Source: Candidatus Thermosaccharophagus yellowstonensis (lineage in GTDB: Bacteria > Armatimonadota > Fervidibacteria > Fervidibacterales > Thermosaccharophagaceae). From it: DNA of 64,000 bases. Made by a program: the position numbers and the translations under genes. Of this stretch, positions 1 to 64,000 are shown one piece after another. The stretch covers positions 11,856 to 75,855 of the forward strand of contig JBGOEK010000003.1 in the NCBI GenBank assembly GCA_041537945.1, written 5' to 3'. Below the pieces are notes generated by a model that saw only the letters and a program-made list of their open reading frames with translations, ran no database searches and was not told where the DNA came from. Numbering within the stretch: position 1 is the stretch's first letter; every line of letters starts with the position of its first letter.

Positions 1-201
1 CTCAACGAGCCTCTTCACAATCCGCTCGTTTGAGACAGCTGAAGCCTTCGTCAGCGTTTGCGGTTCTTCCAACGGGTCGGCAACTTCAACGCACGCCTCA
101 ACCGAAAGCAATTTCAGTCTGTCTATCAATTCCATCTTTCCATCACTGTCGGCGGTGGACTGGTTTTTTGAAACCGATTTAGTTTGCCCTAAGACAATCA
201 T
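1..201 (-). CDS. hypothetical protein, N-terminal fragment; the gene runs off the window start
   Basis: The minus-strand frame is open from the window edge to ATG at 201 (alternative ATG at 135). It reads MIVLGQTKSVSKNQSTADSDGKMELIDRLKLLSVEACVEVADPLEEPQ... It is absent from the ORF track because no stop lies inside the window. No recognisable motif. Confidence 0.3.
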   Translation of the reverse strand, partial: MIVLGQTKSVSKNQSTADSDGKMELIDRLKLLSVEACVEVADPLEEPQTLTKASAVSNERIVKRLVE

Positions 202-211
202 GGCGCAGTGC

Positions 212-2011
212 TCATGGCAATTCAAACATGAGCAATGCCTCTTTCTCCCTGCCTGCAACATCATCCCCAGCAACGAGCGTGCCGTGTATGCGTTCGTCTG
301 TCAGCTTAACGCCACCGTAATTAAGCGATGCTGAGCGAACGACGAAGTCATCAACTTGTGTTCTGTCAATGCTTTTTGGCTCTATACGCACTTTGATGAC
401 TTTCCACACCAGCATGTCCTTCGGGATGCGTAGCGATATGGCTATCGTTCTCTTATTAGGCTCTGGAGCGATCTGTGATACTTCCTTCTCGTTGACGAAA
501 ATTCTCACGGGTGCATCAAGCTCAGAGAGCTCAAGTCGCAACTCCGCATCCTCGGTTGCCTTGTATGGCGTCTTTTGGTTGTAGACAAAAACACGGTAGT
601 TGGCTTGCTCCTCCAGACCCTCACAAGTTGCCTTGAGCGAAAGTATTTTCATCCCGTCCGAAACCTGTGTGGTGTCTATCTCGCCTCCCCAAAACGATGC
701 ACAATCTTCATCCCTTAACTTTCTCAGTTCAACCCATCCGCTTGTTCCGAGCCTCGCTAAAACGGACTTTGCGTCAGCGTGCAATCTGGTGGTTTGGACG
801 AGCAACCTCTGGACTCCAGAGTAAGTCGGAACCAAAGAGAAGTCGCCGTAAGCTATGGTCACTGGCGGGTCAATCGGGATTGGAGAAAGCTTAAGGAGGG
901 CTTGAGTGTAGTATGAGTTCACATCATCCCCATCAACTCTGACTATTGAGAACCCTTGAGGATACCCGTCAGGGTTTGGACCTGTCCACCAACTTCCCGA
1001 AAGAGCGCCACCTACAAACTGCTTCCAAGCACCGAAGTTGATGCAATAGTTGCGATGCTCATGTCCAGATAGAACGGCGAGCAATCGGCAGTGCATGAAC
1101 ATGGTGAGCAACCATAAAGCTTGTGCTGTTGGCAGTTGAGTCAACGGTTCATGCGTTAAGAAGACGATCTTCGTTCCAGCCCTCAGATGGCTTGCATAAT
1201 GCCTAAGCCATTCCATCTCCGTCTGTCCAAGCCCTATGGCTAAGCTCCTGTCCTTGAGTTGATGGAAGTCAAGGGCGATGAAATGGATGCCAGCATATTC
1301 AAAACCGAAGTATGTGGGGTTGAGGAATGTTTCGAACATGCCCTTCGCATATCCTTCGGAGAATGTGTTGACATCGCCCTTGAAGTTGACTGAAACCATG
1401 TCGTGGTTTCCGATGATGTGGTAAACGGGTAATTTGATGCCGTCCCATGCGCCCTTGTAGAGTTCAAACCACTGTTTCGCCACGCTCTCTGGAACGCTGT
1501 CCCCTGAAGCCACGAGATCACCAGTTACAGCGATGAAGGACAACTTCAGCTTCGCCTCGTCAATCTGCCTTGCGATCCGCGAGAGCGTTGTGGCAATTGC
1601 TGGGCTTGGGAGATGCACATCCGTTATGTGAGCAAACAGGAATGGTAGCTTTTGTTCGTCCCTTACGAGTGGGAAGTCGATTTGGATGGTTTCGTCATCC
1701 TTCGTCCCTTTCACCCTCCTGAACCAGCTACCAACTGCCTTGTAGCCGCTTGGCTGTGTGATGTAGACGAATTTCCCTTCTCCCGAGAGATTGAGTTCAT
1801 ACATTCCTTCGGCGTCGGTGGTGCTCACTTGCCTGCCATCCGTAACAAGGACGCCTGCTATAGCGGGTTCGCCATTATCCCTTAAGCCGTTCCTGTTGAC
1901 ATCCTCATAAACGCTTCCGTGCACCTTCAATGCCTGCGCGAGCCCGAGCAGGGAAAGCGTTAAAGCAACCGACAGGCTTTTGAGGGCGATTTGACGGCTC
2001 ATTTTTTCCAT
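212..2011 (-). CDS. secreted calcineurin-like metallophosphoesterase with N-terminal SdrD-B/CarboxypepD_reg-like Ig domain
   Basis: 599-aa ORF with signal peptide LSVALTLSLLGLAQA. Ig-like segment VHGSVYEDVNRNGLRDNGEPAIAGVLVTDG...TDAEGMYEL. Metallophosphoesterase motifs HITDVH, GDLV, GNHD and GHEH. Confidence 0.8.
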   Translation of the reverse strand: MEKMSRQIALKSLSVALTLSLLGLAQALKVHGSVYEDVNRNGLRDNGEPAIAGVLVTDGRQVSTTDAEGMYELNLSGEGKFVYITQPSGYKAVGSWFRRVKGTKDDETIQIDFPLVRDEQKLPFLFAHITDVHLPSPAIATTLSRIARQIDEAKLKLSFIAVTGDLVASGDSVPESVAKQWFELYKGAWDGIKLPVYHIIGNHDMVSVNFKGDVNTFSEGYAKGMFETFLNPTYFGFEYAGIHFIALDFHQLKDRSLAIGLGQTEMEWLRHYASHLRAGTKIVFLTHEPLTQLPTAQALWLLTMFMHCRLLAVLSGHEHRNYCINFGAWKQFVGGALSGSWWTGPNPDGYPQGFSIVRVDGDDVNSYYTQALLKLSPIPIDPPVTIAYGDFSLVPTYSGVQRLLVQTTRLHADAKSVLARLGTSGWVELRKLRDEDCASFWGGEIDTTQVSDGMKILSLKATCEGLEEQANYRVFVYNQKTPYKATEDAELRLELSELDAPVRIFVNEKEVSQIAPEPNKRTIAISLRIPKDMLVWKVIKVRIEPKSIDRTQVDDFVVRSASLNYGGVKLTDERIHGTLVAGDDVAGREKEALLMFELP

Positions 2012-2121
2012 CCCCTTTCAGTGGGTGTTGCTACAATGTAATTTGGTAAGGGTTTCGCTCCGCTCTCCTTACCCATTCACTCTCCCTATGATGACATAAT
2101 TTGAGCGGGAGGGTCATAGCG

Positions 2122-2844
2122 ATGAGTGATAACGGAACGAAAAACGAGCTGGAAGAAATTTTTGAGCGATCGCCTAATGACGAAGTAGCCAAAGAAGCTG
2201 AGCAACATGCGGATGAGCCAGCGAAGGTTGCTGACAAAGAAGCTTACGATATGGGGGCTGAGGTGAGCGAGGCTGAAGTTTCTGAGGCGCAGGCAGAAGT
2301 TGAGACATTGCAAAAGCACATTGAGGAGCTAAAGCGCGAGAACGAGGAGTTACGCGATAAGTGGTTGCGTGCAGTCGCCGAATACCAAAACCTGCGTCGC
2401 AGGGTGATGTCCGAGAGGGCTTTCGCCTTCCGGGAGGGTAAGAGGCAAACGCTCGTTGAGCTTCTATCGGTGCTTGATGACCTTGAGCGCTCAATCGAAG
2501 CTATGAGGGAGGGCGAGGCTTTAAACTTGGATGCAATCAGGGAAGGAATAGAGCTTGTGCATAGGCAGTTTGTGAGCGCTCTTCAAAAGTTGGGCGTGAA
2601 AGCGATACCGAGCTTGAATGAGCGTTTTGATCCGAACCTCCACGAAGCTGTTGAGAGGGTTGAGACGGAGGAGGTTGAGGATGGGACAATCATTGAGGAG
2701 GTTCAGCGTGGCTATGTGATGGACGACATTGTGTTGCGCCCAGCGAGGGTTAAGGTAGCGGTTTCGCCAATACGCGTTGAGCACGGGACGGATGAACAAC
2801 GGCACGAAGGTGAGAATGAAAACTTTGAGGGGGCGGTTGAATAA
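2122..2844 (+). CDS. grpE: nucleotide exchange factor GrpE
   Basis: Acidic N-terminus, coiled coil ELRDKWLRAVAEYQNLRRR, C-terminal GYVMDDIVLRPARVKV. ATG 2122 is preferred over the TTG at 2101 in the same frame. Confidence 0.92.
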   Translation: MSDNGTKNELEEIFERSPNDEVAKEAEQHADEPAKVADKEAYDMGAEVSEAEVSEAQAEVETLQKHIEELKRENEELRDKWLRAVAEYQNLRRRVMSERAFAFREGKRQTLVELLSVLDDLERSIEAMREGEALNLDAIREGIELVHRQFVSALQKLGVKAIPSLNERFDPNLHEAVERVETEEVEDGTIIEEVQRGYVMDDIVLRPARVKVAVSPIRVEHGTDEQRHEGENENFEGAVE

Positions 2845-2878
2845 GAGCTTGCAAGACATTTACGGGGGTTGAGCGAAG

Positions 2879-4030
2879 ATGCCATCTTCGGATTACAAGG
2901 ACTACTATGCGATACTTGGCGTTCCACGCAATGCTACTCAAGATGAAATAAAGCGTGCTTTCAAGCGTTTGGCGAAGGAGTGGCATCCCGACCTCAACCC
3001 GCACAGGCGTAAGGAGGCGGAAGAACGCTTCAAAGAGATAGCTGAAGCATACCAAGTGTTGAGCGACCCAGAGAAGCGCCGAATATACGACCTGTATGGG
3101 CGTGTGGATGTGCAAACGAGCGTTCCGTCTTGGAGTGACTTTGGTGCATACGACCCATTTAGCGAGCTGTTTGATATCTTTGATGCCTTCTTCGGTGTCG
3201 GCACGAGGAGGACAAGGTATGAACGCAGGACAGAAAGAGGCGAGGATGTCTCAATCGAGCTTGCGGTGACACTTGAGGAAGCGTATCATGGCACCGTGAA
3301 GGAGATAGAAGTGCCTTTGCTTGTGACATGCGCTTATTGTGGTGGCACAGGCGCAACGAGGGGAAGCATGCGCACATGTAGGGAATGCGGTGGGAGCGGT
3401 AGGGTCACATATTCGCAAACGAGCTTCGGTGGCTTCGTGAGGTCAATAACGACTATACCATGTCCAACATGTGGTGGCACTGGTAGAATTGTTGAAGACA
3501 TTTGCAAGCACTGTGGCGGTGCCGGTAGGAGGGAGGAGGTCCAAAAAATCACCGTTGAGATACCGCCGGGGGTTGATGAAGGGAGCGAACTGCGTCTGCC
3601 GGGGAGAGGCAATGCAGGGAAGTATGGAGGCTCTCATGGTGATTTATACATTCGCATACGCCTGTTGCCACACGAGCGCTTCACGAGGAAGGGCAAAGAC
3701 CTCTACACGGATGTGAAAATCACATTCCCTCAAGCTGCCTTGGGCGATGTCATTAACATCCAAACGCTTGATGGCGATGTTGAGCTGATCATACCGCCCG
3801 GGACACAACCTGGGGAAGTGTTCCGCATTCCACAGAAAGGTATGCCGAGTTTGAGTGGGAAAGGTAAAGGCGACCTTTATGTGAGTGTCAAAGTTGAAGT
3901 CCCGAAGCATCTGACGCAACAGCAACGCAAGTTGCTCCTTGAGTTGGCTTCAAGTATGAATGTTCACCCGAAGGGCGCAGATAAGTCGTTCTTCGAGAAG
4001 CTCAAAGGTGTTTTCGGACAGCGCAAGTGA
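2879..4030 (+). CDS. dnaJ: molecular chaperone DnaJ
   Basis: J domain DYYAILGV...WHPD. Four CxxCxGxG zinc-finger repeats ([32 protein letters not shown]). 383 aa. Confidence 0.95.
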
Positions 4031-4110
4031 AATGCTGTAGGCACAAAGCGAGTGAGCGCAACCCTCAGATGGGTTGTCATGCCAGCCACTTTCGGAGGGG
4101 GTGAATACCT

Positions 4111-6594
4111 TTGTCGGCGTCAATAGCTCGTGAGGTTATCCCAGTAAGCATAGTTGATGAGATGCGCACATCCTACATTCGCTATGCTATGAGCGTTATA
4201 GTCAGTCGAGCCCTGCCCGATGTTAGGGACGGCTTGAAGCCGGTTCAGAGGCGCATACTTTATGCGATGTATGAACAGCGCATGTTCCCAGACAGACCGA
4301 GGGAGAAATGCGCAGCCGTTGTCGGGGAGGTGATGAAGAAATATCACCCGCATGGTGATGCTCCAATCTACGATGCGCTTGTTCGCATGGCACAGGATTT
4401 CAACACGCGCTACCCGCTGATCGATGGGCATGGCAACTTCGGGAGCATAGACGGTGACCCGCCAGCTGCGATGAGATACACCGAATGTAGGCTCTCACCC
4501 ATAGCGATGGCGATGCTCGAGGACATAGACAAGGACACTGTTGACCTACGACCAAACTACGATGAGAAATATCTTGAGCCAGTGGTGCTACCGTCAAAGA
4601 TACCGAACTTGCTCATCAACGGTGCGACAGGGATAGCAGTTGCGATGGCTACGAACATCCCGCCTCACAACCTCGGAGAAGTTATTGATGCGCTCATTTT
4701 GCTCATAGACAACCCAGATGCATCGCTTGAGGAGATAATGAATGTTCTTCCAGGTCCAGACTTCCCCACTGGTGGTATAGTGCTTGGTGCGAAGGGCTTG
4801 AAGGAAGCCTATGCCACTGGAAAAGGGATGATCACGATCCAGGGACGAGCGTCAATTGAGGCACTTGAAGGTGGAAGAACGGGCATAGTCATAACAGAGC
4901 TACCGTATCAGGTGAGCAAAGAGGCGTTGATCGTCCAAATAGCTAACCTCGTCAGGGACAAAAAGCTCGAGGGCGTAGTGAATGTGAACGACGAAACTGA
5001 CAAGACTGGCATGCGGATAGTCATTGAGTTGCGCAGGGATGCCAATGCCAAGGTCATACTAAACAAGCTCTACAAACACACGAGCTTAAGGACGAGCTAC
5101 GGGATAATAATGCTTGCCCTCGTTGACAACCAACCGAAGATACTCACATTGAAGGAGATGCTCCTTCACTTCCTTGAGCACAGGAAGCAAGTTGTCAGGA
5201 GGCGCACGGAGTTCGAACTCAGGAGGGCGGAGGCAAGGGCTCACATAGTTGAAGGTTTGAGGGTGGTGGCGCAAAACATTGATGAGGCTATAAGGTTGAT
5301 CCGGAAGTCCGAAGATAGGGATGATGCGCGCCAAAGGCTGATGAGGCAGTTCAAGCTGAGCGAACAGCAGGCGAATGCAGTCCTTGATATGCCACTCGGG
5401 CGCTTGACGAGGCTTGATCAGCAGGCGTTGAAGGATGAGTATCGTGAACTGATCAAGCAGATTGAATACTTGCGTGGCTTGCTTCGTCACCCGAGACAGT
5501 TGATGGAGGTCATAAAGGAAGAGCTCAAGAGCGTGAAGAACACATTCAAAGACCCGAGGAGGACCATGCTTATCCCAGAGGAACCGAGCGAGGCTTCGAT
5601 TGAAGACCTGATTGAACTTCAAGACCTCGTCATCACGATAACGAGGGATGGATACATAAAGCGTGTGCCCCTAAGCACATACAAGGTCCAAAAGCGTGGC
5701 GGTAAAGGGGTGCTGGCACTGACTAAGAAAGAGGAAGACACTGTCTCCCACATATTCGTTGCGACAACTCATCACACAATCCTCTTCTTCACGAACAAGG
5801 GCAAATGCTACCAGTTGAAGGCGCATGAAGTCCCAGTGGCTTCAAGACAGGCTCGCGGGACGCCTATAGTCAACTTGATACAGCTTGACGATGACGAGAG
5901 GGTAGTGGCGACAGTCCCTATAGCGAAGTTTGAGGTAGGTGGCTACCTGTTCATGTGCACGAAGATGGGCTTGGTCAAGAAAACACCACTTGAGCAATTC
6001 CAGACGAGGTTATCAAGGGGTGTTCAAGCTATAAAGCTTGATGAGGGCGACGAACTCTGTTGGGTGCGCTGGACTGACGGTTCTCGTGAGATCATACTTG
6101 CAACTGCAGGTGGCATGATCATTCGCTTCTCCGAAGAGGAAGTGCGCCCGATGGGAAGACAGGCTGGAGGTGTAAGAGGCATTAAACTGCGCCCAAACGA
6201 TTTCGTTGTGGCGATGGACATAGTTGATGAGGATGCAAACGATATGCTCCTTGTCACCGAGAAAGGTTTCGGGAAGCGAACGAAGCTACAGCAGGTTAAA
6301 AGGATTGGCAGGGGCGGTAAAGGTGTGATCGGCATAAAGGTGAGCGAGAGGAATGGCAGGCTCGTGTCGCTCCACATAGTGCGAGATGATGACGAAGTGC
6401 TCCTCATAACATCGAAAGGGGTGTTGATAAGGCAACGGGTGAAATCAATACCGATCAGCGGTAGAGCTGCTCAGGGCATAAGACTAATGCGTTTGGACGC
6501 CGACGATAGGGTTGCAACTACGGCTCTCGTCGTTAGCAGTAACAATTCACACACTCATGAGGGCGATAGCGATGGCGGGGAAGAAAAAGTTTGA
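4111..6594 (+). CDS. gyrA: DNA gyrase subunit A
   Basis: 827 aa. [14 protein letters not shown], catalytic-tyrosine motif AAMRYTE, GyrA-box-like QKRGGKG ahead of the C-terminal beta-pinwheel repeats. TTG start preceded by GGAGGGGG. Confidence 0.96.
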
Positions 6595-7024
6595 GTTGCT
6601 TGAGCATACCGCTGATAGTGGCATAGTTGCGTATGGTGATTCGTTAAAGGAGTTGCTCGAGAACGCAGCGCTCGGCATGTTCAGCATCTTAGCCGATGTT
6701 GAAAAGGTCAAGCCGAAGCTATCAGTGGCGGTTGAAGTTAATGCGAGTGACTATGAAACGCTACTTGTAGCTTTACTGCGCGAGCTCCTGTTTAAGCACG
6801 ATGCGCAAGGGATTGTGTTCGGCAACTTGGAAGTTGAGGCGTTAGGTGAGTCCACCGATGAACATGGTTTGAAGAATGTGTGGCTGAAGGCGAAGGCGTT
6901 TGGTGAACCGATTCACGAGACGGAAGCCGAGTTACATGGCTACATAAAAGCCGTCACATATCATGGACTCCAAGTCGAGAAGAGGGAAGAGGGTTGGAGA
7001 GCACAGGTCGTTTTTGATGTTTAA
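6572..7024 (+). CDS. archease
   Basis: [31 protein letters not shown] and C-terminal [11 protein letters not shown] match the archease fold signature. ATG 6572 overlaps the gyrA end by 23 nt. The upstream part of the ORF lies inside gyrA and was trimmed. Confidence 0.78.
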
Positions 7025-7040
7025 TGGAGGGGTGCGTCTT

Positions 7041-8111
7041 GTGAGGTCATATGGGCTAAGAGTGGTTTTGATAATCGTTTTCGCTGTGGCTGTGCTATCG
7101 GCATTCGGGTGCAAGGAGAAAAAGCAAAAGGCGACGGCTTTGATCATCGGCACGGGGCAAATATGTGGCACTGTGGTTGATGAGGACGGAACTCCCATCG
7201 CTGGAGCTTTGGTTTATGTTGAAGGGCTATGGCGTGCTTCATTGACGAACGAGAAGGGATATTATGAGCTTACGAAATTGCCGAGCGGAACTTACACGGT
7301 GGTAGCATCGTCGCAAGGTTATCGGAAAGCCGTGCGCACGAATGTCTCAGTTAGCGATGGCAAAGTCACAAGAGGCGTTGACTTAACGCTTGTGCGAGAC
7401 CCAAAGTATGAGCCAGATACGATACGCTTCGTTGAGGTATCGCCACCAGAAGGCTCAAGGATTGAGTATGGCAAGCCGATCTTCATAAGAGGGAGCATTG
7501 AGTATGCGCTACGAAACTCAAGGTGGGGCACAATCTATATCTTCCTCGTTGACGAGGCTGGTAAAAGGTTGGTGGAGGGGACTATCAGCAGGATATCGGC
7601 GATGGCTGGCGAGCATGTTGTTCCGTTTGGGAGGCAGGTTGTCATACCACAGGGTGTGGGTGAAAGAATATGGCTCGTCGCTGCCTTGTTCGCTGGGCAT
7701 GAGACTTCCGCATCCGCTGCCGACACCGTCATTTACTCGGTAGGTGTCATCAGGGACGAGGTCACATTCGTTGACGCAGAACCACAATTTGGCGCTGAGC
7801 TGATCGCTGGCGAGAGGACGAAAGTGAAGTTAAAGTTGCGTTGCTCAATTGAGTCGGTTGATAGCGCCCTGCTCAAGGTCGAATTGATAGGGAGCACTCG
7901 CCTCGGAAGATACACTCTCCCGCTCGCTGAAAAGGAGATAGCTTTAACTGGTGGGAAACAGCAGGCGCAAGAAATTGAGGTTGAGCTTGAGTGTGTTCCG
8001 ACTGCTGAGATGTCGGCGATAAAGGCGCGTGCTTTGCTCATGACGAAAGAGGGGAAAAAGACAATAGCAGCATCTTGGTCGCCAAGGTTTCTCGTGGTGA
8101 CGGGGAAGTAG
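7041..8111 (+). CDS. lipoprotein with CarboxypepD_reg-like Ig domain
   Basis: Lipobox LSAFGC. Segment GQICGTVVDEDGTPIAGALVYVEG...TNEKGYYELTKLPSGTYTVVASSQGY. Start is ambiguous: GTG 7041 has a GGAGGGG SD, and ATG 7017 is the alternative. Confidence 0.65.
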   Translation: MRSYGLRVVLIIVFAVAVLSAFGCKEKKQKATALIIGTGQICGTVVDEDGTPIAGALVYVEGLWRASLTNEKGYYELTKLPSGTYTVVASSQGYRKAVRTNVSVSDGKVTRGVDLTLVRDPKYEPDTIRFVEVSPPEGSRIEYGKPIFIRGSIEYALRNSRWGTIYIFLVDEAGKRLVEGTISRISAMAGEHVVPFGRQVVIPQGVGERIWLVAALFAGHETSASAADTVIYSVGVIRDEVTFVDAEPQFGAELIAGERTKVKLKLRCSIESVDSALLKVELIGSTRLGRYTLPLAEKEIALTGGKQQAQEIEVELECVPTAEMSAIKARALLMTKEGKKTIAASWSPRFLVVTGK

Positions 8112-8175
8112 GCGTTGGTAGCAATGTGGTTGTGTTTGTGGAACAAATCTGCCGTCTCAATGGCGGTGCATTAGC

Positions 8176-11100
8176 GTGATGGACGACTTCACGAGGAGGT
8201 TTCGGTGGTCTGTTGCACTCCTTTTCGTTGCATTGCTTTTGTGGGCAAATGGTGTGCTGTGTTTGGGCGATGAGCGTCGGGATGATGAGGCTCAGGTTGA
8301 AAGCGCACCGATGGATGATGGAGCAGTGAAGCTCAGCAGAATGAAAACAATCGAAAGCCAACCAAGTAGGATAATCAAATCGCAACCGTTGCCAACGATA
8401 AAAGATGGGCAACTGACAAGCACTCGTGTTGTGGTTCCACCGAACCATTGGGAGGCTGACGGAACAGGCGAACAAAAGAACAAGCAAACGAAGACCACAC
8501 TCGGTGTCTTACAGAGGTTGCAAATTCGTGGCACTGCTCTCCTCTCATACAACATTCAAGATGTTGAAGCGAAGAGCAGTTCTGGGAGGGCTGCGTTCGT
8601 TCAAGAGAACTATGGCTCGGCGAAGTCGCTTTACCATTACACCTCTGTCATCGCCGAGGGACAGCTCATCGGGAAGTTGCGTGTCAGGGCGCAGTTCAAT
8701 ACGCCATCGTATAATCCGAGGTCAAACACATTCGTTCTCGAATACCCGATGGGAAACTTCCTTTTGCGCTACGGTGATTTGACACTTTCTTTCTCGGGCA
8801 ACCGCTTCGCATCTCTTAGCCGATGGACGAGGGGCATCGAACTCCGCTACTCGCTCGATGGCAATGCCGAAAAGGTTTATGGCATCGGGCAAGGCTCAAC
8901 CTCTGGCAACGAACTCATCATAGTCACTGCGGAGGGCAAATCGCAGGTCAAACGAGATGTCATACAGGGCAACAACACCTCTGGACCGTTCTTCTTAAGT
9001 AGCAGTCCAGTAGTTGAGGGTAGCGAACAAGTGTTCGTTGATATGCGCCTCATGAAGCGCGGTGAGGATTACCAGATTGATTACGATGTCGGGACTATCA
9101 CATTCCTCGGCGCAACCATCATCCCATCAACTTCAACGATCGTGGTCACATACGAAGCGGCGCAGCCGGGAGAGGGCATCGGGCGGTTTTGGGGTGCAAG
9201 GCTGAATTGGCGCAGTGGCAATAGCATGCGCATCGGCGTCTCGTTCTTAACGCAAGGTGCTGCACAAAGACAGGCTGGAGATGCATCACGCAAGCTGAGA
9301 GAAGAGTTCGTTGGCGCAAATACTGTCGGACCGTTCCAGCTGAGCCAACGCCCAATAGTTGAAGGAAGCGAGACAGTGTCGGTCAATGGCATACCGCATG
9401 TGAGGGATAAAGATTACATCATCAACTACATCAGTGGCTTGATAACATTTGTGAGACCAGTTCCAGCAGGTGCTATCATCGCTGTTGAATACGAACAGCG
9501 TGTATCGCATGGCGCTGTCATCGGACAGCTCAGCGTCATGGGAATTGATGCTGACATAAAACTCGGAAGCATCGGGAGCGCTAATCTGCAATGGGCATTC
9601 AGCAACGGACCGACGAGGAGTGGCACAGCAATCGAAATATCATCACAGCTCTCGTTTGGGAGGCTTGAGCAGGGCAAGACGAGAGGAAAAAGGGAGGAGG
9701 CTAAACAAAGGGGTAACGAGGTGTCGGATGTAGCTGGCACACCAACGCAATCTCCAGAAGATGAGGGCTTGAAAGAAATCACCACAAGGGTGGATCAAGG
9801 CGAGCGATGGGGAGCAAGTGCACAGCAAGGTGAGGCATTGAGGTTACCCACACCACGAACGCCGTCGGCTTCCCTTAGAAGGTCGTTAGGTGAGCCTTCA
9901 TGGTCTGGCATTGGTTATGGTGGGGGAAGCACTTACACATTGAGTGGTGTGGCAAGGACTCAACTTTCGTTGCGCTTGCTTAAAGTCACACCCGGCTTTT
10001 CAAGGATTGAGAACGCCGACTTCTACCAGAACGAATCCGGGGTTGAAGTGAACCTTACGCACCGCTTCACTGAGCACTTGTCCTTGACATCGCAATGGGT
10101 GAACGCAAGTAGCTCGTATCTTAGGGGCGCTTACAGCAACGCGCAGTCATCTACAAGTAGCAATCGGTTTTACGCCACACTTTCGTATGAGAAGCCGAAT
10201 GTGCCTGTGATACGCCTTGCATATCAGCGCTTCGGTTTCGGTGGGAGCAGTAAGAGCGACTATGCCAGCGCTTCCGCACTCATATCATACCGAAGGGGAC
10301 GCTGGGGGGTTGATACAGCATACGAAGACAACTCGCAATCTGTTGCTGGGTTGCTCAACACAGCCCGTGTGCGGACAAGGGCTTTCAGGTTTACGAGCTC
10401 CTTTGAGCCGTCCGAGAAGCTCTCTTTGAGCGTTGATTACTCATCAAACAGATCGTCAGGCGTGAGCCAGTCAAGCAGTGTCTCTAACTTGTTGTTTGGG
10501 GTGCGTTTTCAACCGTGGCGCTCAATGCAACTTTCCCTAACGCATAACATACTCGTAGGTTCAAGTGGCACAGGTCTCGGCTCGTTCATAACTGGTGGCG
10601 CATCAGGCACATACAGCGGTTTGCCATACATCACCAACCCATACGGGTTTGGGTATGGTGGCTACACAACCCCGATTAGCCTCGGCGGTTATGGGACGCT
10701 CACGGCATCACAGCGCCCAGTGGCTGGGCTTGGCGGGACAGCACCAATTGGCTACAGCTCACCTTCAATGAATTCGTCATGGGGCAATGAGGTGTGGCGC
10801 TCCCGACAAGTTGGATCTAACATGACAGGCGCAACAAGCAACACCAACACAAACACAAACAACAGGTCTATCATAACCACTGCATCACTTGATTGGCAAC
10901 CGAGTAGCCGATTGAGCCTCGCATGCCAATGGTCGTATCAATTCACCCGTGGCTCAAGTTTCATAGCTGACTACAAGAACACGGACTACGGTGCTCAACT
11001 CACATATCAACTCAGTTCCAAGGTGACGCTCATGGGGCACCTGTCGCGCCAGAAGAACTCGTTCTTCAACCCAAACAGCGATGCGTTTACGAGCATCTAT

Positions 11101-11466
11101 GGGTTGGGTATGCAGTATGCAGGCAAAAGACTTAACATGTCGCTCTCGCTGGATACATTGAGCAGTGTGACATCGCAACAACTCTCAAGCGAGGGCGAGT
11201 TCAAAAACAAGTTCTCGAGCGCAACTCTTAATGTGGGCTACAGGCTTGGAGAAAGGCTCGATCTGTCAGGCACATTCGTGCACGCTCGAAACAAAGGAAT
11301 GGGTGGCTATGGACAGAATTCTTTTCGCGTCGCAGTTGGCTATCGCATATTTGAGCAACTCTGGCTCGACCTCAACATTGAACGCATTGATAGGAAGGAT
11401 TTGGCAGGCACTAACAGCGATTACAAGGCGACAATCCTCAGCTTCCAGCTTCGTGGTAGCTTCTGA
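8176..11466 (+). CDS. large outer-membrane beta-barrel protein with tandem N-terminal surface domains
   Basis: 1096 aa with signal peptide WSVALLFVALLLWANGVLCLG. C-terminal half has alternating amphipathic beta-strand character rich in S/Y/G/N. The protein ends ...ATILSFQLRGSF, a terminal aromatic typical of BAM substrates. Family not recognised. Confidence 0.7.
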   Translation: MMDDFTRRFRWSVALLFVALLLWANGVLCLGDERRDDEAQVESAPMDDGAVKLSRMKTIESQPSRIIKSQPLPTIKDGQLTSTRVVVPPNHWEADGTGEQKNKQTKTTLGVLQRLQIRGTALLSYNIQDVEAKSSSGRAAFVQENYGSAKSLYHYTSVIAEGQLIGKLRVRAQFNTPSYNPRSNTFVLEYPMGNFLLRYGDLTLSFSGNRFASLSRWTRGIELRYSLDGNAEKVYGIGQGSTSGNELIIVTAEGKSQVKRDVIQGNNTSGPFFLSSSPVVEGSEQVFVDMRLMKRGEDYQIDYDVGTITFLGATIIPSTSTIVVTYEAAQPGEGIGRFWGARLNWRSGNSMRIGVSFLTQGAAQRQAGDASRKLREEFVGANTVGPFQLSQRPIVEGSETVSVNGIPHVRDKDYIINYISGLITFVRPVPAGAIIAVEYEQRVSHGAVIGQLSVMGIDADIKLGSIGSANLQWAFSNGPTRSGTAIEISSQLSFGRLEQGKTRGKREEAKQRGNEVSDVAGTPTQSPEDEGLKEITTRVDQGERWGASAQQGEALRLPTPRTPSASLRRSLGEPSWSGIGYGGGSTYTLSGVARTQLSLRLLKVTPGFSRIENADFYQNESGVEVNLTHRFTEHLSLTSQWVNASSSYLRGAYSNAQSSTSSNRFYATLSYEKPNVPVIRLAYQRFGFGGSSKSDYASASALISYRRGRWGVDTAYEDNSQSVAGLLNTARVRTRAFRFTSSFEPSEKLSLSVDYSSNRSSGVSQSSSVSNLLFGVRFQPWRSMQLSLTHNILVGSSGTGLGSFITGGASGTYSGLPYITNPYGFGYGGYTTPISLGGYGTLTASQRPVAGLGGTAPIGYSSPSMNSSWGNEVWRSRQVGSNMTGATSNTNTNTNNRSIITTASLDWQPSSRLSLACQWSYQFTRGSSFIADYKNTDYGAQLTYQLSSKVTLMGHLSRQKNSFFNPNSDAFTSIYGLGMQYAGKRLNMSLSLDTLSSVTSQQLSSEGEFKNKFSSATLNVGYRLGERLDLSGTFVHARNKGMGGYGQNSFRVAVGYRIFEQLWLDLNIERIDRKDLAGTNSDYKATILSFQLRGSF
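8959..9495 (+). repeat. intragenic tandem domain duplication (two ~66-aa units) inside the OMP gene
   Basis: Unit 1 (8959-9156): GNNTSGPFFLSSSPVVEGSEQVFVD..EDYQIDYDVGTITF...VVTYE. Unit 2 (9301-9495): GANTVGPFQLSQRPIVEGSETVSVN..KDYIINYISGLITF...AVEYE. Shared pattern: G-x-N-T-x-GPF-x-LS-x-x-P-[VI]-VEGSE-x-V-x-V...DY-x-I-x-Y-x-x-G-x-ITF. Confidence 0.7.
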
Positions 11467-13333
11467 TGCGCTTGCCCTCGCTTTGCCCGCACTCGTTTCC
11501 TTCCACCTTTTCGGATGTGGTGCTGGCAAGACGACACTCGGTAACAATACGGTGAGCAAGCCAACACCAATAATAGCAGTTACATCGAGCCCCGGCGGCG
11601 CAAGGATATTCATAGATGGCAAAGATAGCGGTGCTTACTCATTTGCCTCGGGTAACGCTCCAACGAATGTATCGATTGAGCATGTCACGCCAGAAGGCAG
11701 TGTCCACTTGGTGACTCTCAAATTGGAGGGCTACTACGACTGGAACATGTTTGTGATGTTGATGCCGGATTCGATCGTCCGTGTTGATGCGAAGCTCGTG
11801 AGCAGTTCTCAAGCTCAAACTACTGGCAAGCTCATCATCACATCCGAGCCAGAGGGAGCGGAGGTGTTTCTTGATGGCAATCCAACCAACATGAAGACAC
11901 CCGCAGAGTTGAGTGGTCTTTCACCGACGAGGCACGCAATCAAGCTTCGGCTTCGAGATATGGAGCTTTTTGACTTCGTGGATGTGAAGCCAGATGGGGC
12001 TGTTGAGTTGCACGCAGTTTTTGATGAGCCAACGAAAGGCTCAATATCTGGCGTTGTGTATAATGTCAACGGCGATACGATGCTTGATGCCGATGTCAAG
12101 CTCATGCTCGGTGAGCAGGTTGTGGCGACATCAAGGACAACACTGTTTGGGACATTCCTCTTCCGCAACATCGCTCCTGGAAGGTATACAATTCGTGCAA
12201 CTGCTGAGACACCATCTGGGACGCTCTTCGGCGAGCGTAGCAACATCATCGTTGTTAGCGGTAGAAGGACATTCAACGCAGATGTGACGGTATTCCCGGA
12301 AGGCATCGTTGGTGGCATCCAAGGCAGAGTGACAAATAAAGCGGGGAAGCCAATTGAAGGTGCGCATGTCTTCACACTCATCGGTTTGCTCTCAGCTTCA
12401 TCAGATGTGACGGATTCCTCTGGGCGATATCGCTTAACCAATGTCCCTGAAGGATCATGGATTGTTGAGGCGCTGGCGCTCGGTTACTTGCGCTCACGCC
12501 AACAGGTCTATGTTGAGAAGGGGAAAACAGCTCAATTGGACTTCGTCCTTGATGAAGCTCAAAAAGTGCTTGCGCCCTTGCCGAAGCCAGAGCCACCATC
12601 TGGAACGATGTTAACATATCCAGCAACCGTTAGCAGGGGCTTGAACGATGGGAGCAAAAACGCCTTCATCTCTTTCCTGAGGCTTCATCGCGTGGATAAC
12701 TTGATCAAAGTGTTAACGGCACCGCACCCACAAAGTAAGCACAAGCGCATGCCAGTGAGGGGGTTCTTCATCGAGGCAGACTTGTGGTGGAAAATCATCA
12801 GCAGGGAAGATGTCTTGGGCTATGTTGTCTATCGTAGCTTCGCTGAGAGCGGTGGTTTCAAACGGGTGACAACGATTTACGGGACGGCGCTCCCAATGTT
12901 TGTTGATCTCTCTGATGAGCACACGCCACTTAAGCCGGTGCGCTACGCTATCACCTTGCTATCGGCGCTGAACAATGAAAGCGACATGAGTGACCCCATA
13001 AGGCTTGAACCAATCGGTGAAGCGCGCTTGAAGTCGCCACCCAACCAAGCCATCATCAAAGTTAGTGAAGGGGAGCGAATCTCGTTTGAGTGGCATCCTG
13101 TAGAGGGTGCCACTGCGTATTGGGTGCAACTCTTCAGCGAGTTCCCAACAGGTGCTGTTGATCCACAGTGGGAGACGACGAGCCCGCTTAAGGTGACGAA
13201 TGTTGCTTACGATGGTCCACAGTTGTTGCGGGGCAAAACTTACTACTGGATGGTGATCGCTTCAAATTCTGACGAACCTAAAAAAGCGACTGCGTTTAGC
13301 TACAGTGAGCTGAGGCAGTTCATTGTGCAGTGA
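11453..13333 (+). CDS. lipoprotein with PEGA and CarboxypepD_reg-like domains
   Basis: Lipobox-like ALALPALVSFHLFGC. PEGA motifs SSPGGARIFIDGKDSG and SEPEGAEVFLDGNPTNMKTP. CarboxypepD_reg segments GSISGVVYNVNGD...FRNIAPGRYTIRA and GGIQGRVTNKAGKPIEGAHV...SSGRYRLTNVPEGSW. Start is uncertain: GTG 11453 was chosen, and the ORF track start at 11231 lies inside the preceding gene. Confidence 0.65.
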   Translation: MVASDALALALPALVSFHLFGCGAGKTTLGNNTVSKPTPIIAVTSSPGGARIFIDGKDSGAYSFASGNAPTNVSIEHVTPEGSVHLVTLKLEGYYDWNMFVMLMPDSIVRVDAKLVSSSQAQTTGKLIITSEPEGAEVFLDGNPTNMKTPAELSGLSPTRHAIKLRLRDMELFDFVDVKPDGAVELHAVFDEPTKGSISGVVYNVNGDTMLDADVKLMLGEQVVATSRTTLFGTFLFRNIAPGRYTIRATAETPSGTLFGERSNIIVVSGRRTFNADVTVFPEGIVGGIQGRVTNKAGKPIEGAHVFTLIGLLSASSDVTDSSGRYRLTNVPEGSWIVEALALGYLRSRQQVYVEKGKTAQLDFVLDEAQKVLAPLPKPEPPSGTMLTYPATVSRGLNDGSKNAFISFLRLHRVDNLIKVLTAPHPQSKHKRMPVRGFFIEADLWWKIISREDVLGYVVYRSFAESGGFKRVTTIYGTALPMFVDLSDEHTPLKPVRYAITLLSALNNESDMSDPIRLEPIGEARLKSPPNQAIIKVSEGERISFEWHPVEGATAYWVQLFSEFPTGAVDPQWETTSPLKVTNVAYDGPQLLRGKTYYWMVIASNSDEPKKATAFSYSELRQFIVQ

Positions 13334-13353
13334 CGAGAGAGGGGGCAACGGAT

Positions 13354-15603
13354 ATGAGCTCAGCTTTGAAGCTACGAAGTGTGGTTGCGTTAGCTGTAGT
13401 TGCGTTAGCCTATGTCTCGCTTTGTAGCGTTGCGCTTGCTCAAGGCACATACGAAGTTCTGGATAACACGCCTTTTGAGACACGCATAAGAGGCGTAGCA
13501 GGCGTTATAGCGGTTGATAGCAGTGGTGTGCGCAATGCGAATCAGCTTCGGTGGCGCACTCAATATGCGATAAGAGATGCCGAATGGCGCTTGAGGAGGA
13601 CTCGCCCACAGGTCATCCATTTCCTTCGCCGATACGGCTTTTGGCGTAGCAAGCGTTTAGGCATTGACATGCTCGCTGTTGCAGTTGAGCCGAAGGGTAA
13701 ACGCATGCTCACCGCATCATCGCTTAGCGCTCCCACAAAAGCGAGGAGGGCATATGGTGCTGGGAAGCTTGAGTTTGAGTTTGTAGGCTTCCGAAAGGAA
13801 GTAGCGGAAGCGCTTCGCAACTGGCTCAACTCCGCAATGCCTACATTGATTGAAGTTTACGGAAGCCCAGTTTCAACGCCTCCGGGATCAACAAGGAAAG
13901 TCAAGATCATTCTCGATACCACCCTTGATGCGCTTGACGGGGGCGTCTATTCGCCATCGACTGATGAAATACGCATCAGCGCATTTGAGGGGAGAAACTT
14001 TGACTACTTCAACCTCGTCCACCAAGTTTTGCATGCCTTCCGTGGACCGCTCATCATCTCCTATCCTGCATGGGAGGAGGGGATGGCGAGGGCAGCAGCC
14101 ACAATAGCCACAAGGAAACTCATACCGAAGTTTGACCCAAGCGACCCAACGGATGGCGACCCGCTTTTCCTCATGCCACTTTATGACTTGCTTAACCAAC
14201 CACCACTTGGCAACTCAGTTTTCATCCCGCCATCGGGCTACCAGACGATGTCCATTTGGCGCTACGGCATGAGCGCTGCAACTTGGCTCAAAGTGGCTGC
14301 TGAGGATGAGAGCTTCTTCAAGAAATTCAACGAGATCTACTACAGCAAATATGATGAGCGAGCGAGCATTCCGCTCTCTGGGGATGTGCCAGCTTTGAAA
14401 TACATCGCAAGCCAAATAGTCAAGCAGGTTGAGGGCATGGACTTCTATGACTGGTATCGTCGGCAATGGGTTTTAGATACGAGCGTGCGCAGTGGCTTTA
14501 AGCTCTATGTCTTCAATGTGCCACTTGAGATAGGTGTCCTCATCGCCATATGCTATTACCGCACAACGCCAGATGGAAACGAGATACCGCTGAGCGCACT
14601 CGCACAGCTCAGATACAGCAATGACATGAGCGATGACCTGTATGCTGAAGAGGGCAACGAGGCTGATATAGTCTCTGGTGAGGGCTTCATCGCTCCGCAG
14701 TTCTTCAACATAGGTGGTCCGAACTTGATCAGGATAGACATAGCCGTTGAAGGCATACGCACAACAGTTTACTTCCCATACGATGTGAGGGGTGAGACAA
14801 ACAAAGAGAACCCGATATTCGGGGGGCTCATAGGCGCAGGCGGTGGGCAAGTCGTCATCAAAGGGGATGGCATCAGCGAAAGCGTGAGCGTCTCTCGTGG
14901 GGTCTTCGCTGTGACAAGCGGGGTTGAGTTAAGCGGGTTGCGCAAGTTCACGATTGAGCACACGCCATCTGACGGGATCACAATGACCGAGCGCAGGAAT
15001 ATGTGTTTTGGGTTCTATGTGCTTATGCTCAACGGTAGGACATCGGTTGTAACTGTTGAAAGGTTTTTCAAACGGGGTTGGCACTTGTTTGGCGTCCCAG
15101 TCATTCCGATTAAGACGGATGAAGCCGACATACTCGGCATACCCAAGGAGAAACTACTGTTGGCTCATTGGCAACCAAACTTGGTTGGGGCAAGCAGGTA
15201 TGAAATTTATCCGAGCATCTCAACTCCGATGCATCCGGGGGTTGGGTATTGGCTGTTGCTCGACAGCGATCGCACGATAACTGTCCAAGGAACACCAACT
15301 CCAACAGATGAGCCTTTTGAAATACCCCTGCTTGGTGGGTTTAACCAGTTAGCGAATCCGTTCCCGTTCAAGATCAGCGTTGACGACTTCATGGTCGTAT
15401 ACAAAGATGGAGAGCCGTTGAGCTTACAGATGGCGAGCCAGATGGGCTACATTGATCCAAATGTTTGGGTTTGGACACAGGAAGAGGGATATCAAAGGGC
15501 AACAACAATTGAGCCTTGGGGTGGCTTCTGGGTGCGTTCGTTACAGCCAGTTGGTGTGTGGCTGATCATACCGCCAGTGCAAGCCAAGTCTGTTGGCAGA
15601 TGA
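13354..15603 (+). CDS. secreted hypothetical protein (750 aa)
   Basis: ATG 13354 follows GAGAGAGGGGG. Signal peptide LRSVVALAVVALAYVSLCSVALAQG. Clean coding frame with no family recognised. Contains an HQVLH motif at 14020-14034. Confidence 0.6.
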   Translation: MSSALKLRSVVALAVVALAYVSLCSVALAQGTYEVLDNTPFETRIRGVAGVIAVDSSGVRNANQLRWRTQYAIRDAEWRLRRTRPQVIHFLRRYGFWRSKRLGIDMLAVAVEPKGKRMLTASSLSAPTKARRAYGAGKLEFEFVGFRKEVAEALRNWLNSAMPTLIEVYGSPVSTPPGSTRKVKIILDTTLDALDGGVYSPSTDEIRISAFEGRNFDYFNLVHQVLHAFRGPLIISYPAWEEGMARAAATIATRKLIPKFDPSDPTDGDPLFLMPLYDLLNQPPLGNSVFIPPSGYQTMSIWRYGMSAATWLKVAAEDESFFKKFNEIYYSKYDERASIPLSGDVPALKYIASQIVKQVEGMDFYDWYRRQWVLDTSVRSGFKLYVFNVPLEIGVLIAICYYRTTPDGNEIPLSALAQLRYSNDMSDDLYAEEGNEADIVSGEGFIAPQFFNIGGPNLIRIDIAVEGIRTTVYFPYDVRGETNKENPIFGGLIGAGGGQVVIKGDGISESVSVSRGVFAVTSGVELSGLRKFTIEHTPSDGITMTERRNMCFGFYVLMLNGRTSVVTVERFFKRGWHLFGVPVIPIKTDEADILGIPKEKLLLAHWQPNLVGASRYEIYPSISTPMHPGVGYWLLLDSDRTITVQGTPTPTDEPFEIPLLGGFNQLANPFPFKISVDDFMVVYKDGEPLSLQMASQMGYIDPNVWVWTQEEGYQRATTIEPWGGFWVRSLQPVGVWLIIPPVQAKSVGR

Positions 15604-15665
15604 AGCATAGGGTTCGGTCGCTGAATGGGAGGTGAGAAGCCCTGATCAAAGGATACAGCTCCAAA

Positions 15666-16790
15666 ATGTGTATTTCCGTTGGCGTGGTTATTTTGCTCTT
15701 CTGCATGCCCTTCGGGTGCGGTGGAGGTGGTATATCAGGGCGTTTTAATATGGTGCGCTTCGTCGGTAAGGTCGTTGATGAAGAGACAAAAAAACCTGTT
15801 GTGGGAGCTCGCGTGGTCATCAATGGTGTTAAGACGGATTCAAGCAAGGAAGGTGTGTTTGAGCTTGATGTCGCCATTCCCGTTGGTGTGAGCGAACTGC
15901 CAATCACAATCTCAAAGCATGGCTATAGGACATTAGCGCAAAGGTGGCGTGTGCCACAACAATTCGTTAGCCCTTATAAGTTTGAAAGCCCATTTGAGTT
16001 ATCGCGATATGAAGGCTCTGGAACGATTAAAGGGAAGGTGATCGCAGGTGATACCAACAAAGGCATTGTGAACGCGAGAGTGACGGTGACCATCGACTAC
16101 ACATCCGTTTACGGGTGGACAGATAACGATGGCGAGTTCGTCCTCAGTGGCATAAGCCCCGGGGAAGCCAAAGTGGAGGTTGAGCATACGGACTTCATCA
16201 AAAAAGTGTTGTCTACACCAATCACCGTTGATCGGGAGATCTCTATAGGGGATGTTGTGCTTTTGAGAATTGGTCAACCAATCTCAGTTGTTGGTTATGT
16301 GCTTGATGCCGAGAGCTGTTCGCCTGTAAGTGGAGCTAAAGTAAGCATCGCCAACAAAGAGGCTACGACAAACTTTGAAGGCAAGTTTGAGCTTAGCGGA
16401 GTCCCATCTGGCATGCAAAGCATCACCATTTCACATCCGAGCTACGAGCCGTTTGAAGGGAAAGTGATGATAAAGGGCGAAGAGTTAACCTTTTACATCA
16501 CGCCTAAAGGTGCGCTACCATCTTTGCCGTTCACTATCGGTGGCATAGTTACCGTTGCTGGAGGTCAACCTGCAAGAAACGCAACCGTTGAACTTATTGA
16601 TGCCAAGACAAACCTCACTGTTGGCATAACTTACACAGATGCGAATGGACGATATGGTTTCTTCGTCCTGCCGGGGGAATACAAAGTGAGTGTCAAACTT
16701 AGTGGCTACAAGCCACAGGAGAGGGATGTCACACTTCCGTATGGGGGCATCGTGATTGCAGATGTGAATTTCGAGCTACAGCCGTTGTAA
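15666..16790 (+). CDS. lipoprotein made of about four CarboxypepD_reg-like Ig domains
   Basis: Lipobox CMPFGCGGGG. Repeated segments FVGKVVDEETKKPVVGARVVING, IKGKVIAGDTNKGIVNARVTV, VVGYVLDAESCSPVSGAKVSI and IGGIVTVAGGQPARNATVELID...ANGRYGFFVLPGEYKV. Confidence 0.7.
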   Translation: MCISVGVVILLFCMPFGCGGGGISGRFNMVRFVGKVVDEETKKPVVGARVVINGVKTDSSKEGVFELDVAIPVGVSELPITISKHGYRTLAQRWRVPQQFVSPYKFESPFELSRYEGSGTIKGKVIAGDTNKGIVNARVTVTIDYTSVYGWTDNDGEFVLSGISPGEAKVEVEHTDFIKKVLSTPITVDREISIGDVVLLRIGQPISVVGYVLDAESCSPVSGAKVSIANKEATTNFEGKFELSGVPSGMQSITISHPSYEPFEGKVMIKGEELTFYITPKGALPSLPFTIGGIVTVAGGQPARNATVELIDAKTNLTVGITYTDANGRYGFFVLPGEYKVSVKLSGYKPQERDVTLPYGGIVIADVNFELQPL

Positions 16791-16836
16791 GGTTGTGCCG
16801 TTTGCACTCATAATCTCAAAACAGGGGGTGCGAGAA

Positions 16837-17307
16837 ATGAAGAAGCACTGCATGCTCATATCGCTGTTGTATGGTTGTGCTTATGTAATGTGGGCTTTTT
16901 GTGTCTCTTCCTTCCTCGCATCTTGCGGTGGGGGTGAGAAGGAATTGATACTGCCGATTGTCCCGGGGCAAAAACTTGTGAAGTTGACTGGCACCGTGCG
17001 TGATCAAGCTGGGAAACCCATAAGTGGAGCTACGATTGAAGCTCGCAGTTTACAGGATGAATTACTTGGTGAATTACTTGGGACGACAACGAGCCGTGAT
17101 GACGGGAAATGGGAGCTTAACCTTTACCTTCCTGTTGGCGTTGAAAATATAAGGCTGACGATTTCTGCTGCCGGCTATAAAGATACTACAATAAAAGTGC
17201 CACTAAGCGAAGGTTACAATCCACCTGTTGATGTAACTTTGAAGCTTTTGAGCGAGCTGACTACTGGCACTTTGATGCCACCACCTCCGCCTACCTTCTC
17301 AGAATGA
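16837..17307 (+). CDS. small lipoprotein with one CarboxypepD_reg-like domain
   Basis: ATG 16837 follows AGGGGG. Lipobox FLASCGGG. Segment LTGTVRDQAGKPISGATIEARS...DDGKWELNLYLP. Pro-rich tail. Confidence 0.6.
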   Translation: MKKHCMLISLLYGCAYVMWAFCVSSFLASCGGGEKELILPIVPGQKLVKLTGTVRDQAGKPISGATIEARSLQDELLGELLGTTTSRDDGKWELNLYLPVGVENIRLTISAAGYKDTTIKVPLSEGYNPPVDVTLKLLSELTTGTLMPPPPPTFSE

Positions 17308-17319
17308 GGTGAAGGGCGC

Positions 17320-18855
17320 GTGAGCCTTTGGCGCTCAAAATCGTGGCGGTGCTTTTTCGGTGTCCTATGTTTGGCGGGTCTCATCTCCATTTGTGGTGTT
17401 GTATGGCGTGCGCATGTTTCGAGGCAACCACATGAAAACAAGAAGCCCTCAAAACCTCCTTCGGACCTGTCAGCCAAGTTTGAGCGTATCCGAGGTTTAA
17501 AGATACGAAGCAAAGGGAAGACAGTTTGGCACCTTGTGATTGATAGCGTGCAAATCAACAAACAAAGGACGCTCGCTGAAGTTGATGGGCTCAAGGAAGC
17601 CGTTTATTACCTATCTGGCAGGCAACTCCTTAGCATGAGCGCAAAGAAGGCTATATGGAACATGCTCACGAACGACATCGAAGTTTGGGGCGATGTATGC
17701 GTGCGTTTGAACACCGGCTTGCAAATGAGGATGGAGAGGCTCAATTGGCATGATTCAGGCTGTGTCCTTCAGATACCGAGCAAAGTCATCGGTGAGTCAA
17801 AATCACTCCGCTTCGTTGCTATGGGTGTCGTCTATGAGGCGAGGCGTTCTTTGCTGAGGTTGCTCAACGGTGTTTTTGCGTGCGCAGATGATGCACAGTT
17901 TTATTGTCGCCAACTTGATATCAGCATCCCAAGCGGTGAGTATACCGCTCATCCGCCTGTCAGGCTGGTTTTATGCTTCCACTCACTTGAAGAGGAGTTG
18001 GAAGTCAAACCGATAACCGTTGAGACAATCACACAGCTCATAGGTCTCGGAAACACAGCCTCACCTGAACAGAAGGAGAAGAAGGCAAAGGGTGAGAAGG
18101 AGGAACGGAGGATAGTTTTCGAATCGCTGACACAGCCGTTGAAGCGTGTCGGTAGGAAAGTTTATGGCGCGGATGTGACAGTGCGCGAGGAAGGTGAAGA
18201 TTACACGATCACTGTGAAGCATTTCACATACGATGAGAGCAAGGAATACCTTGTAGCTGATGGCATGGTGCGCTACGAAGACCCAGATGTGATCCTCACC
18301 GCACCTAAGGCTGAATTGTTCAGGAGGGAACGCAGGTTGCTCCTTGTGGGTAAGGTGCACCTTGAATCGAAGCCGAGGGAAAGCCCACAAAACGCAAGCG
18401 CAAAAAACGGTTCCAAGAGCCAGCAAGGCGGTGAAGAGGAACTCCCGTTGAGGGAAAGGATAAGGCGGAAGCCAACCGTGATCGATTGCGAACAGCTTGA
18501 ATACTTCTACCGTGAGCGTCGCGCTGTTGCCAAAGGCAATTTGAAGTTCAAGCACGGACAGTATGCCGGCAGTGCTTCTACGGTCACATATTGGCATCGT
18601 GAGGACAAGCTCTTAGCTGAGGGGAAAGTCGTGGTGAACGATTTGGAAGAGGGGCATCTGTTTGAGTGCACAAGTGTAACGATACTGCTCGCAAATGATG
18701 AGAGAAAGGAGGACGAAATAATAGTTGCACCCGGCGCAAGAGCGCTGATCAAGGTCAAGGAAGAGGAAGAAGAAACTAAGCCGAGCGAGGAGAAGACAAA
18801 GCAACAAGAGGAACGAAAAACACCACCCAAGGTGGAGGAGAAGACTAAGCCATAA
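17320..18855 (+). CDS. membrane-anchored LptC/LptA (OstA)-like beta-jellyroll protein with E/K-rich tail
   Basis: N-terminal TM helix CFFGVLCLAGLISICGVVW. LptC-like pattern KGKTVWHLVIDSVQINKQRTLAEVDGLKEAVYYL...IEVWGDVCV. Second OstA-like half LVADGMVRYEDPDVILTAPKAELF...LLLVGKVHL and AVAKGNLKFKHGQYAGSASTVTY...LLAEGKVVV. Assignment is by eye only. Confidence 0.4.
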   Translation: MSLWRSKSWRCFFGVLCLAGLISICGVVWRAHVSRQPHENKKPSKPPSDLSAKFERIRGLKIRSKGKTVWHLVIDSVQINKQRTLAEVDGLKEAVYYLSGRQLLSMSAKKAIWNMLTNDIEVWGDVCVRLNTGLQMRMERLNWHDSGCVLQIPSKVIGESKSLRFVAMGVVYEARRSLLRLLNGVFACADDAQFYCRQLDISIPSGEYTAHPPVRLVLCFHSLEEELEVKPITVETITQLIGLGNTASPEQKEKKAKGEKEERRIVFESLTQPLKRVGRKVYGADVTVREEGEDYTITVKHFTYDESKEYLVADGMVRYEDPDVILTAPKAELFRRERRLLLVGKVHLESKPRESPQNASAKNGSKSQQGGEEELPLRERIRRKPTVIDCEQLEYFYRERRAVAKGNLKFKHGQYAGSASTVTYWHREDKLLAEGKVVVNDLEEGHLFECTSVTILLANDERKEDEIIVAPGARALIKVKEEEEETKPSEEKTKQQEERKTPPKVEEKTKP

Positions 18856-19083
18856 ATTGATTCCACGAGCAACAATTCGGTATTGAGTGAGGACAAGCCC
18901 CTCGTGAATTGCGTTCGTATCGCATTGGACGCAAAATCTCAATTGGTGTGAGTTTGAAAGTTTGGGTGTTCCTTCAGGTGAGCTGGTGTGGGTGTTTTGT
19001 GAAGCTCTTTTCCAACTCGCCTTGTTTGCCATTCTCGCACGCTTTCCGCTAAGCTTCAAAGCATCGCAATCTCTTGCGAGGAG

Positions 19084-21066
19084 GTGTTTTCCTATCGGTC
19101 CATGCTGTCAAAGGGAACAAGTTGGCAAGGTGTGCTATCACAACTTTCAGAGGAACGCCTCACTATAACTCGCTTCCTTCGTGGGGTGGCGTTGGCTACT
19201 TTACTCCTCCCGTTGAATGCGTATTGGATCGGCGTTACAGAAGGTTTGTGGCATGCGTTGCACATGACAACGCTATCGCTCCCGATGAACGCCCTCGTTC
19301 TGCTCATCGCGTTGGTATTGCTCAACCGTTTCCTTCACTCACTCAACAGGAGACTTGCCATGAGTGCTTCCGAGCTTCTCCTCGTTCACATCGGGTTAAC
19401 TGTCCAAAGCGTTTTCATCGGGCACGATCAAATGGTTAGCTTGATGGGAGTTATACCTGCTGCAGCTTGGTTTGAAAGCCCCGCAAACAGATGGCAGGAA
19501 TTGTTCTTCCAATACATACCGAGTTGGCTCGCAATAACGGACAAAAGAGCCATCTGGCATTTTTACACCGGTGGCGGGAAGTTTTATGGCTCAGGTTACG
19601 AAGGCTATTGGGTTATGCCAGCAGTTGCTTGGACAACTTTGCTCATGTGCATGTTTTTAGCATATCTTTCGCTCTCGCTCCTGCTCTACTGTCGTTGGGC
19701 ACATAGTGAAAGGCTTTCATTCCCGATAGTTAGGATGCCAGCCGAGATAGCCACTGGGCAATTGCATTGGCGCTCAAATGCTTTCTTCCTCGGCTTCACC
19801 ATCGCAGCGTTCGTTGATATGGTGAACCACCTGCATCACCTCTATCCAGCAATCCCGTTCGTAAAGGTGAGGGCAAGGGATAGGGACTTAATGCACTTCG
19901 TCACAGAGCCCCCTTGGAACGCGCTCGGTTCAACACCGCTTGCGCTTTACCCCTTCATTATAGGCTATGCCTATTTGATGCCGCTCGATGTTTGCACATC
20001 GGCATGGTTCTTCTACATCGTCCGAAAGCTTCAGAGGCTGTTTGGGGCTATGGTTGGCTTGATGCGCTTGCCACGATTCCCATATGAGAATGAGCAAGCA
20101 TCTGGCGCTGCCCTTGCGGTAGCAGTGATGGTTCTCTGGCGTGCACGACATTACCTCAAGGCTTCGTTTATGCCCTCGCGGGGTGCAGGTCAAGGGCATC
20201 AATCGCATCGCTGTGGTTTTAACACTCGCATCGCCACAGTGCTTTTCATCGTCTCGTTTATCCTCTGCCTCGCCATCTCAACTTTAGCGGGCTTGTCAGT
20301 CTCGATTGCGCTGGTCTTTTGGGTGCTTCACTTTCTCGTTGCTGTAGCTGTTTCAAGGCTTCGTGCTGAAGCTGGTCCACCGTCTCATTCGCTCCTGTTT
20401 GCAAACCCTCAAGACCTGATGCTCTTTTGGCTTGGTAGCCGTTCGTTCCATCCGCGCCACTTAACTGTGCTTGCGCTCTTCTTCTGGTTCAACCGCTTGA
20501 ACAGAAACCATCCCATGCCAGTCATCATTGAAGCAATGCGCATCGGCGAATCCATTTCCTTATCACTCTCACAGCTCTGCCCGTTCATGGTGCTGATGGC
20601 ATTCTCAACGCTCGTCGTTTGTTTCCTGCTCTACCCAAAACTTTTCTACTCGCACGGGGCAACGAAGGTTGTCGGCGAAGTCGTATGGGTTGGGATGGAT
20701 ACATTCACTCGGCTTGCATCTTGGGTTGGGACACCATCTCAGCCAAACATACCCTCGCGCTACGCTACATCTTTTGGCTTCGCATTCACATTGCTCCTCA
20801 GTTCGCTTTACCACAGGATGCCATGGTGGGCTCTTCATCCGCTCGGATATTTGCTTGGGATGAGCTACGCCATCGATTTCTATTGGCTTTGTTTGCTCAT
20901 CGGCTCATCGGTCAAATGGCTTCTGATGAAGTATGCTGGCTCATATACAGCGCTATCGCTGACGCCGTTTTTCGTGGGGTTGATACTTGGCGAGGGTTTG
21001 GTAGCATGTGCGTGGAGCGTTTACGGTCTCATCGTTCAAAAGCCGATGTATGATGCATGGTGGTAA
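19084..21066 (+). CDS. polytopic integral membrane protein of unknown function (~660 aa, >12 predicted TM helices)
   Basis: Long hydrophobic ORF with an AGGAGG just upstream. No catalytic motif recognised. Confidence 0.6.
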   Translation: MFSYRSMLSKGTSWQGVLSQLSEERLTITRFLRGVALATLLLPLNAYWIGVTEGLWHALHMTTLSLPMNALVLLIALVLLNRFLHSLNRRLAMSASELLLVHIGLTVQSVFIGHDQMVSLMGVIPAAAWFESPANRWQELFFQYIPSWLAITDKRAIWHFYTGGGKFYGSGYEGYWVMPAVAWTTLLMCMFLAYLSLSLLLYCRWAHSERLSFPIVRMPAEIATGQLHWRSNAFFLGFTIAAFVDMVNHLHHLYPAIPFVKVRARDRDLMHFVTEPPWNALGSTPLALYPFIIGYAYLMPLDVCTSAWFFYIVRKLQRLFGAMVGLMRLPRFPYENEQASGAALAVAVMVLWRARHYLKASFMPSRGAGQGHQSHRCGFNTRIATVLFIVSFILCLAISTLAGLSVSIALVFWVLHFLVAVAVSRLRAEAGPPSHSLLFANPQDLMLFWLGSRSFHPRHLTVLALFFWFNRLNRNHPMPVIIEAMRIGESISLSLSQLCPFMVLMAFSTLVVCFLLYPKLFYSHGATKVVGEVVWVGMDTFTRLASWVGTPSQPNIPSRYATSFGFAFTLLLSSLYHRMPWWALHPLGYLLGMSYAIDFYWLCLLIGSSVKWLLMKYAGSYTALSLTPFFVGLILGEGLVACAWSVYGLIVQKPMYDAWW

Positions 21067-21075
21067 TCAAGCCTT

Positions 21076-23457
21076 TCATAGCTTGCTGAGCTTAGCGAGC
21101 AGAATCAATGCCATTTCTCTAACCGTGTCAGCGATCGTCCTGTCTTTCTCCGCCGTCCAAAGAATCTCCTTCTCCCCGATTGGTTCAAGGACTTTGTTCA
21201 CCCAATCGGTTAGCAAAGCCTCAGCCATCGCCACCGTTTCACCTTTCGACTTCCCCTTGTGCCTGTCAAGTGCTTCCTTGAGCATCTTCAAGATTTCGTA
21301 GTCCTGCACACCGTCCCTTATCGCTTCCATGTGCTTTGCTGGGGTCACTGAATCTGGCGCGAGGAAGAGTGGCGTGTAACAGTTGCGTTGGTCAAGGTAT
21401 GCGTTCCAGCATGAGTTGAATGCATTGTCACCAAATGCCCAGAAGAACATCTCATCAGCGCCTATGCGGAAGCAGTGCCACGCCTGAAGGCGATAGTAAG
21501 CATATGGATCAAGCAGTTTGCTCGGACCGCTACATGAGTAGGATGCGAGGCGTTTCCCTTTATCACGCCAAGCAAGGTAGAACTGGTCATGCTCTTTCTG
21601 GTTGCGCACCCATATGATGCGGTTTGGGCACATCACATCAACGACTTCTGGCAGTCGCTCGTTCATCTTGCTCGGCTCATACCATGTCGGATCAACCCAA
21701 ATGACAACCTCAGGTGCAGCTCTTTTAATGGCTTTAGCCCACGCTATCGTAAGCTCGTCTTGCTCTGGTGTGTGAGGCTCGTCAACGAGCAGGACGCCAA
21801 ACTGCCCCTCCTTCAAGCCGCGCTCCCTTGCGTGCTCCCACCAGAACTTAATCCATTCGCCAACCTTGCGTTCAAATTCTTCGGTGCCGACTTTTGAGCC
21901 CTCAAACGAATTCCCAACCGAAAGGAAAACATAGAACCTGCTTGCACCCTTCCAGCGCTCAAGCCAGCGGTCAAAATTGGTCGTCTCGGGTGGCTCGATC
22001 ATGTGCCCTGCTTCGTCGAACTTGCCCGATGGCATGACGAAACGGCTTGCCCATGGTATGTCAACGAAGCGCTCACGAATATGCGAAATGAACGCATCGC
22101 GGTTTTTGGGGTTGACGCCATAGCGCTCATCCACATCTGTGTAGTCCCAGCCACCGACATGGAGCGATTGGCGCTCTGGCAAATCAAGTTGGAGTATGGT
22201 TATAGCGAGCTCAACATCAAACTTATCTCCAGCATCTGTCCTAAGCCTCAGGTGTCCCCTCGCATCACCGTTTGCTATGCCCCTTTTCGGGGAGAGCGTT
22301 AGCCATATCTGCCCAACCATCCCACTCTCAACACTCGTCTCGTTCCCTTCTGGTAGAGCTGCTGCTATTGGAACGCCCTCCTTCGTGTCAGTCCAAACTG
22401 CGTGGTGTATTTTTGTGTCTACTCCTTTTAGCCCTTCAACTTCCGCTACCACCTTTATTGGGCGTTGGCGTGCGTTCACTATGTTGATCGCAACATGACG
22501 CACCTCACCTCTGAGCATAACCAGCTTCACAGCTTTTAACGGCTCATCTGGGATGGGGTTGAGCGTTAGGTAAGGTATTGGGTCGTATGGCGAGCGTGCC
22601 ACGAACACTGCAATCTCTGGCACTCCTGTGCTCGCCCATAGCCTTGCTTGAACGCGAAACAAATCTTTGTGCCATTCGTTCAGTGGGAGTATAGCTTTGA
22701 AAGCTTTTGGCTCATCAACTGTGAATGATGTCGGAATCGCTTTTCTCAGCTTCTCCAACTGTTCCAATAGGTTTGCCTTGTTGCTAACGCTTGCCTGCTC
22801 GATCAACTGTTTCAACTTCTCCATGTCTGAGTGGAACCGCCTGAGCGCGCACCTTTCAACTTCCTTGTGCTGTGCAAAAGTTTTTGGGTCTGTGTAGGCG
22901 TTTCCAGCCATCGGTTCTTTGAGCCACTCTTTATCGCCTTCGTAAACCTCAACTTCGTCAACGAAGCAAAACGGACCTTGCGGTATCACAACGAATGACA
23001 CATAACGCCCATGAGCCTTAAACCTGTCTGTCCAGAACTTATGCACCACATAGCCTTGAGTTGGTGGTGGTCCGTTTTGAGCGTTGCTAACTGTTACGAG
23101 TTCACCCGCTTCATACCATTGTTTGCCATCGGCGCTCACGAGCACCCATATGGCTACTGGGAATTGGACGCCAGCAGTCCCCGCAGCAGTGTTGAATGAG
23201 ACACCTTTTATCGGTGCGTCTCTTCCGAGGTCAACGGTGATTATCACAGGGCTAACATTTTGCCATCCGACAGTCTCCCTCTGTGTCCAGAAGCGCCCAC
23301 CCTTCGCATATTGTCCATCGGTGAGCTGTATTCGGTCATCTGGATCTGTGCAATATCTGTAATTCGGTTGTGGTTGCATTGTGTAAGGGCGATTGAGAGC
23401 TATGTTTGTGAGGTTGCTCGCCATCGTCAAAAGTGAAAGGACACACAGCCACATCAT
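21076..23457 (-). CDS. secreted protein with N-terminal discoidin (F5/8 type C)-like domain; possible glycan-active enzyme
   Basis: 793 aa with signal peptide MMWLCVLSLLTMA. N-terminus NIALNRPYTM...LTDGQYAKGGRFWTQRETVGWQ...ITVDLGRDAPIKGVSFNT resembles carbohydrate-binding discoidin modules. The remainder was not assigned. Confidence 0.45.
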   Translation of the reverse strand: MMWLCVLSLLTMASNLTNIALNRPYTMQPQPNYRYCTDPDDRIQLTDGQYAKGGRFWTQRETVGWQNVSPVIITVDLGRDAPIKGVSFNTAAGTAGVQFPVAIWVLVSADGKQWYEAGELVTVSNAQNGPPPTQGYVVHKFWTDRFKAHGRYVSFVVIPQGPFCFVDEVEVYEGDKEWLKEPMAGNAYTDPKTFAQHKEVERCALRRFHSDMEKLKQLIEQASVSNKANLLEQLEKLRKAIPTSFTVDEPKAFKAILPLNEWHKDLFRVQARLWASTGVPEIAVFVARSPYDPIPYLTLNPIPDEPLKAVKLVMLRGEVRHVAINIVNARQRPIKVVAEVEGLKGVDTKIHHAVWTDTKEGVPIAAALPEGNETSVESGMVGQIWLTLSPKRGIANGDARGHLRLRTDAGDKFDVELAITILQLDLPERQSLHVGGWDYTDVDERYGVNPKNRDAFISHIRERFVDIPWASRFVMPSGKFDEAGHMIEPPETTNFDRWLERWKGASRFYVFLSVGNSFEGSKVGTEEFERKVGEWIKFWWEHARERGLKEGQFGVLLVDEPHTPEQDELTIAWAKAIKRAAPEVVIWVDPTWYEPSKMNERLPEVVDVMCPNRIIWVRNQKEHDQFYLAWRDKGKRLASYSCSGPSKLLDPYAYYRLQAWHCFRIGADEMFFWAFGDNAFNSCWNAYLDQRNCYTPLFLAPDSVTPAKHMEAIRDGVQDYEILKMLKEALDRHKGKSKGETVAMAEALLTDWVNKVLEPIGEKEILWTAEKDRTIADTVREMALILLAKLSKL

Positions 23458-23633
23458 CTCATCTCACCTCGCTAAAACCATAGCCGAAGATGAAACGCTC
23501 AGTTGCCAGCGAGCCAATTACATTGTTGCACAATCAACTACGCAGTCAAAGTTAAAGCTCCGTGTGCGATTGAGGAGGCTATGGGTAAAGTCATTGTCAC
23601 ACGCTACAGGTGGGCAGGCTGATGCTCAAGCTG

Positions 23634-24632
23634 TCAGTCCATTGGCTTTTGGAACTCACGCCATATCGCTTCCAGCAATTGTTGTGTGGGCTTTGATGCA
23701 TGGACGACTATTCGGTAGCAGAAGCGCATGGTCTCCTTAGGGTGCACGATGAAGCTCATTTTGCGCATCGGGCAGAAGCCAACATAAGGGCAGTCTGGGT
23801 TGACCCTCAACCTGTTTGGGAAAGCGAGGTTGCTTGGGTGATCCATGAGCGTTAAGCCAGCCCATTGCCCATCTACAAATCCGCCTTGGAAGATCCAACG
23901 GGCGTCGGTTGCGTCTGCGTCAGCAAGCGTTTTCCCTTCCGAGGTCAAAACCTCGCGCTTGCTTTTATCAAGCCATGAGCGTGCACCACGATAGCCCAAC
24001 CCTCCGTAGCGAGATTCCTCAACATTCAATGGCTCGTCAGTAACATTAACCAGTTCTATCATCAGGTCGAAAGTCAAGTGCTCGGGTTCTTCGCTTCTTG
24101 GAGCGTAAGTGACAATCGTCCACCGTTCCCTGATGATGGGCATCCATTCGTCATCCTTTTTAGCATCCCAGAGGTGATGGGCAACCATAACCGCCTTATC
24201 GCGGTGGAGCTCCAATCGCTCAAAAGCTTCAAATCGGATGCGTCCCAAAGAGATGTCCCAAAAGTTAGGGGCTAAGTTGCTCCATCGGGTGTTAGGGAAA
24301 GCGAAGAAGATGCCACGATGATGATAATGGTCTTTAGGTCCCCAATCAGTGACGATGACGCCATTGGGACTCCAAACTGGATGGAGGAAACCGCTCGCCA
24401 CTTTTGATTTAGCATCCGAGGGAGCAGTGAAGGCATAGTTGTATTGCCAGACTGGTTTACCCTTGAAAACCAATCGAATCCACTTGCCCACCTCTTCAAT
24501 GAATGCAAACGGGCTTAACTGGCTTGACATGCTCAATTGCCCTTGCTGAGGTTTCTCACGCACCAACGCCTCTTGTCCCGAAGCCATCATCGTCACCCCC
24601 ATCAACGCCAAAGTCAGCCCCACAAATTTCAT
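23634..24632 (-). CDS. PmoA-like / DUF6807 family protein, secreted
   Basis: Signal peptide MKFVGLTLALMGVTMMASG. Motif GFLHPVWSPNGVIVTDWGPKDHYHHRGIFFAF...NFWD is typical of the family. Confidence 0.6.
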   Translation of the reverse strand: MKFVGLTLALMGVTMMASGQEALVREKPQQGQLSMSSQLSPFAFIEEVGKWIRLVFKGKPVWQYNYAFTAPSDAKSKVASGFLHPVWSPNGVIVTDWGPKDHYHHRGIFFAFPNTRWSNLAPNFWDISLGRIRFEAFERLELHRDKAVMVAHHLWDAKKDDEWMPIIRERWTIVTYAPRSEEPEHLTFDLMIELVNVTDEPLNVEESRYGGLGYRGARSWLDKSKREVLTSEGKTLADADATDARWIFQGGFVDGQWAGLTLMDHPSNLAFPNRLRVNPDCPYVGFCPMRKMSFIVHPKETMRFCYRIVVHASKPTQQLLEAIWREFQKPMD

Positions 24633-24800
24633 CGCTATCACCTCATGCTTTAGCGACATGTCGCATGAACGAGCATGCTGGCTCGGTCAAGATTTGCATT
24701 GTAGATTTTGCGATTGTGTTAGGACGACAAAAAAAGATGTGGCTTTGAACATGCGCAACGAAAAGCTCCCCCAACAACTTATGCATCAAAGTTCAACCCG

Positions 24801-26741
24801 CTACAACTCTGGTTCCTGAGTGTAGGTATGAGTCAGAGAAATGTTGGCTTCGAAAGCCCTCTTCAAGCGCTCATAGTTGCGTTGCAGTTTTTGTTTTTCG
24901 TGTAGGTGCATGTCTGGGTCTTCGAGCGCTTGGTAAATGATTGCGCCCTCGCATTGAGCTGGAACTGGCAGTTCCATAAGGTAGCACACTGTTGGGACGA
25001 TATCCATGAGCCAAACTGTTCGCTCCAATGTGATTCCCTTCCTTATTCCTGGTCCGCTCATTATGAGCAACCCCTTCAGCGAACCTATGCCGAACTCAGC
25101 GGTTGGCAGGTGTGGTCCATGTTGTCCCATGAAGAGCGGGTTTATAGCGTAAACCACATCGCCAACGAGTTCACCGTGCAATCCGATTATGCGAGCGTCT
25201 TCCCTTTTGAGCGCAAGTGTCACTGGTTTCTTTCCAGTCCTTTTGTCCGTGTAGTTATACAGCGCCTCGATCACTTTATCCCTGACCTCATCATACTCCT
25301 CTGGCTCAACTATGCCGTTTGGGTCTCTGCCTTTCAGGTTCACATAAATGTATGCTGCTCGTTGTGGGAATGCTTTTGTGGCGCTCCAGTCAACGACCCT
25401 TCTCTCCTTATCGGCATACTTGAGCAATCCAGCGGACTCGAGGACACTGGCTACATCAAATGGGTTCGTGGTAGCTTTCGCACCGTGATCGGAGACGATC
25501 ACTGTGAGCACATCCTCGCCTGCAGCTCCAACGATGCGCCCTATCATCGCATCAATGCTCTTATAGAAGCCGATTTCGCATTCTTCGAATTCCTTCCTCA
25601 TGTTTTCATCAGGGCATGTCAAAGGGTCAAGCTGGGTGGCAAAGGCATGATATGCAAAGTCAGGGCAATGGGCTTGCATGAAGAACAAATCCCACTTCTC
25701 ATCCTTGAAGAGTTGTTCCGCAGCATCGGCATACCATGTGTGTTGCATGTCTACAATCTCAACAAATGTTTTTGCGTCTATCCAACCGAGCATGAGGGCG
25801 TTGAAACCGTTGCGTGGCAACGGCAAACCGTTGGTTGATTTTATTTTTCTCGCTGTCCCTTGAGGGTAGTCCCAGCCATCAAGGGCGCACAAGCTGGTGA
25901 AGTAGAGGGAGAACTCTGAAGCATCGTGCGATAGGGAAATGAGTTTGCACCTGAAGACGGCTTCCATGGTTCCCTCCTCGGTCTCAAATTCGTCTCTTAA
26001 AACATCGCTCCATTGCCCAACGCTCAACTCAGCCATGATTGAGTTTCCATCCTTATGCTTTGCGATAGCGACCGTCTCATATCCGCCACTCCTTCCTTTC
26101 CTCACCAAGGCATAGTAGCTTTTGGGTTTGACCGAGAACTTTGCCGAGCGATATTGCAGTGGTAGTTCAACCTCAAGGTCGTCCCCTCTCAGATCAACAT
26201 TAGACCACCCACTCGCCTTGCGCATAGTGACATTCGTTGCTTGTGGAAGCTCCTCCGTGCAGAAAATCTGCTCGTTACAAAGTGTCATCGGAGTTGCCCA
26301 AGGTGGAACGCCAATGAGCCATTCATTCAAGCATAGCCCCATGCCACCAAGTTGTATGCCGTCTTTGAGAGTTGGAGGCCATGTCGTTGGGTAGTTGAGC
26401 AGGATTGTTCTCTTGCCGATCCTCTCCGCAGCGTTCCATATGAATTCAGCTTTCACATCACGCGAGTCAAAAGCCTGAACGATCTTATCAAGTGGTTCCC
26501 CGGGCTTGTGCAAGTTAAAGCAAGTTATCCCGTGCGTCCCAACCGTTGCGCCAGTGACTATCGTTGTCCAGTTCGGTGGCGTTATGGTCGGGAATGGCAC
26601 AAGGCAGTTGCTGAAGTAAACCCCGTTTTCGATTAAGCGCTTTATGTTTGGGAGATCGCCATCCATCGCAAACCTGTAAACCCTCGGGGCTATCGGTGCA
26701 TCCAAACCAATCAAGACGAGTTTGCTCGGTCTCGACCGCAT
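24801..26741 (-). CDS. alkaline-phosphatase superfamily protein (nucleotide pyrophosphatase/phosphodiesterase-like)
   Basis: LVLIGLDAPIAP...LPNIKRLIENGVYF...FPTITPPNWTTIVTGATVGTHGI and VIVSDHG metal-site motifs. 646 aa. Confidence 0.7.
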   Translation of the reverse strand: MRSRPSKLVLIGLDAPIAPRVYRFAMDGDLPNIKRLIENGVYFSNCLVPFPTITPPNWTTIVTGATVGTHGITCFNLHKPGEPLDKIVQAFDSRDVKAEFIWNAAERIGKRTILLNYPTTWPPTLKDGIQLGGMGLCLNEWLIGVPPWATPMTLCNEQIFCTEELPQATNVTMRKASGWSNVDLRGDDLEVELPLQYRSAKFSVKPKSYYALVRKGRSGGYETVAIAKHKDGNSIMAELSVGQWSDVLRDEFETEEGTMEAVFRCKLISLSHDASEFSLYFTSLCALDGWDYPQGTARKIKSTNGLPLPRNGFNALMLGWIDAKTFVEIVDMQHTWYADAAEQLFKDEKWDLFFMQAHCPDFAYHAFATQLDPLTCPDENMRKEFEECEIGFYKSIDAMIGRIVGAAGEDVLTVIVSDHGAKATTNPFDVASVLESAGLLKYADKERRVVDWSATKAFPQRAAYIYVNLKGRDPNGIVEPEEYDEVRDKVIEALYNYTDKRTGKKPVTLALKREDARIIGLHGELVGDVVYAINPLFMGQHGPHLPTAEFGIGSLKGLLIMSGPGIRKGITLERTVWLMDIVPTVCYLMELPVPAQCEGAIIYQALEDPDMHLHEKQKLQRNYERLKRAFEANISLTHTYTQEPEL

Positions 26742-26899
26742 CGCTCATCCACCTCCATGCCGTCAAATGCTTTTGTGCCTCATCGTTACATGCCAACTGC
26801 TCTCTTCCCACCGCACTGGTTACGGGGAGCTATGAAAAAAGCGGTGCGATTGCTTTGGTGTGCCTTTGCATCAATAGCAGTTTTATTGCGCCTGTTGCC

Positions 26900-27157
26900 T
26901 TAAGCTTCCTCACCCTCAACCTCAATCCTTTTGAGGCGCTGTGTTGCTTCATCAAGGCGTTGGATGCGTGCATCAATAACTGAACGGGCGGCGAGCAACA
27001 GCTCTCTTTTCGCATTTACAAGGTGCTCAACTGCCTCCCTGCCAAGCAAACCGACCATGCACCTGAGGATGATGTTACGAGTTACCTCAAGCCTCTCCTC
27101 AAGCGTCTCGATGGTTGGCTTTTTAGTCTTTGGGGCTCGCCTTTGGTGCTCTGCCAC
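26900..27157 (-). CDS. small coiled-coil protein, hypothetical (85 aa)
   Basis: GTG start lies 9 nt after a perfect AGGAGG. The sequence is helical and charged (TIETLEERLEVTRNI...RIQRLDEATQRLKRIEVE). Confidence 0.5.
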   Translation of the reverse strand: MAEHQRRAPKTKKPTIETLEERLEVTRNIILRCMVGLLGREAVEHLVNAKRELLLAARSVIDARIQRLDEATQRLKRIEVEGEEA

Positions 27158-27340
27158 TTCCTTTCACCTCCTGACCACAATTAGCGCCCTTAAGGCATCA
27201 TTTGTGATATGATGGCTTAACTTCGCACTGTGGCAACCACAGTTTGCACATGCCAAAACCATTTGGTAAGTTTATCACGGCTCTCTTGCTTGTAGGAACG
27301 CACGCCATGCATTTGAAGCTTTGATTGAGGATGAGGACTG

Positions 27341-29758
27341 ATGAGGAGTTCCAGAAGCATTGGGCACATCCATTGCCTTTCACTTTATAGTATACTCGGC
27401 TTTTGCTCGATGGTCATTCAATCGGTGCTCGTGCGTGAGTTCCTCGTCGTTGTCTATGGGACTGAGTTGTCGCTCGGGTTGCTCTTCTCGTCATGGCTAC
27501 TTTGGGTGGCGATTGGTGCGGAGGTCGGTGCATACATTGCCCCGAAGGTAAGGGATACCATTGTCTCCTTCGCCCTATGGCTTATAGCTGTGGCGTGCCT
27601 CTTGCCGATGCAAATCTTGCTCATCCGCTCAACACACTTCCTTTTGCGAACACCACAAGGTGAGTTTCCGTCGCCCCTTCCTATGGCTCTTCACATGCTA
27701 CTTGTGCTGTTTCCATTCAGCACTGCTGTCGGTTTTACATTTCCATTGGGTGTTCGCCTCTACCGCGAAGCAGAAGAAGTTACGCCACGCCCTGTCGCGC
27801 TAATCTATATGGCTGAAGCGGTCGGGAGCTTTCTTGGTGGGTGCATGTTCACATTTTTGCTCGTGCGCATATTGCACCCTTGCATCTTGGTAGCTACGGT
27901 TTCGCTAATGCTTTGCTTCGCATCGGCGAGCTTGTTGTGGCGTGCGTTTGCAAGTGGTTCCTTCAGGGCACTGTTATGCGTTATCGCTTTGGTGCCAGCC
28001 GTGCTTCAGTTGGTGTTCGCTTCAAAGTTTGAGCGAGCAACTGTCGCAGTGCGTTGGAACTCCTTCGGGACTGGAAACGAGCTTTTGCTCAGCCTCGATT
28101 CACCATACCAGAACATAGCCATTGGGAAGCGCCTCGATCAATACAGCCTCTTTTGCGATGGGCATTTCGTAACGAGCTTCCCAGACGAGTATACAAACGC
28201 ATCTTTAGCTATGTTGCTTGTAGCTGAAGCAAATAAGCCTTCAAATGTGCTCGTCATCGGTAACGGTCTTGAAGGGCTTCTCTCACAGCTTCTAACGGCA
28301 GGCGTCAAACATGTGGACTATGTCCAGACAGACCCGTGGCTTATCGATGCGATGATGCCCTTCATATCACCACCTGACAAAGAAGCGTTACGCACAAACA
28401 GGATCAAGCTCTTGCACGAGGATGGTAGACGCTTCGTCAGGGAGACGAAAAAACGATACGACCTTATATTTCTCCACCTCGGCGACCCTTCAACTGCTCA
28501 GCTCAACCGCTACTACACGATCGAGTTCTTTGAGCTTGTGAAAAGGAGGTTGAAGGAGGGTGGGGTGCTTGCGTTGCACATAACTGGCTCTGAATCATAC
28601 TTCGGTGAAGCCCTCGCAAGCTATGTCGGTAGCATCTACCACACCCTTAAAGCGTCGTTCGGACACATCGCAGTCTCGGTTGGCGAGACTACATTCATGT
28701 TTGCAGCGATGAAGCGGGGCGTTGTCACCGAGTCACCAGAGGAACTGATAAGCCGTGCAAAGCGTATTGCGAGCCATCCACAACAAGCGATGGGACATGC
28801 CATCTCCGTTGCCACAATGCCACCTCAAATCCTGCTGAGCTATTTCCCACCGCTTCGTTCGGAATGGTTTCGTGCTGAGATGGTTCGTTTGAACGAGAAG
28901 CTCAAAGCGAAGAGCAGACTAATAAACAGCGACCTTCATCCAGTGAGCTACTTTCACTACTTGCGCCTTTGGCTTCACAGGTCGCATCCGCAAGTGATGG
29001 CGAAAGTTGATGCATGGATGAAAATCTACGGTGGGCGCTTGCTCTTTGCATTCCTCCTATTCATCGCCGTCTTATTTGCTGGTGATCTCGTGGCGCAAAC
29101 AGCCCTTTCGTCCGGTAGCTATCTTGAAGGTGCTGTGAAGCGCTCATCATTGCTTGCGGGGTCGTTCGCTGGCATGGGAGCGATGGGTTTGGAACTCCTG
29201 TTGCTTGTCGCGTTCCAAAGCCTTTACAGCTCGCTGTATCAGATGGTTGGGGCGCTCGTTGCGACATTCATGTTCGGGCTCGCCATAGGAAGCATGCTCA
29301 TGGGGCAATTACAAAAACGGATGAGCAAAGGATGGCATGCAAGCACCACATTGAGCATCGTATCACTGGCGGTTGCGTTCTTCTCCTTCTCAATGCCGAG
29401 CGTGCTTAAATCCGTTTCCAAATTGCATGGCATGCCTTTGCTTCTCACCTTCTTCCTACTGCTTGCCATCTCAGGTTTGCTAACGGGCATGGCTCTGCCC
29501 GCTGCAGTCGGTGTATACTACATGGCTATGCGCACTCGTGATGAACAAGCTTTGGCGCATGCAACTGGTAAGGTTGACAGGGCTGACCATCTGGGGGCGT
29601 CTATTGGGGCGCTCATAACACCTGTGTTGTTGCTACCTTCGTTCGGAGTGAAAGGGACTTGCATCATCATCGGCGTCTTGAATGGGCTTGCAGTCATGGC
29701 TGTCTTGTGCTCCTCTTTTGCGCTACTGAGGCGAACCAAGGTGAGCGTTGGGGAGTGA
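27341..29758 (+). CDS. fused membrane protein / spermidine-synthase-like methyltransferase-fold protein
   Basis: N- and C-terminal multi-TM blocks flank VLVIGNGLEGLLSQLL..VDYVQTDP and YDLIFLHLGDPSTAQLNRYYTIEFFELVKRRLKEGGVLALHI (aminopropyltransferase fold). Confidence 0.7.
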   Translation: MRSSRSIGHIHCLSLYSILGFCSMVIQSVLVREFLVVVYGTELSLGLLFSSWLLWVAIGAEVGAYIAPKVRDTIVSFALWLIAVACLLPMQILLIRSTHFLLRTPQGEFPSPLPMALHMLLVLFPFSTAVGFTFPLGVRLYREAEEVTPRPVALIYMAEAVGSFLGGCMFTFLLVRILHPCILVATVSLMLCFASASLLWRAFASGSFRALLCVIALVPAVLQLVFASKFERATVAVRWNSFGTGNELLLSLDSPYQNIAIGKRLDQYSLFCDGHFVTSFPDEYTNASLAMLLVAEANKPSNVLVIGNGLEGLLSQLLTAGVKHVDYVQTDPWLIDAMMPFISPPDKEALRTNRIKLLHEDGRRFVRETKKRYDLIFLHLGDPSTAQLNRYYTIEFFELVKRRLKEGGVLALHITGSESYFGEALASYVGSIYHTLKASFGHIAVSVGETTFMFAAMKRGVVTESPEELISRAKRIASHPQQAMGHAISVATMPPQILLSYFPPLRSEWFRAEMVRLNEKLKAKSRLINSDLHPVSYFHYLRLWLHRSHPQVMAKVDAWMKIYGGRLLFAFLLFIAVLFAGDLVAQTALSSGSYLEGAVKRSSLLAGSFAGMGAMGLELLLLVAFQSLYSSLYQMVGALVATFMFGLAIGSMLMGQLQKRMSKGWHASTTLSIVSLAVAFFSFSMPSVLKSVSKLHGMPLLLTFFLLLAISGLLTGMALPAAVGVYYMAMRTRDEQALAHATGKVDRADHLGASIGALITPVLLLPSFGVKGTCIIIGVLNGLAVMAVLCSSFALLRRTKVSVGE

Positions 29759-29763
29759 GAGGG

Positions 29764-30912
29764 ATGATACGCTTCCTTATAGCCTGTGATTCTTTCAAGG
29801 GAAGCGCTTCATCGAAGCAAGTTGGCGAGGCGATAAGAGAGGGCATATTGCGCGTGATGCCAAGTGCACAAGTTGAGGTTGTGCCAGTAGCCGATGGTGG
29901 TGAAGGGACTGTTCAAGCTCTCGTTGATGCAACTGGAGGAAGGCTTGTAACGGTAACGGTGACAAACCCTATTGGGGAGAAAGTTGAGGCGACATTCGGC
30001 ATACTCGGTGATGGTCAAACAGCTGTGATTGAGATGGCTGCAGCAAGCGGCTTAACCCTCATCCCGCCCGAAAAGAGAAACCCTTGGGTGACAACAACAT
30101 ATGGCACTGGCGAACTTATAAAAGCAGCGCTTGAGCATGGCTGTCGTAAGATAATCATCGGCATCGGTGGGAGCGCAACTAACGATGCAGGTGCTGGGAT
30201 GGCTCAAGCGCTCGGTGTCAAACTGCTCGATGAGGATGGTAACCAGATAGGCTTTGGTGGCGGTGAGCTTGGGAGGCTAAGGCGCATCGACATGAGCGGG
30301 CTTGACAAGAGAGCATCCGAGGCTGAGTTCATCGTCGCATGTGATGTTGATAATCCGTTGACTGGCGAGAGGGGTGCATCCTATGTCTATGCGCCACAGA
30401 AGGGAGCAACTCCAGAGATGCTCCCGAAGCTCGATAGCAACTTGCGCCACTTCGCCGAAATCGTTAGACAGCAACTTGGGATCGATGTTGAGCATGTTCC
30501 GGGCGCAGGCGCTGCTGGTGGTCTCGGTGCTGGTTTGATGGCGTTTCTCAAAGCGAAGCTGAAAAGGGGAACTGAGATAGTCTTTGAGCTTGTCAAGCTC
30601 GAAGAGAAGATAGCTTCTGCTGACATAGTCATTACGGGTGAAGGGCAGATCGATGCACAAACGGTGTTTGGCAAAACACCGATCGGTGTTGCGAAGCTCG
30701 CCAAACGGTATGGTAAGCCAGTGATAGCCATAGCCGGTTCAATAGGCGAGGGTGCTGACTCGGTTCACTCACACGGTATAGACGCCATATTCAGCATCAT
30801 CAATCGCCCGATGCCACTTGAACAGGCGATGAGAAATGTAGAGGCTTTGCTTACAAGCGCAGGTGAGCAACTTGCGCGCCTTATCGCTACACTTAAAGCA
30901 ACATTCTCATGA
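29764..30912 (+). CDS. glycerate kinase
   Basis: MIRFLIACDSFKGSASS..., GIGGSATNDAGAGM, ITGEGQIDAQTVFGKTP. ATG 29764 was chosen because the upstream ORF extension overlaps the preceding gene. Confidence 0.9.
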   Translation: MIRFLIACDSFKGSASSKQVGEAIREGILRVMPSAQVEVVPVADGGEGTVQALVDATGGRLVTVTVTNPIGEKVEATFGILGDGQTAVIEMAAASGLTLIPPEKRNPWVTTTYGTGELIKAALEHGCRKIIIGIGGSATNDAGAGMAQALGVKLLDEDGNQIGFGGGELGRLRRIDMSGLDKRASEAEFIVACDVDNPLTGERGASYVYAPQKGATPEMLPKLDSNLRHFAEIVRQQLGIDVEHVPGAGAAGGLGAGLMAFLKAKLKRGTEIVFELVKLEEKIASADIVITGEGQIDAQTVFGKTPIGVAKLAKRYGKPVIAIAGSIGEGADSVHSHGIDAIFSIINRPMPLEQAMRNVEALLTSAGEQLARLIATLKATFS

Positions 30913-30966
30913 TCGCCCGTAAGGTGCGATAAGCGCTACACCTCTCATCGATCATGAGCCATTGAG

Positions 30967-31806
30967 GTGACGGAGATGGGGTTACATCGTTGTTTTGAAC
31001 GCTTGCGTGAAAACGGAGATGGCGGTGTGATTGTTTTCCTCACGGGTGGTGACCCAAATGTTGAGACGACGATAAGAGCAGTCGTTGAACTCGCTGAGGC
31101 TGGAGTTGATGCCATCGAGCTTGGCATACCGTTTTCCGACCCGATCGCCGATGGTCCTGTCATACAGGCTTCTTCTGAAAGAGCGCTCAACTCCGGGACG
31201 ACAATCGAATCGCTCCTTTCAGCTGTAAGCGAAATACGCATGTATACCGATGTCCCGTTGATCTTCATGAGCTACTTCAACCCTGTCCTTCAATATGGGC
31301 TTGAGCGCTTCGCACGCGAATGTTCTGCAGTTGGAGTTGATGGAGTGCTCATAACCGATCTGCCACCCGAGGAGGCAACCGATTGGATTCACGCAGCGAA
31401 CAAAAACTCAATCGAGACGATCTTCCTGCTTGCCCCAACGAGCACCGATGAGCGAATCAAAACTGTAACAGCCGTTTCAACTGGCTTCATCTATTGCGTC
31501 TCACGCACCGGCATAACTGGCGAGAGGGAGGAGTTGCCCAAAGATTTGAGAGAGCTTGTCCAACGCATACGACGGGAGACCGAAAAACCGATCGCAGTTG
31601 GTTTCGGTATATCAAAGCCAGAGCATGTTAAAGCTGTGCTATCCCGCACTGATGCCGATGCAGTCGTCATAGGTAGCGCTATAGTTAGGCGGATGCATGA
31701 GTGGCTTTATTCCCACGGTGATGAGAAGACATGGCGCATGCTACGCCAGTTTGTGACATCGCTTAAGGAAGCAGCAAAGGGAACTAAAAGGCAAAGGAGG
31801 ACATGA
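30967..31806 (+). CDS. trpA: tryptophan synthase alpha chain
   Basis: FLTGGDPNVETT...AGVDAIELGIPFSDPIADGPVIQ, with the catalytic Glu and Asp positions present, and GFGISKPEHV. No trpB is adjacent. Confidence 0.9.
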   Translation: MTEMGLHRCFERLRENGDGGVIVFLTGGDPNVETTIRAVVELAEAGVDAIELGIPFSDPIADGPVIQASSERALNSGTTIESLLSAVSEIRMYTDVPLIFMSYFNPVLQYGLERFARECSAVGVDGVLITDLPPEEATDWIHAANKNSIETIFLLAPTSTDERIKTVTAVSTGFIYCVSRTGITGEREELPKDLRELVQRIRRETEKPIAVGFGISKPEHVKAVLSRTDADAVVIGSAIVRRMHEWLYSHGDEKTWRMLRQFVTSLKEAAKGTKRQRRT

Positions 31807-31809
31807 AGG

Positions 31810-32520
31810 ATGAGTTTGGTCAGGCAGTTGGCAAGCGTTATAGACATGTCAATGCTTCATCCAACGCATTCGCGAGAGGAGATTGAAAGAGGTTGCATGG
31901 AAGCTGTTAGATGGGGTGTGGCTTGTGTCTTTGTCCTGCCGTGTTGGGTTAAGCTTGCATCCAATTTGGTCTGCGGGAGCGATGTGGTAGTTGGGACTGT
32001 TGTAGGTTTCCCACTTGGTGGCAATGAAAGTTCCGTTAAAGCGTTTGAGGCAAGGAAGGCAATTCATGATGGCGCATCAGAAATCGATATGGTCATGAAC
32101 ATCGGGATGCTAAAGTCTGGTGATGACGAAGCTGTGGTCAGCGACATTAAGGCTGTGATAGAGGCTGCGAGGGAAGCCAGTGAAAGCAAAAGCTCAAAAG
32201 CCCCGCTCATAAAGGTGATACTTGAAACTGGCTACTTGAGTGAAGACGAGGTAAAGAGGGCATGTGAGCTTGCGATGGCTTCTGGTGCCGACTTCGTTAA
32301 GACATCAACGGGCTTCGGACCGAGGGGGGCAACAGTTGATGATGTGCGCTTGATGAGGAAGGTGGTGGGAGACAGGGTGAAGATAAAGGCAGCTGGTGGC
32401 ATAAGGACATTGCAACAGACGCTTGAGTTGCTCGATGCTGGTGCTGATAGAATTGGGACAAGCCACGCAGTTAGTATTTTGAGGGAAGCTCAACAACGGG
32501 ATGCGCAAGGGGTAGATTAA
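31810..32520 (+). CDS. deoC: deoxyribose-phosphate aldolase
   Basis: IDMSMLHPTHSREEI, EIDMVMNIG, Schiff-base lysine context FVKTSTGF, KIKAAGGIRT. Confidence 0.9.
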   Translation: MSLVRQLASVIDMSMLHPTHSREEIERGCMEAVRWGVACVFVLPCWVKLASNLVCGSDVVVGTVVGFPLGGNESSVKAFEARKAIHDGASEIDMVMNIGMLKSGDDEAVVSDIKAVIEAAREASESKSSKAPLIKVILETGYLSEDEVKRACELAMASGADFVKTSTGFGPRGATVDDVRLMRKVVGDRVKIKAAGGIRTLQQTLELLDAGADRIGTSHAVSILREAQQRDAQGVD

Positions 32521-32738
32521 GCCACGCGTTTTGCAGGTATCGAGAAGTATGATTCATGGGTGATAGTTATTTCCTCTTCGCTTTCCATCTGGCGGTTGTA
32601 GCGGTAGTGCTCGATGCCATAGCATTCCTTGCATATCAGGTTGTGGATCTTGATGGGCAGACCGTAAATCGGTTTCCCGCAAACCTTGCAGTGGTTCTCT
32701 ACAACCTTAACTTTGCGAAGCGTTGCCACCATTCGCAT
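32517..32738 (-). CDS. small zinc-ribbon protein, hypothetical (73 aa)
   Basis: ATG is preceded by AGGAGGTGAA. Two CxxC pairs (CKVCGK ... CKEC). Confidence 0.5.
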   Translation of the reverse strand: MRMVATLRKVKVVENHCKVCGKPIYGLPIKIHNLICKECYGIEHYRYNRQMESEEEITITHESYFSIPAKRVA

Positions 32739-32961
32739 TTCACCTCCTCGTAAGTTTTTTGAAGCATTTGGCTCTCACTAAACTGAAGAACGATCCGATA
32801 CGACGCCATCGTCTTTCACCCCTTACGCCGTCACTTAGGTTGTGTCGATACTTTCGGCAATCTTTATTTTACCACGCGTGCAGTCATGCTTAAAGGCTTG
32901 AGCCTGCATCGGAGGGCTTCCTTACGCACCGTTGTTTTTCGCTTCTTAGCAAGGCGCTACA

Positions 32962-34458
32962 ATGTTAGCTGAACCGCAAAACTTCAGTTTGGGGGCGAGC
33001 GTGAAAATGCAACTTGCAAATTTGCTTTCCATCATCAGCTCCATCTTCAGCATCCAAGTTGGCATATTCATGCTTTCGCTCCACATCGCTGTGGCGAGGC
33101 GAGTTATATACCTCGTGTTTTCGCTTCTCTGCATGGCGCTCGGGGCAACCGCCTTCTGTTCTTTCATGTCAACCGTTGGCAAGGAAGCATACACGGTGCT
33201 GTTTTGGTTCAGATGCGAACATGCCCTCCACTTCTTGACGGCGGGCTTGTTCGCCCACTTTGTTGTGCTCTTCCTTAATCAACCTTACTCTGCATCTGTC
33301 ATTCGGCTCGTTCATTTAACATGCGCAACTTTCGCATTGCTCGCCTTCACACCCGCTTTTTTGAACCCGAGCGATGTCAATGCACTACAGGTTCGACCTG
33401 GACCGCTATACACTTCCATGCTTTTCAGCTTCGTGCTCTGGCTTACACCTGCATGGATGTTTATGCGCAAGTTGAGAAGGGAGGAGGCAACGGGTGTTGA
33501 GGGTTCAGGTGATGTCGCTTCACAGCTGTGGGTATCATCCGAAACTGCTGAGGAGGCGATGAGGAACGAACTGAGGCTCATGCTCATCGGCTCAATAGCA
33601 GTTGTGGCGCTTTGCTGGCTCGACTTCGGCATCGCTATGACGAGTTCTATCAAACCGCTTCGACTCCACCCGTTGGGCATATTGTTGCTGTCGTTGCTCG
33701 GTGGCATCATCGTTGGCAGGAGGGCAATCCTTTCGGAGTTGCAAGTGCGCGAACTCGAAACACTCCTGAAGGCAAGGGAAGCTGCTGCAGACGATGTCGC
33801 ACACGAAATGAAAACGCCGTTGACGGTCATCAAAGGCTATGCGCTCACCCTCCTGCGGATGTCTCCTGAGGAGATTGACAGCTCACTTTTACAAGATTCG
33901 CTCACTGCAATAGCTGATGAGGCTGAAAGGCTCACGAGGATGATAAACAACATGCTCGACATAGCGAGGCTTGAGGCGGGGAAGCCAGTGACGCTTAGAG
34001 TGCAAGATGTAAACCTGAAGGCGATGTTGCTACAACTCATCGAGAGGATGCAGCGCCTGACGGACAAACACAACCTCAAGTTGCAATGGCACGCAAGCCG
34101 TGAAGAGTTCACAATCGATGCGGACAAGGTCTATCAAGTTGTTTTGAATCTGGTGGACAATGCCATCAAGTATTCGCCAAGCGGTGGCGATGTGGTCGTG
34201 AAGGTTGAGGAGGAAGAGGATTTGCTACGCATCTCCGTGATAGATCAGGGCATCGGGATGACTAAGGAACAGCAAGAGAAGCTCTTCCGACGCCTTGAGA
34301 GGGTTGTAGATCCAAAGCGAAAAATAATGGGCACTGGGATAGGGCTTTACTTGATGAAGAAGTTGGTTGAGGCGATGGGTGGCGAGATGGGGGTTCAAAG
34401 CGAACCGCAGAAGGGAAGCACATTTTGGTTCACGATACCAAAGGTTATGAAGCACTGA
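32962..34458 (+). CDS. sensor histidine kinase with multi-TM N-terminal sensor; no adjacent response regulator
   Basis: About 6-7 TM helices. HisKA H-box VAHEMKTPLTVIKGY. HATPase motifs NLVDNAIKYSP, DQGIGM and GTGIGLYL. Confidence 0.9.
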   Translation: MLAEPQNFSLGASVKMQLANLLSIISSIFSIQVGIFMLSLHIAVARRVIYLVFSLLCMALGATAFCSFMSTVGKEAYTVLFWFRCEHALHFLTAGLFAHFVVLFLNQPYSASVIRLVHLTCATFALLAFTPAFLNPSDVNALQVRPGPLYTSMLFSFVLWLTPAWMFMRKLRREEATGVEGSGDVASQLWVSSETAEEAMRNELRLMLIGSIAVVALCWLDFGIAMTSSIKPLRLHPLGILLLSLLGGIIVGRRAILSELQVRELETLLKAREAAADDVAHEMKTPLTVIKGYALTLLRMSPEEIDSSLLQDSLTAIADEAERLTRMINNMLDIARLEAGKPVTLRVQDVNLKAMLLQLIERMQRLTDKHNLKLQWHASREEFTIDADKVYQVVLNLVDNAIKYSPSGGDVVVKVEEEEDLLRISVIDQGIGMTKEQQEKLFRRLERVVDPKRKIMGTGIGLYLMKKLVEAMGGEMGVQSEPQKGSTFWFTIPKVMKH

Positions 34459-34468
34459 TGGAGACAGG

Positions 34469-34756
34469 TTAAGAGCGCCTGTGACGCAAAAGCATGCTCC
34501 CAGCACCAATAACCCAGCCCAGCGCAAACGAGATGATGAGAGCGATGCTGATTGGTGCGTGGATCGGCTGTGTGAATGGGAGGAGTGTTATCTCAGCCAC
34601 TTCCCAATTTGTCACCAGAAAGCTCATCACCAAGACAGCCAACAGGATGATCAACCCTGTTAGCGCCCACCGCTTCGCGTCTTGCAGTGTTACACCCTTT
34701 TGTGGGGTGCGTTGCATCCCTGCATCTTTGCTCGCTTGCCCACCTTGCTTCTCCAT
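34469..34756 (-). CDS. LapA/YciS-like (DUF1049) small inner-membrane protein
   Basis: 95 aa with two TM helices (GLIILLAVLVMSFLV, ISIALIISFALGWVIGAG) and a basic C-terminus. Confidence 0.45.
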   Translation of the reverse strand: MEKQGGQASKDAGMQRTPQKGVTLQDAKRWALTGLIILLAVLVMSFLVTNWEVAEITLLPFTQPIHAPISIALIISFALGWVIGAGSMLLRHRRS

Positions 34757-34801
34757 TGGTGTTCACCTCTTTGGGCATATTCTGCCGTGCACAGCTTTCA
34801 A

Positions 34802-34817
34802 TGGCAATAGCGTTGCA
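34802..34817 (+). promoter_or_regulatory. candidate sigma-54 (-24/-12) promoter of the Fdh-like/hydrogenase operon
   Basis: TGGCAATAGCGTTGCA has GG at 34803-34804 and GC at 34815-34816 with exactly 10 nt between them, matching TGGCAC-N5-TTGCA. It lies about 60 nt upstream of ATG 34878 and its TAGGAGGA SD. Confidence 0.5.
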
Positions 34818-34877
34818 TGTGCTGTATGCAGAATGCTTCCATCCACCATGATAATACATCGGGCTTAGGAGGAAGAC

Positions 34878-36803
34878 ATGATGGTCAGCGGGAAGACGAC
34901 TTGTGGTTTTTGTGGTTGCGGTTGTGGTTTGTATCTTCTGCATGAGGATGGTAACGCCATTGGAGTGATACCGAGCGATAAAGACATCGTGAACGAGGGC
35001 AGGCTTTGCATACGCGGCTGGCACATCCATCAACCGTTGCGCAACACCGAAAGGATATTACACCCGCTGGTTAAGGGAGAAAGAGCAAGCTATGAGGACG
35101 CTGTCTCTTTCGTTGCTGATGTGTTGAGGAGGTATCCGCCAGAGAGGGTTGGCATCATAGGCTCTGCGAGTGCCACGAATGAGAGTTCATATGTAGTGGC
35201 GAAGTTTGCGAGGGCTGTCATCCGCACTAACAATGTTGACTTTCCGGGGCGCTCGAGGGTTACGCAAACACTTTTCCAGTTGCTTTCATCTCAAGAGGGC
35301 GCATCGGTGCTTTGCTCATTTGAAGATTTGGCGGAGGCTGATGTTTTGTTTTGCATCGGTATCGGGGAATCGGATCGCTACCCTCAAGTCACAGCTCGCA
35401 TATTCAAAGCGGTCGTAGAAGATGGCAGGCAACTGCTCCTGATTGATACATGGCAATCAGATTTCGCCCCGTATGCCTCTTTGTATCTTTCGCCAAAGCC
35501 TTTCTCTGATGAGTTTCTTCTCAGGGCGTTATCAAAAGCGCTTGACGGAAGCATACCGATGCCTTTCAGTAGTGAGCAGGTGCGCTCCATAACTGGCTTG
35601 AGCGATGAGCAAATAATGGCTGCAGCTGATTTGCTCAGCAGTGGCAGGCGAGTGGTCGCAATCTACGATACAGCATCATTAATCCACATACGCTCGCCTC
35701 ATTGCATGAATGAGCTTCTAAGGCTTTTGAGGGTGCTCAAGGGGATGGGCGCTGAGTGGTGTCGTATCCTGCCGATGCTCGAAAGGTGTAACACAGCCGG
35801 TGCTTTGCGCATGGGCGTAGCGCCAGATCTGCTCCCCGCGTTCAAGTGGGTGACGGATGCGGATGCGGTTCAAAAGACATGCTCAATTTGGGGTGTTGAT
35901 AAGCTACCACGAAACAAGGGCATGAACTTCAACCAAATGCTCATGGCAGCTGAGAGGAAGGAAATCAGCGCTCTCATCATCATCGGCGATGACATACTAA
36001 CCGATTATCCAGACCATGAACTCTTGAAGAGCGCTTTGAGCAACCTTGAACTGCTTGTCATGATAACTGCGTATCACTCACCATTGACCGAGGTAGCACA
36101 TTGCGTTTTCCCGAGAGCCATTTGGGGCGAAGTCGATGGCACATGTGTGAACATGGAAGGAAGGGTGTGCAGGTTGGTGAGCGTTTGCGAGCCGAAGGGT
36201 GATGCGAGGGATGAGTGGCAGGTGTTGTGTGATGTGGCGACGAAGCTTGGATACACGATGAGATACTCAAGCTGTGCCGAAATTGAAGATGAGCTAAAGC
36301 GCCTTGTCCCAGAATACGGTGACATCAGATTGGAGAGAGCCAACGCCAAAACATGCTTGCTTCGTGAGACATCCATAACCATCCCAACATACAGCGCACA
36401 TGGTGAGATAAGCCCACCTGCGCTCCCGAGCACTTCTGAGGAGTTTCCTTTCCTTCTCATAACTGAGCGTTATTACTTGCCATGGCATGCTGATTTGCTT
36501 GCGTTACATTCGTCGACGCTTCAACGGGAGTTCAGGTTGCGCTTCACGCCTCATGTTTTCGTCAACTCGGCTGTGGGTAGCTCCATCGGGTTAAGAGATG
36601 GAATGCCAGCCACCATCACCACACCGCATGGGAGTGCTCGTGTCACATCGATATTCAAGGAGGCGATACCATCTGGCATCGCCATCTTGCCCGAGATGTT
36701 CTTCCCACAGCTTCGGCATGTAATTGGGCGAGAGGGTGTGGATGAGCAAACTGGTGCGCCAATCTATCCTGTGGTTGTGGCGAGGTTGGAGCGAACAAGG
36801 TGA
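34878..36803 (+). CDS. FdhF-like molybdopterin-oxidoreductase-family protein lacking the Sec/Cys-His catalytic pair
   Basis: N-terminal 4Fe-4S motif CGFCGCGCG...C(44). GSASATNESSYVVAKFARAVIRTNNVDFPGRSRVTQT aligns by eye with E. coli FdhF [39 protein letters not shown]. 641 aa. Confidence 0.75.
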   Translation: MMVSGKTTCGFCGCGCGLYLLHEDGNAIGVIPSDKDIVNEGRLCIRGWHIHQPLRNTERILHPLVKGERASYEDAVSFVADVLRRYPPERVGIIGSASATNESSYVVAKFARAVIRTNNVDFPGRSRVTQTLFQLLSSQEGASVLCSFEDLAEADVLFCIGIGESDRYPQVTARIFKAVVEDGRQLLLIDTWQSDFAPYASLYLSPKPFSDEFLLRALSKALDGSIPMPFSSEQVRSITGLSDEQIMAAADLLSSGRRVVAIYDTASLIHIRSPHCMNELLRLLRVLKGMGAEWCRILPMLERCNTAGALRMGVAPDLLPAFKWVTDADAVQKTCSIWGVDKLPRNKGMNFNQMLMAAERKEISALIIIGDDILTDYPDHELLKSALSNLELLVMITAYHSPLTEVAHCVFPRAIWGEVDGTCVNMEGRVCRLVSVCEPKGDARDEWQVLCDVATKLGYTMRYSSCAEIEDELKRLVPEYGDIRLERANAKTCLLRETSITIPTYSAHGEISPPALPSTSEEFPFLLITERYYLPWHADLLALHSSTLQREFRLRFTPHVFVNSAVGSSIGLRDGMPATITTPHGSARVTSIFKEAIPSGIAILPEMFFPQLRHVIGREGVDEQTGAPIYPVVVARLERTR

Positions 36804-36839
36804 GTGAAAAATTCACCTCACTCATGGGGGGCGGGGTTC

Positions 36840-37925
36840 ATGGGCACTGTTGAAGTTGGTAGCAAGCTCACGCTCTCGAAGGGGAGGTTGAACGATTTCC
36901 TTCGTTCGCTTGATGCACCCTTAGCAGCCCCAATACGCCTTGAGCATGGCGAAGTGCATTTCGCTGTCAACCCACCGCTTGAACAAATACTTCGTGATGC
37001 TGAGTATGTGAACAGCACGATATCGCCAGTTGCCTTGCTTTTCCCGCAGACCGAAGTTCTCTTCAACTTCAGGCTCAATGGTAAACCACAACTTGAGTTC
37101 CCACCGCCTCCACAACCGTTAATCATCTTCGGCATACGCTCGTGTGATGTAGCAGCGATGCGCTACCTTGAGATGTTTTTCTCGCGCAGCTTCGTTGATA
37201 CACCGTTCTTTGAGAGGGCGAAAGTGACGACACTCATAAGCATCGCATGCCAACGCCCTGGCAAGAACTGTTTTTGCCCATGTTGTGCTGGAGGTCCATT
37301 CCTTGAGGACGGATACGACATACAACTTGTAGACTTCGGCGAGCTGTTCCTTGTTGAGGTTGGCTCAGAGAAAGGGAAGCAGTTGCTCAGCGGGCGCGAG
37401 GGTTTCTTTGAGCTTGCCTCGGAGGAACTCGTTGAGAGGCGAAATAGGCTATACGAGGAGACGCTACAGAAGTTTGAGATAGCTTCTCACATGGGGACGG
37501 GGGTTCGCAAGCTGACATCAAGGTCTGTCTCTGAGGAACTTTGGAAGATGATGGCTTCAAGGTGCATTGAGTGTGGTGGATGCGCTTTCGTTTGCCCGCT
37601 GTGCACATGCTTTGATGTTGTTGACCATAAGCTACCATCCGAAAATGATGGAGCAGTCTGTGGTTGGCGGGAGCGTTGTTGGGATTGTTGCCAGTTCGCT
37701 GGCTACTCAATGGAGGCTGCAGGCGTCAGCCCACGCCCAGATAAACTGAGCAGGTTCAAGAGGCGTTTCTACCACAAGCTCAGCTACTTCTACATGGAGA
37801 TGGATGGCAGGGTTGGTTGTGTTGGTTGTGGAAGGTGCATTCAAGTTTGCTTTGGCGTGGTTGATATGCCAGCGGTCGTCAACACATTGAGGGAGGAAAA
37901 GGTGTTCGGTGTGAGGTTGAGGTGA
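36840..37925 (+). CDS. 4Fe-4S dicluster protein, sulfhydrogenase beta (HydB)/AsrA-like
   Basis: CIECGGCAFVCPLCTCFD and CVGCGRCIQVCF cluster motifs, plus a GIRSCD region. Size and layout resemble HydB/AsrA. Start could be GTG 36804 or ATG 36840. Confidence 0.7.
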   Translation: MGTVEVGSKLTLSKGRLNDFLRSLDAPLAAPIRLEHGEVHFAVNPPLEQILRDAEYVNSTISPVALLFPQTEVLFNFRLNGKPQLEFPPPPQPLIIFGIRSCDVAAMRYLEMFFSRSFVDTPFFERAKVTTLISIACQRPGKNCFCPCCAGGPFLEDGYDIQLVDFGELFLVEVGSEKGKQLLSGREGFFELASEELVERRNRLYEETLQKFEIASHMGTGVRKLTSRSVSEELWKMMASRCIECGGCAFVCPLCTCFDVVDHKLPSENDGAVCGWRERCWDCCQFAGYSMEAAGVSPRPDKLSRFKRRFYHKLSYFYMEMDGRVGCVGCGRCIQVCFGVVDMPAVVNTLREEKVFGVRLR

Positions 37926-37955
37926 CAAGATTGAATTTCGTTGGGAGGGTTTGGT

Positions 37956-38819
37956 ATGCGTGAGCATCTCTATGAGCCAATGCTTGCGCGAATCGTTGAG
38001 GTCACAGATGAGACGCCAGATGTGAAGACATTCACGCTCCAAATCGAGGACGGTGTCATTGATTATCGACCCGGGCAGTTTGCGGAGGTTTCCGTCTTCG
38101 GGGTTGGTGAAGCGCCGTTTGGCATATCATCAAGCCCGACTTGGACAAAGCGCACCGGTTACATTCAAGTGACGGTGAGGGCTGTAGGTAAGGTAACGAG
38201 GGCTCTACATAGCCTCAAGCAAGGCGACTATGTTGGTGTAAGGGCGCCTCTTGGGAATGGCTTCCCAGTGGAGAGGGCGGAGGGCAAGAGGGTGATAATC
38301 GTTGGTGGCGGGATTGGCTTGCCACCACTGCGCTCATTGCTCAACTACATGCTGGACAACAGGGAGAGGTTCGGGAAGATAACGGTGTTATACGGTGCAC
38401 GCACCCCTGCTGATATGGTTTTCAAGCGTGAACTCGCCGAATGGTCTGCTCGCCCTGACCTTGAATATCTCGACACAGTTGATATTGCTGATGAGGAGTG
38501 GCAGAGGTTAGGAAAGAGGGTTGGGGTTGTGACGACTCTGTTCCCGATACTCGATGAGCAAAGCCCGATTGAACCGCACAATACAATCGCATTCATCTGC
38601 GGTCCTCCGATCATGATCCATTTCGTCATCCTTGAGCTTGAGAAACGGAATGTGCCTCCAGAGAACATCATCTCGACGCTTGAGCGCCACATGAAGTGCG
38701 GAGTCGGTAAGTGCGGGCACTGTGCCATAGGGCACAAGTATGTATGTGTTGATGGACCCGTGTTCTCTTGGGCTGAGATGAAAGAGCTTGAGTGGATGAG
38801 CGCAGAGAAGTCAGTTTGA
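37956..38819 (+). CDS. FAD/NAD(P)-binding oxidoreductase with C-terminal 2Fe-2S, sulfhydrogenase gamma (HydG)/AsrB/PyrK-like
   Basis: RPGQFAEVSVFGVGEAPFGISS flavin motif, IIVGGGIGLPPL nucleotide-binding motif, C-terminal CGVGKCGHCAIGHKYVCVDGPVF. Confidence 0.75.
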   Translation: MREHLYEPMLARIVEVTDETPDVKTFTLQIEDGVIDYRPGQFAEVSVFGVGEAPFGISSSPTWTKRTGYIQVTVRAVGKVTRALHSLKQGDYVGVRAPLGNGFPVERAEGKRVIIVGGGIGLPPLRSLLNYMLDNRERFGKITVLYGARTPADMVFKRELAEWSARPDLEYLDTVDIADEEWQRLGKRVGVVTTLFPILDEQSPIEPHNTIAFICGPPIMIHFVILELEKRNVPPENIISTLERHMKCGVGKCGHCAIGHKYVCVDGPVFSWAEMKELEWMSAEKSV

Positions 38820-38839
38820 TTTAGTAGCCCTTTGGTTGC

Positions 38840-39352
38840 GTGGTTGATGTAGCGATGAACGAGAAGATAGGGATTGAGAGAATTTGCGATGCGCGGTGGC
38901 GTAAGGTCGCAGTAGTGGGTATAGGGAATGAGATGCGTGGTGATGATGCCGTTGGATGTTATGTGGCGAGGAAGCTTGAAGGCATAAGCGGTGCGCTCGT
39001 CATTGATGCAGGCGATGTCCCGGAAAACTACACGCAGTTGTTGCGAGCTTATGAGCCAGATTGCATATTGCTGATTGACGCAGTTGATGTGGGCGCAAAC
39101 GCTGGGTCAATCGTCATCATGCATCGTGAGGAGCTACCACTATCCTTGTCCGTCTCAACTCATGGTATACCGCTAAGGTTGCTCGCCGATTACCTTCACC
39201 GTGAACTTGGTGCTGATGTGATGCTCATCGGCATTCAAGTTGGGACGACTTCATTTGGTGCAACTATGTGCGATGATGTGAAAGAGTCAGCCGATGTGGT
39301 GGCGGAGTTCCTTACAGCTTACTTGAGCTCTACAGGGTGTTCTGACAAATGA
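38840..39352 (+). CDS. hydrogenase maturation endopeptidase (HycI/HyaD family)
   Basis: VAVVGIGNEMRGDDAVGCYVARKL, LLIDAVD and STHGIPL motifs. Start is GTG 38840 or ATG 38855. Confidence 0.8.
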   Translation: MVDVAMNEKIGIERICDARWRKVAVVGIGNEMRGDDAVGCYVARKLEGISGALVIDAGDVPENYTQLLRAYEPDCILLIDAVDVGANAGSIVIMHREELPLSLSVSTHGIPLRLLADYLHRELGADVMLIGIQVGTTSFGATMCDDVKESADVVAEFLTAYLSSTGCSDK

Positions 39353-40320
39353 TGGTGGCTCTTTGCTTCGTCATCTCTGCACTTGTGGCGACGCCCAAAG
39401 TTTCTGCGAAAGAGCTTGGTAAAGCTACAGAGGGGGTGGCTGTTCGCAAGCTCGCAGAGGCGCAAGTCGATTCGCGTCCTGTGCTTGCGGTGCAATTCAT
39501 CGGGAACAAGTTGGCACTGTTGAGGAAGGGCGGAGATGTTGTGGCGTGGGATTTCATCAAAGGTGAGCTCAAACGCATTTTGCAATGCAATGTTAAATCG
39601 TTGCGTGGTGGCACTTTCTCAGGTGATGGAAAGTTGCTCGCATGCATCGGCGCAAGCCAAGTGGTCTCCATCTGGGATTTATTCGCTGGTAAATTGGTTG
39701 CAAAGGTAACGGGACACGGCGGGGAGATAAGGCAGATGGCTTTTTCTCATGATGGGCGGATGCTCGCTATAGCATGCGAAGGCTGTTGCAATATGGAAGG
39801 CGACACACGCATCTGGGATGCGAGGAGCGGAAGGTTGATCAGAAGGTTTAAAGGCGATGCGTTCAGCGTCACCTTCTTGAACGAATGTGAGAGGGTGGCT
39901 ATCGGTGGTGCAAAGGCTGTAGCGATTTATGATGTGAGCGATGGCAAGAAGGTTAAAGAGCTACATGTCGGCATGAAGGTAAGGGGTGTTGGCTACTTGG
40001 AAAAGGGTAAGTTGCTCATATGCGTTTCCGCTGATGGCTTACATGCGTTTGATGTTGCCACTTGGCGCAAGCAAGGGACTGCCAACCTCGGTTTAGTTGA
40101 TGCGGTTGCATTTTCATCAAACGGTTCGCTCATTGCCATCGGCACTTACGGCGAGGTTGTCCTTTTTGATGCTGAGCCGTGGAGAGTCGTTGGAAAGGTG
40201 AGTTGGGGCACACGCCCTGTCACGGCGATTGCGTTCTCACCAGATGGTTCAAAGTTTGCGTTCGGCGATGCCAGCGGTAGGGTCGCTCTGTGGATGGTTG
40301 TGAGTAAACTAAAAAGCTAA
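39349..40320 (+). CDS. WD40 beta-propeller protein with N-terminal signal-like peptide
   Basis: ATGA overlap with the protease stop. N-terminus MMVALCFVISALVATPKVSA. Repeated FSGDGKLLA..SIWDL, FSHDGRMLA..RIWDA, FSSNGSLIA and FSPDGSKFA..VALWMV blades. Confidence 0.75.
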   Translation: MMVALCFVISALVATPKVSAKELGKATEGVAVRKLAEAQVDSRPVLAVQFIGNKLALLRKGGDVVAWDFIKGELKRILQCNVKSLRGGTFSGDGKLLACIGASQVVSIWDLFAGKLVAKVTGHGGEIRQMAFSHDGRMLAIACEGCCNMEGDTRIWDARSGRLIRRFKGDAFSVTFLNECERVAIGGAKAVAIYDVSDGKKVKELHVGMKVRGVGYLEKGKLLICVSADGLHAFDVATWRKQGTANLGLVDAVAFSSNGSLIAIGTYGEVVLFDAEPWRVVGKVSWGTRPVTAIAFSPDGSKFAFGDASGRVALWMVVSKLKS

Positions 40321-40336
40321 GTGAGAGTGATGTGGG

Positions 40337-41869
40337 ATGGTTGATATGGTCACTTGGTGCATCTTGCTGATAGCAGTTCCTGCAATCGGTGGGATAGTTT
40401 GTGCTTTCCTGCCAGACAGGGCTGCGCGCTTCTTTGCCACCGTAGTGTCGTTTGCTACAGCCGTCATAGGCTTATGGCTCATCACCAATTATGGCTCTGA
40501 GGAGAACATAGTTAGCGTTGGTGGGCTTGCATGGATAAGCAAAGTTGCTGGAACGAAAGTTGACCTGTTCGGCTTTCTCATTGATCCGTTGAGCAGTATA
40601 ATGCTTTCGCTGATCGTCGTTATAGGTTTCCTTGTTGTGCTTTACTCAACTGCCTATGTCAGCGCCAACAACAAGGAACATCCAGTAGAGGAGGGAGCTT
40701 CACGCTACTTCTGCTGGATGCTCCTCTTCATTGCGTCAATGGCTGGCGTCGTCACATCTTCGACATTCTTCCAGCTCTTCATCTTTTGGGAATTAACGAC
40801 GCTGTGTTCATGGGCGCTCATCTCGTTTGACTATAACGACCCTGAGGCAGTTCGTGCGGGCTACAAGGCACTTTTGATGACGCATATTGGTGGGCTCTTC
40901 CTCATGACCATGATCGTGTTGTGTTTCGCCTTCACGAAGTCTTTCGGGTTTGACGCCATGAGGAAGCTCACACCGACGATGCAGGTTGCGCTCCTCTCCT
41001 TAGCGTTCATTGGTGCGTGGGCGAAGGCAGCTCAATTCCCATTTTACACTTGGCTTCCCGATGCTATGGTTGCGCCTACCCCTGTCAGTGCATATTTGCA
41101 CGCAGCAGCTATGGTTAAGGCTGGCATATACCTGCCAGCAAGGGTTGTCCTTGCAGCTCGCCCGTTTCTTAAGGCACTGCACCCATCTGCCATCGATACA
41201 GCTGGAATACTCATGGGCACGCTCTCAATCATAACCATCATCATCGGCTGTTACATGTTCTTCTACCAAGATGACTTGAAGCGACTGCTCGCTTTCTCAA
41301 CAATCGTTCACCTTGCTCACATCCTGATGGAATGGGCATGCGGGTCACTCGGGTGCTCAATATGCTATCAGAGTGGGTTGATACACATCATCGCTCACGG
41401 TGTGGGCAAGGGTTTGCTCTTCCTTTCCGTCGGCGCGCTCTCATACTCCACTGGCACAAGGCGCATAAGCCAGCTGAGCGGTGCTGGCTTTAAGATGCCA
41501 CTTGTGGCGGTTAGCTTCCTTATCGGAGCGCTCACCATATCGGGCATACCGCCATTCGCTGGCTTCTGGAGCAAGTTCTACTTCATCTTAGGTGCGATAA
41601 CGCTGGGCAAGTTCGGGATATTGTTTGTCATAGTCGGTCTCATCGATGCCGTCATCAGGTTTGCGTGGTTCATTTATGTTGCGCACAAGGTGTTCGCTGG
41701 TGAGCCATCTGAGATGGTGCGGAGCGCTAAAGGGACTTCGCCAGCGATTAACATAGCTATCGCCATCTTGATCATACTTTGCTTCATCTCAACGCCGTTT
41801 GCGGTGCAGATGTCTGCAACTGCGGTTGGGATCTGCACTGAGGGGACTTGCTCTGTGGTGGCACATTGA
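40337..41869 (+). CDS. antiporter-like membrane subunit (NuoL/HyfD-HyfF type)
   Basis: 510 aa. FIFWELTTLCSWALISF and KAAQFPFYTWLPDAMVAPTPVSAYLHAAAMVKAGIY. Confidence 0.85.
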   Translation: MVDMVTWCILLIAVPAIGGIVCAFLPDRAARFFATVVSFATAVIGLWLITNYGSEENIVSVGGLAWISKVAGTKVDLFGFLIDPLSSIMLSLIVVIGFLVVLYSTAYVSANNKEHPVEEGASRYFCWMLLFIASMAGVVTSSTFFQLFIFWELTTLCSWALISFDYNDPEAVRAGYKALLMTHIGGLFLMTMIVLCFAFTKSFGFDAMRKLTPTMQVALLSLAFIGAWAKAAQFPFYTWLPDAMVAPTPVSAYLHAAAMVKAGIYLPARVVLAARPFLKALHPSAIDTAGILMGTLSIITIIIGCYMFFYQDDLKRLLAFSTIVHLAHILMEWACGSLGCSICYQSGLIHIIAHGVGKGLLFLSVGALSYSTGTRRISQLSGAGFKMPLVAVSFLIGALTISGIPPFAGFWSKFYFILGAITLGKFGILFVIVGLIDAVIRFAWFIYVAHKVFAGEPSEMVRSAKGTSPAINIAIAILIILCFISTPFAVQMSATAVGICTEGTCSVVAH

Positions 41870-41909
41870 AGCCAATTTAAAGCTCGGCTTTTGGGAGGCG
41901 ATAGGTGAG

Positions 41910-43967
41910 ATGCAGATCTCGCAGGAGATGCTTGTGATGATCATCCTCGGAGTTTTTGGCGCTGGTGCTTTCCTTACCGCTGTAACTTCACCGCTTCGTC
42001 GCTTGACAGCGTGGCTTGGGTTCATCTTCGCCTTCTGTGGCTCTTTGCTTTGCCTCGTCGTCGCTACTCGTGCATTTTATGCACCTGCTATCGAGCAAGG
42101 ACATTCTTACCTTCCATTGCCGGTCGTAAATGCGGCGTTCCAAATACAGGTTGATGAGCTTAGCGCTCTCTTCCTCATCATCATCGGCTTGCTCGGCATC
42201 TGCACTTCACTTTACTCTGTTGGCTACATCACACACGACTACTACAAGGAAGAGCACCTTGTCCGCTACTATCCGTTTTTGATGTTCTTCCTCGCTGGCA
42301 TGGTCGGCGTTGTAACCTGCTGGGACATGTTTTACTTCCTCGTCTTCTGGGAAGTGATGACGCTTGCTTCCTATGTGCTCGTCATTTACGAAAAGAGCAA
42401 CCCCATATCGCTTCGTGCCGGCTTGAAGTATTTCGTGATGACGCACATCGGCACTACTGGCATCGTCTGTGGCGTGATTATCGTCTGGCTTTTCTGTCGT
42501 TCGTTTAACTTTGAATCCCTCAAGGTCGGCATGGAAATGCTTTATACGGAACGCCCTTCGTTGCTTCACCTTGTGCTATTGTTGCTTTTTGTTGGCTTCG
42601 CTACGAAGGCTGCACTCTTCCCATTCGGCGACTGGCTCCCTGATGCTCACCCTGCAGCGCCATCCGCTATCAGCTCTTTGCTCTCTGGCGTGATGATAAA
42701 GATGGGTGTCTATGGCATCCTACGCACATTCGTCTGGATGATGCCCTCATCTCACCACCTAAGCACATGGGGTTTTGTTGTAGCGCTGTTTGGCACTGTC
42801 TCGCTTTTCATATGCACTGTAGCTGCTTTAATCCAAAACGATTCAAAACGCATGCTCGCCTACAGCAGTATGGGTCAAATGGGCTATATCTGCTTGGGCA
42901 TAGGAATTGGGATGGGCTTCATGCGCGTCTCGCCGGGTTTAAGCGCGCTCGGCTTCATAGCTGGTTTGTATCACCTGATCAATCATGCGTGTTTCAAAGG
43001 TCTCCTCTTCTTAAACGCTGGCTCAGTTTTGATACGCACTGGCACGCGCAACATGGGCACGCTCGGTGGCTTGTGGCGCTTCATGCCCACAACAGCTTTC
43101 ACAACTCTTATCGCCGCACTCGCGATTTCTGGCGTGCCGCCGATGAACGGGTTTGTGAGCAAGTGGTTGATCTACAATGCTTCCATTATGGGTGGTCTCC
43201 AAGTCCCGATATACCTTGCGTGTTGCATCGCTGCGGTGTTCATCTCCACTGTCACGCTCGCTTATTCTATCAAGCTCATGGGGATATTCATTAGCATGCC
43301 GTCAAAGCTCGTTAGTCAGCTCGAGAAGGAGCTTAGAGAGGTTGACTGGACTATGGTTGTCCCGCAGGTTGTGCTTGCTCTGATATGCATTGCTCTTGGT
43401 CTCTTTCCAAACCTCGTTTTGCCTGTAGTGTATCGTGCAGTGAATGCGTTGCGCCCCGATTTCATGCCGCCGTTTGATTCGCTGTTTGTATGGATGCCTT
43501 TGTCGGTTGGGATAAGCGTTGGCGAGGGAGTCACTGGAGCTTTCTCTCCCCTTGTATACTTGCTTGCGTTCTTGGTTTGTATGCTCATCCCGTTTGCGCT
43601 CTACAAGCTTGCTGGTGCGAAAGTGCGCTACGCATCGCCATGGGCATGTGGGGAGCTCCACAGCAGTGAGGAACTACGCTATCGTGTTGAGAGCTTCTAC
43701 ACGCCCTTCAGGGGTTTCCTTTCGTTCAGGGTGGGTAGGAAGCGCGTGACATCACTTTACCCGACTTTGCCGAAGCCGAGGGCGCCTTGGGTTGCCAAGA
43801 TGCGCATCATCTTTGAAGTTGATAGGCTCTATGAAGCTGTGATTCGTGTGGGCGCGAAGGCTTGCGAATGGTTTAGCACAACGCATGCTGGCATACCACA
43901 GCTTTATGTCCTGTGGATGGCTATCGGCATCCTTTTCGCCATAGCTTTGCTTTACCTTCTTTCGTGA
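41910..43967 (+). CDS. hyfB: hydrogenase-4 component B / HycC-like antiporter subunit with C-terminal extension
   Basis: 685 aa from ATG 41910. FWEVMTLASYVLVIYE and TKAALFPFGDWLPDAHPAAPSAISSLLSGVMIKMGVYGILR. The long C-terminal extension resembles HyfB. The ORF-track start at 41799 overlaps the preceding gene. Confidence 0.85.
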   Translation: MQISQEMLVMIILGVFGAGAFLTAVTSPLRRLTAWLGFIFAFCGSLLCLVVATRAFYAPAIEQGHSYLPLPVVNAAFQIQVDELSALFLIIIGLLGICTSLYSVGYITHDYYKEEHLVRYYPFLMFFLAGMVGVVTCWDMFYFLVFWEVMTLASYVLVIYEKSNPISLRAGLKYFVMTHIGTTGIVCGVIIVWLFCRSFNFESLKVGMEMLYTERPSLLHLVLLLLFVGFATKAALFPFGDWLPDAHPAAPSAISSLLSGVMIKMGVYGILRTFVWMMPSSHHLSTWGFVVALFGTVSLFICTVAALIQNDSKRMLAYSSMGQMGYICLGIGIGMGFMRVSPGLSALGFIAGLYHLINHACFKGLLFLNAGSVLIRTGTRNMGTLGGLWRFMPTTAFTTLIAALAISGVPPMNGFVSKWLIYNASIMGGLQVPIYLACCIAAVFISTVTLAYSIKLMGIFISMPSKLVSQLEKELREVDWTMVVPQVVLALICIALGLFPNLVLPVVYRAVNALRPDFMPPFDSLFVWMPLSVGISVGEGVTGAFSPLVYLLAFLVCMLIPFALYKLAGAKVRYASPWACGELHSSEELRYRVESFYTPFRGFLSFRVGRKRVTSLYPTLPKPRAPWVAKMRIIFEVDRLYEAVIRVGAKACEWFSTTHAGIPQLYVLWMAIGILFAIALLYLLS

Positions 43968-43995
43968 ACTACGAAGCTTTGAGGGGTGAGCGCTC

Positions 43996-45789
43996 ATGAC
44001 TTCTCGTGAGTTAATGCGACGCCTGCGCGAAGGGTTGGGCGAAAAAGTGATTGAGTGCTGGGAACCGAGGGATGGAAGGGTGTTCGTTAAGGTCTCACCG
44101 AGCGACATCGTTACAGCGTGCGACTATGCATTCAACACACTTAAAGCGCGCTACATGACCACATGCGCAACTGATGACAGATGGCGAAATGGCAAGTTCA
44201 CCGTAACGCATTTCTTCTCGCTCGATGCGGACAAGCTTTTCCTCTCCGTGCGTTGCGAAGTTGACCCTGAAAACCCAGTGTTGCCGTCGATCACCCCGCT
44301 AATACCCGGTGCTGAATGGGCTGAGAGGGAGCAACAGGATTTGGTTGGTGTTAAGTTTGATGGTCATCCAGACCCGAGGAGGCTCGTTCTACCCGATGAC
44401 TTCCCGCCAGACTTGCATCCGCTACGAAAGGATTACCCATACAACTATCGCCCTGAGCCTGATATGCGTGGCAAGGTGCCGATGAAAGAGCCACCCGAGG
44501 GAGCAACTGTTGTGGCAGTTGGTCCGTTCTTCCCAGTGCTTGAGGAACCAGCCTACTTCAGGCTTTTCGTCGAGGGTGAGACAATAGTTGGTTGCGACTA
44601 CCGTGGCTTTTATAACCATCGTGGCATTGAGAAACTCGGTGACAGCAAGCTTACATTCAACCAAATTGTTTTCCTCGCCGAAAGGATATGAGGGATATGA
44701 GGCTTCATACACAGCACGGTGTGCTGTGAGGCAACAGAAAACGCTCTCGGAATAAGAGCACCAAGGAGGGCAAGGCTCATAAGGAGCATAATGCTCGAGA
44801 TTGAGCGCATACATAGCCACCTGCTCTGGCTCGGTATAGCTGGGCACATAATCGGGTTTGACACAGTGCTCATGCAAGCTTGGCGGATAAGAGAGCCAGT
44901 CATGTGGCTCGCCGAGTATATCACGGGCAATAGGAAAACTTACGGAATGAACATCGTGGGCGGCGTTAGGCGAGATATAACGAGGGAGAAGCACGAGCGC
45001 ATCCTTGAAGTGATGAAGCGAGTTGAGGAAGAAACTGTTGCAGTCATAAGAGCAGTTGAGGGTGATACGATGCTTCATGTGAGGCTTCGCGGGGTCGGAT
45101 ACCTTTCACCAGAGGATGCGAGAGCAATGTGCGTTGTCGGTCCAACTGCAAGGGGCTCTAACATCGCGATTGATGCGCGTGTTGATCATCCGTATGCTGG
45201 CTACGATGAGCTTGTCCCAGAGAAGAAGGTGCATGATGAGTGCGACATCTGGGCAAGGACACTCGTCAGGCTTGAGGAGACAATCGAATCAGTCAGGCTG
45301 GTTAGGGAGGGCATAAAAGCTCTTCAAGATATGCCCGAGGGCGAGATAGTGCTCAACATAACTGAGGAAGTCCCAGAGGGGCTTGAGGGCATATCCGTTG
45401 TTGAGGCGCCGAGGGGAGAATGCATCCACTATGTCATAACGAGCGCTGAGAACAGACCACACAGGTGGCGTGTGCGAGCACCATCTTACATGAACATACA
45501 CGCATTGCCAGTTATGTTCAAGAACAAGGATGGAGGCATACCATCGGAGCCGTTCAGCAGGGCAAACATCGCTGACATACCGATAATCATAGGCAGTGTT
45601 GACCCTTGCTTCTCGTGCACTGAGAGGGTTGAAGTGGTTGATGTGAAAAAGAAGGAAGTGCGCTTCTACACGAGGAACGAGTTGATCGAGCTCTGCAGGC
45701 TCAAGGCTCAGGAGCTGTTCAATAGGCGCTCAATAACAGTTGGCGAGCTTGGTGGCTCTGCTAAACAACCAATGGAGAGGCAACATTGA
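43996..45789 (+). CDS. hyfG: group-4 [NiFe]-hydrogenase large subunit (NuoC-NuoD fusion, HycE/HyfG-like) with two in-frame TGA codons at the N-terminal Ni-ligand Cys positions
   Basis: One reading frame of 597 sense positions, interrupted only by TGA at 44689-44691 and 44698-44700. The ORF track splits it into 43996-44691 and 44719-45789, which are in the same frame. NuoC part: PGAEWAEREQQDLVGVKFDGHPDPRRLVLPDD. NuoD/HycE part: GPFFPVLEEPAYFRLFVEGE, YNHRGIEKL, LAERI-*-GI-*-GFIHS, LEIERIHSHLLWLG, VEAPRGECIHY. C-terminal motif is DPCFSCTER. Confidence 0.85.
44710..44728 (+). promoter_or_regulatory. SECIS-like RNA hairpin immediately 3' of the two TGA codons
   Basis: CACAGCAC-GGT-GTGCTGTG forms a perfect 8-bp stem (44710-44717 pairing with 44721-44728) with a GGU apical loop. 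It begins 9 nt after the second TGA and 18 nt after the first. Confidence 0.55.
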
Positions 45790-45832
45790 TGCCTACGAAA
45801 AAAATTGCACTCTATTAGAGGGTGATGCAGTG

Positions 45833-46744
45833 ATGGAGAGGTTAGGCTATGCGGTGTTGAATGTGGTCGTTGTGCTTTTCTTTGCGCCGTTGTGTGAGGG
45901 CTTCGTGCGCAAGTATATCCGTGCCAACTTGGCTCACTCAAGGAGAGGTCCACTCGTTGGCATCTGGCAACCGTTCTATGACTTGCTAAAGCTCTTTGCG
46001 AAGGAAGACATACGCGTTGGTGGAGCACTCCAAACGGTCATGCCGTATATAGCCTTTAGTTCGATGTTGGTTGCCTCCCTTTTCCTGCCGCTTTGTGGCT
46101 ATGCACCGCTTGATGGATTTGGGGATCTGATCGTCTTCGTATACACTGTTAGTCTGTTTGCGATATCGCTTGCTGTTTTGGCGCTTGACACTGGCTCTCC
46201 ATATTCAAGCATTGGTGCGCTGAGGGAGATAATGCTCATGACGCTTGTTGAGCTTATATTCATCACATCCCTCATTTGCGGGGCTGTCTGTGCACACACT
46301 CTCAGGCTTTCTGGAATAATCCTTTGGTATCGCATGCGTTTCTTCTCGCTCCCGATGCTCATCGCTGCGGGTGTTGTCTTCATGGCGATGCTGGCTCAAT
46401 TTGGGCGTCTCCCATTTGACATACCTGAGGCAGAGCAGGAGATAATAGGCGGTCCATTCATGGAAGTTTCAGGTCCGAGGCTCGCCTTGCTGAAGTGGGC
46501 AGTCTATATGAGGCAGTTTATCAGCGCAAGCCTCTTTGCCACTGTCTTCATACCTTGGTGCTTAACTGGGGTGTTTGTCATTGACCTAATCATCACGCTC
46601 GTCAAGGTGCTCATCACTTTCGTTCTTGTGACGCTCGTTGAGGTGCTCTCGCCAAGGCTTAGGGTTGATCAGGCTCTCAACTTCTACCTTGGTGTCTTTC
46701 TTACTTCGGCAATCGCTATCGCCATTGCTTATGTTGCTCCATAA
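45833..46744 (+). CDS. hyfC: HycD/HyfC (NuoH-like) membrane subunit
   Basis: FFAPLCEGFVRKYIRANLAHSRRGPLVGIWQPFYDLLKLFAKED and the LPFDIPEAEQEIIGGPFMEVSG motif. 303 aa from ATG 45833. Confidence 0.85.
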   Translation: MERLGYAVLNVVVVLFFAPLCEGFVRKYIRANLAHSRRGPLVGIWQPFYDLLKLFAKEDIRVGGALQTVMPYIAFSSMLVASLFLPLCGYAPLDGFGDLIVFVYTVSLFAISLAVLALDTGSPYSSIGALREIMLMTLVELIFITSLICGAVCAHTLRLSGIILWYRMRFFSLPMLIAAGVVFMAMLAQFGRLPFDIPEAEQEIIGGPFMEVSGPRLALLKWAVYMRQFISASLFATVFIPWCLTGVFVIDLIITLVKVLITFVLVTLVEVLSPRLRVDQALNFYLGVFLTSAIAIAIAYVAP

Positions 46745-46782
46745 GGCTTAAAGCGATTCAACTTTCATAGGGGGGCAACGAC

Positions 46783-47295
46783 ATGATAGGTAGCAAGTTG
46801 AAGGAGCTGATGATTGCGCTTCGTGGTGGCGCTCCAAGACCGCTCGTCGTGACATTACCGTATCCGCTTGGACCGGGCGCCGAAGTGCCAGAAGGCTTCA
46901 GAGGAAAGGTTGAAGTTGATGTTTCAAAGTGCGTCGGGTGTGGTGGCTGTGCGAATGTTTGCCCATCAAGGTGCATACTCATTGAGGACACATCACAACT
47001 ATGGCGCAAGATGACCATAATGCGTGAGAGGTGCACTTACTGCGCACGCTGTCAGGAGGTTTGCCAAGAGAAAGCTATAACACTGACATGTGAGTTTGAG
47101 CTTGCCACAGATGACCCAGCCGACCTCACCGACACATGGGAAGTCTTCATGGCTACATGCTCACGATGTGGGAGATGCTTCAAACCTAAGACAGTCTTGG
47201 ATAAGATGATGGAAGTGGGTTTCAAGCCACCGATGGAGAAGCGTTACGGAGCATATGCTATGTCGCCAGCCAAAGAGGCACTTGAGGACTGTTGA
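46783..47295 (+). CDS. hyfH: 4Fe-4S ferredoxin subunit (HycF/HyfH/NuoI-like)
   Basis: CVGCGGCANVCP and CTYCARCQEVC motifs, plus an extra CSRCGRC. Confidence 0.8.
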   Translation: MIGSKLKELMIALRGGAPRPLVVTLPYPLGPGAEVPEGFRGKVEVDVSKCVGCGGCANVCPSRCILIEDTSQLWRKMTIMRERCTYCARCQEVCQEKAITLTCEFELATDDPADLTDTWEVFMATCSRCGRCFKPKTVLDKMMEVGFKPPMEKRYGAYAMSPAKEALEDC

Positions 47296-47309
47296 GAGGT
47301 GAGCATACC

Positions 47310-47990
47310 ATGCCTGCCATCCAAGGCATAGATGTGCTTGCATTGCTCATGATAGCACATCTTCTTGCATCCCTTGTCGCATCCGAGCTTCGCAACCTGC
47401 GCCTCAGCGCTTGGGCACTCGTTGTCCAAGCATTCTTCTTGGCTTGCATAATAGCGTCATACGGTTTCGTTTGGAACAACCCAACGCTCTTCATCTGGGC
47501 TTCTGTTACAGTGCTGACGAAGGTTATCATCATCCCCGCCCTCTTGCTCCATCACATAAGAGTTACAGGGCTCACTATGGAGATACGCCCTCTGATAGGG
47601 TTGAGGGTTTCGGTTCTGATGAGCGTCTTTTTAGTTGTGGCGCTCTACTGGCTCTTCCGCACTTACATCTACTTCATCGCCCCAACCATAGCAGCAATGA
47701 TGGAGCCAGCCCGCTCAAACTTGGCTATGGCATTCTGCATCTTCTCACTCGGCATGTATGTGCTTATCACGCGCAGGGATGTTGTTAAAGTGGTAGTCGG
47801 GTTCATCCTGCTTGAAAATGGTGCTCATCTGGCTCTCATCACACTCGCACCGACACTCCCAGCGACGACAAAGCTCGGCATATGGACGAATGTTATCATC
47901 GCTGCGTGGTTGCTTATCAAGCTCGCTGAAGGAATTTACAAAGCGCTTGGTGTTGTCGATACTTTGACTCTATCAGAGTTGAAGCGCTGA
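47310..47990 (+). CDS. hyfE: hydrogenase-4 membrane subunit E
   Basis: LFIWASVTVLTKVIIIPALL and GFILLENGAHLALI align by eye with E. coli HyfE LLIWSASAFITKVLLVP and YCLMENGSHLVLA. 226 aa. Confidence 0.8.
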   Translation: MPAIQGIDVLALLMIAHLLASLVASELRNLRLSAWALVVQAFFLACIIASYGFVWNNPTLFIWASVTVLTKVIIIPALLLHHIRVTGLTMEIRPLIGLRVSVLMSVFLVVALYWLFRTYIYFIAPTIAAMMEPARSNLAMAFCIFSLGMYVLITRRDVVKVVVGFILLENGAHLALITLAPTLPATTKLGIWTNVIIAAWLLIKLAEGIYKALGVVDTLTLSELKR

Positions 47991-48048
47991 GGTGGTTTGA
48001 ACAGCACTGCCATAGTGAAGTTGGTTCAAACCAAGCGAGGTGTGAGAG

Positions 48049-49572
48049 ATGGTGGTCGAATCGTTGCTCCCAATACTTGTCTTTGTCATACCGACGGCGT
48101 GTGGCATCATAAGCCTTTCGCTAAGGCGAATAAACTCAATCGTTCATGGGACGATAGCTGTTGCTGGGCTTCTCGGGACGCTTTGCGTTGCGATACTCAT
48201 AACCACGGAAGTCCTGCGGGGGAATGTGCTGACTGCATTCAGCAACACGGTCTATGCTGATGGTCTGAGTGCTTTGATGGAACTGCTCGGCTGTGGTATG
48301 GGCATACTCGTTGCCATATATTCGCTACGCTACATACCAGTTCATGTGGCTCATCGCTCCGATGCACCCCAAAGGTTAAGCACATACTATGGGCTGTTGC
48401 TCCTCTTCCTCGGGATGATGAACTGGACATGCGTGACAAACAACATAGTGTGGCTCTATGTGACGCTTGAGGCAACTACACTTGCAACTGCCTTCTTGGT
48501 CACATTCTACTGGGACAGGCGTTCGCTTGAGGCTGGTTACAAATACCTCATGCTCGTAACCGTCGGTGTCATCTTCTCGCTGTTTGGGCTTGTGCTGATC
48601 TATGCGGGCGCAATTGAACTGCCAGAGATGAAGGGTCGTAATGTGCTCCTCATAACCGAGCTTAGCAGGGTCGGTCCGAAGATATCATACAGCGTTGTTT
48701 TGTTGGCTAACGCTCTTATACTCGCAGGGTTTGGCGCAAAGGCTGGGCTTGTCCCGTTCCACGCTTGGCTTCCCGATGCACACGCAGAAGCACCAGCTCC
48801 AATTAGCGCATTGCTCTCTGGCATCGTGATAAAGGTTGGCGCATACGCGATGGCAAGGACTGTCACCATATTCGCACCACAATACCCTGCGGTTGTCGTC
48901 TTCGTAGCCATCATGGCATCGCTCAGCATGGTCACTGGTATACTCATGGCGCTTGTTCAGGATGACATAAAGCGGATGCTCGCATACTCATCCGTGAGCC
49001 AGATAGGCTATGTTGTTGAGGGGCTCGGGTTTGGAACATACCTTGGCATATACGGTGCTCTGTTCCACTTGATGAACCACACCATCGTTAAGGCGTTGCT
49101 CTTCCTAACCGCCGGTGCTGTAGCGCATGTCACTGGGACGCGCAGGATGAGTGAGCTTGGTGGGCTTGCGCGCCACATGCCTGTGGTTGCAGTTTGCTTC
49201 TTCATTGGCGCCATCGCCATCGGTGGGTTGCCACCGTTCAACATGTTCATGAGCAAGTTCACGCTCTTCATGGCTGCAGCAGATGTGGGGCTCTTGTGGG
49301 CTGCGGTGATAGCCGTATTCACAGGCTTGTTAACTGTTGCTTGCTTCTTGAGGGCTGCAGCGAGGATATTCTGGGGCGCACCATGCAAGGTTATCCAACC
49401 TGCTGCGGTCGCAGCAAACGGTGGTGAAGTGCGTCTCCCAATAACCATGCTCATACCCATGGTCATCCTCGCCATCTTGACCATCGCATTGGGCATCTAC
49501 CCGGGGCTTGTTCATCCGCTACTTGACAGTGCAACTATGTGCATCCTGAAGATACTTCATGTAGGGGTGTGA
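48049..49572 (+). CDS. antiporter-like membrane subunit (HyfD/HyfF, NuoM/N type)
   Basis: 507 aa. LYVTLEATTLATAFLV and GAKAGLVPFHAWLPDAHAEAPAPISALLSGIVIKVGAYAMAR. Confidence 0.85.
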   Translation: MVVESLLPILVFVIPTACGIISLSLRRINSIVHGTIAVAGLLGTLCVAILITTEVLRGNVLTAFSNTVYADGLSALMELLGCGMGILVAIYSLRYIPVHVAHRSDAPQRLSTYYGLLLLFLGMMNWTCVTNNIVWLYVTLEATTLATAFLVTFYWDRRSLEAGYKYLMLVTVGVIFSLFGLVLIYAGAIELPEMKGRNVLLITELSRVGPKISYSVVLLANALILAGFGAKAGLVPFHAWLPDAHAEAPAPISALLSGIVIKVGAYAMARTVTIFAPQYPAVVVFVAIMASLSMVTGILMALVQDDIKRMLAYSSVSQIGYVVEGLGFGTYLGIYGALFHLMNHTIVKALLFLTAGAVAHVTGTRRMSELGGLARHMPVVAVCFFIGAIAIGGLPPFNMFMSKFTLFMAAADVGLLWAAVIAVFTGLLTVACFLRAAARIFWGAPCKVIQPAAVAANGGEVRLPITMLIPMVILAILTIALGIYPGLVHPLLDSATMCILKILHVGV

Positions 49573-49614
49573 TTGAGCTTGTGCCAAGCAACTTGAGCAA
49601 AAGGAGGTATTGGC

Positions 49615-50124
49615 ATGGTTGGATGGTTCAGGAGGCTTTGTGAGAAGGCGTTTCCGAAGGCGTTGTGGGTCTTCCACGCAAACACGGGCGCATGCAACGG
49701 ATGTGACATTGAGGTCATAAATGTGCTCACGCCGTATTATGATGCTGAGCGTTTTGGCATAAGGCTTGTTGGCTCCCCAAGGCATGCCGATGTCATCATC
49801 GTTACAGGTCCTGTTACAAGGCAATCTGCACCAGTCCTTGAACGCCTCATTGATTCAGTTCCGTCGCCAAAGCTCATCCTTGCAGTTGGCTCTTGCCCAA
49901 CTGGTGGCAACATCTGGTTTGACTCATACGCAACTTGTGGTGGTCTATCAAGCGTCATCAAGGGCAAGGACATACCGGTGGTCTATGTTCCCGGATGCCC
50001 ACCTCGCCCAGAGGCAATACTTTACGGTGTGGCTGTAGCGCTCGGTCTGGTCAAAAAGAAAGTGGCAAGCAAGCACATGAGGCAGGAACTGCTCCCACCG
50101 AGACAGGAAGCAAAAGCACATTAG
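49615..50124 (+). CDS. hyfI: [NiFe]-hydrogenase small subunit (HycG/HyfI, NuoB-like)
   Basis: GACNGCDIEV, GSPRHADVIIVTGPVT, GSCPTGGNIW and VPGCPPRPEAI supply the four Cys of the proximal 4Fe-4S cluster. Confidence 0.88.
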   Translation: MVGWFRRLCEKAFPKALWVFHANTGACNGCDIEVINVLTPYYDAERFGIRLVGSPRHADVIIVTGPVTRQSAPVLERLIDSVPSPKLILAVGSCPTGGNIWFDSYATCGGLSSVIKGKDIPVVYVPGCPPRPEAILYGVAVALGLVKKKVASKHMRQELLPPRQEAKAH

Positions 50125-50169
50125 CCTTTGAAGTAAAAGCAACTTGCTCAAGTGAGGTGCAATGGCAAA

Positions 50170-51075
50170 ATGCAACGCATGGTAGCTTGTGTTATGCCAT
50201 TGACATGGCTAACGATTTTGGCTCTTGCTCCGTTGTGCGGTTGTGGGAAACATCGCGTAGTAGCGCGACCGTCAGCAAAGGTTGCTCTTGAGCCAGAATA
50301 TCCCCTCCACATAATGGCACAGCGTTATAACGAGCTCATGCGCTACTTGAGCGATGCCACTGGGAGGAGAGTTGAATGGCTTTCTTCGGCGAGTAGCGAG
50401 GGCATGATAGCTACTATCGAAAGCAGGAAACCAGACATAGCTCTTGTTGACCCGCTACACTATGTGATCCTAAAGAAGGCATGCAATGCGGAGCTACTCC
50501 TTAAAGTGCTCCTAAAGCCAGTCGGCGGCGTAGGCGAACCAAAGGCTACTATGAAGGGCTTGATAATAGCGCACGCCGATGGTAGAACACCGTCGCTGAG
50601 TGAGATTGAAGGGAGCGTAGTTGCAGTCCCATCAAGACAGGTTCTTTTTGGCTTCGTTGCACAAGCGAAACTCTGTAAGGATGCTGGCATCAACTTAAAC
50701 ACCCTGCACACAGTTGTTGAGAGGCGTGAGGATAGGGTAGTCGCCTCTGTTGCGTATGGTAGAGCAAAGTTTGGCTTCGTTCGTGAGGGCACTTTGGAGT
50801 TGCTCTCTGGGACTCTTGACCTGAGCAAGGTCAAAGCTATTTGCGAGACTCAGGACTACCCAAACCCATGCTTCGTTTGCCTCCCAGAAGTGATGAAGAG
50901 GCGCGCTGGTGTCATCCGTGAGCTCAAGGAGGCGCTCCTCAAACTCAATCAGCCATCGCCAGAGCATAGGAGAATATTGGAATTAGCTGGTTGGGCTGGC
51001 ATCACCGAAGCTGTTGATGACAAAGAATACGATGTCGTTAGGAAGCTCTTAGAGGAGCTCAACCTGCCCTACTAA
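50170..51075 (+). CDS. PhnD/SsuA-type periplasmic substrate-binding lipoprotein; no transporter partners adjacent
   Basis: Lipobox LALAPLCGCG. YPLHIMAQRYNELMRYLSDATGRRVEWLSSASSEGMIATIESRKPDIALVDP matches the PhnD-family N-lobe pattern. Confidence 0.55.
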   Translation: MQRMVACVMPLTWLTILALAPLCGCGKHRVVARPSAKVALEPEYPLHIMAQRYNELMRYLSDATGRRVEWLSSASSEGMIATIESRKPDIALVDPLHYVILKKACNAELLLKVLLKPVGGVGEPKATMKGLIIAHADGRTPSLSEIEGSVVAVPSRQVLFGFVAQAKLCKDAGINLNTLHTVVERREDRVVASVAYGRAKFGFVREGTLELLSGTLDLSKVKAICETQDYPNPCFVCLPEVMKRRAGVIRELKEALLKLNQPSPEHRRILELAGWAGITEAVDDKEYDVVRKLLEELNLPY

Positions 51076-51164
51076 CCTAAAGTGCTTCGGTGGAACGGGT
51101 TTCCAAGCCTTCTCAGGGCTAACGCCATCCTTCAAAATCACCCATCTAACTCTTCCCGACAGAG

Positions 51165-52034
51165 GTGAGCAAGGTGAACAAGGGCTCACTTGGAACATTT
51201 GTCAAGCGCACAGGTGGTGTGGGCGCTATCAAAGTTGTCTCACCAGAAACGAGTGCGCTTGAGTGGCTCGAGTTCAACCTACTGCGGTTGAACAGCGGTG
51301 AGGAGTGGGAAGACGAAGGCATGGTGAGGCTTTCTTCTGGCGATGAGCATGGAGCGGAGGTGGCAGTGGTTGTGCTTTCTGGTGCTTGCTCAATTTATGC
51401 TGGCAACGCATCTTGGGAGGGACTCCAATGCAGGCGTGATGTCTTTAGCGGTAAAGCGACAGCTCTTTATGTCCCGCCAAACGCACGATACAGAATCATC
51501 GCTAAAAGCAGTTTTGAGGCTGCCGTGGTTAAAGTGATTGTGACCGACAAAAACACCGGTGCTAAAGAGCCTACACTGATAACCCCAGAGCAGGTTAAAA
51601 GGCGCACCGTCGGCTTCCTGAACTGGCAGCGAGAAATTGACGACATCATTGATGCTTCATTTCCAGCTGCGCGACTCTTGCTCGGCGAGACCCGCAATCC
51701 ACCCGGAAACTGGTCAAGCTACCCACCACATAAACATGACATAAACAACCCGCCATACGAAGTGAGGCTTGAGGAAGTTTACCACTACCGCATCTTCCCA
51801 AGTTACGGCTTCGCTGTGCAACTCCTATACGATGACGAGAGACAAGAGGTTTATGTTGTGGGTGATGGTGACACGCTCGCAATTGCTCGTGGTTATCACC
51901 CAGTCGTCGTTGCGCCCGGCTATAGGCTCTATTACCTTTGGGCGCTCGCTGGCGATGAGAGGCAAATGTATGTCAGGTTTGATGAATCGCACTCTTGGGT
52001 TCTGGCGATGGAGGCAACCATCGCAACTAAGTGA
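51165..52034 (+). CDS. iolB: 5-deoxy-glucuronate isomerase
   Basis: GNWSSYPPHKHD...LEEVYHYRI cupin signature. About 289 aa. No other iol genes are in the window. Confidence 0.75.
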   Translation: MSKVNKGSLGTFVKRTGGVGAIKVVSPETSALEWLEFNLLRLNSGEEWEDEGMVRLSSGDEHGAEVAVVVLSGACSIYAGNASWEGLQCRRDVFSGKATALYVPPNARYRIIAKSSFEAAVVKVIVTDKNTGAKEPTLITPEQVKRRTVGFLNWQREIDDIIDASFPAARLLLGETRNPPGNWSSYPPHKHDINNPPYEVRLEEVYHYRIFPSYGFAVQLLYDDERQEVYVVGDGDTLAIARGYHPVVVAPGYRLYYLWALAGDERQMYVRFDESHSWVLAMEATIATK

Positions 52035-53037
52035 TGTCCATCTCGATAAGCTCAATTTGGCTTTCATCACATGTTCCAAGTGAGTGCTTGAAGTCGGCAG
52101 CCGTTTGTATGTAAGTTGGCTCTGGGCGGATACTGCCGAGACCAACCTTGTTCCTTCTCTCCTGAATTATGCGCATGCCATAGTAATCCACAGCCACTGG
52201 GTCAGCGCTAACTATTATCCCACCGTAGTTCCACCTGAACTTCGGGTTGTCTTCAGGACCAGCGTTGTATAGCGGGCGGAGCGCATCGCAGATCACCAGC
52301 CGATGAGCGGAGCGTATGTCGGGGAGACAATTCACATCAGCAACATATGGGTCACAGCGGTTCATGTGATACCTGTTCGGGTTGTTAATCGAACCGAAGT
52401 GGTTTTTCAGCGCTGCGGTTATCCCAGCTATCTGATGGGTTTTGAGGATGGGAGCGTTTATTATGGCATTGCATTGTTGCGCTACTATGTTGCTCACGAA
52501 TGTTGCAACCTCACCGAATGCCGAAAGCTGTTTGCGATATCCAACTGCGTCCGTCCCGTAGCAAAGGACACCGGGTGGGCTTGTGCGTATGGTGTAGCCA
52601 GCCTTTTTAAGCTCGTCACAAGTTCTATCCCAAACGATGATTTGCTCTGGGCGATGATTGCATGAGAGCAAGCTGGCTACGATGGCGTTCACAAGCAATG
52701 TGCTTGTTGAGAGTGTGGCACCCGCGATGCAGTTGACTTTTATGCCCACAACATCGCTTTGCCTGATAAACTTGCGCCAAGCCGATGTTATGTCATCTGC
52801 GTCTGTGAGCTTCAAGAGGGCTTCATTGAGCATTTGATAGAGTGCGTTGTAAACAGCTTCAGCGCCAAGTAGCCAATATGGCTTCTCGTCGGGGAGCGAG
52901 TAAAAGAGTTTGTGGCGGGCGATTACGACCCTTGAGCGTTTTTGTTTCCGCTGTGTTTGGGGCGACACTGAGTTTACAGCGGAGCCGAATGCCAATATCC
53001 CACCAGCCGCTAATTTGAGGAACTCCCTTCGCTTCAT
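52027..53037 (-). CDS. Tat-exported DUF362 domain protein
   Basis: Canonical twin-arginine signal MKRREFLKLAAGGILAFGSA. VVGIKVNCIAG and ILKTHQIAGITAALKNHFG are typical of DUF362. Confidence 0.65.
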   Translation of the reverse strand: MKRREFLKLAAGGILAFGSAVNSVSPQTQRKQKRSRVVIARHKLFYSLPDEKPYWLLGAEAVYNALYQMLNEALLKLTDADDITSAWRKFIRQSDVVGIKVNCIAGATLSTSTLLVNAIVASLLSCNHRPEQIIVWDRTCDELKKAGYTIRTSPPGVLCYGTDAVGYRKQLSAFGEVATFVSNIVAQQCNAIINAPILKTHQIAGITAALKNHFGSINNPNRYHMNRCDPYVADVNCLPDIRSAHRLVICDALRPLYNAGPEDNPKFRWNYGGIIVSADPVAVDYYGMRIIQERRNKVGLGSIRPEPTYIQTAADFKHSLGTCDESQIELIEMDIT

Positions 53038-53047
53038 TTTGGTGACC

Positions 53048-54295
53048 TCACTTCTGTGTCAAGCTCCAGATGCCAGGTATTGGCATACCGCAATCGGGAC
53101 ATCGCCCTTTGCGTATCCTGTTAAATCTGACGATGTAGTTCACCCGTTGGATGAGCAGGGAACCGCAGTATGGACAATATGTTGATTCGCCCCCGTGCCC
53201 CGGAACATTTCCAACATACACATACCTTAAACCACTTTGGAAGGCAACCTTCCTGAGCGCATCAATCGTCTTAGCGGGCGTTGCTGGCAAGTTCCGCAAT
53301 TTATACATCGGGAAGAAGCGCGTGAAGTGTAACGGGACATCGGCGCCTACATTTTGTTTTATCCAGTCGCACATTTGCTTGACCGATTTCTCATCGTCGT
53401 TCAAGCTCGGCACGACAAGGTATGTTAGCTCAAGCCATGCGTTTGACTCGTTTGCAACGATCTTGATGGCATCTAAAACGGGCTTTAACTGCCCACCACA
53501 TACCTCACGGTAGAAGGAATCGCTGAAAGCCTTGAGGTCAATGTTGAATGCGTCCATGTAGCGGCAAAGCTCCTTCAACGGTTCTGGGTTGATGAAGGCT
53601 GCAGTGTGGCATATGTTGAGCAAGCCAGCTTTCCTTGCCTCCTTAGCGCAATCAATCGCATACTCGATGAAGTTAACGGGTTCGGTGTATGTGTAAGCTA
53701 TAGCTTTGCACCCGAGCGATTTCGCCTCCTCAACCACATCCTCTGGTCTCATGTAAACGCTTTGGGTGTCCTCTGGGCGGACTTGCGATATTTGCCAACT
53801 CTGGCAATACTTGCATGTGAGGTTACAGCAAGCTGTTGCTATCCCGAGCGTTTTAACCGACGGCAGGACATGATACAGAGGTAGCTTTTCAATTGGGTCG
53901 ACAAGCTTAGCGCATACGCGCCCGTAAACGAGCGTGTAGTAAGTGCCGTTCCTGTTCTCCCTTGCGCCACAAAAGCCCCTCTCACCTTGCGCTACGATGC
54001 ACCTCCTCGGACATAGCTGGCATTCAACCCTCCCGTCACCAAGCGGTTTGTAAAAGCGTGCACGCACCAAGCTTATTGCTGATGTAGCGAACAAGCAAGT
54101 CCTCATGTTGAGGAGTGAGTAGCACGATATCAGATGGAGCAAGAATTTTCGCCTGCTCAAAATGTGCTCAGTGCTGTTTGGACAGATTGACTTGCGTAGT
54201 AGCGCATTTGATGTTTTGCGCATCAGCCTTTCACCTTTCGAAGGGTTTGGGTGTTCGTTTTCGACTGAGCCATGAGAGTTGTGATGGGAACGCAT
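53048..54295 (-). CDS. AmmeMemoRadiSam-type (AmrS / PflA-like) radical SAM enzyme with N-terminal extension
   Basis: CQLCPRRCIVAQGERGFCGARENRNG, radical SAM CNLTCKYCQSWQIS, HFTRFFPMYKL, C-terminal CPYCG...CPDCG. ATG 54295 directly abuts the TPR gene stop (TGAATG). Alternative internal starts exist at M25 and M64. Confidence 0.75.
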   Translation of the reverse strand: MRSHHNSHGSVENEHPNPSKGERLMRKTSNALLRKSICPNSTEHILSRRKFLLHLISCYSLLNMRTCLFATSAISLVRARFYKPLGDGRVECQLCPRRCIVAQGERGFCGARENRNGTYYTLVYGRVCAKLVDPIEKLPLYHVLPSVKTLGIATACCNLTCKYCQSWQISQVRPEDTQSVYMRPEDVVEEAKSLGCKAIAYTYTEPVNFIEYAIDCAKEARKAGLLNICHTAAFINPEPLKELCRYMDAFNIDLKAFSDSFYREVCGGQLKPVLDAIKIVANESNAWLELTYLVVPSLNDDEKSVKQMCDWIKQNVGADVPLHFTRFFPMYKLRNLPATPAKTIDALRKVAFQSGLRYVYVGNVPGHGGESTYCPYCGSLLIQRVNYIVRFNRIRKGRCPDCGMPIPGIWSLTQK

Positions 54296-56983
54296 TCACA
54301 TGCGAGCTCTTCTTGAGGGAAATCCCCATGTGCTAAGCAAGCCTGAAAGGTCTGTTTTGAATGTGTTGTTCAACGCCTCCAAGAGCACATCAGCCCATGT
54401 TCCGTTAGCCGTATCATTGAGGTTGCGCATGAAACTGAAGAAACGCTGATAGGGGCTCAGGTCAACCAATTCCTGCCCATAGCCGTTAGCGCTAAGCAAG
54501 TAAAGGAGCATTCCGAGGGCAACATCGGCGTTCAACTTCGTTATGTCAGCACCTTGCTTCACATACTGCATGAGTGCGTTAGTAGCCATCTCACATGCCC
54601 TTATGATCTCCTCGTGTGGGAGTTTGATCGCGCTCGGACTGCCTATCGTGTCCCTTGTCTCGCTGACCAAGTTGTATTGAAGCCCTGCAGCACCAAGCCT
54701 TGCAAACGCATCAAGCCATATGTGCTTCGTTTCACCGAGCGCATCAAAGTTCAGTTCCTTTGAAGAGAGGAAAGCCATCGCGAGTTCTCTGAAGCCGAGT
54801 TGCCAAGATGGAGGGTCACCAACCTGTGAAGTGCTCATCGTGATTGTGTTTTGTGAGCGCCCACGAACACCGTCTGCCAGAACCACGAGTATCGGTTCCT
54901 TCGAAGCGATATCACAACCTGTCCATTGCGCAAGGCATTCAGAGGCAGCCTCCCATATGTTGGGTAGGTTGTATTGGCGGACGCTCACACTCACATCAAA
55001 CGGCATGAGCACCACAACCTTTTTACCTTCCCATATGTCAGCAAGCGCCCAATTCAGCTCGCCATGAATCACTTCCCTCGCCTTGCCCATCCACCTGCCA
55101 AGCCTCTCAACCAAGCTTGTGTTGTTCTCCTGAAGCGTTGAGAGCGCTTCCTCAATGTCATCTCTCAAGCCAGATTCTGGATACTGCTGTAGCAATTGCC
55201 TGTATGTCCTTATAGCGCTCTTCCTATCGCCAGAGAGTTCATACGCCTTCGCGAGCAAGAAGGCGCCCGGCACATACAAACTGCCTGTGGGGAACTGCTC
55301 AACCAGCCTTCTGAGTCTTTCCCTTGCGCCTTTTATATCGCCCTTCTCCAACGCTATAACACCGCCGATGAAAAGCGCTTCATCTTCAAGGTCGCTTATG
55401 CCAATCGCATAACCTATGTGATGCCTTTCGCCCTCCTCCCATGCCCTCTCAGCAGCCTTGTAGTAGTAGCGCATCACCCTCAGGAACATCTCTTTATCCC
55501 GAGCAAGCGCTGGCGGAAATACAGTTGGGAAAGCCCTCGACAAGCTCGCGTAAGCTTCGAGACAGCGTGGGTAGTTGTTCCTGTTTTGGTAATAGCGCAA
55601 GACCTTATACCAAGCTTCAGCGTCGTAACCGCACCCGGGAAACGCTGTCAGCAGTTGCTGAAGCGCAAGCGCTTCTTTCTCCTCATCATCAAGTTGCCAA
55701 TAGCATTGCGCTATCTCGTATAGGGCGTTGACTTGCAGTGGGCATCCCCTAAGGGTCGCGACTATCTGAAAGACGCTTACAGCGCTTTTTGCCTTCTCCC
55801 AGTTGGTTGGTGTTGGGACTGGCATCCTTGCGTTTCCGACCGCAGCACGCCATTCGGGGAGCAGGCGATATATCTCCTCAGGACCTGAAGCCCTCGCAAA
55901 CCTGTCTATGAGCACCTCCATCGCCTGATAGCATTTGCCGATGTTGAAGAGGGCTTCAGCCCACCTATCATGACCTCGCATCAACATCAAGAAGCGCCTG
56001 TATGCTTCTATGGCTTCATTGTATTGACCCATCGCTTGCAGATGCAAACCCTCGTTGAAAATGTCATCAGCCATATCCGATGGGAATGTCATGGCGAGCA
56101 CATCTTGAGGGCGTCTTGTGATCTCGTTTATTTGCCTGACTGCTTCCCTTGCGAGCGTGCTTGCAGGGAAGCTTTTTAGGAACTCCTCAAAGTAACGGAG
56201 TGCCATGTTGTCCATGTTCATGCTTTTGTAGCATTGCCCGATGGCGAATGCAGCGTCATCAGCATGTTGGCTGAATGGGAATTCGTTGACCAGCCTCTCA
56301 AACATCCTTATCGCAGCCATGTAATTGCCGAGTTCGCGATACTTGGATGCCACAACCCAAAGCGCATCATCACAACACGGGCTATAAGGATGCTCATTGA
56401 GAAGCCTCTCAAGCGCATGCAACGCTTCGCCTTCCATGCGCTCACTGGTGTAGAAGCGCACAAGCGCACAAAGCGCATTGTCAGCATAAATGCTATTCGG
56501 GTAATCGTTTGCGAGCCTCTCAAGCAATTGAGCCCTCGTAAATTTGTCGGCGACGAATTCCCGCTCATAGCGTTGAGCGAGCATCCAGAGGGCATCGTCA
56601 GCAAGGTCACTCTGTGGGAAACGCTGGACGAGCGTTTGAAGAGCCTCAACTTGCTTTCGCGTGTTTTTGAGCAAGCCATAAAGCCTCGCACGATACATAT
56701 ACATGTATGGCGCAAAGTCACTCTCAGGATAAAGGTTGAGGAAGTCGTCAATCGCTCTCAGAGCGAGTTCTATCTGCTCTTTCTGGTCTGGACGGCAACA
56801 AGAATAAACAGCTCTCGCAACATCATCAAACATGTTGAAAGCGGTCAGCCTGCTCGAAAGCCTTGTCACATTGCCGAATTGCGTTTTCCCAGTGCCCACA
56901 GCAATGCAGGCAGAAGCGTAGAGGAGAACGAAGGCAAGCTGAGCCAACGCTTGCAACTTGTTTGTTCGATTCACTTTAATCAC
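54296..56983 (-). CDS. large TPR-repeat protein with N-terminal signal/anchor
   Basis: 895 aa. N-terminus LAQLAFVLLYASACIAVGTG. Many YbgF-like TPR units (ALWMLAQRYE, ALCALVRFY, ALWVVASKYRELGNY, AAFAIGQCY, ALFNIGKCY, ALYEIAQCY). Confidence 0.75.
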   Translation of the reverse strand: MIKVNRTNKLQALAQLAFVLLYASACIAVGTGKTQFGNVTRLSSRLTAFNMFDDVARAVYSCCRPDQKEQIELALRAIDDFLNLYPESDFAPYMYMYRARLYGLLKNTRKQVEALQTLVQRFPQSDLADDALWMLAQRYEREFVADKFTRAQLLERLANDYPNSIYADNALCALVRFYTSERMEGEALHALERLLNEHPYSPCCDDALWVVASKYRELGNYMAAIRMFERLVNEFPFSQHADDAAFAIGQCYKSMNMDNMALRYFEEFLKSFPASTLAREAVRQINEITRRPQDVLAMTFPSDMADDIFNEGLHLQAMGQYNEAIEAYRRFLMLMRGHDRWAEALFNIGKCYQAMEVLIDRFARASGPEEIYRLLPEWRAAVGNARMPVPTPTNWEKAKSAVSVFQIVATLRGCPLQVNALYEIAQCYWQLDDEEKEALALQQLLTAFPGCGYDAEAWYKVLRYYQNRNNYPRCLEAYASLSRAFPTVFPPALARDKEMFLRVMRYYYKAAERAWEEGERHHIGYAIGISDLEDEALFIGGVIALEKGDIKGARERLRRLVEQFPTGSLYVPGAFLLAKAYELSGDRKSAIRTYRQLLQQYPESGLRDDIEEALSTLQENNTSLVERLGRWMGKAREVIHGELNWALADIWEGKKVVVLMPFDVSVSVRQYNLPNIWEAASECLAQWTGCDIASKEPILVVLADGVRGRSQNTITMSTSQVGDPPSWQLGFRELAMAFLSSKELNFDALGETKHIWLDAFARLGAAGLQYNLVSETRDTIGSPSAIKLPHEEIIRACEMATNALMQYVKQGADITKLNADVALGMLLYLLSANGYGQELVDLSPYQRFFSFMRNLNDTANGTWADVLLEALNNTFKTDLSGLLSTWGFPSRRARM

Positions 56984-57047
56984 CTCTCCGATTCTGCTGA
57001 CAGCTTAATCCCCAAGTCCAATTTTACCATTCTACGAGCTTGTGTTT

Positions 57048-58064
57048 TCATGTGGCAAGTATTCGAGCCAAAGCGAGCAACGACTTATCAATAGGCTTTC
57101 GCTTTGAGTATGCATCCTCAAGCGGTGTTAGGATGACCTTGCCGTTTACCTCTCCAACCATCTTATCTGTTTCGCCTGCAAGTAGTGCCTCAACGGCAGC
57201 AGCGCCGAGCTTGCTTGCGAGCACTCTATCCCTCGCGGTTGGTTTCCCACCGCGCTGTATGTGCCCAAGAACAGTTACTCGCGAATCGAGCCCTGTCTTC
57301 TCGCCGATGAGTCGTGCCAGTTGGAATGCTCCACCTGCTTCTTCCCCTTCAGCCACTACCATGATGCAACTTGTCTTGCCCATGTTGTGCCAGTTGAGTA
57401 GCTCACTTGCGAGTTCATCGATATCCGTTCTCTCCTCAGGGATTAGGATTGCCTCAGCACCACCAGCGACGCCGACATCGGTCGCTATGAACCCGCAAAG
57501 CCTTCCCATAACTTCAACCCAGAATATGCGTCCGTGAGCTATCGCTGTATCCCTTATCCTGTCAATGGCATCGAGGGCTGTATTGATCGCCGTGTCGAAA
57601 CCGATTGTGTAATCCGTCCCATAGATGTCGTTATCAATCGTTGCTGGCACACCTATCACTGGTATGCCAGATTCGACATAAAGCTTGTGAGCACCTTTGA
57701 ATGTTCCACCGCCGCCGATTGCCACCAGCCCTTCAATCCCCGCCTGACGCAACTTCTCTATCGCTTTCTCCCTGCCAGCCTTGTGGTAGAACTCTTCACA
57801 CCGCGATGTCTTCAAAATCGTTCCGCCCATCTGGATGATGTTTGAGACTGCCCTTCTGTCCATAGGGATGAAGTCACCTTCAATCATACCTTGGTAGCCT
57901 CTCATGATGCCGATAACCTCAACGCCATGATAGATGGCGGTGCGCACAACTGCCCTTATGCATGCGTTCATCCCCGGCGCATCGCCACCGCTCGTGAAAA
58001 CACCAATTCGTTTTATCCTCGCTCTCTTCCTCGGCTTCACATAGAGCCAATTGCTCATTTCCAC
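57048..58064 (-). CDS. pfkA: 6-phosphofructokinase
   Basis: IGVFTSGGDAPGMNACIRAVVR, PATIDNDIYGTDYTIGFDTA, VEVMGR, LGHIQRGG. The true start may be a few codons downstream. Confidence 0.9.
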   Translation of the reverse strand: MEMSNWLYVKPRKRARIKRIGVFTSGGDAPGMNACIRAVVRTAIYHGVEVIGIMRGYQGMIEGDFIPMDRRAVSNIIQMGGTILKTSRCEEFYHKAGREKAIEKLRQAGIEGLVAIGGGGTFKGAHKLYVESGIPVIGVPATIDNDIYGTDYTIGFDTAINTALDAIDRIRDTAIAHGRIFWVEVMGRLCGFIATDVGVAGGAEAILIPEERTDIDELASELLNWHNMGKTSCIMVVAEGEEAGGAFQLARLIGEKTGLDSRVTVLGHIQRGGKPTARDRVLASKLGAAAVEALLAGETDKMVGEVNGKVILTPLEDAYSKRKPIDKSLLALARILAT

Positions 58065-58086
58065 TCACCACCTCATGGTGTTGATT

Positions 58087-59598
58087 TCATTCCTTGAAGC
58101 CCTCGTATATGCTGACGCCACGCAGTTTTAGCACGAGCTTCAACTTCAAATCTTTCCTCAACCGCAACTTCTTAGCCGCCTCATCCTCCTTCAGTTTCAC
58201 CCACGGACGCCAGTCCGTCGTCTCAACGAGCCAAAACCTTCCACGCTTAAGCTCATCAACGCTTTCCAAGCTCACATCGGGCTCGATCAAGAGAGCGAAC
58301 GCAGTTGCTGCAGTTGCTGTTCTATCGCTCAAGCCGATCACCCTATGCCCCACAGTTGAGCCCAAGTGATACGAGATGGGTGGAAACGAAAGCACAGATG
58401 TGTGGAGTATCAACTCCGAATGCTTTCGGTGCTTCTTGAGGAATGATGATGCTTCCTTCCATTGTGCCTCAGCGTATGCTTCATCGTGAAAATAAAATGC
58501 AAGCGATGAGGCATTCAAGCAAAGCACAAAGCATAGCAGTGCAATTGCCACAGGCTTCTTATGCTTTGTTATCGCACACGAGACGATGAAACAATATGCT
58601 GGCAGGACTGGCAACAGCGTTCTTGGATGCCAGACTGGCACAAGCGCTGAGATGAGTAGCCAAAGAAGGACGCTCGAAACGAACACGAGTGCTGGAAACT
58701 GCTCACATTGTGATCTGAGGCAAGTGGGCAAGCCGTAAATGAGCAAGTATGCGAATGTGATGAACGCAAGCGTTGTGATGATGCGCGCGTGCGCAACTGA
58801 ATGGTGCACTGATGGCGCGAACATGCTGAAGTCGTGAAGCATATCGAGCAAGCCGAGGAGGCTCGCATGCGACATATGGAAACTCTTCGCAACGGACACT
58901 GTGCGACCAAGAAGGAACTTAGCCCAAGGTAGCATCATGGCGAAGATAGCGACCTGTGCTATGCACCATGCCTTCATTAAATGCCGATCCTTTCTGAGGC
59001 GGAACGCACCGATGAAAGCGATGGCAAGCAGTGGAGGTATAGAGATGAAATGCGTGTAGAATGATAGAAGCGCGAAGGTGCAGTAGAGCATCACAAGATG
59101 GTGTTGCTTTTTTGAGTAGCAGTTGCACTTGCTTTCGCTCAGGATGCACATTGCCAGAAGCATCGCCATAGCCAGGAAGGCTGTGCAGGGTATGTAGCTC
59201 CACACCTTCTGGCTGAAATAGACGAGGTAGCAGTTTGTGGCAGTGATGAGTCCGCAAGCGAGTGCGAGCCATATGCCACCGCAGAGCATGCCCATCTCAA
59301 AAGCTATCCAAGCGACAGCTATGCCAGCAACAACGCTTAGAACCCTCGCCCAAACATAGCCATCAGCCTCGTTCCATAACTTCTGCGCTACAAACCATAG
59401 CGGTCCATAGTTTTCGTGCGGTAGTATTTTCAAGAGCCTTTCCCAAGACAGCTTGCTGTAAAGAAGCACTACAGCCTCGTCACAATAAAGGTCTCTCTTC
59501 GCTATCCCGAGCATGCGGATGAACAAAGCGAGCAAAAGCACACATGCAAGCGCAAGTAGCCTTCTGGTTCGCATCGAACCTTCACCGCTCCAGTTCAC
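58087..59598 (-). CDS. ArnT/PMT-like (GT39/GT83-type) membrane glycosyltransferase
   Basis: RLLALACVLLLALFIRMLGIAKRDLYCDEA N-terminal signature. About 11 TM helices and a soluble C-terminal domain. Confidence 0.65.
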   Translation of the reverse strand: MNWSGEGSMRTRRLLALACVLLLALFIRMLGIAKRDLYCDEAVVLLYSKLSWERLLKILPHENYGPLWFVAQKLWNEADGYVWARVLSVVAGIAVAWIAFEMGMLCGGIWLALACGLITATNCYLVYFSQKVWSYIPCTAFLAMAMLLAMCILSESKCNCYSKKQHHLVMLYCTFALLSFYTHFISIPPLLAIAFIGAFRLRKDRHLMKAWCIAQVAIFAMMLPWAKFLLGRTVSVAKSFHMSHASLLGLLDMLHDFSMFAPSVHHSVAHARIITTLAFITFAYLLIYGLPTCLRSQCEQFPALVFVSSVLLWLLISALVPVWHPRTLLPVLPAYCFIVSCAITKHKKPVAIALLCFVLCLNASSLAFYFHDEAYAEAQWKEASSFLKKHRKHSELILHTSVLSFPPISYHLGSTVGHRVIGLSDRTATAATAFALLIEPDVSLESVDELKRGRFWLVETTDWRPWVKLKEDEAAKKLRLRKDLKLKLVLKLRGVSIYEGFKE

Positions 59599-59719
59599 AG
59601 CAACTTGCTTTGAGCTTGCAATTGCACATTATACGCTACGCATGTTAGCTTCGATAGAAGGTCTTCGTAGCCCTCTTTGAGGCATCATGTTAAACTGAAT
59701 TGGCGATTGTGGTGCAATA

Positions 59720-60454
59720 GTGCTGTTTATGCGAGCGAAGGGAGGTTCCCTTGAGTTGCATGGAGGTTTGCTTGCTCTGATCGAAGTTTTGCGCAACATA
59801 GTTTTCGCTGCGCCTGCGTTTATCGTTGGGATAGTCATACACGAATGCGCTCATGCATATGTTGCGTGGAAGCTTGGCGATCCAACCGCTGTAGTGGAGG
59901 GGCGTTTGACGCTCGATCCGAGAGCACACTTTGATCCGCTTGGCGCAATCATGTTCCTGCTGAGCATGCTAACGGGCATCGGTTTCGGTTGGGCTAAACC
60001 AGTCCCAGTCAACTGGTGGCGCTTTCGCAACCCGATCAGGGACATGGCTATCGTTGCAGCTGCAGGTCCGTTGGCTAACTTCGTCCTCGCCTTCATCTGG
60101 TATGTGTTGCTCATCGCAATAGTCGTTGCGATGCGATTGTTTGAACCGCTCTTTACGATCCCAGTGATAGGGAGCATGTTTATGGTAGCGATGATGGTGC
60201 TGAAAATGATTGCCGCATATGGCGTCGTCATAAACTTCGCGCTGAGCGCTTTCAATCTCATTCCGATACCACCTCTTGATGGCGGCAGGATTGCTGTTGC
60301 GGTTTTGCCCCCGAGGTTGGGCTATGAACTTGCTCGCCTTGAGCCGTTTGGCTTTTTGATATTGCTTTTGCTTCTGTGGTTCGGCGTGTTCAAAGTAGTG
60401 TTCATTCCATTTCAAGGTTTGCTCAGCTTGATGTTCTCATTGCTTCCCGAATAA
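59720..60454 (+). CDS. site-2 protease family (M50) membrane metalloprotease
   Basis: HExxH in IVIHECAHAYVAWKLGD, downstream LSAFNLIPIPPLDGG motif, multi-TM. Confidence 0.85.
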   Translation: MLFMRAKGGSLELHGGLLALIEVLRNIVFAAPAFIVGIVIHECAHAYVAWKLGDPTAVVEGRLTLDPRAHFDPLGAIMFLLSMLTGIGFGWAKPVPVNWWRFRNPIRDMAIVAAAGPLANFVLAFIWYVLLIAIVVAMRLFEPLFTIPVIGSMFMVAMMVLKMIAAYGVVINFALSAFNLIPIPPLDGGRIAVAVLPPRLGYELARLEPFGFLILLLLLWFGVFKVVFIPFQGLLSLMFSLLPE

Positions 60455-60481
60455 AAACATGAGCTGATGGGAGGGTGAGCT

Positions 60482-61480
60482 ATGTCGCGTAGAAAGATGA
60501 AGAAGGGACGCGTATTGAGCGGGATGCGTCCGACGGGCAAGCTTCACCTTGGAAACCTTGAGGGCGCTTTGAAGCAATGGGTTGAGTTGCAGGACGATTA
60601 TGAGTGCTTCTTTGAGATAGCGGACTGGCATGCCTTAACAACAGCGTGGCAGGATACAAGTGAGCTATCGCAGTTCATAAGAGACCTCGCAATTGACTGG
60701 CTCAGCGCGGGCATAGACCCTAACAGGAGCGTCATATTCGTTCAATCGCTCGTCCCAGAGCATGCAGAGCTCCATTTGCTCTTCTCCATGTTTGTGCCAG
60801 TCCCTTGGCTTGAGCGTAACCCAACTTACAAAGATTGGATCGATGAGCTTGGACCTTCAGCAGCCACATACGGTCTTCTGGGCTACCCAGTCCTACAAGC
60901 TGCTGACATCCTCATCTACAAAGCTGATACAGTCCCAGTTGGCAAAGACCAACTCCCGCACCTTGAGCTGACGAGGGAGATAGCAAGGCGCTTCAATCAC
61001 CTTTACGGTAACATCTTCCCTGAGCCTCAGGCGAGGATTACCGAGTTTGCGCTTGTCCCCGGCATCGATGGGCGCAAGATGAGCAAAACATATAACAACC
61101 ACATCCTCATGTCCGAGTCGAGGGAGGAAGTTGAGCGCAAGATAAAACGCATGTTCACAGACCCACAGAAGGTGCGCATGGGTGACCCAGGTCACCCAGA
61201 GGGATGCCCCGTCTTCAGCCTCCATAGGATTTACAACGCAAATGAAACACAAGATATCGAGGCTGAGTGTCGTTCTGGAAAGCTTGGGTGCGTTCCATGT
61301 AAGGAAAGACTCGCAAGGAGAGTGAACGAGGAGCTTGAGCCATACCGTGAGAGAAGAGCATACTATGAGGCGCACATCCATGAGCTTGATGAATTGCTCC
61401 GTGAAGGCAGTAAGAAGGCAAGGGAGGTGGCTAAGCGCACCCTCGAGGAAGTTCGCACCGCAATGAAGTTGTGGAAGTGA
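60482..61480 (+). CDS. trpS: tryptophan--tRNA ligase
   Basis: SGMRPTGKLHLGNLEG (HIGH-type motif), VPVGKDQLPHLELTREIA, KMSKT. 332 aa. Confidence 0.95.
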   Translation: MSRRKMKKGRVLSGMRPTGKLHLGNLEGALKQWVELQDDYECFFEIADWHALTTAWQDTSELSQFIRDLAIDWLSAGIDPNRSVIFVQSLVPEHAELHLLFSMFVPVPWLERNPTYKDWIDELGPSAATYGLLGYPVLQAADILIYKADTVPVGKDQLPHLELTREIARRFNHLYGNIFPEPQARITEFALVPGIDGRKMSKTYNNHILMSESREEVERKIKRMFTDPQKVRMGDPGHPEGCPVFSLHRIYNANETQDIEAECRSGKLGCVPCKERLARRVNEELEPYRERRAYYEAHIHELDELLREGSKKAREVAKRTLEEVRTAMKLWK

Positions 61481-61559
61481 GAAGCAAACCGATGACGGCA
61501 TCAGCACAGCACTGTCGCACGAGAGCTGAAGCACAATGAAAGAACGAAAGAGGTGACAT

Positions 61560-62417
61560 GTGTTGGGTAAAAGCGCTGAAGCAAGCTCACATGTAGGCTT
61601 AGGATGCGAAGAAGCCACCTGTGAAGGCAAGCTTGAGTTCCCACACAATGTAGAACCGTATCGCTTTAATGGCTACTATGTGCGAATAGACATTTTTGAG
61701 GGACCGATTGAGTTGCTCTTTTACCTTGTGAGGCGCAACGAGGCAAACATTTGCGAGATACCGATCGCCGAGATAACTCATCAGTTCCTTGAGCAACTAC
61801 AGTTGATGCGCGAGGTGAACATAGCTATCACTTCCGAGTTTTTAACCTTTGCAGCGCTCCTGCTGTATATGAAATCGGCGCTGTTGCTTCCCGAACCAAG
61901 CGCTGTTGAAGAACTCTACAGCGATGAGGAGCAAAAGCTCTCAGAGGAAGAGGTCAGGGCACTGCTCACGAAGAAGCTGGTTGAATATTCGCTTTACCGT
62001 GAGGCTGCTGAATACCTGAGGGAGCGCAGTGAGAGAAGAGCATTGATGTTCACACGCGTAAGCGAGGATGGCACGCAGTTGAGCCAGCCTGAGATTGTTG
62101 AACTCGGCAGTGTCTCGGTGTTTGATCTGCTATGGGCGTTGCGTGAAGCCTTAAGCAGGCTCCCAGATGGCTCAAAGCTCCCCATCAAGAGACGCAAAGT
62201 GACCGTTGGAATGCGTATGCAAGCCATACTCTCCAAACTGCGCTCGAGGCATTCTGGATGTATGTTCTGGGAACTCTGTGACGACTGTGAGACGAAACTC
62301 GATGTCATCGTCACATTCTTAGCCTTGCTTGAATTGTTCAAGCGAGGTCTCATCATAATTGAGCAGGAAAGACCGTTTGCTCCGATCGTTATCCACATCG
62401 CTCCGAGCGCACGCTGA
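61560..62417 (+). CDS. scpA: segregation and condensation protein A
   Basis: VRIDIFEGPIELLFYLVRRNEANICEIPIAEITHQFLE, and C-terminal VTFLALLELFKRGLIIIEQE. GTG/TTG start near 61560-61563 after AGAGGTGA. Confidence 0.88.
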   Translation: MLGKSAEASSHVGLGCEEATCEGKLEFPHNVEPYRFNGYYVRIDIFEGPIELLFYLVRRNEANICEIPIAEITHQFLEQLQLMREVNIAITSEFLTFAALLLYMKSALLLPEPSAVEELYSDEEQKLSEEEVRALLTKKLVEYSLYREAAEYLRERSERRALMFTRVSEDGTQLSQPEIVELGSVSVFDLLWALREALSRLPDGSKLPIKRRKVTVGMRMQAILSKLRSRHSGCMFWELCDDCETKLDVIVTFLALLELFKRGLIIIEQERPFAPIVIHIAPSAR

Positions 62418-62459
62418 TGTGAGCTATCCCTTCGTTTGCTTTGAGGGTGAGCAGGTCAC

Positions 62460-63143
62460 ATGAAGGGCGTGAGTGACAGCATGGGTGGTATGCAAAGCCA
62501 CTTTCTTGAGGAGCTTTCTCAAGAAGCCAAATCGAACAAGGTGGCTCAGATGGCTCACCTGAAGAGGGCGCTTGAGTGCCTGCTCTTCGTTTCAGACAAA
62601 CCTATGTCACTGCGCGAGCTTTCCCAAGTCGTTGAAGCTGATGAGGCGCTCACAAAACAGCTTATCGAGGAGCTGAAGAAGGAGTATGATGAGAGGAGTG
62701 GGTTAGCCATAGTTGAGGTTGCTGGTGGCTACCAGATGGTCACTCGCCCTGAGTATGGGCTTTATGTTGCGAAGCTTCGTCAACCACGCCGTGTGAGGCT
62801 TTCGAGGGCATCGCTTGAGACGCTCGCCATAATCGCCTACAGGCAACCGATAACTCATCCAGAGATAGAGCAAATACGAGGCGTTGATTCTTCACATTGC
62901 ATAGCAAGGTTGATCGAACTCGGGCTCGTCAAGATAGCCGGTAGAAAAAACGCCCCCGGACGCCCATACCTCTATGCCACCACTGAGCATTTCCTTGAGG
63001 TGTTTGGGTTGAAGGACCTCTCGGAGTTGCCGCCAGTTGAGCAATGGCATCAGAAGGCTAAAATGATGGGCGTCGATCAAGCGATGGGTGAAGTTGAAAG
63101 TGATAAATCAACTTCAGAGGATGCCAAGGTGAACGGTAGCTGA
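62460..63143 (+). CDS. scpB: segregation and condensation protein B
   Basis: LKRALECLLFVSDKPMSLRELSQVV, VAGGYQMVTRPEY, LSRASLETLAIIAYRQPITHPEIEQIRGV, GRPYLYATT. Confidence 0.9.
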   Translation: MKGVSDSMGGMQSHFLEELSQEAKSNKVAQMAHLKRALECLLFVSDKPMSLRELSQVVEADEALTKQLIEELKKEYDERSGLAIVEVAGGYQMVTRPEYGLYVAKLRQPRRVRLSRASLETLAIIAYRQPITHPEIEQIRGVDSSHCIARLIELGLVKIAGRKNAPGRPYLYATTEHFLEVFGLKDLSELPPVEQWHQKAKMMGVDQAMGEVESDKSTSEDAKVNGS

Positions 63144-64000
63144 TGCGCAACAACGAGTTGAGGCTAACGCAATTGAACAGGCTTTTCTTCATCGGCTCTT
63201 TCCTCATACCTCTTTCAGTTTACATGTGGACGCTTGCGCCAACTGTCTCATTCGGTGGCGACTGCGGTGATTTCATAACTGGAAGCGCGCTTATGGCTCT
63301 CGTCCATCCAAGCGGATACCCACTGCACCTATTATTTTCAAAGTTGTTAACCATCGTAGTGCCTTTCGGTGACATCTCGTTCAGGGTTAATTTGCTCTCA
63401 GCCCTCTTTGGAGCAGCTTCATGCACAGTCGCATATTGCATCGTCACAGATTTAACAGGCGCAAGCCTTGTGGCTTTCATTACAGCTATGTCGCTTGGTT
63501 TCTCGTATGTCTTTTGGTCTCAAGCGGTCATAGCCGAAGTTTACACAGGCTCCGTCTTCTTCACTTTGCTACCATTGCTTTTGCTCATCAAGTTGCTTAA
63601 GACCGCAGATAAGCGCTACCTATACGGGTTGTGGTTGGCGATCGGTTTGAGTGCGTGCCATCACCTCTCAGCGCTCATGAGCGCACCAGCAATCCTCATA
63701 GCCTTGCTTGCGTTCCCAAAGAAGCTGAGGCTCAAGTGGATTGACTTGCTCATAGCTTCTGTTTTCTTCCTCTTGCCTTCCGCTCAATACGCCTACATAC
63801 CTTTGCGAGCCAGAAGGGCTACCATCCACAGATACTGGCATGATGGCTATCGCTTCCCAGACCCAGCAAAGTCGTTTGAGGGATTTAAGTTCTATGTCAC
63901 AGGGCAGATGTATCGCACCAAGATGATGTCCATACCGATGCGCAGGTTGCCGGAGAGGTTTTTCTACTGGGTGAAGGTTGGTATGGCACAACTCTGGCTT
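63143..64000 (+). CDS. DUF2723 (GT117, TMEM260-like) membrane glycosyltransferase, 5' part; continues past the window end
   Basis: ATG 63143 overlaps the scpB stop (ATGA). The frame stays open to 64000, so it is not in the ORF track. TLAPTVSFGGDCGDFITGSALMALVHPSGYPLH is the DUF2723 N-terminal signature. Multi-TM. Confidence 0.65.
   Translation, partial: MRNNELRLTQLNRLFFIGSFLIPLSVYMWTLAPTVSFGGDCGDFITGSALMALVHPSGYPLHLLFSKLLTIVVPFGDISFRVNLLSALFGAASCTVAYCIVTDLTGASLVAFITAMSLGFSYVFWSQAVIAEVYTGSVFFTLLPLLLLIKLLKTADKRYLYGLWLAIGLSACHHLSALMSAPAILIALLAFPKKLRLKWIDLLIASVFFLLPSAQYAYIPLRARRATIHRYWHDGYRFPDPAKSFEGFKFYVTGQMYRTKMMSIPMRRLPERFFYWVKVGMAQLWL

What the first reader, a model, noticed from the sequence alone, without database searches (positions are those of the whole stretch)
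34878..50124. Chimeric 15-kb operon joining a Hyf-type proton-pumping hydrogenase to a sulfhydrogenase-type NAD(P)H module
Fourteen co-directional, tightly spaced genes make up the operon:
- MopB (FdhF-like)
- HydB/AsrA-like 2x4Fe-4S protein
- HydG/AsrB-like FAD-NAD(P)-2Fe-2S protein
- HycI-type protease
- WD40 protein
- NuoL-like subunit
- HyfB
- HycE/HyfG
- HyfC
- HyfH
- HyfE
- HyfD/F-like subunit
- HyfI

The membrane arm has three antiporter-like subunits plus HyfE, as in E. coli hydrogenase-4. The electron-input side differs from the usual HyfA/FdhF pair. It consists of the beta/gamma diaphorase subunits typical of cytoplasmic group-3b sulfhydrogenases, plus a degenerate MopB protein.

This suggests a complex-I-like, ion-translocating NAD(P)H:H+ oxidoreductase, or the reverse reaction (H2-driven NAD(P)+ reduction), rather than a classic formate hydrogenlyase. 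No hyp maturation genes, focA or FhlA-type regulator are in the window.
Basis: inference. Interest (0 to 1): 0.6.

Follow-up and report, generated by a model that had tools for sequence, protein, structure and literature searches.

The report
NAD(P)H-type membrane hydrogenase with dead Fdh
This is a real 13-gene operon for a membrane-bound nickel-iron hydrogenase that carries an NAD(P)H-type flavoprotein pair and an inactive formate-dehydrogenase-like subunit; the type occurs in many bacterial phyla, was described from genome surveys in 2019 and 2026, and has never been tested biochemically.

Summary
Window 34878-50124 (+) carries 13 tightly packed genes:
- MopB
- SHI-beta-like HydB
- SHI-gamma-like HydG
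- HycI
- an exported WD40 protein
- HyfD-, HyfB-, HyfC-, HyfH-, HyfE-, HyfF- and HyfI-like subunits
- a fused NuoC/NuoD [NiFe] large subunit

MopB keeps its four [4Fe-4S] cysteines but lacks all three formate dehydrogenase catalytic residues. There is no HyfA/HycB.

The operon is not a one-off chimera. The same MopB-HydB-HydG-HycI-hydrogenase order occurs in 64 of 80 related loci from at least 12 phyla. Only the two loci that lack HydB/HydG have a competent (Sec) Fdh. All genes are under purifying selection.

The large subunit lies outside E. coli group 4a, in a bacterial clade of HydBG-linked enzymes.

Takano et al. 2026 (PMC13582414) already described exactly this group 4b cluster type. Their description includes the Armatimonadota variants in which both N-terminal Ni-ligand cysteines are TGA, as they are here. 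Matheus Carnevali et al. 2019 had noted the cluster type earlier. This scan has also reported the architecture at least four times on other genomes.

The proposed function, NAD(P)H-linked and ion-coupled H2 turnover, remains inference.

The parts
34802..34817 (+). Sigma-54-type -24/-12 element TGGCAATAGCGTTGCA, about 60 nt before the first ATG
   Evidence: Read. The same element (TGGCAAyrGCGTTGCA) is kept in G001 and SKYB128, while the rest of the intergenic DNA differs. Only a weak RpoN-like match (43 bits, below cut-off) and one activator are found in the genome.
34878..36803 (+). MopB / FdhA-like subunit, catalytically degenerate, with the [4Fe-4S] site retained
   Evidence: It aligns end to end with F420-Fdh FdhA (9T1S). 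It reads NVDFPGRSRV where Fdh reads NVDHCARLUH, and the catalytic Arg is replaced by Leu. Cys9, Cys12, Cys16 and Cys44 are conserved in 56-57 of 57 aligned family members. dN/dS is 0.10-0.13.
36804..37925 (+). HydB / SHI-beta / AsrA-like multi-[4Fe-4S] subunit
   Evidence: 9NEZ_B, 141 bits, cysteine motifs aligned. dN/dS is 0.07.
37941..38819 (+). HydG / SHI-gamma / AsrB-like FAD, NAD(P)H and [2Fe-2S] subunit
   Evidence: 9NEZ_C, 186 bits. dN/dS is 0.04.
38840..39352 (+). HycI-type large-subunit maturation endopeptidase
   Evidence: TIGR00142, 115 bits against a 119-bit cut-off. It is 31% identical to E. coli HycI. It holds the same position in most related loci.
39349..40320 (+). WD40 beta-propeller with a signal-peptide-like N-terminus; a genus-specific insertion
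   Evidence: It is found only in congeners (40-76% identity, dN/dS 0.17-0.28) and in none of the other 79 loci.
40337..41869 (+). HyfD-like antiporter-type membrane subunit
   Evidence: 497 bits, above the cut-off for hydrogenase 4 subunit D. It is 38% identical to E. coli HyfD.
41799..43967 (+). HyfB-like antiporter-type membrane subunit
   Evidence: It is 35% identical to E. coli HyfB.
43996..45789 (+). Fused NuoC/NuoD [NiFe] large subunit. The L1 motif is ERI-TGA-GI-TGA-GFIHS and the L2 motif is DPCFSCTER
   Evidence: E. coli HycE 7Z0S, 411 bits. Two TGA codons are kept in all four congeners. dN/dS is 0.02 before and 0.05 after the TGAs.
44689..44700 (+). The two in-frame TGA codons (44689-44691 and 44698-44700) at both N-terminal Ni-ligand Cys positions
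   Evidence: Relatives in the same order carry TGC or TGT at these positions.
44710..44728 (+). SECIS-like hairpin CACAGCAC-GGU-GUGCUGUG, 9 nt after the second TGA
   Evidence: z = -2.6 to -3.0. It is invariant in four congeners while flanking synonymous sites vary. The Desulfobacteraceae MAG L023 has the same UxxU motif with a compensatory C-G to U-A change in the stem. It matches the group 4b SECIS described in PMC13582414.
45740..46744 (+). HyfC / HycD / NuoH-like membrane subunit
46783..47295 (+). HyfH / HycF-like 2x[4Fe-4S] subunit
47292..47990 (+). HyfE-like membrane subunit
48049..49572 (+). HyfF-like antiporter-type membrane subunit
49615..50124 (+). HyfI / HycG / NuoB-like small subunit
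50152..51075 (+). PhnD-fold lipoprotein-like binding protein 28 nt downstream, possibly co-transcribed
   Evidence: It holds the same position in G001 and G002, and a weak homologue follows HyfI in L040.

Best explanation
The operon encodes a cytoplasm-facing, membrane-bound group 4 [NiFe] hydrogenase of the formate-hydrogenlyase lineage (group 4b in Takano et al. 2026). It has a long Hyf-type membrane arm: three antiporter-like subunits plus HyfC and HyfE.

The formate-oxidising input has been replaced functionally by a sulfhydrogenase-type diaphorase. HydG binds NAD(P)H and FAD and carries a [2Fe-2S] cluster. HydB is the multi-[4Fe-4S] wire and takes the place of the missing HyfA/HycB. Electrons then pass through HyfH and HyfI to the Ni-Fe site.

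The MopB protein is a relic of FdhH. It is kept as a scaffold and [4Fe-4S] carrier, much like the dead MopB domain of NuoG in complex I.

The net reaction is NAD(P)H + H+ <-> NAD(P)+ + H2, coupled to H+ or Na+ movement through the membrane arm. At environmental H2 levels (1-10 Pa) H2 evolution is exergonic and could pump ions. At high H2 the reverse reaction would run.

In this genus both L1 Ni-ligand codons are UGA. They are read through with a downstream SECIS, as selenocysteine or, via the tRNAReC-like tRNA, as cysteine.

What is shown: gene content, cofactor motifs, loss of the Fdh catalytic residues, conservation and purifying selection. What is inferred: subunit contacts, substrate, direction and ion coupling.
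For: - HydB and HydG best match the solved P. furiosus SHI beta and gamma subunits, with aligned cluster cysteines.
- No HyfA/HycB homologue is present, and there is no room for one.
- MopB lacks Sec/Cys140, His141 and Arg333 but keeps the four FS0 cysteines in 56-57 of 57 relatives.
- HydB plus HydG co-occur with a degenerate MopB in every locus where the motif could be read (57 loci). The only two true Sec-Fdh loci lack HydBG.
- MopB evolves about three times faster than HydB, HydG or the large subunit: 63% against 83-90% identity between congeners, and 22-31% against 44-60% across phyla. It is still under purifying selection with dN/dS of 0.10-0.13. This fits a structural role.
- The large subunit lies outside E. 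coli 4a, in a well-supported bacterial clade of HydBG-linked enzymes.
- hypF and hypD are present.
- tRNASec, SelB and a Sec-type SelD are present.
- Takano et al. 2026 (PMC13582414) reached the same NADPH-module reading from AlphaFold models of representatives.
Against: - No biochemical, transcript or protein evidence exists.
- NAD(P)H to H2 is endergonic under standard conditions, so the direction and coupling depend on in-situ H2 levels and nucleotide ratios.
- The strict retention of the MopB [4Fe-4S] cluster, and of the whole 641-residue protein, across phyla could mean a third redox site and not a scaffold.
- Some relatives carry a Cys one position away from the canonical ligand.
- NADH versus NADPH specificity was not determined.
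- selA is missing from this assembly.
Confidence: 0.55

Rival explanations
1. The complex is a three-way electron-bifurcating or confurcating enzyme. The Fe-S network branches to the Ni-Fe site, to HydG (NADP+/NADPH) and to the MopB-like subunit. The MopB-like subunit would bind a still unidentified third substrate or partner such as ferredoxin, so that NAD(P)H and a low-potential donor together drive H2 formation.
For: - Takano et al. 2026 (PMC13582414, read) proposed this from AlphaFold complex models.
- The MopB FS0 cysteines are conserved in 56-57 of 57 relatives.
- MopB is under purifying selection.
Against: - All three Fdh catalytic residues are gone, and the active-site segment is hypervariable across the family.
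- MopB is the fastest-evolving redox subunit.
- No known bifurcating site, such as a second flavin or an HdrA/NfnB/EtfAB-type module, is encoded in the operon.
Confidence: 0.2
2. The HydB/HydG pair works as in AsrAB or in the sulfur-reducing side activity of sulfhydrogenase. It would pass H2-derived electrons to a sulfur compound or another small acceptor, not to NAD(P)+. The complex would then be an H2-uptake respiratory enzyme.
For: HydB and HydG score almost as well against AsrA and AsrB (136 and 207 bits) as against ShyB/ShyC and HydB/HydG.
Against: - No AsrC or siroheme subunit lies in or near the operon.
- HydG keeps complete FAD and NAD-binding domains.
- Group 4 enzymes are typically H2-evolving.
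Confidence: 0.1
3. It is still a formate hydrogenlyase. Formate would be oxidised by the MopB subunit through non-canonical residues, or by the separate Cys-type FdhA encoded on contig C35 docking onto the complex.
For: - A bona fide Fdh-alpha (894 bits, no stop codon) exists elsewhere in the genome.
- The lineage descends from FHL-type enzymes.
Against: - The operon MopB lacks Sec/Cys, His and Arg.
- The C35 Fdh is unlinked.
- No focA or HyfA/HycB is present in the operon.
- The degenerate MopB always travels with HydBG.
Confidence: 0.05
4. The hydrogenase in this genus is a pseudogene, inactivated by two nonsense mutations in the large subunit.
For: There are two in-frame TGA codons. selA is not found in this assembly.
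Against: - Both TGAs sit exactly on Ni-ligand Cys codons and are kept in four species.
- dN/dS downstream of the TGAs is 0.04-0.05.
- The hairpin is conserved, with a compensatory change in another phylum.
- tRNASec, SelB and a Sec-type SelD are present.
- selA is present in two congeners, and its whole region is simply unassembled here.
Confidence: 0.02

Closest known systems
Group 4b [NiFe]/[NiFeSe] hydrogenase gene clusters with a Cys/Sec-less Fdh and SHI-beta/gamma homologues (Takano et al. 2026, Front Microbiol, PMC13582414)
   Same: - Same subunit set: large and small subunits, HyfC- and HyfE-like subunits, several antiporter subunits, an Fdh-like protein without the Mo ligand, and SHI-beta/gamma homologues.
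- Same N-terminal UXXU motif in Armatimonadota.
- Same SECIS, with the conserved G falling in the Thr ACG codon.
- Same co-occurrence with a tRNAReC-like tRNA.
   Different: Nothing essential differs.
- The exported WD40 gene, the downstream PhnD-like gene and the conserved sigma-54-type element are not mentioned in the Results or Discussion of that paper.
- Its supplementary tables were not available, so I could not check whether this exact genome is in its dataset.
'Enigmatic' group 4 hydrogenase cluster of Saganbacteria RX5A (Matheus Carnevali et al. 2019, Nat Commun, PMC6349859)
   Same: Hydrogenase and antiporter-like subunits next to an unclassifiable molybdopterin oxidoreductase plus asrA- and asrB-like genes.
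   Different: That cluster also has a cooF-like gene and was compared to Mbh. It has no Sec codons. Its sequence was not compared here.
E. coli hydrogenase 4 / FHL-2 (HyfABCDEFGHI) and FHL-1 (FdhF-HycBCDEFG, PDB 7Z0S/7Z0T; group 4a)
   Same: One-to-one homologues of HyfB, C, D, E, F, G, H and I at 26-44% identity, a HycI protease, and a fused NuoC/NuoD large subunit with L1 and L2 motifs.
   Different: - No HyfA/HycB, HyfJ/HycH, FocB or HyfR.
- The Fdh partner is catalytically dead, and HydB/HydG have been added.
- The gene order differs.
- The large subunit lies outside the E. coli 4a branch.
- Most subunits score below the NCBIfam equivalog cut-offs.
Pyrococcus furiosus soluble hydrogenase I (SHI, group 3b; PDB 9NEZ)
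   Same: The beta and gamma subunits (Fe-S wire and FAD/NADPH/[2Fe-2S]) are the closest solved relatives of HydB and HydG.
   Different: The catalytic alpha and delta subunits of group 3b are absent. Here the module is attached to a membrane-bound group 4 core.
Respiratory complex I (NuoG C-terminal MopB domain plus NuoEF)
   Same: A complex-I-type membrane arm and Q-module homologues, an NAD(P)H-oxidising flavoprotein module, and a catalytically dead MopB/Fdh-like domain kept as a scaffold. This last point is established knowledge for NuoG. NuoG is also the third-best NCBIfam hit of MopB.
   Different: The flavoprotein here is of the FNR/AsrB type, not NuoF/NuoE. The Ni-Fe site is retained in place of a quinone pocket.

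Membership tests
Classic formate hydrogenlyase (E. coli FHL-1/FHL-2, group 4a) | Catalytically competent FdhH partner (Sec/Cys140, His141, Arg333) | tested here: not met
   MopB has Arg-Val and Leu at these positions.
Classic formate hydrogenlyase (E. coli FHL-1/FHL-2, group 4a) | HycB/HyfA poly-ferredoxin linking Fdh to HycF/HyfH | tested here: not met
   No operon protein hits E. coli HycB or HyfA, and there is no unassigned coding space.
Classic formate hydrogenlyase (E. coli FHL-1/FHL-2, group 4a) | Fused NuoC/NuoD large subunit, NuoB-like small subunit, HycF/HyfH subunit, and HycC/D- or HyfBCDEF-type membrane subunits | tested here: met
Classic formate hydrogenlyase (E. coli FHL-1/FHL-2, group 4a) | Large subunit within the 4a clade | tested here: not met
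   HycE and HyfG form a separate, fully supported branch. The window's protein lies in a bacterial clade (SH-aLRT 100) together with HydBG-linked enzymes. Takano et al. assign these to 4b with HydDB. HydDB itself could not be run here.
Group 4b hydrogenase with dead Fdh plus SHI-beta/gamma (Takano et al. 2026) | Fdh-like subunit lacking the Mo-ligand Cys/Sec, co-encoded with SHI-beta and SHI-gamma homologues and a Hyf/Hyc-like core | tested here: met
   The synteny is conserved in 64 loci.
Group 4 [NiFeSe] hydrogenase, UXXU type (Takano et al. 2026) | In-frame UGA at both Cys positions of the N-terminal CXXC motif, conserved among relatives | tested here: met
Group 4 [NiFeSe] hydrogenase, UXXU type (Takano et al. 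2026) | Downstream SECIS-like stem-loop with G at position 1 or 2 of the apical loop | tested here: met
   The hairpin at 44710-44728 has loop GGU (or CGGUG). It is invariant in congeners and shows a compensatory pair in L023. There is no Rfam hit at gathering score.
Group 4 [NiFeSe] hydrogenase, UXXU type (Takano et al. 2026) | selABCD present in the genome | tested here: inconclusive
   selC, selB and a Sec-type selD are present. selA is absent from this 96%-complete assembly and from G001, but present in G002 and G003. The whole selA region is unassembled in this genome.
Group 4 [NiFeSe] hydrogenase, UXXU type (Takano et al. 2026) | Selenocysteine, and not Cys, actually inserted at the UGA codons | not testable with these tools
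   A 93-nt tRNA(GCA) with a long variable arm and U73, tRNAReC-like, is conserved in all four congeners. Either UGA could therefore be read as Cys.
Group 3b sulfhydrogenase (SHI/SHII) | Group 3 alpha and delta catalytic subunits together with beta and gamma | tested here: not met
   Only beta- and gamma-like subunits are present. The catalytic pair is group 4 / complex-I-like.
Respiratory complex I | NuoE/NuoF flavoprotein and a quinone-reducing NuoD without Ni-Fe ligands | tested here: not met
   There is no NuoE or NuoF in the operon. The L1 and L2 Ni-Fe motifs are present.

The most novel reading that the evidence does not exclude
The complex is a true ion-pumping NAD(P)H:H+ oxidoreductase. 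It would be a living counterpart of the intermediate between formate-hydrogenlyase-type hydrogenases and complex I, with a dead Fdh domain kept as a scaffold as in NuoG.

In this Armatimonadota genus its Ni site would additionally carry two N-terminal seleno-ligands. Their identity (Sec or Cys) could switch with selenium supply through the paired tRNASec and tRNAReC.

A genus-specific exported WD40 protein would act as a periplasmic accessory of the membrane arm.
Probability: 0.25. Interest if true: 0.7.

Novelty: already known. Interest (0 to 1): 0.38.

Why it matters
If the predicted activity is real, this family would be a widespread and unstudied route linking the NAD(P)H pool directly to H2 at the membrane. 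It occurs in anaerobic soil, peat, sediment and bioreactor bacteria of at least 12 phyla. That bears on fermentative redox balance and on environmental H2 budgets.

It also mirrors how complex I is thought to have gained its NADH module. The Sec (or Sec/Cys) coded N-terminal Ni ligands offer a natural experiment on Ni-Fe site chemistry.

None of this is new as a genomic observation. The open question is biochemical.

Tried and rejected
- The Rfam gathering scan of the whole window gave no hit, so there is no curated SECIS or riboswitch family match.
- The sigma-70 promoter and intrinsic terminator scans over the operon found no more sites than shuffled sequence. They give no evidence for or against internal promoters.
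The single-transcript question and expression could not be addressed.
- The supplementary tables of Takano et al. are not held. I could not confirm that this exact genome is in their list.
- The Pfam Sigma54_DBD model found no RpoN. TIGR02395 gave only a sub-threshold match in all four congeners.
- The neighbourhoods of tRNASec and of the tRNAReC-like gene hold housekeeping genes, with no sel or cysS-type partners.
- A Methylocystis preprint that matched the search terms concerns group 4f and a group 3b AsrB-like subunit. It is not this cluster.
- The pseudogene reading was considered and rejected.
- AlphaFold and Foldseek were not used. Single-chain models would not decide the subunit wiring.

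Full report
**1. The observation**

ORF listing and Pfam/NCBIfam scans confirm a co-directional, tightly packed gene set on the + strand from 34878 to 50124:
- MopB (641 aa)
- HydB / SHI-beta / AsrA-like (373 aa)
- HydG / SHI-gamma / AsrB-like (292 aa)
- HycI protease
- a WD40 protein
- HyfD-like and HyfB-like subunits
- a fused NuoC/NuoD large subunit
- HyfC/NuoH-like, HyfH-like, HyfE-like, HyfF-like and HyfI/NuoB-like subunits

Against E. coli K-12 proteins taken from the annotated hyc and hyf loci, each core subunit's best hit is a cognate Hyf or Hyc protein at 26-44% identity. HyfC, HyfH and HyfI score slightly higher against HycD, HycF and HycG. No operon protein resembles HyfA/HycB, HycH/HyfJ or HycA.

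It is one reading frame.

A divergent small membrane-protein gene ends the upstream side. The 121-nt gap before MopB holds a TGGCAATAGCGTTGCA element.

hypF and hypD lie on other contigs. The only sigma-54 activator is on contig C5.

**2. The input module**

HydB and HydG find the solved P. furiosus sulfhydrogenase I beta and gamma chains (9NEZ_B at 141 bits, 9NEZ_C at 186 bits) as their best structural relatives. The Fe-S cysteine motifs align. HydG has complete FAD- and NAD-binding domains and the C-terminal 2Fe-2S motif.

MopB aligns over its full length with F420-dependent FdhA (9T1S) and with HDCR FdhF and E. coli FdhH. Where those enzymes read NVDHCARL-U/C-H, it reads NVDFPGRS-R-V. The catalytic Arg333 equivalent is Leu.

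In a MAFFT alignment of 59 family members, the four cysteines of the N-terminal [4Fe-4S] cluster are conserved in 56-57 of 57 aligned sequences. The active-site segment is hypervariable.

**3. Is it a one-off chimera?**

No. A scan of one genome per species returned 80 loci encoding relatives of the large subunit. tblastn with the window's proteins found HydB and HydG upstream of the hydrogenase genes in 64 of them, and 57 of those 64 also gave a MopB hit. Nearly all have the order MopB-HydB-HydG-HycI-membrane subunits-large subunit-HyfC-HyfH-...-HyfI.

The loci come from these phyla:
- Armatimonadota
- Acidobacteriota
- Spirochaetota
- Verrucomicrobiota
- Planctomycetota
- Gemmatimonadota
- Chloroflexota
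- Thermodesulfobacteriota
- Aminicenantota
- Fibrobacterota
- Bacillota
- Pseudomonadota, including the cultured Chitinibacter tainanensis DSM 15459

Two forms exist:
- A long, Hyf-like form with three antiporter-type subunits and HyfE, as in this window (13 loci).
- A short, Hyc-like form (51 loci).

In all 57 HydBG-linked loci where the MopB motif could be read, it is degenerate. The only two loci with a canonical DHCAR(L/V)-TGA-H Sec-Fdh motif (L094, L100) are also loci that lack HydB and HydG.

Between congeners every gene is under purifying selection. Against G002 the dN/dS values are:
- MopB: 0.13
- HydB: 0.07
- HydG: 0.04
- WD40: 0.21
- other core and membrane subunits: 0.02-0.11

MopB is the fastest-evolving redox subunit.

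**4. Placement of the large subunit**

The closest solved relative is E. coli HycE (7Z0S, 411 bits, 38% identity).

I built a maximum-likelihood tree of 98 large subunits rooted on E. coli HycE and HyfG (quick search, LG+G4). It shows the following:
- The E. coli 4a pair forms its own fully supported branch.
- Archaeal Thermococcus and Desulfurococcales sequences are basal.
- All bacterial sequences form one clade with SH-aLRT 100.
- The window's protein sits inside the 'long-form' HydBG subclade.
- The two true-Fdh loci branch at the unresolved base of the bacterial clade.

HydDB could not be run. Takano et al. 2026 assign these sequences to group 4b.

**5. The two TGA codons**

The L1 motif reads ERI-TGA-GI-TGA-GFIHS. 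The evidence that this is recoding and not decay is as follows:
- All four species of the genus have both TGAs at 89-95% protein identity. Same-order relatives at 57% identity have TGC or TGT.
- A hairpin, CACAGCAC-GGU-GUGCUGUG, starts 9 nt after the second TGA. It is invariant in the congeners while synonymous sites on both sides vary.
- A Desulfobacteraceae MAG (L023), one of the nearest non-congeneric neighbours, has the same UxxU motif. Its stem carries a compensatory C-G to U-A change.
- dN/dS downstream of the TGAs is as low as upstream.
- The genome has tRNASec, SelB and a SelD whose active-site codon is itself TGA.
- selA is not in this assembly or in G001, but it is in G002 and G003. 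Its whole region is unassembled here.

A 93-nt tRNA(GCA) with a long variable arm and U73 is conserved in all four congeners. This fits the tRNAReC (selC*) that Takano et al. report in 5 of 5 Armatimonadota UXXU genomes. Sec versus Cys at each UGA therefore cannot be decided in silico.

**6. Literature**

Takano et al. (Front Microbiol, 3 Sep 2026, PMC13582414) describe the following:
- 47 group 4 [NiFeSe] sequences, including UXXU types from Armatimonadota and Desulfobacterota in group 4b.
- About half of the group 4b clusters have an Fdh lacking the Mo-ligand Cys/Sec and co-occur with SHI-gamma and SHI-beta homologues.
- An NADPH-linked bifurcation/confurcation role, proposed from AlphaFold models.
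- The same SECIS, with the conserved G in the Thr ACG codon.

Matheus Carnevali et al. 2019 (PMC6349859) had already called a group 4 cluster 'enigmatic'. That cluster had an unclassifiable molybdopterin protein plus asrA and asrB.

Earlier reports of this scan describe the same architecture on at least four other genomes.

The finding is therefore a correct reading of a known, uncharacterised enzyme type.

**7. Mechanism (inference)**

The proposed electron path is:
- NAD(P)H donates to FAD and the [2Fe-2S] cluster in HydG.
- Electrons pass to the [4Fe-4S] clusters of HydB, which replaces HyfA/HycB.
- They continue through HyfH and HyfI to the Ni-Fe site.
- MopB acts as an off-path or side-branch [4Fe-4S] scaffold.

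Standard potentials are -320 mV for NAD(P)+/NAD(P)H and -414 mV for H+/H2 at 1 bar. The H+/H2 couple rises to about -300 to -270 mV at 10 to 1 Pa H2. On that basis, H2 evolution from NAD(P)H is exergonic at environmental H2 levels and could drive ion export through the three antiporter-like subunits. At high H2 the reverse reaction would run. This is established thermodynamics applied by inference.

The main rival is the three-way bifurcation model. The remaining rivals are a sulfur or other acceptor, residual FHL activity, and a pseudogene, with the pseudogene least likely.

**8. Local peculiarities**

These features are not covered in the parts of the paper I read (Results and Discussion):
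- The WD40 gene has a signal-peptide-like N-terminus. It is inserted between hycI and hyfD only in this genus.
- A PhnD-fold lipoprotein-like gene follows hyfI in three congeners.
- A sigma-54-type -24/-12 element is conserved in three congeners. Only a weak RpoN candidate is found.

**9. Verdict**

The architecture and conservation are shown, while the activity is not.
- Novelty: already known from genome surveys.
- Interest is moderate, because the enzyme class is widespread and biochemically untouched.

Noticed in passing
window 44689-44728: Both N-terminal Ni-ligand Cys codons of the large subunit are TGA, followed by a conserved SECIS-like hairpin. They are kept in four congeners and in the Desulfobacteraceae MAG L023, which has a compensatory stem change. 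This was already published as the UXXU-type group 4b [NiFeSe] hydrogenase.
   Followed up: yes
G000:C24:12506-12598 (-), in L107: A 93-nt tRNA(GCA) with a long variable arm and a U73 discriminator, tRNAReC/selC*-like. It is 93-96% identical in all four genomes of the genus. It lies next to topA and about 9 kb from hypD and a hypE-like gene. It could read the UGA codons as Cys.
   Followed up: partly
G000:C12:63911-64843 (L109:1531-1533): SelD has TGA at its active-site position (…RASG-U-ASKW…). It is therefore a second UGA-recoded gene in this genome.
   Followed up: partly
G000 whole assembly; G002:C62:4694-6052 (L113): selA is absent from this assembly and from G001 but present in G002 and G003. 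The 4.3-kb G002 selA region has no blastn match at all in G000, which points to an assembly gap and not a specific loss.
   Followed up: partly
window 39349-40320: The WD40 beta-propeller has a signal-peptide-like N-terminus (MMVALCFVISALVATPKVSA|KE). It is translationally overlapped with hycI. It is present only in this genus, and it is the least constrained gene of the operon (dN/dS 0.17-0.28).
   Followed up: partly
window 50152-51075: A PhnD-fold, lipoprotein-like binding protein lies 28 nt after hyfI. It is syntenic in G001 and G002, and a weak homologue follows hyfI in L040. No permease or ATPase genes are nearby.
   Followed up: partly
window 34802-34817: A sigma-54-type element, TGGCAATAGCGTTGCA, is conserved upstream of MopB in G001 and SKYB128 although the flanking DNA diverges. 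Only a sub-threshold RpoN-like ORF (G000:C30:22439-22840) and one activator (C5:131408-131908) were found.
   Followed up: partly
L076 (Chitinibacter tainanensis DSM 15459, NZ_KE386951.1 445925-467571): A cultured betaproteobacterium carries the complete short-form cluster: degenerate MopB, HydB, HydG, HycI and a Hyc-like core. It could serve as an experimental handle for the whole family.
   Followed up: no
G000:C35:6504-8498 (-), L102: A bona fide Cys-type formate dehydrogenase alpha subunit (894 bits, 892-aa frame, no stop codon) is encoded elsewhere in the genome, unlinked to the hydrogenase operon.
   Followed up: no
window 34469-34756 (-): A small divergent ORF (95 aa) encodes a predicted two-helix membrane protein. 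It bounds the operon's promoter region. The overlapping + strand ORF 34494-34868 has no family hit and is probably not a gene.
   Followed up: no

What the first reader, a model, noticed from the sequence alone, without database searches (positions are those of the whole stretch)
44689..44700. Two in-frame TGA codons replace both N-terminal Ni-ligand cysteines of a group-4 [NiFe]-hydrogenase large subunit
Read in the 43996 frame, the sequence is ...NQIVFLAERI-TGA-G-I-TGA-GFIHSTVCCEATENALGIRAPRRA...

The invariant L1 motif of [NiFe] large subunits, including HycE and HyfG, is E-R-x-C-G-x-C-x-x-x-H. Here both Cys positions are TGA (44689-44691 and 44698-44700).

Several observations argue that this is position-specific recoding rather than a change of genetic code or gene decay:
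- The two ORF-track pieces (43996-44691 and 44719-45789) are in the same frame, and the 1.8-kb gene has no other stop.
- All other catalytic motifs are intact, including C-terminal DPCFSCTER, which is encoded with TGC.
- Ordinary TGC and TGT codons occur eight and nine codons later (VCC).
- TGA also terminates this gene (45787-45789) and its neighbours.
- Two random nonsense mutations landing exactly on the two metal-ligand Cys codons is implausible.

Known [NiFeSe] hydrogenases carry a single Sec in the C-terminal DPUxxC motif, which is a terminal Ni ligand, and they belong to groups 1 and 3. I know of no described enzyme with Sec at the N-terminal pair (one terminal ligand, one Ni-Fe bridging), nor any group-4 membrane-bound selenoenzyme. 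A U-x-x-U pair at a metal site would be unusual selenoprotein chemistry.
Basis: partly seen in the sequence, partly recalled or inferred. Interest (0 to 1): 0.92.

Follow-up and report, generated by a model that had tools for sequence, protein, structure and literature searches.

The report
Double-UGA selenocysteine-type group 4 hydrogenase gene
A hot-spring bacterium's membrane-bound hydrogenase gene has UGA "stop" codons in place of two of its four nickel-binding cysteine codons, followed by a conserved RNA hairpin that signals selenocysteine insertion; the feature is real and functional, but this class of enzyme was described from sequence data in a September 2026 paper.

Summary
In the 597-codon gene at 43996-45789 (+), TGA at 44689-91 and 44698-700 aligns with the two N-terminal Ni-ligand cysteines of E. 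coli HycE (C241, C244) and P. furiosus MbhL. The gene is neither an artefact nor a pseudogene.

- Independent assemblies (NCBI, JGI, ENA, Logan) show the same stops.
- Three Ca. Thermosaccharophagus-type orthologues keep both TGAs although synonymous sites are near saturation.
- dN/dS is 0.02-0.06 on both sides of the TGAs.
- TGA is the usual stop codon (30 of 43 genes).

A 7-8 bp hairpin (44710-44728) with G at loop position 2 starts 9 nt after the second TGA. It occurs in 19/19 TGA-type relatives from several phyla and 0/61 Cys-type relatives. This holds with GC3 matching and with identical peptides, and one pair shows a compensatory change. That is a bacterial SECIS.

Its novelty claim is not: Takano et al. 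(Front Microbiol, Sept 2026, PMC13582414) describe UXXU-type group 4b [NiFeSe] hydrogenases, including Armatimonadota with this operon type. They also report tRNA^ReC-like tRNAs (UGA→Cys) in all five Armatimonadota genomes, so Sec versus Cys is unresolved. No experimental evidence exists.

The parts
43996..45789 (+). Catalytic large subunit of a group 4 (4b-type) membrane-bound [NiFe] hydrogenase, a fused NuoC-like and NuoD/HycE-like protein. It has 597 codons when both internal UGAs are read through.
   Evidence: PF00329, PF00346, PF00374; HycE 7z0s_E E=5e-119; MbhL; full-length homologues about 64% identical. dN/dS 0.02-0.06 on both sides of the UGAs.
44689..44691 (+). UGA-1, at the first Cys of the L1 motif (HycE C241 column). 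This is the terminal Ni ligand.
   Evidence: TGA in L001, L002, L003, L005 and L085. One near-identical contig (L084) has TGT here.
44698..44700 (+). UGA-2, at the second Cys of the L1 motif (HycE C244 column). This is the Ni-Fe bridging ligand.
   Evidence: TGA in every close orthologue, including L084.
44710..44728 (+). SECIS-type apical hairpin CACAGCA(C)-GGU-(G)UGCUGUG, with a 7-8 bp stem and G at loop position 2 (the third base of Thr codon ACG). The stem starts 9 nt after UGA-2 and 18 nt after UGA-1. The 5-nt loop begins 16 and 25 nt after the two UGAs.
   Evidence: z=-3.0; 19/19 TGA-type vs 0/61 Cys-type, p=9e-19; 95% paired, U-A↔C-G compensatory pair; GC3-matched 18/18 vs 0/34; same peptide 11/11 vs 0/25.
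45601..45627 (+). Intact C-terminal L2 motif DPCFSCTER with ordinary TGC Cys codons, followed by a C-terminal extension of about 53 residues. By analogy with HycE, that extension would be removed by the HycI-type protease.
   Evidence: aligned to HycE DPCYSCTDR.
34878..36803 (+). Fdh-like molybdopterin subunit that lacks the catalytic Cys/Sec-His pair (GRSRV where T. kivui HDCR FdhF has ARLCH). It ends at an ordinary TGA stop.
   Evidence: Matches the cluster type described.
36804..37925 (+). SHI-β/AsrA-like Fe-S subunit (Fer4_22). The probable start is the ATG at 36840.
37941..38819 (+). SHI-γ/AsrB-like FAD/NAD(P)-binding Fe-S subunit.
   Evidence: PF00175, PF10418, PF00970.
38840..39352 (+). 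HycI-type hydrogenase maturation endopeptidase.
   Evidence: PF01750.
40337..43967 (+). Two antiporter-like (HyfB/NuoL-type) membrane subunits. The ORFs are 40337-41869 and 41799-43967.
   Evidence: PF00361, PF00662.
45740..49572 (+). HycD/NuoH-like, HycF-like 2x[4Fe-4S], HyfE-like and HyfF/antiporter-like subunits.
   Evidence: PF00146, PF00037, PF00420, PF00361.
49615..50124 (+). Hydrogenase small subunit (NuoB/HycG-like).
   Evidence: PF01058.

Best explanation
The gene encodes a functional catalytic subunit of a group 4b energy-converting hydrogenase in a Ca. Thermosaccharophagus-like bacterium (class Fervidibacteria, Armatimonadota; hot springs). The codons for the two N-terminal Ni ligands are UGA. 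One mRNA hairpin directly downstream (44710-44728) acts as a bacterial SECIS. Inferred mechanism: SelB·GTP·aminoacyl-tRNA binds the hairpin and delivers its tRNA first to UGA-1 (stem 18 nt downstream) and, three codons later, to UGA-2 (stem 9 nt downstream, close to the canonical spacing). The ribosome therefore makes the full 597-residue precursor instead of stopping at residue 231. The most likely product carries selenocysteine at one or both positions (U-G-I-U), giving a Ni site with selenolate in the bridging position and probably the terminal N-terminal position. After Ni-Fe insertion and HycI cleavage, the subunit would work in a formate-hydrogenlyase-like membrane complex whose Fdh-like subunit has lost its catalytic Cys/Sec and which carries SHI-β/γ-like NAD(P)H modules. 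Shown here: the UGAs sit on the Cys columns; the hairpin is specific to UGA-type genes; purifying selection acts on both sides; TGA is otherwise a stop. Inferred: SelB dependence, one SECIS serving both UGAs, and the identity of the inserted residue. My estimates: recoding of some kind about 0.93; Sec at one or more positions about 0.7; Sec at both about 0.4.
For: The UGAs sit exactly on HycE C241/C244. Both TGAs are kept in four Thermosaccharophagus-type lineages with dS 0.5 to >1.7 and dN/dS 0.02-0.06 upstream and downstream. The peptide between and after the UGAs (G-I, GFIHST) follows the family consensus. The hairpin with G at loop position 2 is present in 19/19 UGA-type sequences from several phyla and absent from 61/61 Cys-type sequences. 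This holds with GC3 matching (18/18 vs 0/34) and an identical HSTCYC peptide (11/11 vs 0/25), and AGT/ACG/TGT codons are retained even at GC3 > 0.8. There is one compensatory U-A↔C-G exchange, and slid controls pair only 9-57%. The fold has z=-3. TGA is the main stop and there are no other in-frame TGAs. HycI, the small subunit, the membrane subunits and the L2 motif are all intact. Literature: Takano et al. reach the same reading for 47 group 4 sequences. They report canonical selC in the 5 Armatimonadota UXXU genomes, selABCD in about 90% of Sec-type genomes, and the same G at the third base of Thr ACG. UGA-type homologues in genomes without tRNA^ReC (4/6 Desulfobacterota UXXU genomes; about 98% of CXXU/UXXC genomes) use the same positions and hairpin, which argues for Sec there. 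Engineered Sec at each of the four Ni-ligand positions of E. coli Hyd-1 gave enzymes that could be characterised by electrochemistry.
Against: I could not show any Sec machinery for this genome. The window has no tRNA, Rfam hit or sel gene, and none lies near any of 80 related loci. tRNA^ReC-like tRNAs occur in 5/5 Armatimonadota UXXU genomes and are enriched in UXXU genomes generally, so Cys insertion is a live alternative. UGA-1 lies 18 nt from the stem, longer than the roughly 11-nt E. coli optimum (my own knowledge), so SelB may decode it inefficiently. A near-identical contig has TGT at position 1, which shows that Cys is tolerated there. Hairpin covariation rests on a single evolutionary event. 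No proteomic, 75Se or activity data exist.
Confidence: 0.7

Rival explanations
1. SECIS/SelB-dependent recoding occurs, but both UGAs are read as cysteine by a tRNA^ReC (selC* tRNA^Cys). The mature enzyme would then be a chemically ordinary [NiFe] hydrogenase, and the UGAs would be a translational quirk or regulatory device.
For: tRNA^ReC-like tRNAs are reported in 5/5 Armatimonadota UXXU genomes, and in about 56% of UXXU genomes against about 2.3% of other Sec-type genomes. This system decodes UGA as Cys with a downstream SECIS. A natural TGT variant at position 1 exists in a near-identical strain. Takano et al. state this limitation themselves.
Against: If UGA meant Cys, TGA plus a SECIS would offer no advantage over TGC/TGT and would cost translation efficiency. 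Yet both TGAs and the hairpin persist at near-saturated synonymous divergence and across phyla. Canonical selC is also present in those genomes. Homologous UGA-type genes in genomes without tRNA^ReC use the same positions and hairpin.
Confidence: 0.2
2. The gene is a pseudogene, or a gene split into two polypeptides (a 231-aa NuoC-like piece and a 356-aa piece starting at GTG 44719), with termination at the first TGA.
For: Gene callers in every database annotate it as two ORFs. ORF prediction finds a GTG at 44719.
Against: dN/dS is equally low on both sides. The nine codons between UGA-1 and GTG 44719 (G-I, UGA-2, then GFIHST) keep the family consensus at the protein level. The split products would lack the whole L1 motif, while L2, HycI and all partner subunits are intact. 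Exactly the two ligand codons are hit, with no other lesion, in at least 5 lineages and in nine other UGA-type orthologues checked from other phyla. GTG 44719 lies inside the hairpin, and I see no Shine-Dalgarno-like sequence upstream of it in the sequence.
Confidence: 0.03
3. The TGAs are a sequencing or assembly error, or the organism uses a reassigned genetic code in which TGA is a sense codon.
For: None beyond the bare presence of in-frame TGAs.
Against: The same TGAs are found in MAGs and contigs from NCBI, JGI, ENA and Logan, from different springs and continents. TGA terminates 30 of 43 genes. Coding density is 93% under code 11, and only 2 in-frame TGAs occur against 334 TGG and 331 TGY codons. 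The TGA at 36801 is a verified ordinary stop.
Confidence: 0.01

Closest known systems
UXXU-type Group 4b [NiFeSe] hydrogenases (Takano, Inoue, Aono, Ochi, Mihara, Front Microbiol 2026, PMC13582414)
   Same: Both L1 Cys codons are UGA. The SECIS hairpin lies directly downstream, with the conserved G at the third base of a Thr ACG codon. The cluster is FHL-like, with an Fdh-like subunit lacking Cys/Sec plus SHI-β/γ homologues. The phylum is Armatimonadota and hot-spring sources are included.
   Different: Nothing essential. The supplementary tables are not held, so I could not confirm that this exact sequence (N-fragment identical to NCBI MFA4043660.1) is among their 47. Additions here: dN/dS on both sides of the UGAs, GC3-matched and same-peptide controls for the hairpin, a compensatory pair that forces a Tyr→Cys change, and a CXXU variant within the same lineage.
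Classical [NiFeSe] hydrogenases of groups 1a, 3a and 3c (e.g. Desulfomicrobium baculatum, D. vulgaris Hys, Methanococcus Vhu/Fru)
   Same: Sec replaces a Ni-ligand Cys of the large subunit. In bacteria it is inserted at UGA by SelB and a SECIS.
   Different: Those enzymes have a single Sec in the C-terminal motif (a terminal ligand cis to the substrate site). Here there are two UGAs in the N-terminal motif, one terminal and one bridging, and the C-terminal motif is all Cys. Those enzymes are soluble or periplasmic rather than membrane-bound and complex-I-like.
E. coli formate hydrogenlyase Hyd-3 large subunit HycE (PDB 7Z0S/7Z0T)
   Same: Fused NuoC/NuoD architecture, L1 and L2 motifs, HycI processing, and HycD/F/G-like partners (E=5e-119).
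   Different: HycE has Cys at all four ligand positions, and in E. coli the selenoprotein of the complex is FdhH. Here the reverse holds: the hydrogenase carries the UGAs, and the Fdh-like subunit has neither Sec nor Cys.
tRNA^ReC / selC* tRNA^Cys recoding system (Mukai 2017; Vargas-Rodriguez 2018, as summarised in PMC7609411 and PMC13582414)
   Same: UGA followed by a SECIS, decoded via a SelB-type factor. Reported to co-occur with UXXU hydrogenases in Armatimonadota.
   Different: It inserts Cys, not Sec. Its presence in this particular genome was not testable here.

Membership tests
Group 4 [NiFe] hydrogenase large subunit | N-terminal L1 motif R-x-C-G-x-C-x-x-x-H that supplies two Ni ligands | tested here: met
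   ERI-UGA-GI-UGA-GFIH aligns column for column with HycE RVCGICGFAH and MbhL RMCGICSFSH. The two Cys columns are UGA.
Group 4 [NiFe] hydrogenase large subunit | C-terminal L2 motif D-P-C-x-x-C-x-x-R with a cleavable extension, plus a HycI-type protease | tested here: met
   DPCFSCTER at 45601-45627, followed by about 53 residues. HycI (PF01750) lies in the operon.
Group 4 [NiFe] hydrogenase large subunit | Complex-I-like context: NuoB-like small subunit, NuoH-like, NuoI-like and antiporter-like membrane subunits | tested here: met
   PF01058, PF00146, PF00037 and PF00361 (three copies) in one + strand operon.
Subgroup 4b (HydDB) | Phylogenetic placement with 4b references | not tested
   No HydDB or reference tree was available. 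Nou et al. assign a group 4b enzyme to Thermosaccharophagaceae, and Takano et al. place the Armatimonadota UXXU sequences in 4b.
Bacterial selenoprotein gene | In-frame UGA at a position where homologues have Cys | tested here: met
   61 of 80 related loci have TGC/TGT at both columns and 19 have TGA at one or both.
Bacterial selenoprotein gene | SECIS stem-loop immediately 3' of the UGA, with G in the first two apical-loop positions | tested here: met
   7-8 bp stem with loop CGGUG. The loop begins 16 nt after UGA-2 and 25 nt after UGA-1. 19/19 vs 0/61, with controls and a compensatory pair.
Bacterial selenoprotein gene | Genome encodes selA, selB, selD and tRNA-Sec (selC) | not testable with these tools
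   None in the 64-kb window or in the flanks of 80 loci, and whole genomes cannot be scanned here. Takano et al. report canonical selC in 5/5 Armatimonadota UXXU genomes and selABCD (allowing one missing gene) in about 90% of Sec-type genomes.
Bacterial selenoprotein gene | Selenium actually incorporated at the UGA positions | not testable with these tools
   This needs 75Se labelling, mass spectrometry or EXAFS. It is confounded by tRNA^ReC.
Classical [NiFeSe] hydrogenase (groups 1a/3) | Sec in the C-terminal DP(U)xxC motif | tested here: not met
   The C-terminal motif is DPCFSCTER, with TGC at both Cys.

The most novel reading that the evidence does not exclude
The two UGAs are not equivalent. 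UGA-2, at near-canonical spacing from the SECIS, would be read as Sec by tRNA^Sec. UGA-1, 18 nt from the stem, would be read wholly or partly as Cys by the co-occurring tRNA^ReC, or the choice at either site would shift with selenium supply. One gene would then yield [NiFe], [NiFeSe] and [NiFeSe2] forms of an energy-converting hydrogenase. At the other extreme, both are Sec, giving the first natural Ni centre with two selenolate ligands, made from a single SECIS serving two UGAs three codons apart.
Probability: 0.3. Interest if true: 0.8.

Novelty: already known. Interest (0 to 1): 0.45.

Why it matters
If the UGAs are read as Sec, this is a membrane-bound, energy-converting hydrogenase with selenium in ligand positions never seen in a characterised enzyme: the bridging position and the N-terminal terminal position. 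In all studied [NiFeSe] enzymes the Se sits in the C-terminal motif, where it confers O2 tolerance and high H2 production. It would also show that one bacterial SECIS can serve two UGAs three codons apart. The co-occurrence of tRNA^Sec and tRNA^ReC would make it a natural test case for competition between Sec and Cys decoding. All of this is now in the literature as an in-silico prediction, so what remains valuable is experimental. This lineage (hot-spring Thermosaccharophagus, with many metagenomes available and a cultivated relative in the same class, though that relative's homologue is Cys-type) is a reasonable place to look for the peptide.

Tried and rejected
- **Junction at 36801-36803:** the Fdh-like ORF and the next ORF share a frame across one TGA, which looked like a possible further Sec site. 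It is an ordinary stop: the protein has a complete C-terminus and the next gene has its own in-frame ATG at 36840. The other same-frame TGA junctions (17305, 31804, 54296) lie between ORFs annotated as separate genes.
- **Sec machinery in the window:** ARAGORN and Rfam found nothing, and Pfam annotation of 40 of the window's ORFs found no SelA, SelB or SelD.
- **Sec machinery near relatives:** there is no tRNA-Sec in the flanks of 18 TGA-type loci. tblastn with E. coli SelA, SelB and SelD against all fetched loci gave no hit. I ran no further search on E. coli baits, because the top 120 hits would all be enterobacterial.
- **Second helix around UGA-1:** the helix predicted is only 72% paired across TGA-type sequences, has no compensatory change, and two of its pairs are mostly broken. 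I rejected it as a conserved element.
- **Population survey:** a metagenome DNA-pattern scan returned only two contigs, both TGA/TGA.
- **Literature gaps:** supplements of Takano 2026 and Nou 2024 are not held, and Vargas-Rodriguez 2018 is not held. One search had a malformed term.
- **GC-content bias as the cause of the hairpin's codon choice:** rejected by the GC3-matched and same-peptide controls.
Full report
**1. The observation**

Translating window 43996-45789 (+) gives a single 597-codon frame with exactly two internal stops. Both are TGA, at 44689-44691 and 44698-44700 (…NQIVFLAERI*GI*GFIHSTVCCEATENALGIRAP…). The frame terminates with TGA at 45787-45789.

Pfam finds Complex1_30kDa, Complex1_49kDa and NiFeSe_Hases domains. 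The best solved-structure match is E. coli HycE (7z0s_E, E = 5e-119), followed by P. furiosus MbhL. In both printed alignments the two stop positions fall exactly on the L1 cysteines: HycE DRVCGICGFAHST and MbhL AERMCGICSFSHN. The C-terminal DPCFSCTER motif (45601-45627) is intact and uses TGC.

**2. Context**

The gene sits in a 15-kb operon on the + strand:
- an Fdh-like molybdopterin protein (34878-36803)
- an AsrA/SHI-β-like Fe-S protein (36804-37925)
- an AsrB/SHI-γ-like FAD/NAD-binding protein (37941-38819)
- a HycI protease (38840-39352)
- a WD40 protein (39349-40320)
- two antiporter-like subunits (40337-43967)
- the large subunit (43996-45789)
- HycD-, HycF-, HyfE- and HyfF-like subunits (45740-49572)
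- the small subunit (49615-50124)

The Fdh-like protein has G-R-S-R-V where T. kivui HDCR FdhF has A-R-L-C-H. It therefore lacks the Mo-ligating Cys/Sec and the adjacent His.

The organism is a Candidatus Thermosaccharophagus-like member of the Fervidibacteria (Armatimonadota). The N-terminal fragment is identical to NCBI MFA4043660.1. The nearest species representatives are Ca. T. gerlachensis (95%), Ca. T. tengchongensis (89%) and MAG SKYB128 (89%). Nou et al. 2024 noted that this anaerobic family gained a group 4b hydrogenase and a group 1a [NiFeSe] hydrogenase.

**3. Artefact, changed genetic code or pseudogene?**

*Artefact.* The 231-aa and 356-aa fragments that gene callers produce recur in clusters of 19 and 35 sequences from NCBI, JGI/IMG, ENA and Logan. 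Of the 15 N-terminal fragments I retrieved, 14 end at …AERI. Loci L001, L002, L003, L005 and L085 all read TGA/TGA.

*Genetic code.* TGA ends 30 of 43 window genes. Coding density is about 93% under code 11. The only in-frame TGAs are these two, against 331 TGC/TGT and 334 TGG codons. A same-frame TGA junction at 36801 proved to be an ordinary stop.

*Pseudogene.* In four lineages the gene has exactly these two internal stops and no other lesion. Pairwise dN/dS is 0.02-0.06 upstream and 0.02-0.05 downstream of the TGAs, while dS is 0.5 to >1.7. The downstream two-thirds is therefore translated and under strong constraint. The residues between and just after the TGAs (G-I; GFIHST) follow the family consensus.

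**4. The recoding signal**

Immediately after the motif the mRNA forms CACAGCA(C)-GGU-(G)UGCUGUG (44710-44728). This is a perfect 7-8 bp stem, and the 81-nt fold has z = -3.0. I extracted this region from 80 related loci found in species-representative genomes.

Nineteen of those loci carry TGA at one or both Cys columns:
- **UxxU:** four Armatimonadota, plus MAGs labelled Desulfobacteraceae or delta-proteobacterial, JAPLJL01-type and a related unclassified MAG, Acidobacteriota and Dehalococcoidaceae
- **CxxU:** MAGs labelled Calditrichota and Cytophagia, plus one unclassified bacterium
- **UxxC:** one locus, L009

All 19 have at least 6 contiguous base pairs at this position with G at loop position 2 (the third base of Thr ACG). 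None of the 61 Cys-type loci does (Fisher p = 9e-19).

This is not a GC-content or peptide effect. With GC3-matched Cys-type genes the counts are 18/18 against 0/34. Among genes encoding the identical HSTCYC peptide they are 11/11 against 0/25. The TGA-type genes keep AGT/ACG/TGT even when their GC3 exceeds 0.8.

In a formal count the helix is 95% paired, against 9-57% for slid controls. One pair switches from U-A to C-G in the window's lineage. That switch changes Tyr to Cys in the protein (STCYC → STVCC), so RNA structure has shaped the protein sequence here. It is a single evolutionary event, so covariation support is modest. The main support comes from the association with TGA and the suppression of synonymous change.

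A further helix around UGA-1 predicted is not conserved.

The spacing is as follows. The stem starts 9 nt after UGA-2 and 18 nt after UGA-1. The 5-nt loop begins 16 and 25 nt after the two UGAs respectively.

**5. Mechanism**

The best-supported explanation is SECIS- and SelB-dependent recoding of both UGAs, directed by this single hairpin, to produce the full-length large subunit.

What is shown: the position of the UGAs, the specificity and conservation of the hairpin, selection on the downstream coding sequence, and normal use of TGA as a stop.

What is inferred: the involvement of SelB, the use of one SECIS for two UGAs three codons apart, and the residue inserted.

I could not test for Sec machinery in this genome. 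Nothing relevant lies in the window or near any related locus, and whole genomes cannot be scanned with the tools given.

**6. Comparison with what is known**

[quoted passage not shown] They report:
- 47 group 4 sequences from nine phyla, including Armatimonadota
- Sec only in the N-terminal motif (27 CXXU, 4 UXXC, 16 UXXU)
- group 4b clusters with Fdh-like proteins lacking Cys/Sec plus SHI-β/γ homologues, which is the operon seen here
- SECIS hairpins whose conserved G is the third base of a Thr ACG codon, which is the hairpin seen here
- selABCD in about 90% of Sec-type genomes

They state explicitly that one or both UGAs may be read as Cys in such genomes, and that a single SECIS may serve both UGAs. 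They also cite earlier notes of N-terminal CXXU in a few group 1 and 3 sequences.

It is known only in silico: no Se incorporation, peptide or activity has been shown.

**7. Sec or Cys?**

*For Sec.* Canonical selC and sel genes are reported for these genomes. The costly TGA-plus-SECIS arrangement is maintained at high synonymous divergence and across phyla, which is hard to explain if the product were simply Cys. Homologous UGA-type genes occur in genomes without tRNA^ReC.

*For Cys, at least in part.* tRNA^ReC-like tRNAs are enriched specifically in UXXU genomes. UGA-1 has a long spacing from the stem. A near-identical contig (L084) has TGT at position 1, differing by that single base in 111 nt.

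My estimates are: recoding of some kind 0.93; Sec at one or more positions about 0.7; Sec at both about 0.4; Cys only about 0.2.

**8. Verdict**

This is a real, functional, conserved double-UGA recoding site in a group 4b hydrogenase. I score interest as moderate (0.45). A specialist who has read the 2026 paper would not be surprised, but the prediction remains untested, and the Sec/Cys question and the one-SECIS/two-UGA question are directly testable.

Noticed in passing
L084 (JGI 3300042965, contig Ga0453286_014462), positions about 1739-1849; corresponds to window 44650-44760: A near-identical strain has TGT (Cys) at the first L1 column and TGA at the second. It differs from the window by that one base in 111 nt, making it a CxxU variant inside the UxxU lineage. 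It could be a true polymorphism or a consensus error, since it rests on a single 3.8-kb contig.
   Followed up: partly
L009 (MGQB01000001.1, Deltaproteobacteria bacterium RBG_13_43_22), first Cys column at 10682: TGA at the first column and TGT at the second (UxxC) in a gene about 59% identical to the window's group-4b-type large subunit. The gene is otherwise intact and has the same hairpin. Takano et al. list UXXC only in group 4e, so this may be an unlisted motif type for 4b. It would also show that UGA-1 can be served alone by the hairpin 18 nt downstream.
   Followed up: partly
L023 and L025 (MAGs labelled uncultured Dehalococcoidaceae), first Cys columns at 3787 and 6312: Both are UxxU-type, whereas the Chloroflexota 4b sequences named in the text of Takano et al. 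are CXXU-type. These may be additional UXXU members, since the paper surveyed NCBI genomes and these are binchicken co-assembly MAGs.
   Followed up: no
window 44713-44725 (codons AGC ACG GTG TGC): The compensatory U-A→C-G change in the SECIS stem of the Thermosaccharophagus lineage converts the otherwise common Tyr (UAC) to Cys (UGC), so STCYC becomes STVCC. Here RNA-structure maintenance appears to have altered the protein sequence next to the active-site motif.
   Followed up: partly
window 34878-36803: The Fdh-like molybdopterin subunit has Arg-Val in place of the catalytic Cys/Sec-His pair (GRSRV against ARLCH of T. kivui HDCR FdhF). It is unlikely to oxidise formate in the usual way, and its substrate is unknown. 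Nou et al. recorded these MAGs as 'lacking FdhAB'.
   Followed up: partly
window 39349-40320: A 323-aa WD40 β-propeller protein is encoded inside the hydrogenase operon, with its start overlapping the end of hycI. This is an unusual component for an FHL-type cluster, and its role is unknown.
   Followed up: no
window 8176-11466, 13330-15603 and 21076-23457 (-): Three large ORFs (1096, 757 and 793 aa) have no Pfam match. The first two lie among CarboxypepD_reg/PEGA-domain genes and may be part of a cell-surface gene cluster.
   Followed up: no
window 32962-34868: A histidine kinase (HisKA and HATPase_c domains) and a 124-aa ORF with no Pfam hit lie directly upstream of the hydrogenase operon. 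They may regulate it.
   Followed up: no

Follow-up and report, generated by a model that had tools for sequence, protein, structure and literature searches.

The hydrogenase gene cluster

The window (the whole 64,000-nt stretch of DNA that was analysed) carries the genes of a hydrogenase complex on its forward strand. Next to the catalytic large subunit, the cluster encodes a maturation protease, a ferredoxin, a small subunit and several membrane-type subunits. The individual genes are located as follows:

34878-50124, + strand: gene cluster of the hydrogenase complex (Pfam, NCBIfam and Fdh alignment)
34878-36803, + strand: Fdh-like protein without the catalytic Cys/Sec-His (Fdh alignment)
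36804-37925, + strand: sulfhydrogenase beta-like subunit
37941-38819, + strand: sulfhydrogenase gamma-like subunit
38840-39352, + strand: HycI protease
39349-40320, + strand: WD40 protein
40337-41869, 41799-43967 and 48049-49572, + strand: three antiporter-like subunits
43996-45789, + strand: HycE homologue, the large catalytic subunit (fused NuoC/NuoD type) of a Group 4 [NiFe] hydrogenase (translation, Pfam and homologues)
45740-46744, + strand: NuoH/HyfC-like subunit
46783-47295, + strand: ferredoxin
47292-47990, + strand: NuoK/HyfE-like subunit
49615-50124, + strand: NuoB-type small subunit

The large subunit matches the Pfam families Complex1_30kDa, Complex1_49kDa and NiFeSe_Hases. It aligns with subunit 5 of the E. 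coli FHL (7Z0S_E, E = 7e-122) as well as with Pyrococcus MbhL (E = 2.5e-66), and 119 full-length homologues with an identity of up to 64% were retrieved. These matches identify the product of 43996-45789 as a catalytic large subunit from Group 4 of the [NiFe] hydrogenases, the NuoD-related and membrane-bound group. Its HydDB subgroup would be 4b, judging from the description of an Armatimonadota clade in PMC13582414 and the matching composition of the cluster.

Two TGA codons at the N-terminal Ni ligands

The large-subunit gene contains two in-frame TGA codons, and its own stop codon is also a TGA. The codons of the metal-binding motifs are the following:

44689-44691, + strand: TGA1; Cys in 119 of 119 homologues, with the TGA kept in 15 other genomes and one Logan contig
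44698-44700, + strand: TGA2; second Cys of RxCGxC, bridging Ni and Fe, equivalent to C244 of E. coli HycE
45601-45618, + strand: C-terminal Ni-binding motif DPCFSC, encoded by ordinary Cys codons (TGC...TGC)

Both TGAs align with the N-terminal pair of Ni-ligand Cys residues (ERI-C-GI-C), which all 119 full-length homologues possess, as does E. coli HycE. The frame around the pair is open and homologous on both sides, and the N-terminal motif reads ERI*GI*G here. From this alignment, the two TGAs appear to be recoded Cys positions.

Gene callers split the gene and leave a 356-aa C-terminal piece (P0011), as a pseudogene or a sequencing error would, in which case the TGAs would be true stops and the hairpin discussed below would be irrelevant. 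This explanation is hardly credible, as two independent nonsense changes would have to have hit precisely the codons of the two ligand Cys residues. Moreover, an uninterrupted, conserved frame flanks the TGA pair in 15 genomes of several phyla and in an independent Logan assembly, and the full set of maturation and subunit genes surrounds the gene. An altered genetic code, where UGA would be a sense codon genome-wide and a SECIS would be unnecessary, is scarcely conceivable either. The presence of in-frame TGAs, and nothing more, is in its favor, whereas TGA terminates 23 of the 36 Pfam-supported ORFs in the window, the hydrogenase gene included, and is otherwise a normal stop there. Among the other TGAs of the window, none is flanked by open frames in both directions.

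Further selenoprotein genes were also considered for the window, and the candidates, i.e. ORF pairs in the same frame that are split by a TGA, turned out to be ordinary adjacent genes. In no other case is a TGA of the window followed by a bSECIS-like hairpin and at the same time flanked by open frames on either side.

A hairpin downstream of the TGA pair

The region directly 3' of the TGA pair contains the following elements:

44696-44709, + strand: weak 5-bp hairpin TATGA-GGCT-TCATA, which includes TGA2 (paired in 74% of cells, absent from the RNAalifold prediction)
44710-44728, + strand: SECIS-like hairpin (RNAfold, conservation in 14 of 14 sequences, synonymous-site peak and bSECIS criteria)
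44718, + strand: invariant loop G; third base of the Thr codon ACG and second position of the pentaloop
44722-44724, + strand: Cys codon TGC where Tyr (TAC) is otherwise invariant (Tyr in 119 of 119 Cys-type homologues and in E. coli HycE)

The 5' arm (44710-44717, CACAGCAC) and the 3' arm (44721-44728, GTGCTGTG) enclose the loop GGT (44718-44720) and form a perfect stem of 8 bp, while the peptide encoded across the hairpin is H-S-T-V-C-C-(E). The coordinates, the 8-bp stem, the GGU loop and the spacers of 9 nt (from TGA2) and 18 nt (from TGA1) that were given in a preliminary description of this DNA are all correct. It had also been proposed there that the loop becomes CGGUG once the closing C-G pair opens. 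This pentaloop (44717-44721) on a 7-bp stem (44710-44716 paired with 44722-44728) is indeed the form kept across clades and represents the conserved core; the closing C-G pair, the eighth of the stem, is peculiar to the clade of the window. Relative to the U of the TGA, the loop residue G44718 is at +20 for TGA2 and at +29 for TGA1.

When the region 44680-44770 was folded with RNAfold, as had been suggested earlier, the MFE structure contained the hairpin, and so did the centroid structure. The fold has a z-score of -3.0, and none of the shuffled sequences (0/200) folded as well. The hairpin alone reaches -11.9 kcal/mol upon folding and -10.8 kcal/mol when the bare hairpin is evaluated. The earlier statement was that such a stem is not expected by chance within roughly 30 nt after a recoded codon. 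Perfect 8-bp hairpins as such are not rare in the window, which contains 8 of them versus 6.9 +/- 3.0 in first-order Markov simulations; the chance that one begins inside a given 20-nt span, however, is about 0.0025. The window contains 2,833 TGA trinucleotides, and behind only 2.3% of them a hairpin fits simplified bSECIS criteria.

Conservation in TGA-type genes and contrast with Cys-codon homologues

By means of a pattern scan across 185,579 species genomes, 15 true TGA-pair hydrogenase genes were found besides that of the window. They belong to three clades (Armatimonadota; Desulfobacterota-like; Dehalococcoidia/Acidobacteriota), between which the proteins are 55-61% identical. Viral contigs were scanned for the Cys-type motif and gave no match. 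The alignment comprises 14 distinct TGA-pair sequences, i.e. the window and 13 others.

TGA-bearing homologues without a conserved stem, together with the absence of SelB or its equivalent, had been named beforehand as an outcome that would speak against a SECIS. For the stem, the opposite was observed: the 7-bp stem and the 5-nt loop with its fixed G are present in 14/14 sequences across the three clades, with 98% of cells paired. The loop of the window reads C-G-G-U-G and that of the other clades C-G-U-G-U/C, with a G that is invariant in all 14. Stems of clade C that contain a C-C mismatch reach only -4.5 kcal/mol. Compensatory changes between orthologues, which had been recommended as a check, were found at pair 30-38, where both sides are switched (U-A in 11 and C-G in 3 of the 14 sequences); this covariation is thin and amounts to one pair and one evolutionary event.

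The codon usage of this stretch is also conserved. Where the amino acid is shared between clades, the codons are identical in a fraction of 0.355 over the whole gene; in 12-codon windows over the TGA pair and the hairpin, this value rises to as much as 0.72, the top of the gene. Within the clades, the synonymous conservation of a 14-codon window, with the TGA codons excluded, ranks 1/557, 3/550 and 1/553. These profiles show selection on the RNA of the TGA/hairpin stretch.

For comparison, 8 Cys-type genes with DNA were used, the divergence of which is comparable to that of the TGA-type genes. The 7-8-bp stem is formed by none of them (0/8), and one gene (L022) shows a partial stem with a 9-nt loop. 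The mean hairpin energy is -3.6 kcal/mol in the Cys-type genes versus -8.8 kcal/mol in the TGA-type genes (Mann-Whitney p = 0.0007). For the same window of codons, synonymous conservation in the 8 Cys-type genes ranks 134/401, i.e. without a peak. The concern that homologues with ordinary Cys codons might share the palindrome is thus not borne out, as the stem and the Ser codon AGT are both absent from these genes (0/8 each). Within this comparison, the stem is specific to the genes with TGA.

The palindrome is partly driven by its coding function, since the peptide H-S-T-x-Y-C-E fixes, or nearly fixes, five of the seven stem pairs. It could be a mere by-product of encoding H-S-T-x-Y/C-C-E, without any function in the RNA, and read-through of the UGAs, if any, would then be achieved otherwise. 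The partial stem of L022 fits this explanation, as do the SECIS-like folds in Cys-type relatives that are noted in PMC13582414. It is nonetheless very unlikely, because the codon choices left free by the peptide are fixed in the TGA-type genes. Thr is encoded by ACG in 14/14 of these versus 2/8 of the Cys-type genes, where ACC is mostly used. The last Cys is TGT in 14/14, compared to one of the seven Cys-type genes that have Cys at this position (TGC in the other 6, and Val in the remaining gene). Ser is AGT in 11/11 TGA-type sequences outside the clade of the window, which itself has AGC, whereas the Cys-type genes use AGC, TCC or TCG. In addition, the peak of synonymous conservation is confined to the TGA-type genes, and the invariant Tyr has been swapped with retention of the stem pair.

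Two other elements were evaluated and dismissed. The 5-bp hairpin around TGA2 exists at 44696-44709, as was described before, but it is not conserved outside the clade of the window, its pair 15-20 being kept in 3 of the 14 TGA-type sequences. It was dropped as a part of the SECIS, given the 74% of paired cells and the missing RNAalifold prediction, and probably lies outside the functional element. A second downstream hairpin (GCTCT-CGGAATA-AGAGC, at about 44743-44759) was rejected as a second SECIS because it is broken in locus L002. Rfam returned zero families at the gathering score for the whole window and nothing relevant at E <= 10 on 44660-44780.

A candidate SECIS inside the coding region

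We estimate at roughly 85% the probability that the hairpin at 44710-44728 is a bacterial SECIS, located inside the coding sequence for the large subunit of a [NiFe] hydrogenase from Group 4 that resembles formate hydrogenlyase. In the bSECIS consensus (Zhang & Gladyshev, restated in PMC13188914), a loop of 3-9 nt is combined with an upper stem of 4-16 bp. A G is required in one of the first two loop positions, usually as N1-G-[G/U]-N-N2, while the distance from the UGA to the loop is 16-37 nt and the energy -7.5 kcal/mol or lower (PMC13188914). The hairpin consists of 8 bp and 3 nt in the window, or of 7 bp and 5 nt in its conserved form, the 3-nt loop starts with two Gs, the loop C-G-G-U-G follows the pattern with N1 and N2 pairing, and the energy of -10.8 to -11.9 kcal/mol is below the limit. 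The loop is reached 16-17 nt behind TGA2 and 25-26 nt behind TGA1, and both distances are inside the range of 16-37 nt (PMC13188914), in agreement with the SECIS-like placement that had been put forward for both codons. Furthermore, the UGA occupies the Cys position of the homologues, and the fold is conserved in the orthologues with UGA and relaxed in those with Cys codons.

The likeness to the fdhF element of E. coli, previously claimed for the position relative to UGA2, is supported by the comparison. Counted from the U of UGA2, the hairpin covers positions 13-31, and the mini-helix of fdhF covers 15-31 (PMC8659212). Both are located in the coding region directly 3' of the UGA and both end at position 31. 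The G and U of the apical loop are found at 21-23 here and at G23/U24 in fdhF (PMC8659212); in the SelB literature, the conserved loop G is placed about 20 nt downstream of the UGA (PMC4605307). There are also differences with fdhF. The stem is perfect here, without the bulged U17 (PMC8659212) or a lengthened lower helix, GGU or CGGUG takes the place of the GGUC loop, and the hairpin comes after two UGAs instead of one.

In the mechanism that we propose, SelB with the charged tRNA and GTP would bind the apical loop C-G-G-U-G, with the fixed G44718, while the hairpin is positioned at the mRNA entrance of the ribosome. The tRNA would subsequently be handed by SelB to the UGA in the A-site, which would be read as an amino acid (Sec, or Cys via tRNA(ReC)) and not as a stop. 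The resulting product would contain U-G-I-U in place of C-G-I-C, where one residue serves as the terminal Ni ligand and the other as the bridging ligand between Ni and Fe. The spacing is optimal for UGA2 and 9 nt longer for UGA1, and one hairpin most likely serves both codons. In E. coli work, the distance between UGA and SECIS was found to be critical, so that the use of the same hairpin by UGA1, which is 9 nt further away, is uncertain.

Relation to the UXXU-type hydrogenases

UXXU-type Group 4b [NiFeSe] hydrogenases with a SECIS in the coding region have been described, by sequence analysis alone, by Takano, Inoue, Aono, Ochi and Mihara (Front Microbiol, 3 Sep 2026, PMC13582414). Their set comprises 47 sequences, and the Armatimonadota represent one of the UXXU lineages. 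The gene in the window has the defining features of this type, namely UGA at both Cys positions of RxCGxC and ordinary Cys in DPCxxC. It has the phylum in common with these enzymes, as well as the SECIS guanine, since the same G (third base of Thr ACG) is the conserved one in Group 4b (PMC13582414). The cluster type is shared as well, with an Fdh-like protein that lacks the Cys/Sec accompanied by SHI beta and gamma homologues, and nothing essential is different. A single SECIS for both UGAs and the caveat of tRNA(ReC) are likewise raised there already (PMC13582414). Because Takano et al. describe Armatimonadota UXXU enzymes of Group 4b with a SECIS, the finding can be regarded as already known, and the points that would make the locus significant are in print too (PMC13582414). 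The additions made here are the synonymous-site profiles, the compensatory pair (U-A to C-G), the replacement of an invariant Tyr in the Armatimonadota clade and a prediction of how stable the stem is at high temperature.

Selenocysteine machinery and possible decoding as cysteine

Neither the 64-kb window nor the flanking 10 kb or so on each side contained selA, selB, selC, selD or tRNA genes. These flanks were taken from near-identical metagenome contigs and contain genes for ATP synthase, a helicase and other housekeeping functions. ARAGORN detected no tRNA in the window, the related loci or the flanks, with the reservation that 8/4-type tRNAs may escape this program. As the sel genes are absent from the window and its flanks, the Sec competence of the organism rests on the literature, according to which selABCD occur in about 90% of Sec-type genomes (PMC13582414). 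A UXXU locus from Dehalococcoidaceae (L004) encodes a classical Fdh of the Sec type (ARL-U-HSP) within the hydrogenase cluster, and the Fdh gene carries an fdhF-like hairpin with a GGUC loop.

The same cis-element could also direct the insertion of Cys. One or both UGAs would then be decoded by a selC*-type tRNA(Cys), i.e. tRNA(ReC), which receives its Cys from CysRS and is brought in by SelB, and the mature enzyme would, in part or entirely, be a [NiFe] hydrogenase with the usual Cys ligands. One or both UGAs may stand for Cys because tRNA(ReC)-like genes are present, besides the canonical selC, in 5/5 Armatimonadota UXXU genomes (PMC13582414). Overall, tRNA(ReC) is found in about 56% of the UXXU genomes versus about 2.3% of other Sec-type genomes (PMC13582414), and the biology of selC* tRNA(Cys) is documented (PMC7609411, PMC5389517). 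The additional 9 nt of spacing at UGA1 would also leave room for a second decoding mode. On the other hand, no selC*-type tRNA was found in the window or flanks (where ARAGORN may miss the 8/4 type), and the maintenance of a costly UGA and SECIS just for Cys would seem to serve no purpose, except if it is conditional. Clade C is not among the tRNA(ReC)-bearing UXXU lineages of PMC13582414, yet it displays the same arrangement, and one of its genomes has a classical Sec-Fdh beside the hydrogenase. Taken together, decoding as Cys is considered rather unlikely.

Comparison with other selenoproteins

In classical [NiFeSe] hydrogenases from Groups 1 and 3, for example those of Desulfomicrobium baculatum, D. 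vulgaris (Hys) and Methanococcus (Vhu/Fru), the Sec site belongs to the C-terminal motif DPUxxC. The candidate SECIS described here would likewise bring a UGA-encoded residue to the place of a Ni-ligating Cys in the large subunit. In contrast to the classical enzymes, however, there is no Sec in the C-terminal motif (DPCFSC is encoded by Cys codons), and the recoding is N-terminal and concerns two positions, the enzyme itself being membrane-bound and energy-converting. Among the other UxxU selenoproteins predicted in bacteria are a Prx-like thiol:disulfide oxidoreductase as well as a metal-binding/mercuric-reductase-like protein and members of the FmdB family (PMC13188914, PMC9312934). Their UGAs are also 9 nt apart in a CxxC-derived motif, with a SECIS downstream in the coding region, but these families are unrelated and in none of them does the motif provide the ligand pair of a hydrogenase metal cluster.

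A more far-reaching scenario is possible, although it is held tentatively. One hairpin would drive two SelB-dependent decodings 9 nt apart, whereby Ni would be held by two selenolates of the N-terminal motif (terminal and bridging), or the UGAs would be read differently, e.g. the first as Cys via tRNA(ReC) and the second as Sec, depending on the selenium supply. In the hot-spring Armatimonadota, selection for a stabler SECIS stem would in addition have overwritten the invariant Tyr (to Cys, with U-A changed to C-G). If so, an RNA signal would dictate the protein sequence beside the active site. If both UGAs encode Sec, the Ni-Fe site would have selenium at positions that are new to characterised hydrogenases, and the complex that houses it would be an energy-converting one that resembles formate hydrogenlyase. 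In a Group 1 enzyme, catalysis and O2 tolerance are altered when Cys is exchanged for Sec at these positions by engineering (PMC8020662). The locus would offer a natural test case for the reach of a SECIS, with UGAs 9 and 18 nt from one hairpin, and for the sharing of UGA codons by tRNA(Sec) and tRNA(ReC).

The Tyr replacement in the clade of the window

The G of the Cys codon TGC at 44722-44724 pairs with the C of the Ser codon AGC (44715), resulting in a C-G pair where the other clades have U-A. For a stem of the window type, the exchange of U-A for C-G is predicted to yield a gain in stability. An otherwise invariant Tyr has been replaced here in a manner that preserves the stem pair.

The hairpin and its place behind two in-frame TGA codons

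The candidate SECIS is a short hairpin directly downstream of two TGA codons in a hydrogenase gene. The sequence matches the coordinates, stem and loop of the preliminary description at every position checked:

44689-44691, forward strand: TGA1 (sequence)
44698-44700, forward strand: TGA2 (sequence)
44710-44717, forward strand: 5' arm of the hairpin, CACAGCAC (sequence)
44718-44720, forward strand: hairpin loop, GGT (sequence)
44721-44728, forward strand: 3' arm of the hairpin, GTGCTGTG (sequence)

The stem is separated from TGA1 by 18 nt and from TGA2 by 9 nt. Folding with RNAfold bears the structure out: the hairpin is present in both the minimum free energy and the centroid structure of 44680-44770, a region with a z-score of -3.0 for which none of 200 dinucleotide shuffles was as stable. 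On its own, the hairpin reaches -11.9 kcal/mol. It had also been claimed that such a stem is not expected by chance. This holds for its place behind these codons, where the chance of an 8-bp hairpin starting in a given 20-nt span is ~0.0025, but not for an 8-bp hairpin as such, as the window contains 8 perfect ones versus 6.9 ± 3.0 in simulated sequence. A hairpin fitting simplified bacterial SECIS criteria follows 65 of the 2,833 TGA trinucleotides in the window (2.3%).

The hydrogenase gene

Both TGAs lie in frame in a gene for a fused NuoC/NuoD-type protein (43996-45789, forward strand; translation, Pfam). Its product matches formate hydrogenlyase subunit 5 of E. coli (HycE, 7Z0S_E, E = 7e-122) and MbhL of Pyrococcus (E = 2.5e-66), and these matches identify it as the catalytic large subunit of a Group 4 [NiFe] hydrogenase. 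The TGA codons stand exactly where the N-terminal Ni-ligand cysteines are encoded in relatives: the window reads ERI*GI*GFIHSTVCC, versus ERICGICG in 119/119 full-length homologues (up to 64% identity), and E. coli HycE has DRVCGICGFAHSTAY at the same motif. The C-terminal motif DPCFSC is encoded with ordinary Cys codons. TGA is the commonest stop in the window and terminates 23 of the 36 Pfam-supported ORFs, the hydrogenase gene among them; it is therefore not read as sense generally in the source organism.

Fit to the bacterial SECIS

The consensus for bacterial SECIS elements comprises an apical loop of 3-9 nt, an upper stem of 4-16 bp, a UGA-to-loop distance of 16-37 nt and an energy of <= -7.5 kcal/mol (PMC13188914). 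The hairpin has a 3-nt loop (5 nt in its conserved form), an 8-bp upper stem (7 bp in the conserved form), a distance to the loop of 16-17 nt from TGA2 and 25-26 nt from TGA1, and an energy of -10.8 to -11.9 kcal/mol. All of these values lie within the consensus, for TGA1 and TGA2 alike. Numbering from the U of TGA2 puts the hairpin at positions 13-31 and the loop G-G-U at 21-23, very close to the mini-helix of E. coli fdhF at 15-31 with G23 and U24 (PMC8659212). The loop G also agrees with the general rule that the loop carries a conserved G ~20 nt 3' of the UGA (PMC4605307). Because of these two likenesses, the geometry is optimal for the second UGA, whereas for the first it is 9 nt longer and still inside the consensus range, as the preliminary description had proposed. 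Unlike the fdhF element, which has a bulged U (U17), the hairpin lacks such a bulge; it consequently follows the general bacterial SECIS pattern and not the fdhF subtype. No Rfam family matches it.

Conservation in relatives with the TGA pair

The pattern GCN GAR MGN RTN TGA GGN RTN TGA GG was scanned over 185,579 species, one genome each. It yielded 19 loci, of which 15 are the same hydrogenase gene and 4 are chance matches. Together with the window and L020 (a Logan contig, 99% identical), the 15 loci form three clades:

Clade A, Armatimonadota: window, L002, L015, L018, L020 (88-99% protein identity within the clade)
Clade B, Desulfobacterota-like MAGs: L001, L007, L008, L009, L011, L014, L017, L019 (75-96%)
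Clade C, Dehalococcoidaceae and Acidobacteriota: L003, L004, L005, L012 (75-82%)

The DNA of the window is 87% identical to that of Candidatus Thermosaccharophagus gerlachensis (L018) and 73-74% to that of Ca. T. tengchongensis (L015) and Armatimonadota SKYB128 (L002). Between clades, protein identity is 55-61%, no closer than that of the window to its best homologue with Cys codons (64%).

The absence of a conserved stem from TGA-containing homologues would speak against a SECIS. The same stem was found in all 14 distinct TGA-type sequences aligned (alignment columns 25-31 x 37-43, i.e. window 44710-44716 x 44722-44728). Paired bases fill 98% of the stem cells, and pairing fails only in two sequences of clade C, where Gln (CAG) takes the place of Glu (GAG) at the stem base. 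In its conserved form the element has seven base pairs and a loop of 5 nt, which reads CGGUG in clade A and either CGUGU or CGUGC in clades B and C. The second base of this loop is always G and is supplied by the third position of the Thr codon ACG (window 44718). The eighth pair, a C-G that narrows the loop to GGU, is limited to clade A.

One pair covaries, being U-A in 11 sequences (Ser AGU/Tyr UAC) and C-G in 3 (Ser AGC/Cys UGC), which counts as one datum since it reflects a single evolutionary event. Selection at synonymous sites provides stronger evidence. Where the clades share an amino acid, codon identity between them averages 0.355 gene-wide, and the highest 12-codon windows of the gene (0.72) are those over the TGA pair and the hairpin. 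Within clades, a 14-codon window that opens with the codon preceding TGA1 and closes at the end of the stem (TGA codons excluded) ranks 1/557 (A), 3/550 (B) and 1/553 (C) for synonymous conservation.

Homologues with Cys codons

A palindrome may simply follow from the encoded peptide, in which case homologues with ordinary Cys codons should carry it too. The peptide H-S-T-x-Y-C-E does favour such a palindrome in the RNA, as its amino acids fix or nearly fix 5/7 pairs, and one Cys-type gene (L022) has a partial stem with a 9-nt loop. A 7-8-bp stem was nevertheless formed by 0/8 Cys-type genes (57-68% identical to one another), and the full stem with the loop G was seen only with TGA ligand codons. 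The mean hairpin energy is -3.6 kcal/mol in the Cys-type versus -8.8 in the TGA-type (Mann-Whitney p = 0.0007). The 14-codon window ranks 134/401 in the Cys-type genes, with a codon identity of 0.42 versus 0.39 gene-wide.

Codon choice around the hairpin in TGA-type and Cys-type genes
Ser as AGT: TGA-type 11/11 in clades B and C (clade A: AGC); Cys-type 0/8 (AGC, TCC or TCG)
Thr as ACG: TGA-type 14/14; Cys-type 2/8
Last Cys as TGT: TGA-type 14/14; Cys-type 1/7
Ile as ATA beside the TGAs (44686-44688, 44695-44697, 44707-44709): TGA-type 13/14, 11/14 and 9/14; Cys-type 1/8, the rest ATC or ATT

One may speculate that the ATA preference reflects a rare-codon pause ahead of the UGA, or weak AU pairing. 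A Cys-type relative of the window protein (P0010 from L023, 1681-1770; 62% identical) uses the same uncommon ATA and ACG codons as clade A. Its two ligand codons are TGC and its stem is broken, with 5/7 pairs; it could have reverted from Sec to Cys or belong to a pre-adapted sister lineage.

Tyr-to-Cys substitution and stem stability in the Armatimonadota

At +11 from the first ligand, clades B and C, E. coli HycE and 119/119 Cys-type homologues all have Tyr. The Armatimonadota clade (window, L002, L015, L018, L020) has Cys there, encoded by TGC (44722-44724), whose G supplies the C-G pair of the stem. Through this pair and the additional closing pair, the energy at 37 °C falls from -7.6 to -11.9 kcal/mol. 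The predicted values are -4.3 versus -2.0 kcal/mol at 70 °C and -2.0 versus -0.3 at 80 °C. The clade A stem is thus predicted to survive 70-80 °C, whereas those of the other clades are not. In this hot-spring lineage, selection for a stable RNA appears to have prevailed over a conserved residue.

Decoding of the two UGA codons

Taken together, the SECIS interpretation is supported, and the probability that the hairpin functions as a recoding element of the SECIS type is put at roughly 0.85. According to established SelB biology, SelB would bind the hairpin loop at the mRNA entrance, and the tRNA that it carries would decode the UGA in the A site. One hairpin would act twice, for TGA1 and again for TGA2 three codons further on. 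Each position may receive Sec, or Cys via tRNA(ReC), a selC*-type tRNA(Cys) delivered by SelB; at least the second UGA is probably read as Sec, albeit with less confidence than the recoding role itself.

Neither sel genes nor tRNA genes were found in the window or ~10 kb past each end (flanks taken from near-identical metagenome contigs). Indirect support for the ability to insert Sec comes from L004, a Dehalococcoidaceae MAG in which both ligand codons are TGA (UXXU). Its hydrogenase cluster includes a classical Sec-type formate dehydrogenase (ARL-U-HSPTV, ~6107, minus strand), and behind the UGA of that gene lies a stem of 6 bp capped by a GGUCU loop, a structure that resembles fdhF. At this catalytic position, Cys is present in the sister loci L003, L005 and L012.

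Relation to published work

The preliminary description was correct, yet its finding is no longer new, as an in silico study of September 2026 describes the enzyme class (Takano et al., PMC13582414). That study reports 47 non-redundant Sec variants, drawn from nine phyla with Armatimonadota among them, with Group 4b UXXU types in Armatimonadota, Desulfobacterota, JAPLJL01 and Acidobacteriota, and selABCD in ~90% of Sec-type genomes. It also describes stem-loops that resemble SECIS elements; in Group 4b their conserved guanine is the last base of the Thr codon ACG, and in Cys-type relatives this guanine is only ~26% conserved. The authors already proposed that a single SECIS serves two UGAs, and found tRNA(ReC)-like genes in 5/5 Armatimonadota UXXU genomes, making a Cys reading of either or both UGAs possible. 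UxxU motifs also occur in other predicted bacterial selenoproteins (PMC13188914, PMC9312934). No experiments on the UXXU class are reported in the literature, and the subject rests on sequence analysis. The small additions made here are the effect of the Tyr-to-Cys change on the stem, the flanking ATA codons and the L023 relative. The locus lends itself well to experiments on the decoding of two UGAs by one SECIS, and on which residue, Sec or Cys, each UGA receives.

Gene cluster and surroundings

The cluster runs from an Fdh-like gene through sulfhydrogenase beta-like and gamma-like genes (36804-38819), a HycI protease, a WD40 protein and two antiporter-like subunits to the large subunit, followed by a NuoH-like protein, a ferredoxin, a NuoK-like protein, a third antiporter-like subunit and a NuoB-type small subunit. 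About half of the published 4b clusters likewise contain Fdh-like proteins without catalytic Cys/Sec and SHI beta/gamma homologues (PMC13582414). The Fdh-like molybdopterin protein (34878-36803) has R-V in place of the catalytic C-H of T. kivui FdhF (U-H in E. coli FdhH), and formate oxidation is probably beyond it. The WD40 beta-propeller gene (39349-40320) is located between hycI and the first antiporter-like subunit gene; the nearest Cys-type cluster (L021) has no gene at this place. Elsewhere in the window, at 6963-17307, a run of large secreted-type proteins, which includes two long ORFs without a Pfam match (8176-11466 and 13330-15603), features CarboxypepD_reg and PEGA domains.
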